DNA of 64,000 nt. It comes from Trichoplax adhaerens. Taxonomy: Eukaryota > Animalia > Placozoa. The notes below the pieces were generated by a model, which saw only the letters and a program-made list of their open reading frames with translations, was not told the origin of the DNA and searched no databases. Positions 1 to 64,000 of this stretch are shown here, one piece after another (the first letter of the stretch is position 1; the number at the start of each line of letters is the position of its first letter). The translations under genes were made by a program, and so were the position numbers. The stretch lies in contig NW_002060943.1 of NCBI RefSeq assembly GCF_000150275.1, positions 5,662,008 through 5,726,007 on the forward strand, given 5' to 3'.

Positions 1-358
1 TTCTACTACTATCAAATTAAATAGTAGATAGATATCAGATACATCATAACTATAGCGAATTTGCATATGGAAGGAGCTAGTGCAATGACTGAAATAGAGT
101 TGCTTTAACAATTAATTAAGTATAGCTGGAATGATGATTTAATGTCTGGATTGTAATTCAATGACAATCAAATTTATTACCGATACTTTAAGAAGTATAA
201 TACTTGCGGCTAATGTAAATTGATTAAATATTAAATGATCACTATGATATTACGAACTCGCGTATTTTTGCCTCAATTACAATTTATTATATTATTCGAT
301 TCCAGAGATTGCCAATAATATTAATTTTCCTTTACGATTACAAACGATTTCCAGTAAA

Positions 359-3300
359 CTATAAATTAAAGTAAATTTCCTTTGGAATTATAGATCCTTC
401 CATTACTTTAGATATGGGATCTTTAATTTGTTTAATCAGGACATCTCCCTCTTTACCTGCGTTATAGATGCAAAATAATCGGTAATTTTTGCCATACTGA
501 TGCATACTTAGCCATTCCTTTTGACTAATTTTACAAAAAAGATTTTTTTTCTTATAAGTAGTTTTAACCTCAATATACTTTGAACGATCATTTTTAATGA
601 TGTTAATATCAGCAGGAAAATTGCTTTCTTGGTCTTTATTAAACCAGATTATTTTAACTGATAGATCTTTACCTCGATGATCAACTCCTTTCATAACTAT
701 TGCTTCTCTATTGTTAGTTTTTTCTAGAGAACGAAATTTCTTTCGGTAGTAATCTTGAAAATACTTATACGCAAACTCTTCTCCCCATCGACCAGTCCAT
801 CGATTATAATTATTATTACTTTTAATTTTGTTTTTTTTAATTTCATTTTCGTAGGCAGTGTTTTCTAATCGAGATGCTTCAAAAAAATTTACAGTAGGAC
901 GATTAGATGACCAAGCAGATTTACTTGTCTCAGAGAAATTTGTTAAATTGATAGCTTGAATACACTGTTCTTTATCACTGGAATTTGCAAATAATGATGG
1001 AAAGTTTTCATCTTGCGTGTATTCTATCGCGTAGAAAGTAGCTTTGATCGCATCAGCGGGTTGACAATATTCTAAACACTTTTCGTCTTCAGATGAGCTT
1101 GACGATTTGGAGCTGTTCCTTTTACTAGCCTCACTCTGAATTGTCGTAGATTTTTTAACTTTTTTAAGCCTTTTACTTTCGGACTTGACATCGGTAATTT
1201 CATCGTCTAACGATGCTGATGTCAATACTGAGTGTAGATTAGATGGTGTAGATGAAAGATTTTGGGTCGCTTTTTCGCTAAGAATTGTATCGGCTTGATT
1301 TTCAGTATCATCACCTAGTAAACAATTCTCATCCATCATGTCCAAGGCAGCGATATTGTAATTTTGGTTTGTTAACCATCTAATGCGACTTTTATTGGAA
1401 TTAGTAATCACTAAAGTATTCAAAACATAATGATTAGCTTCCGATAGTTCTAAATATGCTGCAATGGCTTGTGCGATGTCATGTAAGTTATTGTTGTCAT
1501 CAAGATGATTTTCGTAAAAAAGTTGATTACTGGAAAGTGCCAGTTTATTTCTAGAAAGTATCGCTTCTACTTTGAAACTGATTTTTGAATTAGATTTAAC
1601 TAACAGAGCTAAACTTTCAACTGCTAATATATCTAGCTTATTTATCTTTTTAAGCCACTCTCGAAGCAACTGACACCGTCCACGATGACTAGGATTTATT
1701 TCAGTTATAGCAACCATTTTTAGTAAATTCTTAATCTCAGTCTTTATGATTGAATTATCTTCAGATTTATCATAAACTATTTCGTAATCATTTGCCTTTA
1801 ATTCTTTAACGCCAAAGTAACGGCAAATTATGAGCATATCTTCTTTTGTTAGAGCGGGGAAAGATTTTAGTAGATTTGGATGTCTTACGCTGCATAATTG
1901 TTTGTCAGGAATAAAATATAATGCATCAATAGATTGTAAGGATCCATCCGAAGCTAAAATTTTAGTATTTGACTGCCTTAATTCTTCGCACTGACTATCA
2001 TTCCAAGCTGACATAATCATCATTTTATAAAAGCTTTGGAACTGATCAAAGAGTTTTTGCGGTGATCCAGCTGCGATATCTTTTAACAGTTTGATGGCAT
2101 CTTGTGCGGTTAGTTTGCTACGCGCTCCTAGCCATTTCATCAATTCTTCAGATAGATTGATAGTTATATCGCCATAATTAGTTTGCATCTGTGGTAGGTA
2201 ATGTTTTAATTCTTGATCCAAATGCTTAACAAGTGACGGGTTATATAGATCTTTCATAGGATACAAGTTTCCATTAGTAGCTCGAACGCATGCAGCCTTA
2301 TTGAGCACAAATTGCAGGTAATGTATTGCTGAGTATTCATAGCTATTTTTATTGGATTTACTATAAATTTTAAAATGTTTTATTCCTTCAATGATTTCTT
2401 CTTGATGTTGAACTAACTGTTGAAAAAAGAATTTTGCGTAATTTTTAATCTCTAAACAAGCCATATAGGGTAAGTAGGCTATATGATAATGATAGAATTT
2501 ATGAAATTGAACAAGTTTTTGCTCTGTAAGATAATTTCGATATTCTTGAAATTGGTAAATATCGTTTCTTGTGCAGTATTCATCGAGTTGAGTGAATTTT
2601 CCACAGATGAATTTAATTTCTTCTTTAACGTGCAACAACAGCAACGTGGATTTGAGTTTGCTTGTATGAATAGATGCATCTAAGTAGGATTTATAGTCGA
2701 CAAATCCCACATCTTTTTGAATAATCTTTTCAAGATCGAAACGCGGGTCAAGATCGGATGGTAAATAACAATCTTTAGCTGCTTTGAGAGTACCTGATTT
2801 AGTTAGCAATGGTAATTCGTACAAATAGTACCATTTCCATTCATTCACGATTGTAAGATGGCACAATAATCGAACAATTTCTACTGATAGTTTGGGATTA
2901 CGAAGAAGTTGAATTTGTTGAGATCTCAGCCACTTTCTAATTGTTTCAAGTATGCTTTCATCCGATACTTTATCAATGCCTATTTTTTTTAACCATGTCA
3001 ATGCATTAGGTATTTCTAGTATTGTAGGATGAACAAGATTGAAGTTTAAAAATGACGGGTATTCTATTACTTTGTTACTTGCTGGTAGATAGATGATAGA
3101 ACTATCGACTAATTTATTGTTATCCGTCAGTAGATAAGATTTATTTTTCAATGCTTGTATGCCATCATCGGAATATAAGTAACGGTGTGATAAGTAGGCG
3201 TCAATTACAAATTTCAGAAACTTTTGATAGCGTGATATCTGCAATGTGGTTTGGGCATACTTTTCTATATTTTCTGCTAGTGTAATGAAAGTAAAATGGT

Positions 3301-4678
3301 TACTGGTAGGTAATTTACTTTGATTTTGCACAGTGCTGCTTGTAATCATTTTACGTTTCGTTAAATCAATACTTGGAAATGCCTCAAAGAATCCTAAATC
3401 GTCCGAAATAGCTTCGCCCCATTTCAGTAATTGCCACTGATTAATATGAGAAGGTATGAAGGCGATTTTTGCTAGTTCAATATCGATAGTACTACTGTAT
3501 ACGTCGGTAAATTGTTGCGATATAGTCCCTTTTAATCGGCGTGTTAAAAGTAATAAAACGTGATCACAATAATATTCATTTAGAGCAAATTCATGTAATA
3601 AAGCGATATGAAACTTAGCTATGCATCGAAACATATATTCATTCCATATATTAGTTAATAATTGTGTTCGATCTGCACTAAGTAAGAAGTCGCCATTGAC
3701 TAGAAACGGTAAACCGGAGTACATTTGTGTAGGTAGATAGCAAAATAGTACTGCTTTATGATGGGCTTTTAACGTTCCTTCTTCGCCGAATAGGAATGCA
3801 AATTTGAGATTAACTGATGTTGCTTGTTTAAGTTTAGTCGGACATTCTTGATCGGGTAGTCGCTGTAACTTTTGATGGATTTCGTTAGGAATTTGTTGTT
3901 CGTCGGATCGAATTAACCATTTACTCTTCAATGTATCGTTTACATATAATTCGTATTGATTAGACGTATCGAATAACTTTCTTAATTGAATAGAATCGAT
4001 ACGATTATGTTGACGAATTGTAATTTCTTGTATGTTACGTAAGAACAAGATAGTATTAGGTGTTTGCATCAGTATTTTAAGTGCGTTATATACCTTTTCA
4101 ACATTATTCACAGATCGAGTTTCGTCGACTAGTTGAAATAGGAAAGTAACATGTGACTTATTCAGTTCAAATACTTTCGGTAATTGATTTTGCTGTGTCC
4201 AAATAGGCGTAATTTGCCAAGGATAACGTCTAAATCTATCGCTATCGTTATTACGCCATTTTGCATAATCGCGATCAAATCGGAAACAATAATTTCTAGA
4301 TATAATATAGACACGATGCGATATTACAAATACAGACTTAAATCCGATTCCTTTAAAGCCAGTCTTGCTTAAATCGGTTTTCTTCCGTGTAAACTGTTGT
4401 TGTGCGTTATCACAAATAGCTTCGACATCTTGATAATCGAAATGTCTACCGGTATGAGAAAAGGCTAAGTATCGTTGATTGATTTGGAATGTAACATGTA
4501 TAGGTTGATTATCGATAGCAGCATCATCAGCGTTTTGTAGTAATTCTAGAGCGAATTTCTCGGGACTGTTAAAAACAGTTTGGATATCTTTGTCTAGAGT
4601 GTTAGCTAAGGTAGTAGAATTTTTATCATTTTTACCTCGCTCGTCAAATAATCGATCAATATGTTCTTTTTCATTCAT
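359..4678 (-). CDS. Sacsin-like GHKL (HATPase) N-terminal domain + C-terminal DUF3883/NO VEIN-C putative PD-(D/E)xK nuclease, 1439 aa, intronless
   Basis: Single ORF. The N-terminus has sacsin/NOV GHKL motifs: FALELLQNADDA, SHTGRHF..DVEAIC, TGFKGIGFKSVF, and LFCYLPT..SGLPFLVNGDFLLSADR. The C-terminus has the DUF3883 pattern GRWGEEFAY...WFN..QES..PADI...YIEVKTT...ISQKEW...YRL..IYNAG. A Ser/Lys-rich linker precedes it. Confidence 0.9.
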   Translation of the reverse strand: MNEKEHIDRLFDERGKNDKNSTTLANTLDKDIQTVFNSPEKFALELLQNADDAAIDNQPIHVTFQINQRYLAFSHTGRHFDYQDVEAICDNAQQQFTRKKTDLSKTGFKGIGFKSVFVISHRVYIISRNYCFRFDRDYAKWRNNDSDRFRRYPWQITPIWTQQNQLPKVFELNKSHVTFLFQLVDETRSVNNVEKVYNALKILMQTPNTILFLRNIQEITIRQHNRIDSIQLRKLFDTSNQYELYVNDTLKSKWLIRSDEQQIPNEIHQKLQRLPDQECPTKLKQATSVNLKFAFLFGEEGTLKAHHKAVLFCYLPTQMYSGLPFLVNGDFLLSADRTQLLTNIWNEYMFRCIAKFHIALLHEFALNEYYCDHVLLLLTRRLKGTISQQFTDVYSSTIDIELAKIAFIPSHINQWQLLKWGEAISDDLGFFEAFPSIDLTKRKMITSSTVQNQSKLPTSNHFTFITLAENIEKYAQTTLQISRYQKFLKFVIDAYLSHRYLYSDDGIQALKNKSYLLTDNNKLVDSSIIYLPASNKVIEYPSFLNFNLVHPTILEIPNALTWLKKIGIDKVSDESILETIRKWLRSQQIQLLRNPKLSVEIVRLLCHLTIVNEWKWYYLYELPLLTKSGTLKAAKDCYLPSDLDPRFDLEKIIQKDVGFVDYKSYLDASIHTSKLKSTLLLLHVKEEIKFICGKFTQLDEYCTRNDIYQFQEYRNYLTEQKLVQFHKFYHYHIAYLPYMACLEIKNYAKFFFQQLVQHQEEIIEGIKHFKIYSKSNKNSYEYSAIHYLQFVLNKAACVRATNGNLYPMKDLYNPSLVKHLDQELKHYLPQMQTNYGDITINLSEELMKWLGARSKLTAQDAIKLLKDIAAGSPQKLFDQFQSFYKMMIMSAWNDSQCEELRQSNTKILASDGSLQSIDALYFIPDKQLCSVRHPNLLKSFPALTKEDMLIICRYFGVKELKANDYEIVYDKSEDNSIIKTEIKNLLKMVAITEINPSHRGRCQLLREWLKKINKLDILAVESLALLVKSNSKISFKVEAILSRNKLALSSNQLFYENHLDDNNNLHDIAQAIAAYLELSEANHYVLNTLVITNSNKSRIRWLTNQNYNIAALDMMDENCLLGDDTENQADTILSEKATQNLSSTPSNLHSVLTSASLDDEITDVKSESKRLKKVKKSTTIQSEASKRNSSKSSSSSEDEKCLEYCQPADAIKATFYAIEYTQDENFPSLFANSSDKEQCIQAINLTNFSETSKSAWSSNRPTVNFFEASRLENTAYENEIKKNKIKSNNNYNRWTGRWGEEFAYKYFQDYYRKKFRSLEKTNNREAIVMKGVDHRGKDLSVKIIWFNKDQESNFPADINIIKNDRSKYIEVKTTYKKKNLFCKISQKEWLSMHQYGKNYRLFCIYNAGKEGDVLIKQIKDPISKVMEGSIIPKEIYFNL

Positions 4679-4821
4679 GATAACTTATCCTCCAAAGTTG
4701 ATTAAGCCTTGCAGTTTACACTAGTTCGAAAAATTGCTTGAAACTGTCGTATCGAAAATATCGAGGGATGATATTTCTACTTGAGTTCAGCTTTCTGCTA
4801 TCCTACAACGGTCTCAGCGGG

Positions 4822-4829
4822 TATTTATA
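4822..4829 (-). promoter_or_regulatory. Candidate TATA box (TATAAATA) for the sacsin-like gene
   Basis: The minus strand reads TATAAATA about 145 nt upstream of the ATG at 4678. The AT-rich background makes a chance match likely. Confidence 0.3.
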
Positions 4830-7800
4830 ATTGCGCAATCTCAAAACTTTTCTGTTAAAAATGCTGTCCTATCAATATTTTTTTTTATGCTGACGCGGAC
4901 ACTTTTATCATAACAATTGGAAAATGAGCATATGATTACGTGTTATTATTTAATGGATATTATTGAATGTATATTGTACAGTAATTAAATTGAAAGACGT
5001 AAACAGTTTGTAATGCTCACTACAAGCTGATGATGATCGTTGAAAACGGAATAAAATAATTAGCAACCCTAAATTATGTGAAAAGAGTAGCAAACTGAAT
5101 TTCATTGAGGTCATTCAAAAGCAACGCCTATAATTATATTTTAAGCATTAGCAGTAATTAACTATTGTTGATTGAAAAAAGACATGCTTCACAGTAGAAA
5201 CTGATTTAAAGTAACAATTTTCATCATCATAAAGGTAACGTGATCTGCTTTACAATCAGTAGATGACATAAGAATAAAAACTGCTTTGCCAACATTTTTT
5301 TATTTGTAAAATTGCATGCGTAGTTGCACGAACCAAATAGACAAGCAAGTTCATCACGAAAGGTAATAAAAATTTAAATAAATAAACTAAAGGAATAATT
5401 GTGGTAATTATCTGAAATATCTCTTTATAGATTAAGAAGTGAACAATATTTGTCTAGAAGATTACTGGTTACTGCTTAGTCCCTGCTGCGATATATTACA
5501 GTGTGTTACATCTTGATAGCATAATAATAACTTAACACGTACATTTAAGCCATTTAGGCTATTCGTCTACCATGTTCATGATATGGTTGTGATATGTTAA
5601 TACCATACTTGCTAAATTTAGTATGTTACGAATATACAATGCTTTCTTCTTACAGTAAATTGTTACTAATCTTATTTGGTTATGGCTACGATGAATACGA
5701 TAGCTTCTACATTCTACAATCTGTTCTATGCTAAAAAACTTACGTTGTATAAGTATGGAATTAATTACGATGTTTAATTACAATTTACACTTCTGCATGT
5801 TAGTGTGGATATTACAATATGCAATATTTACACTGTAAGTGCAGACGGCGCACGTATAAAAGCCGCTATATTTTCAATCAATAAATGAATTAGTGGTAAT
5901 AATTATAATTTATAGAGCTTTGCGTATTCTCAGTTCTTTGCGTCAGTGACTAATCTGGAGAAACCTGAATCTTACATACGGTTGATTGTATTGGCTCAAG
6001 TAGATACACAACACCGGCAATATAAAAATATTTTCTTATTTCTTCACCAATAGAAGATATCGACACTACAAGCTATTGTATTTAACATTAGAAATAGTGA
6101 GATGGAGCTAAAAAATTCCAATTAAAACTAGACTTAACGATCGCCAAACAGCCACAAAATCTCTATAAAATAGCCATAGGGCATTGATTCGTTACCGTAT
6201 AGCGAATGGTATAAGTTGAAAGGATATTTGGTTAAAGTTGAAATAAATGCATAGGTTAACAAGGTAATCAAGTTCACATTATTAAAATATTTTGTAAAAG
6301 GCTTAAATTGTTCTCAAGTCGTGAAATGAAGGGTAGAAATCTATAGTATTAATCGCTTTAGATACCTAGAGGCTTTCATTGCAAAAGTAGAGTCTGAAAA
6401 ATTATTTTACCTAATATGAGTTGACGTTTATCACAATTTTATTTAATTTAATTTGAACGAGTGATTTGCTACGATTCTTAAAATGCATTGGAATAGAACA
6501 AAATGAGCAAGCCCATTTATTTATGCTTACGTCAGAAATACAGATGTAAAAAATAGAATATTAAGTTACGACATGGTTACCATCTACAATCTGTCATATA
6601 AAAATAGAATTTATCGTTTGCTGGATCTTGCAATATCTTTGGTGCGTAACGCCTAGCTATTCTATGTAATAGAAATGATACTAGCAGACCTTTATCTGCT
6701 ATTATATTATCTAAAAGAAAATTAGTAATATTTAAATTAACCCATTAGAAAGTTTACTGCACTTATTTTCTATCTTCGTGATAATTCCTGTACTAGTATT
6801 GCGTCAAATCGATGGTTAAACTAGAAAGTCTTGTTATCGTTATGACCTTTTACTCTCTAATCTATTATTGGAAACAAAGTAAAATATGCTTGAATTATGC
6901 TGTAGTAAGCAGATATTCCAAAATTTAGTAAATATGTGAGAAATGTATACTACTAATGACATACAGACACAGAAATTGATTACTCAAGGCAATATTAAAT
7001 GTTTCTTGGTCTCCTGTTTATAAATCTATCCATCTACTTCCGCCTCTGTACCCAGATGTCTTGGACATGTATTGTATACGAATTTAAGATGTTTTACGAG
7101 TTCAATAATGGCATCTGTTAATAGTAACATATTGTAACTTATACGTATATACCTACAAAAATACATACATTTCAATGACGCACCCTTAGTTCTAACACAA
7201 TATTGATTTCTTTCTTATCGATATTATAAACAATTTCTTAATAAATGACATTTTAAATTCAGCATTGTGTCAAATTTTTGAGATATGGAAGATTTAAGTT
7301 GAGATAGGTTCCGTTAATATTGAAGGAATCTTGATATTTGCCATAAGATAACTTAGGCGTTAAATTTCAATTCATATTTTAATTTTTGCGTTATTATCTA
7401 AAACTCAACATGTCTAATATGCTACCAGCTTGTACTTACTGAATATATCATCAAATTTAGTGACATAAGGTGAACAATGATTAACAAACCGAACCCGAGA
7501 GAGTATACTGAGAATAGTGTAAACATATAATTTCTAGGCATCGGATCTAAATTAGTAATTGAGGGGTAGGTTATAAATAGAGTCATCTGCCACCATAGAT
7601 TGTTCTCCCAAATCATTTAAGTTAAAATTGAATTGTGGTGATAACGATTTCTAATTTAAGTAGCAATCCTAAGGATTGATTAAGCTATGTAGGCTATAAC
7701 GATATTTTACGTGAGTAATCTAAATTCATGCTGCATTATATTGCAAATCCAGTATTAAAAATATTTTCATTAGCGGACATGAAATATTATTTACTTCAAG

Positions 7801-8906
7801 TATATAATCTAGCAATGTATCGGACAAAATATTCAGAAACTGATATCAAAATATTATGCTTAGTAAAATTATTTGTAAGCGTATTCAATCAGTTTATATT
7901 TATTTCAGATACGGCATTAAGTATACAAAATTGTTAAGCCAGTCAAGATTGAAAAGTATAGTATGGAAACTGCAACAGTTTGCTATCACAGCTAGAAGTA
8001 ATCGTAGTACTGCCACATATCAGTAGGAAATGAGGATACGGAAGAGATGGAAAGCTACCATACTAAATATGGGCGGTACGTAGGATTAAGCCAATATTAG
8101 GTATGCAGCCTATTTGTGAATCATTATTGCCTCAATCGAAGATTTAAGCAGGATAAGCCCATATGCTAGCCTATGAATTTTAATAAATTGCATCGACAGA
8201 TAAATTCGCTATTAATAATTTTATTCTGCAATAGTATGTTCCAATGGCATTTGCTGAGGCATTTGGAATGTCAAACTAAGAAGAATATAATATAAGATAA
8301 TTACATATTCTACGTTAATCATAGATTTATGGTAGTATTTTAACTTAAGATTTGGCCCTCTAATCAGTTGTTTTATCGATTTAGAATACATGTTGGCTTA
8401 TTCTGCTAATATTACGACATTTACTATTTAGTATTTAAAGAAAGTAAATTGATATGCTTATCTGCGTACTATCTATTCTACTCTCGACCCAAGTGTATTA
8501 TTGAGCTAAAATATGGTTCCTGTGGCCCTATAAATAAATAAATATGGGTCTTGTTCAAATATAGAAATGTATGAAATGGAAGGAAAACACTTTAACTAGT
8601 GATAGTTATGTCGATATTTCACCAATTAAGAACTTGATGTTGCGTATTCATAATATTGATAATTTTAATTGTCAAACGGAAAATAAACATTGCTAAATAG
8701 TTATAACGATTCCTAATAACCACCATAAAGGCTATTACTTGGTAGATAGATTAACAAAAACACAAATATCGATTGAACATTCAATAAAATATCTACGAAA
8801 TAACTAAGCTTTATCATAATTCATTAGTGATATCTGAACTGCACGCCTTCCAATCACTACGAATAATAAATTAATATATTTTAAATGGTTTTTATTAAAT
8901 GTTGCG

Positions 8907-11900
8907 ATGATTAATCGAAATATCTGCTGGATTGGCTTTATGCTAACTTTTCTCTGGACAATAAACGCTATCGATATATCATCAGCTAAAAATTCATTTC
9001 AGCATGGTAAAATTCAAGTACTGTCTTGTCCTACTGGGTGCCAATGCCAATCTGGATTGCTACGGATAAAATGCTCATATTTATCACTACACCCAGGATT
9101 TCACCACCACATAGGAATATTTAAGAGCATGTAAGTTACGTTGATAATTTCTGGCAATGCTCATGAACCATTTACCGAATTAATGACAAGCAATAAATGT
9201 TTCAGTTAGCTTCTGTAGGTTTCATTCAAACCGGTTCTATAATAAACTGGAAAGTGAGCTTAGCTCCAATCCTCTCGCATTTGATAAAATATAGTGAAAT
9301 AATTAGCAATGAAGGAACTTCACATTAATTTTTTGAATAATGATGTGGAAATGGTGCATTTATGCTTTATTTATACTTTATTTTATATTTTATATTATTT
9401 ATGCTAAAATAAAGGTATTTGCTAGTGATCATTTTCAGATAACCGCCAGTAGATATCATAACGATTAAGTTATTCATAATGTAAATTTGTTACTGCAACA
9501 TGCAAGATTCAAGATTTATAGATTTGAAGAATATAGCAATTAAAGAAATTTGACATTACTTGATAAATAAATGGTTTTATGACAAGAAATTACTAATTTT
9601 GCAGCTTGGGCTTATTATCCTGGGATTTTAGTAGCCCATGATTTGGATTATATTGCTGGGGTACCTTACATGCAAGAAAATTACCATCATTAGACATTCA
9701 TGGAAAATAAAACATCTTATTAAAATACTAGCGGATTAAATATTAGATTGATTAATGTCGTTAAGTTCAATTCTAAAATATTTCTATCTATATTTTAATT
9801 TTACTTATAGAATAGTACCATAAATATAGCTTATCACGTACAGTTTCTATATCCGTAAAGATTTCTTAAATTCGGCAAGTATCTTGCCGAAAATTAGCGT
9901 TATTTAAAAACGAGGTAACTCAAATGAGTCTAACATACGAGGATAGTAACAATGTCTAGAGTATTGTAGGAAAGCTAGACTACGCTGAGGCCCGAGTTAA
10001 TAAGATATTAGATTAGCGGTGTTAGTGGCTGTCTATCAGGTGTAATAGGCCTAGCGGATTATTCGTGGATAATACTAAGGATGCTAGTCGTGCGGTTAAC
10101 GAATAAGTGGGACTGCATGGCGCCTTGATAGATGGTACCGGCACGTCTGAGTAGATGACGTATGATTGGCCCGAAATGAGGCATGACAATCATACGTAGC
10201 TTGGCGTCTTGTACTTGCAAGGCCCACATCATAGTATTAGTAGAGTGACTTCGTAATTGCGTTAGAAATTCTAAATAAGATTGTCGTTTAATCGGCATTA
10301 CTATAACTACAATGTAACGCACTTTAGTTTTATTATGCTATATGATATTTTATTCACATTTCGTAGCCAAATTAATGTTAGATAATATAGAAATCGATGC
10401 TCAAAACTATTTCTGGACGATATTCAATCTTGATTAAGGATAAAAGTATACGTATTTTTAATGTTTGTAGAGATAGCATATCAAATCGATTATATTATTG
10501 AGTAATTAAAATTGAAATTAAAGTAGAAACATTTTTATCAAATTTGATAACAAATTGTGACTGAAATGTAAAATATACTTTTTACCGCCATATAGGCTAT
10601 TATGAGACATAATATGATATAAAAATACTAATATAACTATCTCTTACTGAATAGACATATTCCAGATGTAAGGGAGTGCAATTGTGAAGTCTATAGCAGA
10701 CTTGCAAAATTAAACTTCTATGGGATATCGCTGCAAGGTAGCTGCAGACTGATGTCAACATCAAAGGAACTGCATTTGCAGGAATTTTTAAATTCCCATC
10801 GTACAAAATGTTCAAAATTAAGTAAGATTATATTAAAATATGATCTAAGCAAATAAAGATGTTACATAATTAGATTACTTCTTCTATCGCATTTTGAGTT
10901 ACTTAGCGCTTGGAAAATAATTTTGCTTGATGATATTTGTTGCTTCGTTTTGTTAGGAAAACGAAATTCATATCGAATTCGGATAGCGAAAAGTGGGAGT
11001 AAGCATGAAATCAAAGTTATATTATTAATATTACATTTAATAGTAATGAGTCTATATTTATGCTTCTTGCGTTCATAACGGCAAACGATACTGAAGGCTT
11101 TATATTTGTATCTACAACTGAAGGAATACAAAAATAATGCTATTAGAGTTGAGCTACGTCAAAACTTAATGCGCTTTAGTTATTATATAAATTGCAAAAG
11201 CTCTAGAATTAACATGTAGTCGTTCTTGAGAATTCAGTTATACACTGTACATACAAGTATTTTACGCTGTAAAGGGTTTTCTATCTTGTACCTATAATTG
11301 TAATATAGCATTATTATGAATTATCAAGAATGCTGGGATTAGTATTCTATTTAATTTAAAAGTGCAACCGTTCGTTGTAGATACGAGTAAATTACGCCTT
11401 ATGAATGGTGGCATAAGCTGTGGAAGACTTGAAGTTATGTATAATAACAAGTGGGCGACCGTTTGCAATCCGGGTGAGGCAGCTAGTAAACGTTGGAGTA
11501 TTCGAAATGCTGATGTTGCTTGTCGACAGCTAAATTTTCGAGGGAGGGCCTTTGTTTATGGTGCGCGTATTTCGATATTGCGTTTGAATCTCATCTACTT
11601 ACATTATTAAAGCTAAATTGATAACTTCCCGTTTAATATCAAATAATTACAATTGGAGCCATTTAATTAAATTGCTGTGACTTTTTAATTCTTTTCAAGA
11701 TGGATCGGCATTTGGACAGAGCAAAGAACCGATATGGCCTCGAGATCTACAATGTTCTGGTAATGAAACCGATTTATTGCAATGCCAGTATAGCAAGCTA
11801 CAATCGTCCTGTAGCCAGCAAAACAGTGTCGGCATTTGTTGTGGATATAACGAGAATCGAGGGTCACTAGCACCAGGTTCGATGACATCTAAAATTTTTA

Positions 11901-14318
11901 CTCTGTTTCATCAAAATATTATGAAATTTTCGTAGTTAGAAATTAATCTTTTATATTTAATAACTATCATTAGAATCATAGATAATCTTTATTATGACTG
12001 TAACAAATTGTGTGAGTTTGCAAGTCTGTAAATTACTCTTATGTTAATATAATACCAGATGTGAAATATTTAATTTTTAGATAATAGAAATTACTGTAAT
12101 TTTTAAATTAGTTTTTAGAATGACCATTGTGAGTATACAAAAATATATAGCTCACTGATAGAAGAGGAAATCTTCTCCATATTTTATATTAGTTCCAATG
12201 TACCAGAGCATCCGAATTACTGGTGGTAAGTCAGCCGTTAGTGGTCAGCCTCAGTTTTTATATCAAGGAAGATGGCATTCTGTTTGTCCGCTTGGTTGGA
12301 CAGAAAATGACGCCGATGTCTTTTGTAGGGAATTAGGTTTTGTCGGAGCTAAATCTATAGAAGGTCAGAAATTTACAAGTAATAATTTAATTTAAATTTC
12401 TTACTAATTCACTGGTGGATGAGAATACTCATTACACAACCTATAAAATTAAATGTTCAATTAGTCATCTTCAGTTTTAATAGCCATTAATTCCGTAACT
12501 AACCCTATAAGAAGCTTTATGTAGTTGAATTTATATAATTAAATTCATGTACCAGTATCTATTGAATTTGATTATAATAAAACCGATGAAAATTTATTTG
12601 CCAATGTATTGATAATAATAAGCTTTAAATTCTGCTTGCTATAATCTGTAGAATATATAGTGAAGATTGAAACTTGTTTCAGATTTCTTTCTTCGAATTT
12701 TAATTTTTCTAGCCAAAATTGATAAAGTAATTTCAAGGGCGATACTTTATTACAAGCTAAACTGTATCGGCAGTGAAGATTCCATTATGAATTGTCGATC
12801 CGATCTTGCTCAAAATCATAATCTTGCAAATAACTGCTATCATCCCAACAATCCCTCTGTAGCAATGGTTACGTGTCAAAAATCGGCAGGTATGGTTGTT
12901 ATCAAGGACATAAGAGTATATGTCCGTACCTAGTCTAAATTAAATATTAAGTAAAGCATGAAACTGATATTCTGGATTTCAATTATGAGTAGAGTTTAAA
13001 AAGGGCTGTGTTTTAGATAACTGTGCTTTATTCTAGTGAAGATAAACATATGTTTTTTAAATACCATGATATATTAGGAAATCCTTTATATTGTGATTTC
13101 TTAAATGGTTTATGCGACTGGAATCAAGTACAACAACACCATTCCATGAACTGGATTTGGAAAAATAAATGGAGAAAATTTCAAACCATGGATGATCTAA
13201 AATCGGGTATATATTTATATTTGGATATTTATTAATAGTAAAAATTCATTCCTTTTATTTTATACGGTGGAATAAATGACCAGTGTACCTGTAAATATTG
13301 AAATTAAGTTTCGATTTACTTTCTCAAGAGCTAAAAAAGGGCAACTTTACTTGAATAGGTCCTTACGTATTTGTCCAATTAGATCATGGTTATATAGGTG
13401 ATAAGGCAGTTTTACAGAGCCCTCTCCTTGCAAAGTATCAATCGACTAAAGCAACGGTATGCAAAGAGGACTAAAATTATTGATCAAGGCTTATATAAAT
13501 TAGTAAAGCTACTTTCAAGGGCGCATTGTTATGCACTTAAATATGTCTTGTACTATAACCTTTTATCTTTCATCTAGATATTAATATCGTATTATATGGA
13601 TGTCAGACCAGCTAAGCCTGCACTGACATTATTATCTACTAAAGTCTATTACCCAGTCGAAAATCAGCACGATACACTATGGTATTCTTATCCTAGGACT
13701 ACGAAGCGTTGGCTTTATAGCTCCATTATGTTTACGCCTCGATTCCAAAAATTTTATGTAAGTTTCTGTTTTACTAGATTACTATAACTTGTACAGCATA
13801 TCTATTTTTGGACTGAAGTTAGGCAATATAAATGACTTGAATTAATAAATTCGATCATGTAGGTATCAATACAAGTAGCCAAAGGTCCGGAATTATCTGG
13901 ATTCATAGGTTTAAGCAGAATTGAAATAGTTGGATGCGATATTTGTGAGTAACTTATACCTAAATGTGACCGATTATTTGCTGTACTGCTCATTCATAGC
14001 AGCATGTTAATCATATTTCTATCTTCTGACACTGCAACAGATCGTAATCGCACTCTTCTGAACCAAAATCGTAAGACTGTAAATTATGCTATACCAATTT
14101 TTTGCACCGCTGTTGTGATTATGGTATTACTTTTGGCAGCACTGACCCATGTGATAAAGAAAAAAAGCTATCAAAGACGATTAACATTAGATTTGCCTAG
14201 ACCTATTCGTAAAGGGAATGGAGGCGCATCTTGTAAACGAATTTCTGCAATAGCTTCACCAATTAAAAATCTGCATAATCGCAACTTCAATACTTCTGGC
14301 GAAACATCTAAAATATAA
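8907..14318 (+). CDS. Receptor paralogue 1: SP-LRRNT-LRRCT-SRCR-SRCR-MAM-TM-cytoplasmic tail (multi-exon)
   Basis: Phase-consistent GT-AG exons: 8907-9130 (signal peptide, CPTGCQC..IKC); 10655-10821 (ECNCEV..GSC..KC, LRRCT-like); 11363-11560 + 11700-11876 (SRCR1: LRLMNGG..GRLEV..WATVC..ADVACRQL / IW..DLQCSGNETDLLQC); 12193-12363 + 12713-12889 (SRCR2); 13078-13206, 13359-13456, 13578-13757, 13863-13944 (MAM: CDF..GLCDW..AVLQSP); 14041-14318 (TM AIPIFCTAVVIMVLLLAAL, ends ETSKI*). Confidence 0.85.
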
Positions 14319-17300
14319 TAATTTATAAATAATCTCAATTAATGTATTATAAACTTCAGTTTGCAGGTCTGCAGCCTTGTCTTTATTGTTAAGTAGTTAA
14401 ATTTCTGTGGCAAATATTCTACCCTCACTGAATTATACAAATTCGCCAAATATGCTATTTAATAATATTACTAATTCTTGACTGACATAGTCTTATACTG
14501 TAAAAATACAACCATTAAATTATGAATATCTAACCCATAGAAAGTGTGTTGTGAATCATTAGCAGCAATAACGGTTATAGGCTAGTAGGGCTACATGTAG
14601 AGAGTTCTTGATGGTCTATGAAGAAGTAAACCCGCTGTTAGAGGTATTGCAACTATTATTGCGGACACGGAGACCACACGAGATATGAACTGCTCGGTAG
14701 TTCTTTTAACAATGTTGCTGGTTCTTGACTAGCATAATCGTCTTCTAAGATTTAAGACAGCTCTAGTAGATATTCTATAATGCTATACGCCAAATGATAT
14801 TTTATGATCCTGTTACAACTTCCAAATTTTGTAATAAGTACTAGATCTGCACTCAGCAAGGAGACCCAGTAATTAAGTTGAAGAACTAACTTTACTGTTA
14901 AAATTATGAGTTTATATACTTTCTTTATTGTGACCTTTGATCTACTGGCGTAGATCACAAGATCATTACTAACAGAAAGGTTTCCCTAGTTTAGACATTA
15001 CAAATAGAATATCATACCGAGTATGGCAACATGAGAATACATATATATATAACCTTAATATAGTACCATAACTACATCTATATACGCATGACGTGACAAC
15101 ATCGTGATATTTAACCATATATAGAAAGAAGGTAACATACTAATTATGTAACTATCACAGAACGTGACAGATCCATAAAATACTCAAGGCATAACTTAAA
15201 TCTCTTTAAAAATACTAACAAGTCTAGTCTAATATAATTATTTGTATCTGACAATCTGCGGTTTTTAGAAATGCTTTCTATGATCTACAAGATAGTTAAG
15301 CTATAATGTAATCATTCTTTAGCATGTATGATCCTTGACTGGCGCCACATTTTTCAAGAAATCGAAGATAGCTTTCATAAGTTCTTTCATTATATGAATG
15401 TAATATATTTAATGCACCGGTATTCTGCAATCTATTGGCAATTTTATGCCTATTTGCAAATATTTTAAGATAGCTCTGAAAATATTTTGTGATATTCTGG
15501 TTTCTATTGCGTTTTCACTAGAATTATAACTTAAAAATCTGGAAGTAAAATAAAGCATGGTCTGAGCTTTTAATTAAATAACATTGAAATTTTGAAGCTA
15601 ACGATGAGGTATTTCATAAAGGATTCAGCTCAATTTAGACTATATTCTGTAATATATTTAGTTATTGCCGTACGTTTACTGATTTATGAGCTACTGTATG
15701 TAAAGTATGACCTGAATTTTTAAGCCGCATTGTAATAAAAGTGTCATACAATAAATGTTTTAGTCAAATGATATTTTCTAAACCGCTTCTATTACAAGGT
15801 TTTAGTAATAGTAGAGCTATAATTAATCACTACAAGAATCTAGTCTATAATCTAAAGTATTCTGAGCTCAAAGCGAAGTGAAATCTCTTTTGTCTCTTTG
15901 AGCTCATCTCTGCAGTTCTGAAATGCTTTTCGCTAAATCCATTTACGACAACTTAACTAATCTACAATCAGACCTGAGTCATCAAACAGAACATTTTTTC
16001 TCAAGTAGAACATCATTATCTTCTACAATCTGAATGATTCTGCTTAAGACATCACTACTCTTCTATTAATGTCCATCACCTTTCGGTGTTGGATATCTTC
16101 ACAATTACTATGTTTCTAGTCACATGAATCTGGTATTATAATTAGTCAGCCGGCTAATATCAGTCATCAAGAATTTCTAATATAGTAGTTATCAATCATC
16201 TAATATTAGCTTCACGATAACATCTACTCTTAGTAACCTAACTATATCAAATATAGCTGTTAACACAAACAAATAAAGCTATCCTTATAATCAAATATGG
16301 AATGCATCACTATTGACATAAGTTTTGAGGGCTATTAGCTAACATAATTATTCATAATGTGTTCAAGACAGGTAACTATAAATCTATCCTGCTTGAATTT
16401 CTTATCGAAATATAAATTAAATTTCTGGCTAGCAAAAGCATTGCATCGGTGTATGTCACCTATAGAATAATCGATTACTATTGTTGAAGTATGATACATT
16501 TTCTTATTTATTACGTACTAGAGTTTGTGAAATTTTATGATATTTAACTTTTCAATTCAGAATTATGTCAGGCATTTCTATAATTTAAAAATTTAATAGG
16601 CAAAATTGGAACTAAAATAACTCTATAAAAGCTAATTACAGTACTTAAATGCTAAACGTATTATATTTCGGTTATAAAAGTTTGGAGTTATCCGGCACTA
16701 AAGAAAGTAATTTAATTATTTATTGTCAATATGTTATGATATCTAGGATGTAACTTCAATAGAAACATTCGTTACATTAAACTTAATTCCGAACATTTAA
16801 AATACTACAAGGATCAACTTAAACAATTGTAAAATAGCAAGAAAACGATACTTTTAGATATATTCTATACTGAACCGTGAAAAAGTGAGCTGCAATTATA
16901 TCTATAAATTATATATTAATTATAGATTTTAATATTTACAAAAATCCTTATTACAGATGCATGATATAGCCAACCCTTAGTATCTGCCTACATATCATAA
17001 CGGAATGATATCTCGACATTTATAATGTCTGCAATGCAAAATAAGAAAACAGCGGCCGTTCATACCTTAAAGATATCAGTAAACAATAAAGTGTTGTCAC
17101 ACAATAGATAAATGAATTAGTTTTTAAAGTCAGACAAGCTCAAAAAAACGAAACGTCTCAATAACAACAAACTTGTCGCCTAAGCTTGAAGTAATGCGCT
17201 GGAGGTATTAATGAATGAATAAATATAAGCGTAAAGCCATAACATATTAATCAACAGCATATTAATTTTATTATTGTCGATCGCTGGATGTCAGACTGCT

Positions 17301-17759
17301 TCGCTAAAGGAACTATCAAAATGAATACGTATGCTATAATACCAGCTAGATTTTTTATCAGAGGCGTCATTTTACTATTTAACTAATGTTCATAACACAA
17401 AAATTCATATCCCTAAACCCCCAATATTGCGATATTAGAAACGCAAAGATATAAACGCAAGATACGTATATCATATTATATATTTTAAAAGTATTGCTTA
17501 TTAGGCATTGTTAATCTTTAGAAATACATTCAAAGGATAAATGAATTATTAAGTTGACGTAAACAAATTAAGTATCGTGAAATCTTAAATTATTTAGGAT
17601 ATTATCGACAATTTTAGAAGACCAGAAGAAAGTTACAAGCGGTGATTAAGCTGCAAGTAATACTTTAATGTTTGATCTGAAAATTTTAGCAGTAGTTGGT
17701 TTCTAAAATGTCTCTTCCATTATGATTGGATGTAATTGACGTTCGAAAACACTTTAATT

Positions 17760-20700
17760 TCAAACTTCCGCGGTCAAACTTTCCCTAGATCTTACAGTAT
17801 TAGGAGATATTATAGACCTATCTGCTGTTCCATTTCTGGGACATGAACGAACTTGTTCTCGTTCCATATTATCATTGATTCTATTTGTAGTCAATTCGTC
17901 GGGAATGATATCATGTTCAGTGGGACTTTCGTCTTCAGGTGGTACAATCTGATCGTAGGTAGGCGGGTTCTCGTCTGTAATTATCATAGAAATAGTGCCA
18001 ACTTAGAAATGGTGGCATAACTCACAAAGAAGATTCTATTTGATTCAGCCGTTACCTGCTATTGTTCGTAACGGTTTCTTCTTACAAATTTGACAGATCA
18101 TCAACAGGATGCAACCTAGTATCAAAGCAGTTGCAACAGTTGCACGTATACACTTACGTACAAAGGGCTCTTTTCAAAAGACGAATATATGATTACATCA
18201 CAGTTTTAAATTTGATCATTTTTTCTGTACTAAGACCTACACTGTGTCTAAATGAATTTTACTTTTCCTCACCTGGTGTAATACCAACAATAGAAATGTC
18301 ATCTAATCCTACGATCACACTTTCAGAAGACGTTTTCATAACAACGAAGCTAATCTAAATTGTGAATATTGTTGCATTATGCATAGAAAATTAGCCAAAA
18401 TTACTAAAGTAATTAATTTTGTATGAATACTTCGCTTTAAAATTTAAGATAAATTAAACATTTTGTGATTTATCATACCGTAAATGTTTTTACTGAGGGC
18501 AGTACTTCCGTATATACGGAAATCCATGCACCGTTGGTATCATGACTCATTTTCTTAATTATTTTGTTGTTTTCATCAACCTTGAGGGTAAGAACACTTC
18601 CGCTACTTGATAGGTAATATTTAAATCTTATCTACGAAATCATGGGAGAAACTAAATTACTTACTCAAATATATATTCAACAGTTATACATAAGCTACTT
18701 ATAATTCTTGAAGGACTCTAATTACTTCCAAATATCATAGTTCTTTAACCACGTTACTACAGTTTTCATTATTGCACGTATTTCCGTAATAATATTTATG
18801 CTGCTAATAGTACTACCCAATAGTCAATATTAGTTACCGTAACGATCGAACTTTGGAAACTTTGTTGAGGGCTACGAAGGATAGCTTTGTCAAGGTAAAA
18901 GCCATTCCTTGTCGATACAACTATACTTGGGTCTATAAATCAAACGCAATGACTTTTAATGTAATTTGTAGGATAAAAATTGCAGGTAAATTTCAAAGAG
19001 AATTAACACACCAAAATCGATGAAAGAAATCTTAACATACCACTTTTTTTAAAGTTTGTACCAGGAAAAATATAGTTGCTTTGCCAAGTCCAATCCATCC
19101 TCAGATTTCTTTGCGGCTGAGACCAGCCGCAAAAGCCCTTATCAAATTTGCAAGAAGTGGTATTCCCACTTGATTGTTCACATGCAACAACAGCCACAGA
19201 TTGCGGGTTATTACAAATGTAGCTACCATTAGTATTACGCAAGCTTGGGCAATGTTCTATTGATGATTCTAAACCAGTGCAGTTGTATGACGCTACTTGA
19301 TAGCTACTTTGAGGATTGAGTGGAGAACCTAGATTATTTATAAAGTAATAATCTCAATTGAGATAAAAAATAAAAAAAATTAGAAAGCCTATGCTCTATA
19401 CGCTTTACCAGGATAGTGACGAGATGATACATAATATCCCATTTGGCGACAAAGAACGTTTGCTGTATTATTACTAAGATTTTCCGCACACATATAACCC
19501 CAAACTCCATGTGCTTTAATTTCTACGACACCGGACAAGTAATTGGATAACTGAACCGACTCTGTTATTTGCATTTGAGTTCCTAGAGATTTCGTAGTAG
19601 TACGTAAAGGATAGGAAGCTAAAGGAAAACATAATTAAAACGATTAAAATGCATTTAAAGAAATAAAACTTTAAACGATAACATTATTTAGCAAACATTT
19701 ATTTTAAGATAAACATAAGACTTTCTATTTAATTGGGGCCAAATATTTAAAATAAGTGTGCTTTAGCTCTAGTAGATGATGTAGGATTGTTTGTTTTTTA
19801 GTTCTTTCATTTAAATAATCCAGGAACTTAGGAATACCTAACTAGAACAGCTTCAAAAATTCTACAGTAAAGAATGTAGATACTACCGATCATTCTAAAG
19901 GATGTGCAGTACATAAAATCCTAGCACATTAACCAATAATTAATTGTAGTGGCCAATATATAGGAAGGCTTACAAATTAAAATAATGACTACATTGCCCT
20001 ATTTATATTAGTAGACCCAGCCGATTATACCAATTTCATGGCACAGCATTTTTACAAATTCAATATAATTTTATAATAATTAAGAACTTCATTCCTAAGA
20101 AAACGTTATAAATTGCTGGCAATCAGCAGCATTTGTATGTGTACATACTCGTTGTAGATCCTCCATAGCAAGAAGGAATATTGCAATACTCCGATACTTT
20201 CTGTGAATTAGTTGTATAACACCACGGCCTAGAGCTTTTTCCACCAGGATTTCGACAGTAATTATACGATAAGTCATCATCTGGATATTTTGAAGGTGAA
20301 TAGCTATGATTATGTGGGGAATTCGACTTCCATTGCTGACAATTGTAGCCGCTAATCGTTTTCGTAATGCTACCTCTATAGTAAACTCCATTACCAGTAT
20401 AACAATTTACTTCTATTATGATAATAAAAAATTTTCGTTAAAGGAATTTGAGGTTTCAAAATTCGATAAATTTCCGAACTTACCGTACGGCGCAATTAAG
20501 ATATAGTCAACTTCAATTTGCCCACCATGTCCTCTTCCCAAAACACCATCAAGAATAATCTATTGACCAAAACAATTATCACTAGTGAGCATGAGAGTTT
20601 CTACATTTATTGACTAATGCATAAGTTAGCTTAACTTGCTTTAAGTATTTATGCTTAATACACTTAGGGCTCCTACAAAATTTAGTAATAAAAATCATAC

Positions 20701-23700
20701 TCGAGTTCTGCGTTGTCGCGGCGTAAAATGGAAATCAGCTTTACGCCAACTACTTGCACTTGATTTCGTAGTTGTTAACCAAACATCTTTATATTGATTA
20801 GTGTACAGGCCTGAGAATATAGCTAATTCATCAACGCCACTTCCGTAAAGCTTAAAATACATTAAAACCTGAATAAATTCCATAAAAAAGATGACACGAA
20901 TCATGTTAGAGGTTCCAAATAATCTACTCTACAAAGAAATCGATAATGAACTGACACATACGTATACGCGTACGTTTATCATGTGATCATTAAAATATAT
21001 GATGGTGAAAACATAACAGTAGTGACTCTACCACATACGTGTATAGCGTAATACGTAAAGAAATTGCTTTTATAAGATTCGAAAGCCGTATAAATTTTAA
21101 GATTAGCATTATCGTATTTTAAAGATATAATGCTATCTAATGTAGTTGGATCGTTATACTTTCGACAAAGCCTCATAATTTATATAATAATAAATTAAAT
21201 CCATTTAAACGATTTCTAATATGTTACTGAAGCATCCAAAGCTGTATCACTAAATTCTTAGTTCAGCATGAGTGATAATTCTAAAATTTTAATATAAATT
21301 TTATTAAGCTAGCAATTCTACAGTTGAGAATTTGAGAAAGTGTGTAAAATATGAGAGATTAGCCTAAAAACTAACTCGAAATTCTTGGACATTATTCGGC
21401 AATTCTACGACAGGAGAAAGCAGTTGAGCGAAATGATTGCTAAGAGATTGAGAACTAGCAAGGTAAGCGTAATGGCCTAAATAGAAATTAGAATAAAAAT
21501 AAATACGATGCAAGATATTAAAAGATTACTACAGTATAAAATTATTTTTAAGTTGCGACATAGAATTATAATAAAATATAGGACCTGTAGTTCCATCGTG
21601 TTTTGTCCCAGATACCCTAGCCCAGTCAAGATCGTCGCTACTCTTTTCTTGACTGAATTTACAAAAATTTGAGCGGAAATCGCAAGCAGCAGCGATGGTA
21701 CCTAAATAGTAATAAATGATTAAGAATAACTTAATAGAGTTCATAGTTAAGAATACACTCGTATATCGAATGTGGCTATCACGCGGTTTCTATTTCCAGA
21801 AAAAGAAGATGTTTACTGTACGAAGAGTAATTAGGTTAGATGTTTAAATTTGAGTAGCTATCAATATAGCATTACATAGGCTATCAGAAATAGGCATAAC
21901 ACTTTATATCTACTGTCACTAAAACCGCATACCAGCTAATTATTTATGTGGAAGACAAGACAATTACTGCAGTTCAAGGTTTTCTTTCCATTGTGTCGCA
22001 AGCATGTGCGATCGTATCTTTTACTGGCACAATATATTAATCAATTTCAATTGTACATGATATGCATATTAAAGCCAAACCTGCTCTTTTGGATCGATGC
22101 AATCTCAGGTAATCTTCTATTAGTAGAACGAGACATTAGAATAAAATATTAATAATTTTTATAGGAAGGAAGCTGAAAGCTACAACGAAATGTTATAACC
22201 GAAATCTTCTTTCAAAGTAATTTATATTTGTACAAAATCATCAAAAGCTGAAAGAGCCAAACGATGCACTGTAAAATCTAATTTGTTTTACTATCCTAAT
22301 GCAATAAACAAGTAACGTCAATTTTACATGGGAGATATTGTGTGAAAGAAATTATTAATCATGTCATATTGCTTGCCAACCTGAATCAATCTTTCTACAA
22401 CGCAGATCAGACTTTCTCAATAACTGCAAGTTTAATAGTTGATTTTCCGATAATCTACATCTTCCAATTAATGAGTGAGACGGCTGATTTTTCCACTCGA
22501 CTATCCGTTGTAATTTGCAATCGTGGCAATCCAACGTGGTATCTTTTAATATTCTATGTCAGTTAGAAATGATTTATTCTTAGCCAAGAATATTTAAAAC
22601 ATTAAAAGATAAATATTACGATAACTATCAGCTTAGCAAATCACTGAATTTGAATCTCGGAGTTATCTGAATATAAATCCAAACTACTGATAGCATCATG
22701 TGATTTATGGTATACATTAATAGTAAATTGAAATATCTGTCTTGAAAATTTTGATGTGTTCGGTATGCATGACATGCATTAAGTAATGACTTTTTTTCAT
22801 TGCTCAGCGAAAGCTCGTCTTCAATTCAAGTTACCTTTATCATGGTATTACGTTAGGGATCAGACAAGTATGTTACTGTCAATAAGCAACCATAATAAAG
22901 AATTTGAATTTAAGATTTGTTTACGATGATGACAGCATTTACATAATGTGCTTATAATGCTAGTAATTATGAAAAGAAATGGGTATATCTAATAATCTTA
23001 TGTTATTGTTGTTTGAGTCTTTGTATAGTATTTTGTAAGTAATTTTACGTTGCTAACTTTTGATAACAAATAGTGTCACTGAGCCAACCTTTTCAAGTAT
23101 ACGGAAAAGGAAAATGAGACTAGAGCCAGTTTGTGAAATGCATTAATTTCTAGTTTCATTTCATCGGACTCTACTTTATTGTACATTTTATTTCACCAAG
23201 GACTATTCTAAAACCTGAGTATTTTAGACCATGCTCAATCATTCTAAACTAAGATTATTATTAACAAACAAACTAGCGACTACAAATGAGATAGAATGGC
23301 CTACTGGAAATTATAGAATAATCGGTAATAATGTTAAATTAGCACCATGAAAACCTTTTACTTTATCTGTAAGCTATAGATACTGAAGGCAATCATTTTT
23401 CTTAAAACATATCAAAACCGTTACTCATTGAGATTTTTGTTCACGCAGACATCGTTGTGAGGAAAATTGTACGCTAGTATATAGGATCATTAATAATAAT
23501 ATTGCATAAACAAACCGAGAACCTGATCAAAATAGTGGTAGCAACGTGTGATATAGAGATCTAAGAGTGCGAAAATCAAGTGGAAGGTTAAAAGAGGTTT
23601 TTCGTTTTTGTGTAGTCAGCAGTAAAACAAAAAGTAAATGAATGAAACGGAAGGCGATTTGAATACATCGAATTCGAGCAGTCTTTCATGTGATATTGGA

Positions 23701-24876
23701 GAACAATTTAAAACTCGACAATATTTCAATCAGGTATGTTTTACTGGCACTAATACCGGTATACTGTACCGAGTATAGTACTGCATGAAGAAGCGCAATT
23801 CTTCTTGATGGCTTTCGCAGTAACCGCGTTTGCAAAGAAATAAAATCATTCGAGTGCAGGATACACCAAAGCACGTTATATTCTGCAAAATTGCATTACA
23901 ATGCTTGCACTATGACAGGAGTTTCAGGATAGCCAGCTCATAACCAATTACTTCTATGTGGACTATACATTAATAAACTGCTACAGATAACTTAGCACCA
24001 AGTCGTAAGTGCCAACCGGCAGAAAGAATGGCAGATACATACTGTAATAACCTGTACAAGATCTAAGATCTAGTAGAGTAATACACCTGTGGAAATTGAA
24101 GGGTACTTATTTGACTATCTAGGATAAAAGCAGATTTGACATCATGAACGCATTTTACTAGATGTAAGATGCTGCCTTGATAAGATTTTGAAAGAATAAA
24201 TAACGCGTTACGCTTGTAAGAGCAAGACATTTTTACTCGATGACAATCTAATAACACAGTTCATGTCAACTATTCCGGTATACTGTACATAAAGTCGATG
24301 TTATTGTACTATCATTCATGATTTGTTGTCCATTTTCACATACTGTACACATTAACTGATTGGAATTAAATCAGAAAACAAGATTGATGATGCCAAAAAG
24401 TCATCAAATGATTGAATTAGCTGTAAAGTTGTAGCAGTCTTAGTTTCACTTGTTTAAAAACATGATTTGTTCATTGTTATGATGATATTACGTGTACAGT
24501 ATTAAGATATAGTACGGTTGAAGAAAGGAAATGTGCCGTTATCGCTGATAAGACAGTATAGCTAGCGCGTAAAAGTTATCAATAGACGAAATAGAACTAT
24601 ATAATGAAATTCAAACATAAGCAGGAAGACTACTGAAGAGAGAAGAGTGAACATCACTTACATTTGATTAAACCCAGTCCATTCATTCTTCTTCCGTAAT
24701 GCAGCATCCAAGGTATCACACAGTAAAACTTGATTACCATGATTTTGGCATCGTTGATGTTGTGAATTTCTATCCAATGCATCATTCGTAATACTAAACT
24801 TGTTACAATATTTGCCAGTTAGATTGGCAAGTAGAACTGCTAGAATAACAACAAAGTGGCGTATCATCTTTCTCAT
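17760..24876 (-). CDS. Receptor paralogue 2: SP-degenerate LRRNT-LRRCT-MAM-kringle-SRCR-MAM-TM-PPxY tail (multi-exon)
   Basis: Minus-strand exons: 24876-24662 (signal peptide, ends phase 2); 22553-22381 (ILKDTTLDCHDCKLQRIVEW..GRC..DLRC, LRRCT); 21701-21585, 21476-21376, 20868-20701, 20559-20484 (MAM1); 20412-20149 (kringle: CYTGNGVYYRG..CQQW..NYCRNPGG..PWCYT..EYCNIPSC, not in the ORF track); 19618-19409 and 19328-19041 (SRCR running into MAM2); 18932-18838, 18631-18479, 18354-18273 (MAM2); 18169-18056 (TM); 17974-17760 (DENPPTYDQIV..TAEV*). Confidence 0.85.
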
Positions 24877-25290
24877 TTTATGCAAATATGCAAATCATCG
24901 TTGACCAACGTAGTTTTAAAGTTTACACGAAGCAATAGTAATACTGTACACAATTGAAAAGGAGGGCGAAAGTCTTATCGAAAGTACTTGATAAATCAAC
25001 TATTACTGGATCATAAGTACTGTATATGTGGATCACTTATTACACAAGATAGCTATTTAACGCTAGGGATTAGTAATGACTATGATGCTTTCTATATTGC
25101 AAGATAATACAGCCAAGTGTTGCACAGATTTCCTTGAATTTGATAACCGGCCGAGCGGATTTGATGAGAAAGCTTGATTTGCAACGCAAGGTATGTTAAA
25201 GTCAATTTAGCTAACGCTGGGCTATCAGTTTGTACTCATTTGACCGGAAATTTGGACTTCACCAGCACCGACGGAAGTACAGTCTAGGTT

Positions 25291-25313
25291 GTACCGTACC
25301 GTACCGTACCGTA
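25291..25313. repeat. (GTACC)4 pentanucleotide microsatellite
   Basis: gtaccgtaccgtaccgtaccgta read directly. Confidence 0.9.
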
Positions 25314-25511
25314 TCAGGACAACTAAAAGAGAAACCATGGAGGGACGGACGGTCAACCTTTTCATCATAATTGATCATTTTGAATATAGCAACTAGCAAG
25401 TACTATCCAAATTTTGGATGGTCATTTCGCTATATCGAATAGGTACTGTGTACACTGTATATATAGTACACACTCTTTACACGACGTTTGAATGAAACAA
25501 GACCGTTGAAC

Positions 25512-25571
25512 CATGGACTTCTCCATAAAAAATCCATTTTTATAAATGGATTTTCCATGGAGAAGTCCCTG
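25512..25571. repeat. 60-bp near-perfect inverted repeat (hairpin)
   Basis: Arms 25512-25539 and 25544-25571 match at 25 of 28 positions by manual alignment, with a 4-nt loop. Confidence 0.85.
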
Positions 25572-28365
25572 ATTTAACTTGCTATGGTGGTGGTTGGTTC
25601 ATGGTGGTGGTCTACCTTCGACAATCAGCAGTCGCAATCATTTCTTGACAATGTGCATAGCTGTCTTGTACAATATACTGTACAAGTGTACACTGTACAA
25701 GTACAGTATCTGTATTGTACCGAGAGCTATTTCACAGTGACTAGTATACCGTGCCAGGCACCAAAGAGTACGAGTCTCGCTCGTGTCCTGCACAACTGTC
25801 CAATAAGTGTGTATGGGTAGGCATTACTAGAAGAAGACCCGGACTGATCACCGCCTCAGACAGGCGGACTTTCCTTACTGTATGAGCCTGTCAATATCGA
25901 AAAATGACTTCTTACGTTATTAGTATAGATTTTCCACGGCTGTTTTCTAAATCACTAGTACTAATTTAAATAGCGTCTACGATCTTATGAAAGTTTTTCC
26001 AAGCAGAAATTTGTAACAGATAGTAAGATTCAATGCAATATGACTTAATTTAGAAAATATCAGCCAATTTTAAATCGACCCTTTACTGCACATACTAAAG
26101 TATTGTCATAATGCAGTGTTTAGCACTCTATTTTAAGGCCATGAGGCCTAAAATGTCTGTCCGTCCAAAGAGTGATTAGTCCTGTCCTGGTCTAGGTCTT
26201 CTGCCAAAATTATTGAATTTTTAGCATTTTTATTTTCGTTTTTCGGAAGATTTTACCATTGAATAAAATATAAGAAAATGAAATGAAATGAATGTATTTT
26301 TTAGTGCTGCAAGGGAAATGGGTAGCGTTCGGACGCTTTACTTGGATTGGTGTTATTATTGTTCTCGTGTGAACTGGACACTTGCAATAGTTCAGTCATG
26401 GACTTCTAAATACAAATGAGTTAGCAGGATAAGAAGGGATGTGCAGCAGTCCTATGGAGGTGATTGAAAGATCTGCTACTGTACTGTGTATTTAGTGGTA
26501 GAGTAACTCACTGTACGTTTACAGTACTTTACTACTACTCAGACTACTCAATATTCTTTTCATATTTATCCCAATTTATGTATTAGTAAAGTACTGTACA
26601 TTAATAAGGCAGAACCATTCTGCATCCAACAGAGGCTATAGCCGCGATGCCTACACTACAATACTGTACTGTATATTACTGTGCCTGTACTCGCACACGA
26701 TACACTAGACAATGTGCGGTATCAGCAAACCCTCATTTATCATAGGCCCTATGCGCTTAGGTTACGAGACGTTTAGGTCCATGTCTTCTTTTAGTAGTCC
26801 ATGGCTATTTCTATTTGCTACTGTGTTAAATCATGGTTTCAGCTATGCAGTACTATGACCACAGTCCATAATTAATCATGGAAATCTATGTTTCGTTATT
26901 ATGATCAGCTCGTCGATTCCTCGCCTGTCATACTTCACGTACTGTACTGGTCCTTTTTACTTTATATATATATATCACTGTCGACTCTAAACTAGTAATT
27001 GGTTATAGGAAATTTTTAGGCATATTGATTCTAAAAGTGTTGTCGACAGGCGATTGCAGTTACAGCTTGGAAGCTTACTTACATGCTCACAATTTCACAA
27101 ACATTAGTGAATGTCACCAAATCGAATATTCTTACCATGGTCACTGTGTGACTATGCATCTTGCAGTACTGTAATACACCGACTACACTAACTGTAAAAA
27201 TATCATCAAGGGATTTATTCCTGGGGAACGAATCAGTCTATCTTGTCAATATTTGTAATTTTTATTGCACTTCAAAGGCTTGCAGGTGTAGTTGTTTAAG
27301 AAGTGATACAAATATAAAGCTAAATTCATACAAAGTAATGAAACTGATTTTCACAATTTCAATCTACACATGCGCTCCGACTTTGAGCATCCACTTTCAG
27401 CCTGAGACTTGAAAACAAAATTGTATAAGTACCATATGAAAGAAAATAGATGGTATACGTACACTATCTATTGAAGGCTAAATCCAAAAATATCCTGAAA
27501 CGCACTTATTACGATACATAATTGAATATTCAATGATTATAACGTATTTTCCCTACAAGCTGATAGTATAAATTAAATAAAATAAAATGCTACTACCTTA
27601 AAATTTCGACACCCTGTAATCGTTACAATTATAATAATTTAATGAACAAAACGAAATTTGGGATTGGTTCAACATTTGCCTTAGTATTGAATTTATCAAT
27701 GCTGATATGCCGTAATGCTACATTACCAAACTGTATAGTACTGAACTGCGTGAACAACCCTAAATGCTCGCATGCAGATGGCTCAATAATGCATAACTGT
27801 ACTGTACTATACCGAACTATCATGAACGATTAACTATTGTATATATATATACAATTCTTTTATTGCTATAAACAACTTCAAAAGCCAGTTGATTTCTTGA
27901 ATACGGTACAGATGTACACTTGTACAGTACAAATGGGACAATTGTAAATTCGACAGTACGCAACTGCATATCAAACGATCTTAACTCATCATCCGAGCTA
28001 TAAATCTACTATTTAAAGGCTGAATATTATAAAATCTTGTTGATCCCTTTACCTAGCCAATATTAAACTGATTTTTGTTGGTTAATTGTCAATTACTGTA
28101 CGCATAGTTGGTACAAACTGTACAAATACTAAACTTGTATTGAGATTTTTAATAGTGGTAATTTCCCATTACAAGCTTTAATAAAATTTATATTTTAAGC
28201 ATAAAAGTAACAGTTGATGGCAAGCGTAATTTACTTTGTCCTGCCAAAGATAGAATGCAATTTTGCTACGTATAAATTTACCGCTACGGCCGACATTCTT
28301 TTTGTAGGTGGCAAATAAATGTTGCGTTAAAGCTAAACTTGCATTGTGCGCCCCATCCAGAAACC

Positions 28366-30726
28366 TTATGCTTTAGGTTTTATAGCTGTTATATGCTGTA
28401 ATTCTGTACGATCGCGATACTGAGCCTTCGCCTGATATCCGTGCTTACCGTGATGGCTGGCACCTTGATGATCACTAGATTGTGGAGCTCTAGGATCTTG
28501 CTTAAAGTATCTAGCATCTCCAGGGCCAGACGGCGGAAGACGTCTTTGTAATTGCGGATCTTGGTCATCGCGATAGCGTCGACTTCGACGAAGTGTTAAC
28601 TGACGGTGCCTAACCATGGTTGGATTACTACTGGGTGTATGTACACTACAAGCTTTAATAAATAACGCCATAAACATAATAACACCAAGACAAATTAACG
28701 CTACAGCCCAAGGATACTTTTTTATCCAATCCAACAAATTCTGGATAGTTTCGGCAGAAAATAGAATATTCGTAAGTCTATTTAGTGGACCATCCTCGTT
28801 AACCTGTCTACATTTACCGAATACATCGCAATATCCAGTGAAGGCATTACATGGAGTACCCGGGGATAAATTCTTAACTCCAGAAATCCAGCTGGCAACA
28901 GCGCATTTGCTAGTCTTATTCATGCAACAAATGCTACACAAATCTGTTGTAACTGTGCAAGTACATGAAACTTGTCCGAACTTTTCGCATATAGATCCTT
29001 CGCATTGCCCTTCCTTACATACCTTAACACCATTAGCGCATGTAGTCTGAATATCTGGCTTTGGCTCAGCGGTTGGACAAGTATAATTAGTTCCATCACA
29101 GAAAGCTTCCAAGCTGCATTCTCCAGCCTTCGCGCAACTAACATTGCCAGCAGCCGGTTGGTAATTACAGGTTACCGGATTGCAGCACGGTCCCGCAGAT
29201 GGGCTACATGTTTTTCCAGTGACTAATTGACAAGGCTTATATCCCGGCGGAGTAAGTGCAGAGTTTTCATATGGCGCGTTGCAACAACTATCTTTGCATC
29301 GCTGCCGATAGCCACAGTCACAGGCTTCACCTGCCTCAACTACCCCATTACCACAAATTGCTGCTTCTCTTGAGCGGAAACAACCGCCAGAGTTCGTAGC
29401 TCTACTATTTAATATAGGCTTAATGTAGTTTTTGCTGCAGCTAGAAAATTTCTTGTTATTAACCTTATTACCGGCCGTTGCTTTTGGATACATAATAAAG
29501 TTACCTACAGAACCACCAGGAGCACAAGTTGGATTAGTTGTTGGGTCATGTTGAGATCCGAAATTATGACCAAGCTCATGTGCTAGAGTAACCTCTGTCA
29601 CTGCTGTGCTTACGTGAGATCCATAGTTCAGAATAGTAACTATGGCTGAATTCAAACTCATTGATTGTCCTTTATAGGGTTGAAATCGATCGCAAATACC
29701 ACCAGCACCACCAGCGCCAGCTACCCAAGCCAGCCCTAATACTCCATTTTCGAAGTCGCGATTAGCAAAAGTCACAGCCAGACAAAAATCGTTGTGATTA
29801 GCTTGTGAGGCTATATCTAGATACTTGGATACGCCAATGTTAGCTGGAGCGAAAGGATTGTTAGGTTGAGAAGCATCTGCTGTAGTATTGATCTTTATTC
29901 TTTTGATAATAAAGCCAATATTATCTGCGAGGCCATCACCATCAAAATCAGTTGATGCATACATTCTTGTAGCACTTTGAACCAGATTACTTAGAACTCC
30001 AGTCGCTGTTTCAATATTATTATCGTAATACTTAGTAAACGTATGATCAGCTTGCACTAACAACTGGCAGGTGTTTTGAGTCGGCAATTCGCGGGAACCA
30101 CGTTGTATATTTTCTTCGGAATTTTTACGCGCATTTAACGGACGTTTCATTTGCCTGACTTCTTCTATTTTCTTTGCTACTTCTTGGTCAATTCCACACC
30201 CGCTGATAGGATGTGATCGTTTAAATCTTATATCAGACTTTCGATAAATAACAGAGTGAAATTTCTCTGGTGATGAGAAATAAGGTTTACTAGATTCTAC
30301 GTAGTATTCATCTCCGTTGGAAATAATTTTTCCATGAAACTTATCATCCACTATTGTACCGTAAACTTCAGAATCTGACTCATCAGCTAGTTTGCCTTTC
30401 ATTACGATACTTCGGTCGAACATATACGGTTTTCCGGATGATTCAACAATAAAATCGTTCGTAAATAGTCCATTGTCAGGTTCTAAGCGAAGTTTAAAGT
30501 GACGATCAAAAGCCCGAAAGTTCAGGCTTACAGGACTGTCGCCGACCGATCTCTTGATGCGATTGGATTTTCGAAGACGAGTTGTGTCGTAATTTAGTGT
30601 GTCATACACGTCAATATTGCCATTTAAATTCTTTCTTACCAAAGCGAAGCAGAACACAGCGTAAAATAACAGCAAAAGGGAGAGAACGATCGCTTTATTA
30701 AGCCATTGGCTTAGATAGACAGCCAT
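28366..30726 (-). CDS. ADAM10: ADAM10/kuzbanian metalloprotease-disintegrin, 786 aa, CDS uninterrupted
   Basis: Signal peptide and prodomain with cysteine switch (SGCG), zinc motif HELGHNFGSQHD, Met-turn FIMYP, disintegrin (CGNGVVEAGEACDCG), Cys-rich region and TM. ADAM10-diagnostic segments rather than ADAM17: NIGVSKYL, FCLA..F..RDF..GVLGLAWV, GYCDVF..CR.V..DGPL.RL, CSVHTPSSNP. Confidence 0.95.
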   Translation of the reverse strand: MAVYLSQWLNKAIVLSLLLLFYAVFCFALVRKNLNGNIDVYDTLNYDTTRLRKSNRIKRSVGDSPVSLNFRAFDRHFKLRLEPDNGLFTNDFIVESSGKPYMFDRSIVMKGKLADESDSEVYGTIVDDKFHGKIISNGDEYYVESSKPYFSSPEKFHSVIYRKSDIRFKRSHPISGCGIDQEVAKKIEEVRQMKRPLNARKNSEENIQRGSRELPTQNTCQLLVQADHTFTKYYDNNIETATGVLSNLVQSATRMYASTDFDGDGLADNIGFIIKRIKINTTADASQPNNPFAPANIGVSKYLDIASQANHNDFCLAVTFANRDFENGVLGLAWVAGAGGAGGICDRFQPYKGQSMSLNSAIVTILNYGSHVSTAVTEVTLAHELGHNFGSQHDPTTNPTCAPGGSVGNFIMYPKATAGNKVNNKKFSSCSKNYIKPILNSRATNSGGCFRSREAAICGNGVVEAGEACDCGYRQRCKDSCCNAPYENSALTPPGYKPCQLVTGKTCSPSAGPCCNPVTCNYQPAAGNVSCAKAGECSLEAFCDGTNYTCPTAEPKPDIQTTCANGVKVCKEGQCEGSICEKFGQVSCTCTVTTDLCSICCMNKTSKCAVASWISGVKNLSPGTPCNAFTGYCDVFGKCRQVNEDGPLNRLTNILFSAETIQNLLDWIKKYPWAVALICLGVIMFMALFIKACSVHTPSSNPTMVRHRQLTLRRSRRYRDDQDPQLQRRLPPSGPGDARYFKQDPRAPQSSDHQGASHHGKHGYQAKAQYRDRTELQHITAIKPKA

Positions 30727-30754
30727 TACAGAGCAGCACTATCGTTTAAATTTT

Positions 30755-32568
30755 CTACCAAAAAAAAGAAACAACAAAGAATCAATCTACAGTATGTTTC
30801 CGTCAAATTATGCTAGAGAAGCTTAGTAACTTTTAACATAAGCGTATTCAGTGTCTAAGCATTCAGTTTCACAAGTATGTAATCTGTTTCTACTGTAGGC
30901 AATAATGAATGTAGGCTGAACTAGCTGAAGATTCTTATCAGTCAAAAGTCTACGGCGCAACAATTCAGGTCTTATTTCTGAGTGATTTTTTTTCAATTTA
31001 AATTGCCAACATGTCCAATGTGGTTGACCCAGAGTAATAAGATCGTAATACGCATCCTACAGCCTAGAAATGAATGCACCATAGACCGAAACTACTTATT
31101 CGAGCATAGTATTGCCACACAGAATATCAGTTAAGAGTATCCGTCGAAAGCCTCTTATTTAAGCAACGTAAATTATGCTAGCATTACGTAATTGAATAAC
31201 GTACGGAAACATGACAGTTATTCGAAAATACGAAATGTTAACAAATCCTTATTGCACTACGTTTAGCCAGCATGTAAATTTTGCTTTCGATCGTTTATTC
31301 ATCTGTCTTGCTTCGGCAATACGTGAAGTTTCGTAAATCAGTTTGATAGGAAGAAAATTACAATGAGAACACAAAATCAGCATTTAAAGGAATTAATACG
31401 CTAGAAATCATTCAATCTCTGCGACACATCTCGGTTTCTACGAAATAAGTATCCAAGAGACAGTAATGTTATGATTTATATGGATTATCTTGAGAGATTA
31501 TAATCATCCGCTATCTCGGCATTGACACATTGAAGTAGTGTAATTAATTTAGGAAGGGCTTACGTGATCCCTAGTCGAAGGCGTTACTGCGGTGTGTTTT
31601 AGCCTCGAACGTTAAAGTTTCACCTGGCAAGTTAACACTCTTGTCTAGTTTGTTGCAGCAAGTACAGTACAGTAACGTAAAATTAGATCGAGTCTAACAT
31701 AAACAATATGAAAACTGTACGTACAGTAATGACAGACGCGTAGTTGTATGCCATCAAAAATCGTGCCTTTCATCCATTTCCAGTACAGCGTTTTATAAAT
31801 CATCTACTCTTGCACACGTACAATATTCAGTACAGTATAATGCTGTATTAGCACAATACAAAATAAATATTTCCGTAACTGCGTTCACTTAAGAATTAAA
31901 TTGTTCAATAACAACCAGTCCTACACGATAGCTATCTAATTGATGAGCTAAGGGCGGAAATGTCATGGTCGCATATTAATAATTTGGTCACATTTGACGA
32001 AACTTGAAATTATCATGCTACCGATATGAACTGTGCAACAATAGTAGCGCCAATAACACCTCTTTATTTCGAAAAAAAATCGTGAATGTTACTATTTTTC
32101 CCCTGTAAATTACCAATCATTATATAGTATTGAAAATATCCGTTTACTGTACTGTACAGTAAAATAATATCTTTCTCTGAGTATCTGTCAACTAAAGTAA
32201 AACGGTCATGCCAATGTGCAACAATGTACTGCATATCCTCTTGAAAAAATATAGTACTGACTGTGTAATGCAGTTGATGGTCAACAAAATATAGTGCAAT
32301 ATTTGAAAATTTTGAATCGGTGTTAGAATCATACTAGAAGTTGATCTATCTTAAGATATGATCCAAAGGGAATATTTGTTCAGTATACTGTACATCAGGA
32401 AACTCACACTAAATCAATCAATTATCTATCTAAAACAGGCGGATTCAAGTTTAGTCGATGATATTTGTCCATTCGTATCGTCACTCCCGGATCGAAAGTC
32501 TATCGTCCTGTATCGATGAATTGATTTTTGAAACTTTTTCAATAAGAAGATGTACATATTATGCTTAC
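30755..32568 (-). other. Probable 5'-UTR intron of ADAM10 (non-coding first exon upstream of 32569)
   Basis: A strong polypyrimidine acceptor (...tttcttttttttggtag) lies 28 nt upstream of the ATG. A consensus donor G|GTAAGC sits at 32568, at the edge of a GC-richer stretch (about 32570-32830). The pairing is inferred. Confidence 0.5.
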
Positions 32569-32933
32569 CAGAAGGCACTATTCACAGTTTGGCTTGTATT
32601 TATTCAACGTCAGATTCACTGATCAGGTAGTCAAGGTTGACGGAAGACTTGCTCGTTTCTGAAAGGCAAATTGTCTCAGCCGGGCTTGCGCTAACTTGAC
32701 AATGATGCCGTCTACTGGACTGTGCGCGTCAAGTGCTGTCTAAATGTCTAATAGTGTCTATGTCAAAACTGTAACAAGAGGCGGTTATACGTTACGTGAA
32801 ACAGTGTGCTGTTGACAGCCTGTAGTAGTCAATTCGATTCGATTTTATCATGTTTTCTTTCCTTTCTTTTAATTACACTAATGTTCAGTATGATGATTCA
32901 TAGTTGAAGTTTTGGTTGAAGTAAACAACAACT

Positions 32934-33460
32934 ACAGTACTAGAACCTGTAATTTGTACAGTACAGTACTGTAGTGGACTGCACTGTACACTGTACAGTA
33001 CAGTACACTGAGTACAGTACAATAGATGGCTCAAATAGAATTCCCGACGATTGAAAATATACTGAACAGTGAACAGTATGAAAACACAATTCTAAGACCA
33101 AATTAGTAGACAAATTTGGTATCAGTCGATTTACAGTACAGAAGCAAGACATCAACATTTACCAAACTATTACCTACGGGTACATACAGAATAATACAGT
33201 ACTTAATATTAGTATTCCTTAATATAGTCTGTTAAATTTATGAACAAGATTCTGAAAACAAAATAATAAACACAGAGTAACAGTACAGTACAGTACATCC
33301 TGGAATCCCGGACAAAAATCAGTCTGCAGTACAGTACGTACAGTACAGTACAGTACTGTACTCCATGCTGCACTGCGCAATGTACAGTACAGTACTGTAC
33401 AGTACAGTACTGTGTAGTACAGTACAGTACAACCTACTGTACTATATACTGTACAGTACG
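32934..33460. repeat. Degenerate (CAGTA)n/(TACTG)n simple-repeat tract
   Basis: Dense runs of cagtacagtacagtac and tactgtac. This explains the spurious TVLYC ORFs at 32940-33158 and 33219-33476. Confidence 0.9.
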
Positions 33461-33489
33461 GACAGCACACAGTCACACACCAAGGTACA

Positions 33490-33499
33490 ATGACGTCAT
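33490..33499. promoter_or_regulatory. CRE palindrome ATGACGTCAT upstream of ADAM10
   Basis: Perfect CREB/ATF consensus TGACGTCA, extended to a 10-bp palindrome, next to the CAGTA tract upstream of the inferred first exon. Confidence 0.35.
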
Positions 33500-36400
33500 C
33501 ATCTCCACCTGTGATGTGGTCATGGACTCACGGAGGAGTCTGAACTCCTATCAACACCCGTTACCGGTTACTATAGTGAAAATTTGAAATTGACGCCAGT
33601 TTATCCATTAATTTCAACTCCAACCATGTCATAAGTTCGTTTACCACAATCGATTCTTATTGAATAAATTTATTAAACGTTTTAATCCAAGACAAAAGTT
33701 GACAGGTAGGTTGGATCAGGGCGTGGTTGCTTCAGGGTCGTTCAAAAATTGGGAGAGGCTTGTAGACATACAGTAGCGTAGATAAATACGCGTACTTTTC
33801 AGTTGTGGACTAATAAATGCATAAAACTGATATGAAGTGGTCTGTCTGTTAGAGTATTCAGTAAAATGTCAATGGTATGCCAAGTAATGTGGCACAAGCA
33901 GAGCGTTATTACTAATTGCTAGTAGTCCATGGCTAAGATTACAAAGGTCAAAAATGACAATGATAAATGTAGTCACAGTGGTGCTGCCAAGTTAATTCGA
34001 GTAATAGCATAATTCGTAATCTTGAATCCTCGTCATGTACATGGTACAGTATACATTTTGCTACGTATTTTTGGCTATGACAAGTGTAGACTTTATCATG
34101 AATTAGCAAAATGTAAAAAATATGCCATTCCTCAACATAAATAAATAAAAAAAATATAAATTGATACGTAAGTCTATTTACTGCCTATCTACCGTACACA
34201 AGTGTCCTGACTATATACTGTACTATGGTTCAGTCATAAAGCAGATCGCAGAAAATGAACACTAGGGCTAAAGGCCGTCAAGCGAATGACGTACTACCGC
34301 ATTTTTACAGGACGGCGTAGGTTAGCATACTTACTGTATGATATTTAGTAACGACTTACAAATTTATTATAAGAAACTTTCTACTGACTGTGCCCAGTGC
34401 CAATTATGCTGCAGCATAGAACAGTACCGTCAGTATTCAGTGGCAACTATCTTTAAATGTATATATATGTAGCATGCTACCTTATATTATACTATTACAT
34501 TTTTCTTACTGAGAGAGCAATACGAATACTGTTAAAATGAGAGAGTTTATGGAACGATGCTTGATATCAAACCTCCGTTTTAGCATTCCTGTGATATAAT
34601 TGTAATCTTAATTAAGTTGAAATTTATAATCCTTCGCCATGATAAATACAGGTAAAACCGATGAAGATCGATTATATATTTATTTCACTTCCCAATTATG
34701 TGTAGATCAAATAGTCTCGTAGAGATTTTACCTTCCCTACGGCTAATGTAATGTAGCTAACGGCTATATAAATGATAATCGGGAAATACTCATTTATGCC
34801 CTAGAGGCGATTAAAATCTCATATGTCTTGAATATGACATATGGAACAATTTAATCACTGCAGTGCAATGTTAGCCATTATTATTAGTTATGTCATTACT
34901 CAAATTGAAATGAACAATCTTTTCACTGATCTCTTCAGTTATCAATAAAATGGTTCAAAATTGGGCACGAAAGTACATCAATGAAATATCGTTAATGAAG
35001 TTCAGTAACTAACTTTATCAAAGCAATCTACTTATTCTCTTTCATGTATAATATACCTTAGGTAAAGGCGATATATGTTTAAATACGTACAACCTGTGAT
35101 ACTATGAAAAAGGTTCAAAAGAAATGATCGGCTAAATACGGTATGATCAAACAGTCTATTTGCAGCTTAGCATAATGCTATTCTTATGGTTATGAAGAGA
35201 AGTACCTAAAAACGATGGTGCAGCATATGTATATAGCTTATGTCAGTAAATCGAATATTTAACCTTCAGATTGAATCAAAAGCAAGAAAAGTGAAATTAT
35301 TACATGCGTACGTGTATATAATTATTTTAAAGGCTTGTGCATATCATCTAAAGTAGAAATGCAACCTCCTTATAACTACAGGTATGCAATATTACGAATT
35401 GCATAAGTATTTATTTAAAACCTGTAAAAATTATACAATTCTGAATTAAAGTACGTACCGTACCTTTTGGTATGAAATTTCGTATTAGGAACGCCTAATC
35501 GAATGCGATATCTCTTCGGTAGTAATAACTATGGCTTCTTGAAGCATGGATTGCAAATTGATTTCTTTTATTCAATGGAAGCTTACATTTACAACTGTAT
35601 ATAGCTTATGTATTCAGATATGGCGTATAAATGGGAAATCGGTAGATATATTACACTTTAGCAGATTAAAATTCTTAGCATGGCAGTCTGATCCATTACA
35701 CAATAATGTATTATAGTTCAAAATTTTGTAAATATTAGAAAATTCTAATAGTCATTATCATTGTCTAAACTAGGACATTATTTGCTTTTCGGGATACAAT
35801 AATTCTTAACGTACAAATTTATATCTATCTATTTATTAAATTAATGTTATTTCAGTATGTTTTGTTCAAACTACTGTACTTAATAGAAATGATCATTAAA
35901 GGATTGAATTTGCGGTCATTTCTCTGAATGTATGTTTATAAAAATAATTTTGTGCTACAACATATATTTTGAGATTGAGAAGTTCTTTTGCGATACTGGT
36001 CAACAAGAATTAAATAAATTATCATTTATAGCAACGTTTGTTTATTTAACTGCGAGCAGACTAACTGCATCTTTTCAGATGATTGCTAATTTTACTAATA
36101 TGGGTAAACACGTTAATATTACAAAATAGAAGAAAAATGAAGATATTTTAATATTGCAGTTATCATATCCTGGACTATTGGTATCATATTTATCATGTAT
36201 CTCATGCTGCATGAAATTTTTCTAGAATTTTATTAGTGCCTTGATTTACGAACTACACTCAAATTAGTTTTTTTTACTAAATTTAAAATCAAATGATAAG
36301 ATTCTAAGTCTAATCATAATGATAAAGTAATAAATGGACATTATATACATCTATAGATGGAGTTACTTGAATTTGCATCTAATAGGTAAACTCGGTAGTA

Positions 36401-37568
36401 AGAGGATTCTTAAGAATGCATTCTGAAAAATGCGAAGGAATTGATTTATGAAAGTGTTATTAAATACTAACCCTTTTAAGTGCGGCTAATTAGGAGCAAG
36501 GACTGCCAATTTAGATATATCATTGAATGAAAGAAATTTTAATATTGTTCTATGGTCAACTTTTATTGACTTTACATTCTTATTTGATTACTAATGTAAG
36601 ATGTCATTACAGATGTTAAATTGGGAGAATTACGTTATTAGCGTAAATTGTATTTACAGATGAACTCATGTATTTTTTTACGACAAATTTCAAGAACTAT
36701 TCACGTTGCACCTTCTTAATATCTTATTGACGTAAAAAGATATCTACTAATTGATTGGCGTAGATTTTTCGTCATTCTCCATTCATTATTAAAGTAATAT
36801 CTCAGCACTAGAAATAAATTTAATCGCATAAGACTACAGGCCTTCATTGTTAGCAGTTTAATTCAGTTTAATTTCACAATAAATAATTCTGGAAGCATGA
36901 TTAGGGCTTTTATTGTTATTTCTTGTCATCTCGTCTTATACTACGCCGCTACTACTTTCATGTTTCTAGTTAACTCCTTTTATCGGAATTTTAATACCTT
37001 TTTTTAGATGAGCAATAATTTATTCCTTTGAAGTTTCTTACTGTAGCCATATCATAATTTTATGTAGTTGACTGGCTATTATAGATTATAATAAACTATC
37101 AGTTCACAGGCTAGAAGACAAAAGTTGCCTAGTCTAAACAATTGAATTATGTTGTCTACTATTAATACGACAGCAACGATAACGAATAAATTTAAATGGA
37201 TAATAGATAGTCGATTTATTCAGCACAGTATGAAATCATCCGATCAATAGTTGATTAATAGGCGTCCGGTGTTGAAATAAGCATTGAATTTGAAAAAGAT
37301 TAAGACAATGCGCTCATACATAAGACTGATGAACTCATGCGAATTATGATTATTGATTCAATATGTGTTTTTTTTTCTGTAGGCAATTTTTATTGTTATT
37401 AGTTGAAAGGATAATATATGTTATTTTTCTATCGAGTAAGTTGTATTGCATGATATCTTCTGATTGAAAGTAGTTATAATGACTACTAGCACTGAAATTT
37501 AATTACATAAGTTATTTGACTAAATAGATCAGCCACCGTACGGTACATGTAGTTATTGTCCGATCAAG

Positions 37569-40500
37569 ATGATGGTTCGACACCATTTATGGTTACTAAG
37601 CATCGTTTTCTTCACTTTCATTTATAGTGCATATTCCTCTCGTACTTTAAATAATTATTTAAATGATCCTAGTTCAAAATTAATAGACTATTTATCAATT
37701 CGATATGAAGATAAGCAGAATTTAAAGAATAGTCTAATATGGAAGAGAAAATATATCTTTTGCCCATCTCGATATCTGTCGTTACTTTTGTATAGCCTGC
37801 CTTCAGATTTTGACAAAAGGTAAGTTGAATACTTTTTAACTGGATGCCTTGCCGTATAACCTAGACGTTTTTAATGATGCTCATTTTATCAAATAAAATT
37901 CATATTTTATTCATAGCGTGTATTAATGACAGATTAAATGTTGTAATGTCTTCGTCTAGATGATTCATGAATAAATGTGCTTAAATCAGTAAAAAATCAT
38001 ACCATTGACCAACCGATCATGTAAAAGTTGTTAATTGAACTAAATAATCACGATTATCGACTTTCAGAAAGGATATTCTTCTAATTTAATTTGATTTGAC
38101 TTTAAGTCACTTGCAATCTAAATTAGATTTTTAAACTTGATAGTACAGTACATGACGATATTGCTATCACCACTCGCAAAGTAAAGATGCCGTTTCAACT
38201 ACTAAACAACAAAAAATTCTACTTGTACATTGTAAATAATGTAACTAAATGTAGCCAATATGTAGTTACCGCAACATTGTCAATACATTATTTAGCTTTT
38301 ATTTTTTAGTCAAATAGAATCCGGATACCCATGTTCAATATCGAATCATCGTTTCTGTATTTCTCTTTAGCTATTCACTTTTTCATAAGCATAGTTTCAA
38401 TCTAGTTTGTAAATCACACACTAGGTCTCTTTAGCCGTTTAGTGTGTTCCCGGTGAAATTTAGATAACTTAGCCTTATTTTTCTCTGTCGGTTTTCGCTA
38501 ATCAGTTTATTAAACATGATATGTTGTTCTATCTTAAATTGAAGTAGCTATCTTTCTTAAAATTTAGTATACTAAGTGAAGTTAGTGAATGTAATGGATC
38601 GGTGTGGAATCTATTCAAACTTGCTTATCAACGGGGACATAATTTATCAATTAAATGTCATGGGCCGCACTCACTAAATGGAATTAGTTTGAATAACAAT
38701 TTCATCAATAAAGATGTATATAGGAAAGCAGATGAAGGTAAAGGTAACAAAATATCTAGTTCTATTGACTCTCGACTATCTACTAGTAGTGGTAGATCGA
38801 TATCGTCAGAAAATTATTTTTACAGTAATTCTGTTCAAAGATCGTTTACCTACAGTGTACCCATATGGTGTATTCACAATCATTGCTCCATTTCACTAAA
38901 CTATTGTCTCTTGTATGAGACTCTATTACTTGATAGAACACATTATCGAACTTTACTATATAAACAGAAATTTTCAGAATTGTTCACATCACTGTTAACG
39001 ACTGATCATCAATTTCTATTCTATCATTGATCTGATATATGATGATTTTTACAGTAGACTATAGGGCTTCAAAACGTCATAGCAGATCAGCTAATACGAA
39101 GAGACCCGTTGGTAAGTGCATTTGTTACCTCTGATGAGAATATATTTTCGTCTTGCGAATTATAAGGATGTATATTTAGTATGGGTTCCATATCAATGGA
39201 ATGAATACTTGTTAGAGGAATAGTTCATTTTGAAGAAAAGAATTACGACTATACCAACCAATTTAAAGTATTATACGGTACATTAAGGAAAAAGTTAAAA
39301 CAGATTATGAGTTAACGACTATGATTTTACTTTTTTGGGGATAGATCCAACATGCTATTTTGGGAATGGCAGCCTTTATCAAGGCGTTATTAATGTTACT
39401 ATTGATGGAGAAAAATGTCTGCCTTGGCATATTGCTAATAGAACTAGCTATCGGCGAAGCAATAGTTTTTTCGGCCAAGATAATTTCTGCCGTAATCCGA
39501 ATGGTGAACGTACTTCACCTTGGTGTTATGTTAGAAATACTACAACAAGTGGAATTGGCTGGGCTTACTGTCCTATTCCAAAATGTTTACAGGGTCAACC
39601 TACTCTGTCGACTTTATTGCAGCCAGGTATAGATTTCTTAGAAGCTGTTCAAATACATAATTACAGATGTTATAGTTATTGTTATGCAACCACTGTAATA
39701 TTTAATTTAAGTAAACATGCAACTCGTATCTTATTATGTTGTGTTATGAATAAATTACATAGAAATTAAATCTCAGACGAGAGTTCGATTATCTGGGAAT
39801 AATTCTAATCGTGGAATCGGCCGTGTTGACATCCAGTTTAATAGCACTTGGGGCTCTATTTGTGCTCATGGCTGGACGTTTTCTGAATCATCGGTTGTTT
39901 GCCGTCAATTGGGATATATTGCAGCATTACCGGTTGAAGGTGATGATCATTTTTAATCTTAATGGTTGATTTAATTTGTGTAGAACATTTATTTATTTAA
40001 GCAAAGAACAATAGCTTTACTCTCGTATCATCGAATAAACTAAAGCTTCTATTTACTTGATACTTTAATAACAGTGAAAGTAGCACTACGGAATGATGTA
40101 ATACATTCTCAGTTAATTATATTCATATTAGTTAACCAAAAATAATTAGAAATTATGTACATGTTTTCATCCTATGCAATATCAGGGTCAACAAGTTTTT
40201 ATTTATTATAGAAACTGATGCCAGTATCAACTTGCAATACAGCAATATAACGTTTTGGTTATCCAAAATATCGTGTTCTGGATTTGAATCAGCGATAAAT
40301 GAGTGTAAAATATCATCTTTGAGATATCGAGGGATTTGCACCAGTAATAGAAAGATTGTTCACGTTAAATGTAGAACATGGCAAAGTCTAGGTAACCCGC
40401 ATTAATCTCATAATGTATTGATATTGCTTAAATTTGATGCCTACTTATCTTATGATGGTATAATTCGTTTTATTCGCTCTTATTTACTAGCCAAACAGTA

Positions 40501-42802
40501 TAACCTTACTACTAATAATAATGGAAAAGATCAAGTTAAACCAGACTGTGAAGGAAATAACAGAGATAACCATCAGACTGAAAATGCAGAGTCACTTACG
40601 AAATTCTACAGTGTCATTCTAATACCTTCAATTAGCGTGGCACTCATTTTCATAGCTTTCATTGTTATTATATGCATTCGGAGTCGGACTAGTAGGAGAA
40701 GACGAAGATATTTATGGTCATATTCGGACCCAGTCGAAGATTTTCAGTCACAAACTACGATAGAAGGCGGCACTTCAACAGGTTAAGATCATTTAATCCG
40801 CATAATAATGATTATACTATTTCTAATAGCGAAAGTCAAACGTTTATGGCACACCAGATTATTAGCACACTTGCAGTATCGAATACTGTAGGATGTTTGC
40901 TGATGTAATACTGGTTATTTTCGTGATTCAAATATTTAAATCTTTTACTAAGAATAATCAACCATTTTAAATGATGTAATGTTCAGAATATCAAGATAGC
41001 TAGTCGTTTGAAGTGATGATAAACTCATAAGCAAAAAGTAAACTACACTATTAAGACTCAAAAATTATTAGAAAAGTCTTTTAAATGTTGCAAGTTCATA
41101 ATCTATGATAGACGTATACATAGAAAGAATGGCTGCAAAAGTAATTATCTTAGTAACTGTGTATGTTTCGGACGATTTAGAGTTTGCAATATTCACAAGA
41201 AACTATAAGGAATAACTTAATGAAATAGTAGTCTTTATTGCAGCTAGTATTAGGAGAAAAACGGTGTTATTGTACGTATAATGATATGAACTTGTCGAAT
41301 AACTATAGCAAAGTAGAATAGGTAAAGCGGATAAGCTTACCCTGTAATTAGCATAACTAACAAAGTAAATCCATAAAGACGGCTTTTACAATGTAGGATG
41401 CTGTGATATATACCAATCACGAAATTCCAAATTTTAGAAAAATAAGGGCTTTATTGAATCTTATACAAAGATTAACTACACAGCTCTACTCTAGCCGAAT
41501 ACTACTTCTAAAGACTTCTACAACGAACTAACAGAATAATCTAAAGTTGCATGCTTTTATACTTTTCGTAGCATTCGCAGCTACAATCCGTATGGCAACC
41601 TTTTACCTTATTTTACACATAGTTAAATTATTCTTAGTAAGACTATTCTACTGCGGACCATCATTAATCCAATATGGATACGACTACAGTACTTACGTAG
41701 ACATTATTCACACCAGCCAAAGTACAATGAATTAACCATATCCTAATATATGATTTACAGTTCTATTTTTACCTATAGCCATATTAGTAACTCAACAGCT
41801 TACTGTATATAGTCATCTGTACTCTAGCATAGAGTCTCTACCACTACAGTCTATAGTTACAGCTACCAAATATCTCTTAGGATAAATATCTACCGTACAT
41901 TATACTACACATGGCTAACAGTCTACAATCACAATACTAAGTTACATTACAGATGCCTAGCGGGAAAGAATATTTATAATACAAATTAATAATGAGGATA
42001 TCTTATTTCTATGCTATGGTATTTCTATATGATAATGAGATTAGATATTTTACATATTAACCTAATCTGATTTCGTATCCGTATTTTCAAATAAGAATTT
42101 TACTTACTAATTTTATCAACAGAACAAAATAGCAACCTTAACTCTTAACCACATATCACAGACTTAATAGATAGAAGTATATTTCAAAAATATATGATAA
42201 GGCTATTCTGCTACGCTCCGTCCTCAAACTACAGTATTAAACTATAACTTACTCTATGTATTACGCTGTAGCAGACGAGGAATTCTAGAATAAAACATTA
42301 ATGTCTATCGTGTAAATTACCCATACCGTATTAACTAGATCAAATCGAAGTGTTTCTGTAAAATTTTTTGAAGACTGTATAATTATAATCATAGCAAACC
42401 ATTTCAATACTAGTAGTAAGCTAGTACTGTATTCGTGATAAAGTAATGTTTACTTATCGATTCTGTATTAGTGACACAAAACAAGCGGCCCAACCATAAA
42501 TTTATGGCATTAAATCTAGTGTATTTTTGAATAAGACATTGTTACTGTCGATGTCTAGATTCGGTAATATTCAAAATCGCAGTTATACGATGAAATATTA
42601 AGGGCTATAACAACAATAAAATTACTGTAACTGACAAAAATGAAAAATTTGATACTATTACTTAGATGCAACGTTGAGTAACGGAACTGTCACTTTTTAT
42701 TTTACTGTCTTAGGAATAAATATATTACAGGAAAACTTGCCGAGCTATGATGATGTTGTTAAGAACAGGAAATATATATCATGCTTGGAAACTATCGTAT
42801 AA
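37569..42802 (+). CDS. Receptor paralogue 3: SP-degenerate LRRNT-LRRCT-linker-kringle-SRCR-TM-LPxY/PDZ tail (multi-exon)
   Basis: Exons: 37569-37819 (signal peptide, ends phase 2); 38568-38737 (ECNGSVWNLF..IKCHGPHSLNGISL, LRRCT); 39055-39111 (KRHSRS linker); 39345-39626 (kringle CYFGNGSLYQG..CLPW..NFCRNPNG..PWCYV..WAYCPIPKC); 39763-39939 + 40212-40391 (SRCR); 40491-40781 (TM). The probable last exon is 42714-42802 (GINILQENLPSYDDVV..ETIV*); an alternative stop lies at 40786 if that intron is unspliced. Confidence 0.85.
41401..41950 (+). repeat. Dispersed repeat family, copy A (in the last intron of paralogue 3)
   Basis: Aligns by eye, nearly colinearly, with 58266-58978 (direct) and 56325-56640 (inverted). 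Shared words include ctactctagccgaatac, gcggaccatcattaatcc and gtctacaatcacaatactaagtt. Confidence 0.9.
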
Positions 42803-45800
42803 TACAACGTGAATATTTCCTTTAATTCCAAAGAACTCATTCATTGGACAGGATTTGGAATAGTTTGATTTTGCATACTATATTTAAACTATTAACATTA
42901 ATATATTCCTTATATCGATTTCATTATAATTATTAGTAAGTCTTAAATAATCGCTTCCATTATAAATTTACACAATCTATTACATATGTTCAAGTATTTT
43001 AAAAATGAATCTTTAGATACCCAGCGCGCTAGGTAGTCCAATAGCCGTAATTTAAAGTCTTAAAAGCAAAATTTTCATTTATATTAAATTTCCTTTATTT
43101 TCCATTCATGCTGTTAAGTAAAGATAAATTAACGCCAAGTCTTATACATGCTAATATATTTTAAGTTGATCTTCATTACGTCACAACACTTTGCTTTGAA
43201 TATATCAAAGTATTTATTTCAATATTACTATGATTGTTATTTGCTCAGTTTAGGAACATACTATATACAGTATATGCTTTTACCGTCTTATTTTCTGAAT
43301 ATACTTTAGTAGTTCATGTTTATGCTCGAAATTTTTACAGCTAAGAATATTTACGAAAATGGATACTAACTCAATATAAATTATGTAAGCAAATTTATGC
43401 TAGAAATAAAGTAAATTGTTTTAGGTATTTGCTCATATAGTAGATATTTCACATATGCTTACTAGAGTAGTAGACTTATCTGCTGTAAAATTGAGTCAAA
43501 ATTCGGTCTACTTAATTTGCAATTAGAATTTTACGGCGATAGATTAGTCAACATGCTTATCGGCGTAAAATTAATCCTTTCGAATTATTTAAAGCAATCA
43601 GCTATTTGATATTCTTTATTTTAGAAGTTGCATTAGCTTTCTTTTGGATATTCTGAATTACTTAAGTTTATTACGAACACATTAGTATAAAATGGCTTTA
43701 AAAATTATAAACTCAGCCTTTACCTTTCGATATTGGCTACACAGTATGAGTAACTGCCCCAAATTTTCTCTATATACGAGTATAAGATCCAAAATATAAT
43801 CTCCAAATTTTGCAGTAAGGGTTTTAAAGATTTTAATTTTATATTCTGTTTTATACCCGTGTATTGGCCCTATATTTCTTTCAATAATTGATCATGATGT
43901 AACTACAGAATCTGAACTTTAAAAATAAATAGTAATTATTAATTACTATCATTTAAACAAAGTAAATCAGATTCATGCTCACCAAAGAATTAAAAATGAA
44001 ATAATTCACGTATATTGTATGATTGTATCGAAAGTTTGATAGAATTAATGAATGATAATGTTAGATAGTTTGATATGAAATCCAATCAAATTTCTTCATA
44101 ACTACAAAATAGTAAGCCACAAAGTGATAGTTAAATCACTACTCATCATTAATCTTTCAACCTTGTTTCTGAATTCTAAAAATTAATGTCCTGTTGTTTA
44201 AGCCACAAGGAATATCGTTAGATTATCTTCTAAAATTTGTTAGTATAATTTACGTAAGAATTCATTTTCGAAATTTCTTCGTTACATTAGTGAGATGTTG
44301 CCTTTACCATGTATCGTATTATAATACAAAAAGCATACGTTTCTCATAACATACTTGTCACAATTTCACTTCTGCGATAAGGTAACTTACAGTAAAAGTC
44401 TATAAGTAGCTACTGACTTAAACGCCCCTTTTACTTAACGTTAAACACACACAGCCGAATACCGTGAAGATGAAACTTTTATTAGCAAAGATACATCTAC
44501 AACTTTTACCACACCACTCAACTCAAATGTTCCCGTTTATATAGGAACCGTCTAATTTGTAAACAACAACAGTATTATTATTATACCTTACTAGGAGAAA
44601 CATCTCGAACTGAGATGTTCCTTACATAGCTTTTCTATCAGTAAATATTTTGAATCTCTTACTGATACTTAATTTTAATGGAAGCTTGTAGGTTGTCTAA
44701 TTCAACTATCATCAACTAGAACTTGAATCATCTTACTGCTATCTATCACACAATAAGAATCAATATCAAATATGCGAAGAACTATCACAAACAACATCCA
44801 CGTTAAGGCATGACTTATCTTATCTAGCACTACAAATATGGATATTCTCCATATTAGCTACTTCTGTTCTTACTAATCTATCCTAATGACAAGGCAACAC
44901 CGCAACAATTCTATACGTATATTAAATACGCAAAAAGCATATGCCGATCAGCACTATGTGATCAAAAGAATGAGTGAACTGACACCGTTGACCACAGTTA
45001 GGAATCTTGAAGGAAAAATATACGTAGTAACTTAATATTCTTTGACGTTCTATATGCAACGAGAAATATCTTTCATTTTATGATGGCTAAATCTTGGTCT
45101 TAGATCTCACACGATCTTGTGTCCTTCATGATCCTTCATGATAACATCTTTACTCCGATCGTTGCTTAACGGTAAACTTATTCCAAACTTATAGTAAGTT
45201 ACTGTAGTTATACATATTGGCGACAGCAATTCCAATGTAATCAATAGCGGCTTAATCAAAAGATAACCGATGACTGGTATATTATCGTAAAAATATAGCA
45301 TAAATTTAATTGGGTTTAACTGAAATCTATATTATCGTTTCAAATGAGTTCTTACAATTTAACTTAAGAATGGCAATATGGTTATTATATTTAGCCCATA
45401 CATTGAAGTATTTACTCGTAATTGTTAAACAAGTCAAATTTTTCTCACTAGTGCACTGAACCTAGAATCATCTATGTTGTATATTATCAAAATTAAATTT
45501 CATAATGTTGCTCCTCCTAATAAACAGCTTAATATATCATTAGTGAGAAAATCTGCATAGCTGGATAATGTTTATGATAGTATACCAGATATAAAAAAAG
45601 TATGGTTCAATGTACTTTCTTTTTCATTATTCAGCTGTAAATGCATTAATTTCAGTTAGAATAAAATAAATGTAATAATCCAACCTAGACTCGTTCTTCG
45701 TAACTTGATTGTTTTTTTTGGATTGTAATAACTTTATTAGAACTAAATGTGCATTGTAAAATTTTGAACAATAAAGTATGAAGAGTCTCAAAAATAATTG

Positions 45801-47886
45801 GATTGGATTTTGCTTATTTATATATTAATATGATTGCTATTGTTATTATTCCAAGTTTCAATCAAATATATGGGAACAAGTAGAAAAAACATTTGAATAC
45901 TGTAGTACGTTATGATTTTCTTCTCAATAGATTTTAATATTACAGGCTGTGCTGTTGTTACAGTGTTATATACTGTATTAGAGTAGAAATATCTATGCTT
46001 GGATAATTCTGTTAGACTATCCTTATTTAGTTAACTTTTAATTTGGATATACTATGTTTTAATATAGCACTGACTTTTTATGACAGTGACACTTATACAC
46101 ATACTGAAATTAATAGTTATAATAGGGAATGCAAATCATCTACTTACAGTTCGAATCATTGTGATTGTAATTTACTTATGGTAGATTGTAAATTATCATG
46201 GAAATGTTCCGTGACAGGACATATCGTAGTCTAACTATTCTGTATTAGTTATTACATGTCTATATTCGTAAATACTGTTGTCTGCATTTAGGTAGCAGTA
46301 GCTAAACTTAATATCTAATTCAGTAAATGATTCCGAGGTTAATTGTATTAACTATGACTCATAAACTATTGAGGAATAGTATATAAATGCAGTATATCGT
46401 GAAATAAAGAGAATTCTCAAACTTAGTGTTTAACTAAAATACGAGGCGTTTAAGTCTTTGTGCAGTCTGCTAGTACAGCAAAAGTGTTTGTGATAGTGCA
46501 GATATCGTTCCTTGATACGTGGTTCAAGGAATTGACTTATTGATCGTACGTTACGTTATCTTGTTGCAAAGCTGTTTTGTGACAGCTGTTAAAATATTAC
46601 AATCTAAATACTAAGAGAATGAAATGACTGAGGAACTATGTTGAGATATCGGTTTGGTTCTATGACGACTAATAAGCACCTACTATTGATCAAAATAGAT
46701 GTAATTTCTAATTTTTTCATGTTCACTATATTAATTGTTAGTTGAATTCAGAATATTTCTGTCTAGTCGATCGTTATACAATACTCTATGTCATTGCCTT
46801 CTTTATCTTGGCGTAATAAAATGCAAACAGTTTTTACCAATTCAAGCTGTCTTTATTAGATTTGTGAAAGAGATTTGTTTCAAGCATTGCACTTACACAG
46901 ATGGTGTAAGATAGTATTTACACGTAGTATAAGCATGAATCATGAAATGCTGAGGTTATAGCATTAGCGAATAACGAATCAAAGTAGATTCTAGGCGATA
47001 ATAAGTTTCAACGCTGCAATGAGTGATGCAGGGATTACAAAGCATTCAAAAAATGGGTAAACATAACCATTGTCCATTTTTATAAGCTAAGCAATCTAAT
47101 GACAACATTTTAAAAAGCTAGCTTTTTATGCAATCCTTCATCCTTTAGGATTAGAAATTGTAAAAGCAACATGAAATTTTGATGTAACAGAAATATTGAG
47201 TATCTATAGTTTTTAGGATAACAAGTGCCCTAGAATAATATCTTTAGAAATAAATTCAGGAATTTGATACACGTAACAGGGTCTCGAAAATATCATTAAA
47301 CTTAAAGGCTGATTGCGACGTAAAATATATTATCAGCTACTTAAGACTGACGCGCACGAAATAGAAGATACCAAATGTATTTTTTTATATTATAACCAAT
47401 TCATAGCATTGTAAATGTTAATTCGAAATCATTTTTATTCTTGTAAACCTAATTTTTAAGAATAGTTTAATACGTATATAAGAAAAATAGCCTCGTCTAC
47501 GGCATGGTGAAATGTTTCTTAGCCTTAAGATTATCGTTAACTTTATTATCAGCACGGCACAATTGCTGTTTTGCAAGCTAGGTCTGAAACAGCTCTTAAA
47601 CTTACTTTAGCATCTTAAGTACCTCTTTCAATGTCATATTTCTGATTTCAAATTCAAGTTTGATTAATTTTATGCCATAAAACATTGAATAATTGGTTTA
47701 AGCTTAAATAATTGAACTTTTCGTGCAGTTATATTCGTCTACGACTGATATGAAATACTACATATATAAATATATACGTGCGAATTTGCATATACTCTTG
47801 TTTATTATGAAGCAGAAGGAACAATGCTTTAAATCCAAAGGCTTCAAGAGAATTTCTGCCTTGATTTAAAATCCTGGGTTAAGATT

Positions 47887-49123
47887 CTAGTTATTTTCTA
47901 TTTCACCGACGAGTTGAGGGTTAACTGTGAATATCAGATAAAAGAAAATGTTTTAGATAAATATTATCTTCGACCATTCTAAGGGTACAAAAATGGTTCA
48001 CTTTACTCGCCCTTTACAATGACAATTTAGCAATAATTAATATCACGTTAAATACGGAATGAAAAGGATTTCAGTTCATAAGGACTGTTATTACTAAAAA
48101 ATTAATAATTGATATTTCTTTTATACTCATCAGCTTCTAAATTATGCCTTACTTTCATTGAAGGATTTCATAGTTTCGGACTGATATAGCGAGGATTTGG
48201 TTATTGTGGATTTCATTTTTTTGCCCTTTTTCTCTGATTTAAGTTAGCGATAAGAGTAAAAATAAGATTGTTAACATTTTTCCTCTGATTACATTATGCT
48301 CATAGTCTATAAAATATACTGCGTTCTGCCTTTCAAATAACATCGCGATATGATGATTATACTCATATTTATGCTTAAAATCTTGAACTAGATCAGATTG
48401 CTTGATTATATTATAGCACATTCCAGAATCTTTAGAAAAATTATTGGACTAGCTAAATTTTTTTTTATTGAGGAATCTTTATATTTAATTCTTGAATGAA
48501 ATAAAAAGTTGTCACAAACCAGCTTCGTGACAAGGATAACGTAAAACAAATCTCTAAATTACTATAGTCTCCGAGATTCAGTATCCCTTAACTACCTCAC
48601 AAGAATTTAGGCGCCTTTGATTCTACAATTGAGAACTACTTTATTCAACTATCTGACGGATTTATATACCCTTCTACAGCAGCTAACATTCATGAGTCAT
48701 CTTATAAAAATACTTAGGTGAGAACATCTGCTAACTAATTTTTCACAGTCGGACTACAACATGTCCATTCACAGAATCACTTCAGTGCACATTACAGCAC
48801 AGTATTAAATTTACTGTAACACATTTACAATTAGAGTAATTCCTATTATAAGTAACTATTTGTAATATATTATCACTATATTATATTCACCAAATTTAGA
48901 TAGCTATTTCTTTACGGTAGTTCGTACCGTGACGAAAGTATATAAGTATATTTGTAATAATACCTTTTCGGGAATAATTTCGTCTGTTAGTCCCTTCTTC
49001 TACATTTCCATTGTCGCTATCGTCTTCCCTAATAGCGATAAAACAGTATATAATCATTCCAAGCACTAAAAATCCACCAATAGAGCAGCCTAATCCTATC
49101 CAAATTGCATCTAAATCATTCAT
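47887..49123 (-). CDS. Small single-pass membrane protein (about 95 aa, three exons), no recognised family
   Basis: Exons 49123-48964 (MNDLDAIWIGLGCSIGGFLVLGMIIYCFIAIREDD..), 48233-48153 (EKKGKKMKSTITKSSLYQSETMKSFNE) and 47924-47887 (INPQLVGEIENN*). Both introns are phase-1 GT-AG. N-terminal TM with no signal peptide. Confidence 0.55.
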
Positions 49124-52100
49124 GTTTGATGTGGAGTTGCAGTGGTAAGCTATTTGGCAAGATCTTAGGAAAGTAAAAGTATCATTGCAAGATAACAGCT
49201 TAAATACTCTAAGCATCTACGATTATGAAGAATAGATGACGTATTTTATATTATTATCCATCAGCAGGAAATAGACAATTAGCTATTTTATTCCTTATAA
49301 AGTACACTCTTGCAGTTTTTCTCTGAAAAGTCCTTTAGAATCATTCAAATGAGCTAGTAAAGTACCCTATTACTAAACGAGCCTACCCGATATAAGGTAT
49401 CACTAAAAACGAAGATGATAAAAGTTTGATAGTGTATGATTACTTCACGTAGAATCTTACGTAGTTAAAATGCATTATTATTGTTTTTATTTCAATGGAT
49501 TAATTTGTAAAAACGAATTGAATCCACTACTTTACTTTAATGAATCATAATCACGCAATCTTTAATATAACTAGCGAATAATTAATAACCTTGAAGATAC
49601 AGATATGCTAAGTTGTTGATATTTTGTAGACTGATTCATTTAATTACTGTGCATCGAGTAAATGCGGTGACCGACAATATCTTAAATTGCTTTGAATTCC
49701 ATGTTTGCTTTCATACACAGATAGGTATAATATAATTCATCATACATAAATGGAGTTTTATACTATCTAATTTAAGTAGTAGACTTAAAATATATTCTCT
49801 TTATTAGACAGGATTTGAGATAAGAAAACAATACCTTAATCTAAGAGTTTATAAGATAAAGTTGAGACAAATAGTAGAATTAAAAATTTTATATTTCCAT
49901 AAGGAGCATTAATTCATCCCCGTATTTTCTTATAAATATTTTTAGGTCTTCTTAATATAATTTATTGCAGACAATAGATAATGTAATACCTTTCTGACTC
50001 CATAGCTAATAATGAAGATACATATGCAATTTACTATTTTTAAACAATAAATGATAATTTGAGATGATACAACCACGACATACACGTAATTCTAGTTTTG
50101 GAATATTACATTATTTTAGCAAGAACGCTTTACTAAATATAACAGAATTGCTTCATATATTTACAATTAACATATTGTACTTTTAAAATTACCGAGAACA
50201 AGAAATGAATTCGCGCAATAAAAATTTTATATGATTTATATCTAGAGAAATTTATTTTTCGAATTCATACTTGCAATTGGTCTATAAACGAAGTTAAGCA
50301 CTGTGCTTGTTGCAACCGATATGCTGATTGATAGTTTATTACTTACTTTACGTCATCTGAATTAAGTATCAAATTAACTGCCACAAATGACTTTTTTAAT
50401 AATAAATGCCCGTAGGTCCATTAAAGATGGTCGACCATTTATGACAACTTCAAACTGATGTCCATCAACATTAAATTGATACTGAATACCATATACATAG
50501 CAGGCAAGTCCTTTGAAAAGTGAATGAGTTCTCAGCTTTTTATTATTTTTACCTTAGGGATTTTAGGAGCTTGATTAAGGAAAGATACTGTCAGGTGGTC
50601 AACTGATCTTTAGGGATTAAAGTTAACTTTTCTAAGAGTAAGTTTATGTAATAAATTTTTCGTGACGTATATATCAGTTCGGCTGAACCAAATTAATTAT
50701 AGTGACAGTAAAAGCTTTTATTTTATTAAATTCCCAATAAACAAAGCGAAAAATCGACTATGGTGGTGAAGACACATATCTAATGCTGAATGTAATCCTT
50801 AGGCTAGGATTTTCGTTCTTCTAATTAGTAAATATGAAGAGAATAGTTTCAATTAATAGGAAAAAATTTGATAGCTGATGACCAATGGGTCTGTAAGGAC
50901 TATAAATTCATTATTAAAATCTTCTGAACTATTGAATGAAGTAATCTGTCGGGATTGATAATTTAAATTCAATCATAACTAGAAATTTAAACATTAGATC
51001 GAAACATAAGTAATCTGCTGAACTGCTGGCAAGGTTATTAGCAATGGGTGAAGATTATTAACCATTGGACCCTTATAATGAAATTTGTACAACTGATGTT
51101 AATGGAATTTTATTATGTATCGTTATTCACGAAAACAGCTTTAATATGCAGGCCAGAGATTATTTTGATTATTAATCTTAACATAATGTTATGGCTAACG
51201 CAGAATCTTCCAAGAACAATGAAACTTTTAAATGAGAATCTGCATGATATTTTGCGCAAAAATCCTTGTAGCACTGAATTATCTTCTATTTAATTGCTAT
51301 TATGACCGAAAATGATTAATGACCATTGAATAAGAAGTATATAAGAGTAAAGGAAATATCATGACAGAATCTCACGAACAATGTGAACCTGTAATTGCCA
51401 TATTTTCATCAAATTAGTATAAAGGGTGAATGCAATATTAAAGGTAAATTTTTAGTACGCATGAGAGACTGGACTGAATGTATAATCAAAAGTATTTCAA
51501 CGATAATCAATTTACGGCAGCAGGCTTATTTGGAAGTTATTATCTGAAGAATTTTGTAAATAACTCCAGCTGTTGGAATTAAAATCAATTGATCATTAAA
51601 AATAGCTTAGGACTGACATATACTTTATCGTAAAAAAGTCTAAAAATGGTAAAGCAAACTCAAGTAGACTTCCAAATTTGTGTCTAAAAATCACAACATA
51701 ATATCTTTATTGTCTTCCTGAAATTTAAAATGAAATTAGTAATCTTCGATTTAATATTAAATTCTAGTGAATAACGAGGACTGCCAGAAAAAGTTATTTA
51801 ATCTGAGCTAATAGATTTAGCACATTATCGTTAAATAGACGATAGTATTGTGATCGCTAATTTCAACAAACAATTATAAGTTAATTATTTCTATTATGTT
51901 CGTGAGTTAAAGTTTACGTCATTTAGCGAATTAGGAAAGCATATCGTACAAAACATACGTGATTCGTAATAGATAATAGATATACCAAAAGAATTTGTAG
52001 AACAGAATTTAATTAATCTTTTTAATATTTGCCATTCTTGATAATAGCTAATATGACTGTTAGATTCCGTAACTTTGGTATCATGCGATGATCAAAATGG

Positions 52101-55100
52101 CAACGGTACGCTTTGGTTATTTACGTATGTATCTAAAAATATTTCAAGTAGACTAAGTTATCGAAGTTATATTTTTATTTTCCTATGTTTATCAGTCTCT
52201 TAGTTATTCCTTTCAGTGGTGCTAATTTACAAAATCTTAATAGAATTAAAGAAATGGAGTAAAAATCCTTGAGATGACATTTGCAGTGCTGATATTGTAA
52301 ATTTTACTATTATAAGTGGTTATTTATCCTTTATTTTTTATTTCTGTTAATGAATCGTGTAAATAGAGGTTTATAATTTGTATCTATGAGAGAATTCAAT
52401 TATTTTTTTAACTAATTCCACAGGCAACGTTATGCCGCTTCTCATCAAAGCAAATGAATAAACATTAGTTTATATTTGATTGGCAACGTCATTTTATGCC
52501 AACGAAATAAAGCTTCATCTTTCTTTGAGATTTAATATTAACCTATTGCTGTCCCGAAGAAACGCTAATGATTTTAGTGATTTTAATAGTACCTTTCCAT
52601 TGTTAGTACCATCTACTTTCATAAATTGTATCAGCAAGAGAATGACAAATGTAAATAAATAACAAGATATAGGAGAGATTTATTTAACGGTAGCTTTCTT
52701 ATGTATATCCAAATGAAAGAATTAAGGTACACACTAGAATCGTACTAACAGTTATCGAAAGTAAAGAGATGCACCTTTATCCAATTTTGGAAAACGAACT
52801 TGCATTAATAAATTCTTGGGAGATTTACGAGTATAAAACAATTAATTGAATAGGCTATTACTGACATGTTTTGATACTATCTGCTACTAGTCTAAACAAG
52901 GATATTGGCTTGCTAAGGGAATGGTAATCTATTTTTTAATTAGTCTGCTAACTTATTATTTGTTGTCAGGTATGTCAGCATTTAAAAATTATGCTATTTT
53001 CAAGTAGCAAAACACTAACAAACTTACAGTACCAGTAGTACTTACATATGATTTCATCTCATAATCTTATCCTAAATGTTTTTAGGAATTTTTATTAGAT
53101 TATAACAATAGTAATACTAAAAAATGTGCCTGTTAACGATAAAATCGCTCCTGCTTTTCATAATAATCACTTGAATGATTTATTACTTATTAGATGAGAT
53201 CATAGATGATACAGAAATTAATTTTATCGCGTCATATTTGTTCATAGTTGGAAAATATGTTTATGTTTCGATTAATGCAATAGTATCCCTAGAAGCACAA
53301 CATATTGATCAAATACTTTTGGTTTATTGCCAACAGAATCAATCCCTAGCATCTTCGTTCCGTTGGATGTTCTCATTAATAATTTTAAGTGAGATAGTAA
53401 GACTTACATTCCGTATTTCTAATTATGAAAGAAAATTTATATTCAATATCTATTGTTCAATTAATCAAATAAATACTTTAGTTGCTCATGCAGATTAAAG
53501 TAAAACGTTACACCATTAGCTTATACGGTGAGAAGTGCTATATTTACAATTTTCCTTATCGAGTCTCACATTTGGCTATAGTTTAATATTTATGTTATGC
53601 AATATTAAATTACTATGAAATAAAAATGTTACGATCGGTGTTCGATGCGTTGAATGCCTGACGAGGTTCATGAAGCACTCCGACTATTTACGCTCACAGT
53701 TCAATAAACACCTTACACGACTACGATATTCAGTTATAAGTATCAACTACTTTATTTAGAATACTTACGATGTTAGGGACTACGAAAAGTAGAAAGAAAC
53801 GAGACTGCCGACGGTTGTTGACTATACTAATAATGAGAAGGGTCATTATTTTACTGACCATTTCAACTGAATAGTATTTCTGTAACAGCGCACTATACTG
53901 TCCGCCATTGATATCCAAATTAGCTGCTAACTGACTATAGAAATTATTAAAATCATATCAAAAAGACATCTAAGGAAGACTCTCTAGTAATTTCTGAGAA
54001 AAAAATGAATGTAGTGAGTAGTTTATCCAGTGATCTAATAAATCTCAATTATTCTTTGTCTTGCTACCCAAATTAACCTTCATCCTTTTGCGTCGCTAGT
54101 CATCTAAAGAACAGCATAGTTAATGCCACCTATTGTTCAATTATTCAGAATTGTTACCTTTACCTTAAATATTTAAAACTTAATAATTATTGAATAAAAG
54201 ACTGAAAAACATTTATTAACAGAATTTAAGTATATTTCTAGCTTTGATCATGATTGAATGACTTCAGAACTATTATAATACCCTTCTAATATAGTATTTG
54301 AATGTGAATTGAAAAATATTGCTTAATGTTACATTTTTCTACAGTAGACATTTATTAAAATCAAATCAAATATTATAAAGGAACACATAGTTTGTATCGA
54401 AGCAATTCGATTAATAAATTTTATTTTAATATTAAACTGAATTGATTTATGGTTATCAAATCTGTCTTTAACAATCATGGCCTAAAAATTTACTAAATTT
54501 TATAAATGATGGTAAAGCTGTTACGATATCAATCGTAAATATTTTCAACACAATAATCGAAGGAAACGTAATAATTTTAGAACTAAATAATGTATTATGA
54601 TTTATTATATGTTAAAGTAAGAAATTTGATTATTAAAAAATTTAAATAACAATTTATAGCTTGGAATAAAGGTTTAATTTAAAAAAAATTGCGCCAAAAT
54701 CGGTTTAAGCTGGGATTTATAGGAGATTGTAATGAAATTAAATAGATCTCATGGAAGGTCACAAAATCCATACAACTTAAATGGTAGAACGCTTCCTCGT
54801 TCATTCAATTAACATAATGGACATTTATAATATTTCGAAAACCATATGAAAACTGCATTCCATTTTACTCAAAGACAGTAATAATCTGCTCACTGGTTAA
54901 TTTCTCACTAATGTCAAGAATACCTAGCAATGTTTTGACAGAAGTAGTAGTAAAAATCTAAGTTTTTCTTCACTCATTATCTTACTACAATGGAAACAAG
55001 TGAAATTAAAATTTCATGAATTTATGAAGTTTAAATTAGTGCATACTACATCTTATTGACCATTATTTGGTAAAATTCAATTAGCTATTGATAAAAGAAA

Positions 55101-56324
55101 ATTTAAGCTAAATATCAGGCTCCATTTTATTCTTGCAATACTTCGGTAGCGATTATTTCACGAGTTGAAAACTGCAATTTCATGGTAAATTCCTACTTTA
55201 GTTAGCAACAAATAGAATATTATATTCTTACTTTTAATGCTAAAAATTAAATTCCTTAACCAGTTAAGCAAGAAAACATGTTTTAGAATTAAACAGAAGT
55301 ACTTTAGGGAGTGCTCACAAAAATAACCCAAAAATTATTTGAGAATAGAATAGAATATATTGTAAAATATGAAATATCCTTAATTTTTTAGGTAACATAT
55401 ACAGCTTTTGACTTTGACGTTTCTTTGCGTACAAAAATACATTAGCTAATTAATAGCGCCAGAAAACCAAGATGTTTTGTAATCAATTTCTAAATGATCA
55501 TTTTTATGTTTACATTTTATTAATTTCTGTTGTTAATCATTCACTAACATACCGGTATTATGCTATAAACTTCTTAAAGGTTAATTTACTGTTTAAAGTA
55601 CGTCCTGGATGTTGCTTCAACCGGTATAAAGGAAATATTATTTTTGAAAATTATGTTTAGGATTCTTACAAATATTGCATAGTACCGAGATTTTTAAAGA
55701 CAGATTCTAGACTCAAAGATTTATATTATCAAGATACTAAACGCTGCATTTTCAAAATTTAACAATTACATAGTTATGGTTAAAGGGGATCCAATTGACA
55801 TGAAAATCCAGAAATTTGTAACTTCTATACAATATTCAAATATATTGACCTCCGTTAACCTTAAATTTGTATTATTTTGACGTTCTGATTATTTTTGCCA
55901 ATGATCTTATTTAATAACGTGCAATAACTCAATAAAAATTGCTAGCTTGACGTATATGTCAGGATTTCAGATATGGGTATTTAATTTACCGATGCAATTA
56001 GAGGTCGAAAAGAAACAAATTTCGATTACGTTATAGTCGTTGATTATAATTTTAATGTTGGAATTCGAAAATTTGCAAGGAATTTTGAAAGAAGGAGATT
56101 AGTATGGATATCACTGAAGACAGTATTAATATGCTTAGCAATTACGATATACTTACAATAAGTTTTGACGAATATAAAACGTCAACGTGATTAGGTTATA
56201 AGTATTGTAATAAATAGCTACAACCTTCTTTGGCTTAATCTTTGGAGCATCGGTGGCATTCTTCAGCCAAAGAAGCTCTCTATTTCAAGAATTTTCCATC
56301 CAAATCAAGAATTTCTACCTTATT

Positions 56325-56640
56325 GTAAAATAACTTAGTATCGTGATTGTAGACTATTAGCCATGTTTAGTATGACGTACGGTAGTGTCTTTCTATATTT
56401 ATCTTATGATATATTTAGTAGCCCATAATTATAGACTGTAAGGGTAGACTTGATACTAGAATACAGATAACTAAATGCAGTAAGATGTTGAGCTACTTAT
56501 AATGTTAGAGGTAGAAAAAGAATTGTAAATTATATATTAGGATACGCTTAGTGCATTGTACTTTGTATGGTATGTATAATGTTTACGAAAATACTATGAT
56601 AATTTCCATATTGGATTAATGACGTTTCACTGTAAAATAT
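56325..56640 (-). repeat. Dispersed repeat family, copy B (inverted, partial)
   Basis: The reverse complement matches the 3' part of copies A and C (cattaatccaatatgga, tatcctaatatat, gtctacaatcacgatactaagtta). Confidence 0.85.
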
Positions 56641-57370
56641 TACGTTACGGCTGTAAATCAGTGAAGAATTTGCTCAAAGGTGGCACAATGATCATGAAAA
56701 TACGATAAATGAAGAGTTATTGTAAGCCAATCCTTTGTTCTCACCGAGAAAGACTTCACATTACTGATTGTACTAAATCTAATGAGTATGAGCCATCTAC
56801 GTTCTGAGAAATGTAACATTTCTAAGTACTTTTGAATGAACATGCAAGAAAATATCTTAATTAAAATTTTATATAAGTTAATGTAACTATAAGTACTTTA
56901 AAATAACGTAATAACTGAATAGCTGTTAGTAGATCATAATGGTAATTTAATGTATTTTTTAAATTTCTGTAATTTTTTATATTATGATTTTTGTACAATG
57001 GATGACCTCAACATCTTTTATTTAATTCATAGAGCTTTCCTTCAATTCTACTTAGATTTTAAAGTGTAAGTCTACTTATCTTAGTAATTTCCTACTAACA
57101 ATAGAAGAGAACAAAAAATCTAATAAATATCGGATATGCCAAACACGGAAAAGGGGATTTTCAATAGTTTTTATCGTTGCCAGTCTTATTGTCTGAGAAA
57201 GTTTTATTCAAATTGCCGATAATGCCATTTCTGGTTATAAAATTAGCCTGCTCTCATTCAGTATCAGTGCTATAAATTTAGCTGTTTCCAGTCAGACAAA
57301 CATACTTTGATATATCCAAACTTCCAGAATCAGCCCATTAAACAATTTCCTTACAATTTCTTTGTAGAAA

Positions 57371-60300
57371 ATGAAAACTACTGCGCTCCAAGCCATTTCT
57401 TTTGGCTTCCTTCTTATCACTACTTTATGTGATGGCCTTCAAGATGATATAAAGGATTTAGGCTTGCGCTACATGTATCGATCGAATATCAAATCGACCA
57501 ATATCGTGTGTCCGCGATATTGCGAGTGCTATCCGAAACAGCTAAAAATTTCTTGTACAGCATGGATTGATGACATCAAGAATATACCACGATGGACAAA
57601 GCATATGTATGACAAATATTAACATTAAAACTTAGATACTTTTCTGAAAACTAGTAAAAGTTGCTGATTTTTGTGCAGTTTAATAGTATCTCTCTACCAA
57701 ACGCTATTAAATTTTTGTCCATGATAAAAATTAAAATTAAATTTTAAGCATTGAAGACGTCAGAAATAGTATACAGCACAATAGTAGCTTACAATCAATT
57801 AATAGTGCTTCAGGATATCTAATTTTATATAAATAAAAAATATGCTCTACCAAGTCTTCACCATATTGCAGCATTTTGCATAGGATCACGATAGACGAAT
57901 GCCATCTGCAAGATGTTGTATATTGTTTAATTATTTTTCCATCATCTGTTTAGTTTTAAATTTTGGTGTTGGGATGCTTAAGGAATGAGAAACTATTTAC
58001 AAAACTCTTAAAACTTTACGAAATTATGGATTTCAACTCGAAACCTTATCTTTATAATATTCAATCATTTTCTAAAATGCACTGATATCGTGGCTTATAC
58101 ACTACTGTAAATAAATTAGAATTGATACTTAAAGTAATATTTTGACGATAATTCTTTTGCAAAATATGTTGAAGGTACATAAATCTCGTGAATTGTATTG
58201 GAGATATAGCCTATACATAAATTCAGCAAGAGTGCTGGAATTTTTTAGATTACTAATTTTTATATCTGCGATAAAATCCGATCACGAATATTCCAAGTTG
58301 TAGAAAGTTAGAACTTTATTATATCTAATGCAAAGACTAGCTACACACAGCCCTACTCTAGCCGAATACAACTACTGAAAGACTTCCAGAAAGAACTAGC
58401 TGATTAATCTAAAGTTGCTAGCTTATATACAGTGTGTATCAAAGTATTTTGTCACTTTGAAAAGCATCAACCAGTGATCTTAATAATCAAATACTGATTA
58501 AATCATTCTATTATAGCTTTACTGTATTTTTAAAGAAAAACATTGCCCGAAAGTGACAAAATGTTATGATATACACCGTACATTTCGTAGCAGTCATAGC
58601 CACAATCGGCTTAGCAAGATTCTACTATAATTTACACATAGTCAAATTATTATTAGTAATAACATTTTATAGCGGACCATCATTAATCCGAAATGGAAAC
58701 AACTGCAGTATTTCCGTAGATATTATTCTTAGCAGTCAAAGTACGGTAAACTAACCTATCCTAATATATGAATTACAGTTCGATTTATATCTCTAGCCTT
58801 AATAGTAACTCAACACCTTCCTATATATAGTCATGTACTGTAGCATAGAATCTACTATTACAGCTTATGGAGCGAACTACCAAATACGTCTTAAGACAAA
58901 TATAGGAAGTTGCGCTTCCGTGCATCTTACTAAACTTAGCTAAAAAAAGTCTACAATCACAATACTAAGTTTCGTTACAACATCATAGGAGTAAAAAAAC
59001 CGTACGATAATTTGAAACTGTTTACGATATTTTACTTCCTTTAATAAATTTTATAATAAGCAGTAGTCGGCTGATATACAATTATAAATTAAGAAATGCT
59101 ACTATATAATAATATTCTTAGAGAGAGTATGTATGCATTAGCTGGCAGAATCGATAGTTCCTTTGGAATTTATCGAGTTCTGCCGTAGTTACAGAATTGT
59201 GTGATGTTATATTAGCGCAAATTTATTTTACAATTGTTTGCATGTCTTTTTTATAATGCTGCCTAAAAATTATGAGTATTATTTATAGCTACGTCAGTTG
59301 TGATAATATTGGTTACATATAGTTTATTCTAAATTATCCGAGCAATTACGTAAATAAAAAAATGGATATTATGGATATTGGTATAGTGCATAGTTAGTGA
59401 GCATATTTTACATTACTGAGACTTTTATTTCAATGCTTCTTTTTCAAGTGCATAAAATTCGCTTGCAATACTGTGTACTGTCTACCTTTTACTATTAGAC
59501 TGGCTTCATATGCCAATACTATTATCTAATCTAAGTAAGATAGATAGACCTTAAAGGTTTAAAGGTCAACACGACTATATTAATCGGATTGAGGAGATTC
59601 AGGGAAGATCTTCTTACTTAGATTATTTGTATCCCTGAAAGCGAAGCTCCAGTTCTATTCATTCGTATATTTAAAAACTTTATAGCTATTTAACATTTGT
59701 AACACTTTCATTGTACTAAATTTAGACTACTAGAGATGTTATTCACCAATATTTTCTGAATTTATACATAAACTGTTTACAGAGCTGAGTTTTGCTCACA
59801 ATAAGTTTTTGATTTTTTTATTGTCTTAAATATGCTAGAGTTTATCCTATGAAAAATTAATGTAATACTTAGTATAATATGAAGACGTATTGCTTATAGC
59901 TTCATTCATTTTCTATATTGTCTACTTGTATCCTAAATTGTTCTATCGTTCATATTTCATCAGCCAATTTGAATCCCAGCAGTTGACTTTCGACTATCAA
60001 TTTTTTATGAAACTGCATCAGCTCTTCCAGAGATCTAGTCCAGATGATAAATTGACTGGTATTTTAATGAAAATTCAAGATATGACAGCTCACAAGAAAA
60101 ACAAGCAATCTAGAGCTATGCCAAGTCTTTACAAAGATACAACCTCATTGAAAGATATCATTAAAAGTAAGAATGACTCCTATATATATTCTACAACAGT
60201 ACTAAACTGGTAATATAAGATCAGAAAGATACCTTTTTTGGTTATAAGAATTTAAGATATTGTTTAGAATCTCTTATTTAAACTGGAAAGCTCCTTCCAT

Positions 60301-63300
60301 TTGCGATAATCTTGTAATATAACTGCAATTAGATTTATTGAAATTCATATTAAGTTTGTTTAACCATACCCATAAAGAACTTAATTCTCTTTTCTCTGTC
60401 ATAATTAATGTAGGAAGCCTACGCCTGTCCAATGACAATAATTGGTCCGTTAAACTTTCAGGTTAATCTGGCATAATGGTATTTTAGCCCGTTATTAAGA
60501 CTATCATTCTACCAAACTACACTGTCATTATACCCACTTCTCTTTAAAGGATATTGTGCGATTTAAAACTATTACTTATCGTGACTGTGTGATACATACT
60601 TATTTCCTATTTATATATCTTAATTCCAATCCTGTTATCAAAGCTTACATTATTCGTTGATATTGTAGAATTATATTTAGCAGAGTATACTACAAATATG
60701 ATATATTCTCTATAAGCTCTTGAGATCCTTAATAACGGAGATAATCGCTGTATAGCAGATGGCATAGGTTGTTTCACTAGTTAATAAAATGACAGGGTTA
60801 GCTATAAAACTATTTAATGTGAAACTTTTAAAATGACTTTATAAGCTTTACAGTATCGATTAGTCAGATAATATGTGATTAGCGATTCGCTAATATTAAC
60901 TAACAACATCCTTATCTCGATAAAAGGTATAGGACTTTGTAGGACATATTTTCGAATTTTAACCTAAAATTAGGAGTTTATGAAGCAACATGTATTGGCG
61001 CTATAAACACCGTCATATTCTATCAATACCTAAACAATATGAATTATTGCCGTAATAAATCTTAGTAAATACCATATTTAATTTTTACGATAAAAGAAAT
61101 CAATTGAAACATTGACCCATAGCGAATGGGTTATGAAAAATGTTAGAGGCAACAATGATCAGATAAACCCTATCAAAATTTTGTGGCTTGTGGAATGCGT
61201 ATGACATAGCGAAAAGAAATTTAGAAAAAACTACTAGATGTAATATTGACTAGATGCGAAACGTTCCATTTCAAAATAATACTAACTACTAAAGAATTGA
61301 TAGTATTGAATGATATTAAAATCAATTCTTATCTACTTTTGAAGTTATTCTATAAGGAAAGGTGAATAAGTTCAGATAGTTAACATTAGCGAAGGAAGAT
61401 GCCTTTATTTAACTGCAGCTTCTTTAATGGATAATTTACATTTTACAGGAAAGATTATTATTCTAAAAATTCTCAAACTCTTTTGCCATGATCTTTTCTT
61501 ATTTGTGGTCAATGTCAATTATTATCATCAAAAGATATAGCCTACATCCGTAGTGAGATTAGCAGAATCTATTCGCACTCTTAATTAAGCACTATTTGAA
61601 ATTCTAGCGAAGTAGCTTCCTGATCACATGGACTCTTTAGTTTGCTTTAGATAATAAGAATAAAATACAAAAAGGAATCAGACTTTCCGATCGCATTGTA
61701 ATATATAATACTTTCCTTTGACTGAATATGCTAGGTGGAAAGGATAAGAGTTCCGGTTATATTGTCATCGATAGTAAAAATCATACCTTTGGTGTCTGCT
61801 CTAAAAATTGGGCAATGTCTAACGATGACGTAATATGTCGCCAAATGGGATTTGATGGAGCAGCCCGTCAATTAGGTACCTCATTATTTAAATGAATGAT
61901 TTTCTTACCATCTTTGTTAATTTAAAATTTATCATTTTTTATCGCTGATATTGTATACAGAATTCAGATCTGTTGAATGCTTTGCTGAATACCGTAGCTA
62001 TTACTATCTACGCGATCTACAAGTCAGTGATTATTATAGATTTATTTCGCTGATAATTAAGATCAAAACTTTTACCAAATATATTGCAGGCAATGAGCGC
62101 CCTGCTAACAAAATGAAACTGAACGGCTGGACGATGAGAATGCACTGCTATGGTTACGAATCGAGACTACAACTTTGCCAGGTGTCCAAGTCGAACTTAT
62201 TTATGAACAGTATCCCATGTCCAGATAATTCCTATGTGTTTGTGCAATGTCAAAAGCCTTGTGCTACATCAGGTATAGAGATGAAAGCAATAAAATATTG
62301 AAATACTGAATGTTCGAGGCTATTCTTTTAATATAATACGAAAGCGAATGCTAATAATCAACACATACATGCATATAGCGTAAAATTAGGCTTATTTAAT
62401 CATAAGACATCGACTACTGACAAACTTACAATTACACAGTTACTTTTCTCCAATGTGAGCGTAAAACATTTAGATAAAAGTTATCAATGATTTAGTTTTG
62501 CGTAACATTCAATGCATAATGACCCCAATATATTTAGGAATTATTAACTTGTGATATAGATTTTTTGATTGTAATCGGAGATTAGCATTTAAGTAGGGCC
62601 AGCGACTCATTTTATGTCGTACACGTAGATTAATTATTATTCATACGAGCAGTCCATTTGAGAAATACTACCGTATATCTATCCTTTCGGAAGAGTATAA
62701 AAATATTCTAATCATAGCAATTTAACATTACAGAATTATTAGTGATCATAAATTACTTGCTAACATTGCTAATAAATCATCAATTAGACCCTTATGGTAG
62801 TCCTACAATTTGTTCAACATTCGAATGCGGCTTATGCAATTGGAAAAGTACCATCCTTCATGGAAATATTGGTTGGAATTGGTTTCCAAAACAAGAATCT
62901 CATCAATATAGATATAGTCCATTATCGGCTAATTCATTAGGTTAGCCATGACAGAGCCATTCTGTTAAAAGTATATTCGCACTATAGCTATCGAATAATA
63001 ATTATTTTACTCACGTTTATTCAAACCAAACAAAGTATCAGTGTTTATTGGTATAAGTATTAGCGCTGAAATTCAACAAATCCTGTTTTAAAGTTAAATT
63101 GAAAAGTTTTTTCATATTTTTTCATTACATTAATGAATTAAACACCTAACTTTCCTATATATTATTCCCTTATTTTACTTTCTATTCACTCCTATATAGT
63201 GGCTCCCCCTTTTGCTTATGTCGTTAGGCCTCCAGAATATGACCAGCAAATGATTGCAAAATTGGAAAGCCCCTTACTTAATTTAATATCGAAGCCATTG

Positions 63301-63303
63301 CAG
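57371..63303 (+). CDS. Receptor paralogue 4 (3' incomplete, possibly a pseudogene): SP-LRRNT-Cys-less LRRCT-like-SRCR-MAM...
   Basis: Exons: 57371-57606 (signal peptide, CPRYCECYPKQLKISC..NIPRWTKH, phase 2); 59964-60166 (phase 2 to 1, LRRCT position); 61651 or 61735 to 61875 + 62090-62272 (SRCR); 62788-62940 and 63200-63303 (MAM: C.TFECGLCNW..AKLESP). The next MAM exon was not found before the window end. Confidence 0.75.
58266..58978 (+). repeat. Dispersed repeat family, copy C (in intron 1 of paralogue 4), interrupted by a MITE
   Basis: Colinear with copy A apart from a 149-bp insertion at 58430-58578 and small indels. Confidence 0.9.
58430..58578. mobile_element. Tc1/mariner-type MITE (149 bp)
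   Basis: 29-bp terminal inverted repeats, CAGTGTGTATCAAAGTATTTTGTCACTTT and AAAGTGACAAAATGTTATGATATACACCG, match at 24 of 29 positions. TA is duplicated on both sides (58428-58429, 58579-58580). Repeat copy A shows the empty site with a single TA. Confidence 0.85.
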
Positions 63304-64000
63304 GTAAGATCAGAATTTTTATTTATATTCAATGAAAATGAATTATCTTTGAAAAGAAGAATATCAGTGGGAGTTTAAATTTATAGGTGCAACTGATTGA
63401 TAAAATTTAATACAGCATATATTTCGAGGAGAAAATAATAATTAATATCTGACGAGTAGTCAAATACTGAGCGTTAGATATCCAGAACCTGGCTATAGTT
63501 GTATATTCTAACTCTAATTAGAGAGCAAGTTAGATTAAAGATTTATAAAGATAATTTTAGATGATATAAATCGATTACCACATATGCAAATAGCACATTT
63601 GTTATTCCTATGAATTTAGTAAACCCCAATCCAATCAAGTCACTATTGTACGTGACAAAAAACTAATAATATCCACTTCTGCTTAGCCCAACATTGCTTT
63701 TTAAACAAATACTACGGCAAAGTACGATAACTGAATAATTTTGCTAAAATTAACTACATATAGCAATCGACAGTAGGCTTTATAGCCGAGATTTCATTAA
63801 TAGTTCACGCAATAACAGCATATTATTTGTTTTCAGTATAATTCTGGAAGATTTGTTTTCATCTCATAGTGAACTTCATGCGCGGAAAGTATACTGTTGT
63901 TATATATTTTATCGATCAATATTACTTCATATTGCCACCTTATAACGTTGCATGCATTTTTCAATTGTACTATTGTATTTAAATATTATAACAGTATCCT

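What the first reader, a model, noticed from the sequence alone, without database searches (positions are those of the whole stretch)
8907..60166. Receptor family with LRR caps but apparently no LRR repeats: LRRNT exon spliced straight to LRRCT exon in four paralogues
Seen: all four genes begin with a signal peptide + LRRNT(-like) exon ending in phase 2 (9130, 24662, 37819, 57606). A long first intron follows (0.75-2.4 kb), then a phase-2-to-1 LRRCT(-like) exon (10655, 22553, 38568, 59964). I found no open 72-nt phase-2 LRR exon in these introns by eye. The joins rebuild one LxLxxNxxxCxC-type strand: KSI-HIPDVRECNC, NQI-ILKDTTLDCHDC, DKS-ILSEVSECNG, KHI-QFESQQLTFDY. Established: the smallest well-known capped LRR ectodomains (GPIb-beta, GPIX) keep one full repeat between the caps, and germline lamprey VLR genes carry the caps with LRR cassettes added somatically. 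Inference: most likely a minimal, fast-diverging cap-only domain defining an undescribed receptor family. Much less likely, LRR modules are supplied by micro-exons, trans-splicing or somatic insertion.
Basis: partly seen in the sequence, partly recalled or inferred. Interest (0 to 1): 0.85.

Follow-up and report, generated by a model that had tools for sequence, protein, structure and literature searches.

The report
LRR-cap domain with no repeats
In the placozoan Trichoplax, at least 13 membrane-receptor genes start with a miniature leucine-rich-repeat domain that keeps only the two end caps and has lost every repeat. RNA shows the two cap exons spliced directly together in the one gene that could be tested, which makes this the smallest LRR-type domain I could find described.

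Summary
All four genes have a signal-peptide + LRRNT-like exon ending in phase 2 and a phase 2-to-1 LRRCT-like exon at the stated coordinates.

- **Splicing.** For gene 1, RNA contigs from three studies join 9130 directly to 10655 with no letters between. The Trichoplax sp. H2 protein RDD44960.1 has the same join.
- **Family size.** I found 13 members with the same two-exon design: eight in this tandem cluster and five on two other scaffolds.
- **Origin.** A canonical Trichoplax LRR gene has the same intron positions and phases, plus ten or eleven 72-81-nt phase-2 LRR exons in between. A scan that recovers ten of those exons finds none in the 13 first introns.
- **Homology.** Profile-profile comparison links exon 1 to LRRNT (94.8%) and exon 2 to LRRCT (85.6%), with clean controls. 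Pfam stays below its cut-offs. LRRCT cysteines 2 and 4 are lost together in nine members.
- **Not shown.** The fold of the joined domain could not be tested. Splicing is RNA-proven only for gene 1.

The receptors (SRCR/MAM/kringle, one membrane span) belong to the known placozoan scavenger-receptor expansion. The cap-only head appears undescribed. There are no signs of VLR-like assembly. An earlier unchecked note of this scan (s1-759544, other DNA of this genome) describes what looks like another member.

The parts
8907..9130 (+). Gene 1 exon 1: signal peptide + LRRNT (CPxxCxCx8C), ends in phase 2
   Evidence: Translation. Pfam LRRNT 13.8 bits, below cut-off. RNA joint 9130->10655 in 3 runs. 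Identical in RDD44960.1.
10655..10821 (+). Gene 1 exon 2: LRRCT-like, 4 Cys, phase 2 to 1
   Evidence: RNA joints 9130->10655 and 10821->10957. AF2 with the E2 family alignment gives pLDDT 83-95 over residues 71-130.
10957..10998 (+). Gene 1 exon 3: 42-nt basic linker exon (R-K-R across the E2/E3 boundary)
Evidence: RNA joints 10821->10957 and 10998->11381.
11381..12887 (+). Gene 1 exons 4-7 (11381-11559, 11699-11874, 12191-12361, 12711-12887): two SRCR domains
   Evidence: RNA joints. Pfam SRCR 122 bits on P0027.
13076..13944 (+). Gene 1 exons 8-11 (13076-13205, 13358-13455, 13577-13757, 13863-13944): MAM domain
   Evidence: RNA joints. Pfam MAM 40.3 bits.
14041..14318 (+). Gene 1 last exon: transmembrane helix and cytoplasmic tail, stop at 14316-14318
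   Evidence: RNA joint 13944->14041. The open frame of 634 codons is kept through all joints.
24662..24876 (-). Gene 2 exon 1: signal peptide + degenerate N-cap (no CPxxCxC), phase 2
   Evidence: Sequence. The 3' part and the E1-E2 join are present in TRIADDRAFT_51899. That model's own first exon at 25289-25378 has no signal peptide.
22381..22553 (-). Gene 2 exon 2: LRRCT-like, 4 Cys, phase 2 to 1
   Evidence: Sequence. Join as in P0001. Aligns with gene 1 E2 with all four Cys in register.
17763..21789 (-). Gene 2 downstream exons: MAM, kringle (20126-20437), SRCR (19392-19634, 19006-19353), MAM, TM (18048-18173), tail
   Evidence: Open segments. Pfam Kringle 91 bits, SRCR 38.6 bits. The H2 orthologue is 765 aa with MAM, Kringle, SRCR, MAM.
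37569..37819 (+). Gene 3 exon 1: signal peptide + strongly degenerate N-cap (one Cys), phase 2
   Evidence: Sequence. No transcript evidence.
38568..38737 (+). Gene 3 exon 2: LRRCT-like with Cys 1 and Cys 3 only, keeps C-x-x-P-x-x-L-x-G-x-x-L
   Evidence: Sequence. Alignments.
39311..40783 (+). Gene 3 downstream: kringle, SRCR (two exons), TM + tail
   Evidence: Pfam Kringle 62.7 bits, SRCR 44.4 and 23.3 bits. Open segments.
57371..57606 (+). Gene 4 exon 1: signal peptide + canonical LRRNT (CPxxCxCx8C), phase 2
   Evidence: Sequence. Alignment.
59964..60166 (+). Gene 4 exon 2: Cys-less derivative of the LRRCT exon, phase 2 to 1
   Evidence: Sequence. Alignment. No transcript evidence.
61722..64000 (+). 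Gene 4 downstream: SRCR (61722-61892, 61921-62298), MAM-like start (62718-62942); the gene runs off the window
   Evidence: Pfam SRCR 32.6 bits. Open segments.

Best explanation
These genes encode type-I transmembrane receptors of the placozoan SRCR/MAM/kringle scavenger-receptor type. Their membrane-distal tip is a module of about 90 residues made only of an LRR N-terminal cap (LRRNT, exon 1) and an LRR C-terminal cap (LRRCT, exon 2).

The two exons are spliced directly together. The junction recreates a single LxLxxN-type beta-strand shared by both caps. No complete 24-residue repeat lies between them: the last LRRNT Cys and the first LRRCT Cys are 24-27 residues apart.

The module most likely arose from an ordinary Trichoplax extracellular LRR gene. 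In such genes each repeat is its own symmetric 72-nt phase-2 exon. Deleting all repeat exons leaves the reading frame and the cap-to-cap strand intact. The resulting gene then expanded by tandem duplication to at least 13 copies and diverged quickly.

Shown here: gene structure, direct splicing in gene 1, homology of both exons to LRR caps, absence of LRR exons, and family size.

Inferred: that the module folds as a closed two-cap unit, and that it serves as a variable recognition or interaction head.
For: - **Splicing.** RNA joint 9130->10655 in three runs from three studies, with contig-length arithmetic excluding extra letters. The same join is in H2 protein RDD44960.1, and for gene 2 in TRIADDRAFT_51899.
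- **Family.** 13 genes have E1 ending in phase 2 and E2 in phase 2 to 1, each with a unique acceptor 7-8 residues before the first Cys. C4(NT)-to-C1(CT) spacing is 24-27 in all 12 members that have both Cys.
- **Canonical comparison.** In gene L005, E1 ends in phase 2 at the same point. Ten or eleven LRR exons of 72-81 nt follow. The LRRCT exon is phase 2 to 1, with 8 residues before CxC.
- **No LRR exons.** 0 in 13 first introns (about 17 kb) against 10 in the control.
- **hhalign.** Family E1 vs 16 canonical Trichoplax LRRNT exons: probability 94.8%, E 5.6e-8. Family E2 vs 7 canonical LRRCT exons: 85.6%, E 5.6e-6 over 43 columns. Cross, reversed and 40 column-shuffled controls gave probability <=33%, median <0.5%.
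- **PDB profile searches.** All hits are non-significant (E 0.36-8). Of the 9 hits for E1, 7 are LRRNT caps at chain positions 2-37. The top hits for E2 include the LRRCT of Nogo receptor, TLR5 and SLITRK1. AMIGO-1 and LGI1 LRRCT also appear.
- **Cysteines.** Cys 2 and Cys 4 of the LRRCT are lost together in 9 members. This fits the C1-C3/C2-C4 pairing of LRRCT, which I state from my own knowledge of GPIb-alpha.
- **Structure leads.** AF2 with the E2 alignment gives pLDDT 83-95 for residues 71-130, in the order strand-helix-strand-strand-helix. In the ESM Atlas, all ten best named clusters are extracellular LRR proteins at 0.81-0.84, and its own model aligns to LRRC38/TLR4 at TM 0.55 over 38-131. 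These are leads only.
Against: - Pfam does not call either cap at its curated cut-off. The best LRRNT score is 19.2 bits against 25.8, and there is no LRRCT hit.
- A profile of four E2 exons found only two proteins among 1.84 billion, both from this locus.
- The fold of the joined module was never tested against solved structures. AF2 of the full protein left residues 20-68 (LRRNT) below pLDDT 50, and fold searches were filled by the SRCR, MAM and TM parts.
- ESM structural neighbours also included unrelated folds at similar TM.
- Direct splicing is RNA-proven only in gene 1.
- Genes 3 and 4 have lost most or all cap cysteines and may be decaying.
Confidence: 0.8

Rival explanations
1. The two exons are an evolutionary relic. 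After the LRR exons were lost, the cap remnants stayed as a poorly structured, drifting N-terminal leader or linker with no binding role of its own. The working parts of the receptors are SRCR, MAM and kringle.
For: Cap exons are only 19-33% identical between paralogues whose kringles are 44-56% identical. Gene 3 has lost the LRRNT cysteines and gene 4 all LRRCT cysteines. Pfam fails to call the caps. AF2 is unconfident for the LRRNT part.
Against: Thirteen copies on three scaffolds keep the exon pair, the phases, the 24-27-residue Cys spacing, the CPxxCxC motif (11 of 13) and the hydrophobic and G-x-C core of exon 2. Cysteines are lost in structurally matched pairs rather than at random. AF2 is very confident for the exon 2 part once the family alignment is given.
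Confidence: 0.13
2. Real LRRs are inserted between the caps in some cells or transcripts. The routes would be micro-exons, alternative or trans-splicing, or VLR-like somatic gene assembly. The cap-only form would then be just the germline or default state.
For: This genome does use 3-nt micro-exons elsewhere (earlier notes). First introns are long (0.6-2.4 kb). The layout of germline lamprey VLR genes looks similar on the surface (own knowledge). RNA was examined for one gene only, and from contigs, which drop rare variants.
Against: Contig arithmetic in two runs leaves no room for extra letters at the gene 1 junction, and table 5c lists none. No LRR-like exon lies in any of 13 first introns, with a positive control. 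The LRR-unit motif occurs at background level (0-4 hydrophobic chance hits per 10 kb, none LRR-like) across about 134 kb of the cluster, against 7 true repeats in 5 kb of the control. The only alternative joint seen (9130->9206, one run) gives an immediate stop, not an LRR.
Confidence: 0.03
3. Gene-model artefact: exon 1 and exon 2 belong to different transcripts, or are chance open frames in some of the four genes (especially genes 3 and 4).
For: No transcript evidence for genes 3 and 4. The public H1 models of genes 1 and 2 are wrong at their 5' ends. The profile search found no annotated protein containing the E2 of gene 3 or gene 4.
Against: Refuted for gene 1. All 13 genes show the same exon order, spacing, phases and strong splice signals, followed by in-phase SRCR, MAM or kringle exons on the same strand.
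Confidence: 0.04

Closest known systems
Platelet glycoproteins GPIb-beta and GPIX (smallest capped LRR ectodomains)
   Same: Signal peptide, 4-Cys LRRNT, 4-Cys LRRCT, single membrane span. The whole LRR domain is little more than its caps. A survey of worm, fly, mouse and human extracellular LRR proteins lists them as 'SS, LRRNT, 2LRR, LRRCT1, TM' (PMC2235866).
   Different: They keep one full 24-residue repeat, giving about 50 residues between the last LRRNT Cys and the first LRRCT Cys (my own recollection of the sequences). The Trichoplax module has 24-27 residues and only one shared strand. The Trichoplax proteins carry SRCR/MAM/kringle domains after the caps. No orthology is implied.
Canonical Trichoplax extracellular LRR genes (e.g. 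the LRR-Ig gene at G000:C1414:9729000-9734000, L005)
   Same: Same exon 1 content (signal peptide + LRRNT), ending in phase 2 inside the first LxL strand. Same LRRCT exon, phase 2 to 1, starting 7-8 residues before CxC. Profile-profile matches of 94.8% and 85.6%.
   Different: Ten or eleven LRR exons of 72-81 nt lie between the caps there and none here. Downstream domains are Ig there, and SRCR/MAM/kringle here.
Germline (unassembled) lamprey/hagfish VLR genes
   Same: The germline gene carries LRRNT and LRRCT coding parts separated by non-coding DNA without repeats (own knowledge; VLR background in PMC3900441).
   Different: VLR germline genes are incomplete and are completed by copying flanking LRR cassettes. 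Here the intervening DNA is an ordinary GT..AG intron that is spliced out. No cassettes lie nearby. The cap-only product is an in-frame 634-aa receptor.
Placozoan SRCR scavenger-receptor repertoire (Kamm et al. 2019, PMC6321704)
   Same: Gene 1's H2 orthologue is annotated as an SRCR protein. That paper counts 45 SRCR transmembrane proteins with more than 20 partner domains, most combinations restricted to the phylum.
   Different: The paper's text as searched does not mention an LRR-cap module on SRCR receptors. It treats LRR proteins separately. Its figure and supplement were not inspected.

Membership tests
LRRNT (Pfam PF01462 / cysteine-rich N-terminal LRR flank) | Four-Cys motif C-x(2-4)-C-x-C-x(5-9)-C directly after the signal peptide | tested here: met
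   Present in 11 of 13 members, including genes 1 and 4 of the window. Absent in genes 2 and 3.
LRRNT (Pfam PF01462 / cysteine-rich N-terminal LRR flank) | Score above Pfam's curated cut-off (25.8 bits) | tested here: not met
   Best scores are 19.2 bits (gene 5, E 9.5e-4) and 13.8 bits (gene 1).
LRRNT (Pfam PF01462 / cysteine-rich N-terminal LRR flank) | Profile-level homology to bona fide LRRNT modules | tested here: met
   hhalign vs 16 canonical Trichoplax LRRNT exons: 94.8%, E 5.6e-8. Controls <=33%. 7 of 9 PDB hits are LRRNT caps.
LRRCT (Pfam PF01463 / SMART LRRCT) | C-x-C ... C ... C pattern with a C-x-x-P-x-x-L-x-G-x-x-L core | tested here: met
   Four Cys in genes 1, 2 and 5. Cys 1 + Cys 3 only in nine members. 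None in gene 4. The C-x-x-P-x-x-L-x-G-x-x-L motif is exact in genes 3, 7, 8 and 9.
LRRCT (Pfam PF01463 / SMART LRRCT) | Score above Pfam's curated cut-off (20 bits) | tested here: not met
   No hit for any E2. The model is weak in this genome: no canonical LRRCT exon reaches the cut-off either, the best being 17.3 bits.
LRRCT (Pfam PF01463 / SMART LRRCT) | Profile-level homology to bona fide LRRCT modules | tested here: met
   hhalign vs 7 canonical Trichoplax LRRCT exons: 85.6%, E 5.6e-6, 43 columns. Controls <=5.7%.
LRRCT (Pfam PF01463 / SMART LRRCT) | Three-dimensional cap fold with C1-C3 and C2-C4 disulfides | tested here: inconclusive
   AF2 gives pLDDT 83-95 and a strand-helix-strand order for exon 2. 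Co-loss of Cys 2 and Cys 4 is indirect support.
Extracellular LRR repeat proteins | At least one complete 20-29-residue LRR between the caps | tested here: not met
   24-27 residues between caps, holding one LxLxxN strand only. No LRR exon in the first introns. Direct RNA join in gene 1.
VLR-type somatically assembled receptors | Incomplete germline gene plus flanking LRR donor cassettes | tested here: not met
   The germline gene gives a complete in-frame mRNA. No LRR cassettes in about 134 kb.
SRCR-superfamily membrane receptors | SRCR domain(s) in the ectodomain of a single-pass membrane protein | tested here: met
   Pfam SRCR 122 bits in P0027. SRCR exons in genes 2, 3 and 4. A TM helix is predicted in the last exon.

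The most novel reading that the evidence does not exclude
The caps-only unit is an autonomous, stably folded domain class of its own: an LRR-derived module without repeats. It would serve as a rapidly diversifying recognition head. In the members with an RxxR/RxKR site right after it (genes 7, 8, 9 and the C1397 member m13), it could be released by furin-type cleavage as a soluble fragment.
Probability: 0.3. Interest if true: 0.7.

Novelty: new variant of a known kind. Interest (0 to 1): 0.55.

Why it matters
LRR domains are usually described as repeats protected by caps. Here nature has kept the caps and removed every repeat in an expanded, expressed gene family. Three things follow.

- **Structure.** It sets a lower size limit for the fold and gives protein engineers and structural biologists a natural two-cap mini-domain to test.
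- **Gene evolution.** It is a clean example of how one-repeat-per-exon gene structure, with symmetric phase-2 exons, lets a domain be shortened to zero repeats without breaking the frame.
- **Placozoan biology.** It adds an unrecognised, fast-evolving N-terminal module to at least 13 of the scavenger-type receptors thought to mediate microbe or self/non-self recognition. It also shows that standard domain annotation and the 2008 gene models miss it.

Tried and rejected
- Single-sequence searches of the genome with E2 of genes 1, 2 and 5 found almost only themselves.
- The Pfam LRRCT model is nearly blind in this genome.
- A four-sequence E2 profile against 1.84 billion proteins returned only the two local models.
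- Attempts to fetch the H2 orthologues of the other paralogues failed.
- AF2 of RDD44960.1 without an alignment was useless (pLDDT 32).
- MAFFT stacked E1 and E2 fragments on each other whenever both were given. Only E2 rows could therefore be used for the second AF2 job.
- Foldseek and VIA searches of that 632-residue model reported only SRCR, MAM-like sandwiches and the TM helix.
- The ESM Atlas gave nothing for the gene 2 fragment.
It was redone from coordinates.
- Joined E1+E2 peptides of genes 2-5 and the other members were not sent to any search or folding tool, because no reference exists for them. That step is left out. For gene 1 the joined protein was available as database protein P0027.
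- A first six-frame LRR motif was discarded because it spans exon boundaries and missed the control gene. It was replaced by an exon-unit motif.
- Polymorphism density was 1 synonymous site in 391 nt of E1+E2, against 17 in 1524 nt of intron 1. This is too weak to argue for constraint (binomial P about 0.09, my own arithmetic).

Full report
**What the window is.** The window is 30% GC and is G000:C1414:5662008-5726007 of a 105.6-Mb assembly in 1414 contigs. Proteins encoded here are catalogued as Trichoplax adhaerens TRIADDRAFT_51897 and TRIADDRAFT_51899. A near-identical orthologue is RDD44960.1 of Trichoplax sp. H2. Earlier notes of this scan also named the genome as Trichoplax.

**Observation.** I read all four loci.
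- Each gene starts with an ATG, a hydrophobic signal sequence and a Cys-containing stretch.
- This first exon ends at a GT donor with two bases of a codon left over: 9130, 24662 (minus strand), 37819 and 57606.
- After an intron of 0.75-2.4 kb, an AG acceptor opens an exon whose first base completes that codon: 10655, 22553, 38568 and 59964.
- That second exon ends one base into a codon: 10821, 22381, 38737 and 60166.

**RNA evidence (gene 1).** I laid contigs of four runs from four studies on 8800-14400.
- The joint 9130->10655 (GT..AG) is present in X9 (declared RNA-Seq), X5 and X8.
- In X5 a 60-nt contig consists of exactly 30 nt ending at 9130 and 30 nt starting at 10655.
- In X8 a 2228-nt contig carries exon 4 at its positions 1811-1989. 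The remaining 239 nt equal 42 (exon 3) + 167 (exon 2) + 30 (end of exon 1). Nothing, not even a 3-nt micro-exon, lies between exons 1 and 2.
- The same contigs define all twelve exons. Joined in a script, they give an open frame of 634 codons: signal peptide, cap module, two SRCR domains, a MAM domain, a membrane helix and a short tail (Pfam).
- The H2 protein RDD44960.1 (P0027) is identical over the first 131 residues, including the join.
- The 2008 H1 model of this gene (P0002) lacks exon 1 and half of exon 2, so it is wrong at its 5' end.
- One run also shows a joint 9130->9206 that runs straight into a stop codon.

**Other genes of the window.**
- Gene 2's public fragment model P0001 carries the same E1-E2 join. 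It starts from an upstream exon (25289-25378) without a signal peptide. The in-frame ATG at 24876 gives one.
- The H2 orthologue of gene 2 is a 765-aa protein with MAM, kringle, SRCR and MAM. This matches the exons I see downstream.
- Gene 3 continues with kringle, SRCR and a membrane helix. Gene 4 continues with SRCR and MAM and leaves the window.
- I have no transcript evidence for genes 3 and 4.

**The family is larger.**
- A Pfam LRRNT hit just past the window's end led to a fifth gene (L001). It has a textbook CPxxCxCx6C exon and a CDC...W...C-x-x-P...C exon, again phase 2 and phase 2 to 1, 727 nt apart.
- Scanning 60 kb further downstream found three more members (L009, L010, L011).
- It also found a MAM-kringle-SRCR gene whose cap exons I could not find (L008).
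- Profiles of eight E1 and eight E2 exons then found further pairs on scaffolds C1397 and C1399, with E from 1.9e-5 to 4e-2 per exon.
- Five of these, when read, have the same design, with a unique acceptor 7 residues before the first Cys.

That makes 13 members. An earlier unchecked note of this scan (s1-759544) describes an 'LRR/LRRCT-furin-MAM-kringle-SRCR-SRCR-MAM-TM' receptor elsewhere in this genome. It is probably another one.

**Are the exons really LRR caps?**
- Pfam alone says no. The best LRRNT score is 19.2 bits (cut-off 25.8), and there is no LRRCT hit. However, the Pfam LRRCT model does not reach its cut-off on any exon in this genome, canonical ones included. Canonical LRRCT exons find each other only at E 0.01-0.2.
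- I therefore built alignments, from coordinates only, of 11 family LRRNT parts, 12 family E2 exons, 16 canonical Trichoplax LRRNT exons and 7 canonical LRRCT exons. I compared them with hhalign. E1 vs LRRNT gave 94.8%, E 5.6e-8. E2 vs LRRCT gave 85.6%, E 5.6e-6 over 43 columns.
- Controls were clean. Cross-comparisons gave <1%. Reversed alignments gave 2.1% and 0.2%. Forty column shuffles each gave at most 33% and 5.7%, with medians <0.5%.
- PDB profile searches are individually non-significant but on target. Seven of nine E1 hits are LRRNT caps of chondroadherin, VLRs, Slit2 and AMIGO-1 at chain positions 2-37. The E2 hits include the LRRCT of Nogo receptor, TLR5 and SLITRK1.
- The cysteine pattern adds an internal test. 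Three members have all four LRRCT cysteines. Nine have lost exactly Cys 2 and Cys 4 together, and one has lost all. This is what the C1-C3/C2-C4 pairing of LRRCT, which I know from GPIb-alpha, predicts.

**Gene-structure argument.** In a canonical Trichoplax LRR-Ig gene (L005):
- Exon 1 (signal peptide + LRRNT) ends in phase 2 inside the first LxL strand.
- Each of ten or eleven repeats is its own 72-81-nt phase 2-2 exon.
- The LRRCT exon is phase 2 to 1 and starts 8 residues before CxC.

The cap-only genes have exactly these two outer exons and nothing between. Deleting the symmetric repeat exons keeps the frame and fuses the half-strands. In genes 8 and 9 the junction reads L-L-I-x-x-N, a perfect LxLxxN.

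A scan for open AG..GT phase 2-2 exons with an LRR core recovers 10 repeats in the control. It finds none in the 13 first introns, about 17 kb in all.

**Is the module really repeat-free?** The distance from the last LRRNT Cys to the first LRRCT Cys is 24-27 residues in all 12 members with both. That is enough for the LRRNT tail and one strand, one repeat less than I recall for GPIb-beta and GPIX (about 50). A four-species survey lists those two as 'LRRNT, 2LRR, LRRCT1' (PMC2235866). On that counting the Trichoplax module has one.

**Structure.**
- AF2 on RDD44960.1 alone failed (pLDDT 32).
- With twelve E2 rows aligned, residues 71-130 reach pLDDT 83-95. Strand 74-83, helix 85-96, strand 100-107, strand 113-115 and helices 116-133 follow in that order. 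This fits an LRRCT as I know it.
- The LRRNT part stays below pLDDT 50, and the packing of the two caps is untested.
- Fold searches of the 632-residue model were filled by SRCR, MAM-like sandwiches and the TM helix.
- The ESM Atlas gives only leads. All ten best named clusters are extracellular LRR proteins (0.81-0.84). Its own model aligns to LRRC38/TLR4 at TM 0.55 over residues 38-131, but unrelated folds score similarly.
- The joined peptides of the other members have no reference, so that search and folding step was left out.

**Rivals.**
- Micro-exons are excluded for gene 1 by the contig arithmetic.
- Somatic VLR-like assembly is unsupported. The intron is an ordinary spliced intron, the cap-only mRNA is complete, and an LRR-unit motif that finds 7 repeats in 5 kb of the control finds only scattered hydrophobic chance hits in about 134 kb around the cluster.
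- A 'decaying relic' reading cannot be dismissed for genes 3 and 4. It fits poorly with 13 copies that keep spacing, motifs and paired cysteines.

**Function (inference).** The downstream domains place these proteins in the placozoan scavenger-receptor expansion (PMC6321704). The cap module sits at the membrane-distal tip. It evolves faster than the kringles of the same genes: 19-33% against 44-56% identity for the pairs among genes 2, 5 and 8. This suggests a variable recognition or interaction head. Four members have an RxxR/RxKR site at the end of exon 2, so the head might be shed. This is speculation.

**Novelty.** No paper in the library holds LRRNT, LRRCT and Trichoplax together. The placozoan immunity paper treats LRR and SRCR proteins separately. 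I rate this a new variant of a known kind: known caps and a known receptor class, in a repeat-free arrangement that I could not find described.

Noticed in passing
L001 3845-4047 and 4775-4947 (= G000:C1414:5729852-5730954, 3.8-5 kb past the window's end): A fifth paralogue with the most canonical caps of the cluster (CPxxCxCx6C, then CDC...W...C-x-x-P...C). It is followed by MAM, kringle, two SRCR and MAM exons.
   Followed up: yes
L009, L010, L011 (C1414:5756008-5786007); L013, L014, L016 (C1397:0.97-1.02 Mb); L015, L017 (C1399:0.70 and 1.44 Mb): Eight more members with the same exon 1 / exon 2 design. Most have only Cys 1 and Cys 3 in the LRRCT exon. Further weak profile hits (C1404:821800, C1397:1127588, C1397:1221680, C1405:2357019, C707:827) were fetched in part but not read.
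   Followed up: partly
L008 2192-5239 (C1414:5748199-5751246): A MAM-kringle-SRCR gene lies inside the tandem cluster. I could not find its cap exons. It may be a member with a lost or unrecognisable head.
   Followed up: no
window 9130->9206: An alternative splice joint was seen in one run (X5, depth 17.5 against 23.5 for the main joint). It removes a 75-nt mini-intron and meets a stop codon at once. The product would be a 75-residue LRRNT-only peptide or a decay target.
   Followed up: partly
window 8907-14318 and 22381-25378: The 2008 gene models are wrong at their 5' ends. TRIADDRAFT_51897 lacks exon 1 and splices out half of exon 2. TRIADDRAFT_51899 is a 194-aa fragment that starts from an upstream exon without a signal peptide.
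   Followed up: yes
end of exon 2 in L009 (about 1632-1643), L010 (about 4204-4215), L011, L016; window 10815-10965: Furin-type RxxR / RxKR motifs sit directly after the LRRCT-like exon in four members. An R-K-R spans the exon 2/3 boundary of gene 1. This is a possible cleavage site between the cap head and the rest of the receptor.
   Followed up: no
window 28369-30726 (-): An intronless 786-aa ADAM10/17-type metalloprotease gene lies between genes 2 and 3. Pfam finds Reprolysin_5 at 112.6 bits, Disintegrin, and the ADAM10 Cys-rich domain. It is a candidate sheddase that happens to sit inside a receptor cluster.
   Followed up: partly
window 359-4678 (-): An intronless 1439-aa ORF. Its H2 counterpart carries NOV_C and a faint SACS hit.
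   Followed up: no
window 14231: A 6-nt deletion polymorphism lies in the cytoplasmic tail exon of gene 1 in two runs. It matches the two-residue difference between the H1 and H2 proteins.
   Followed up: no
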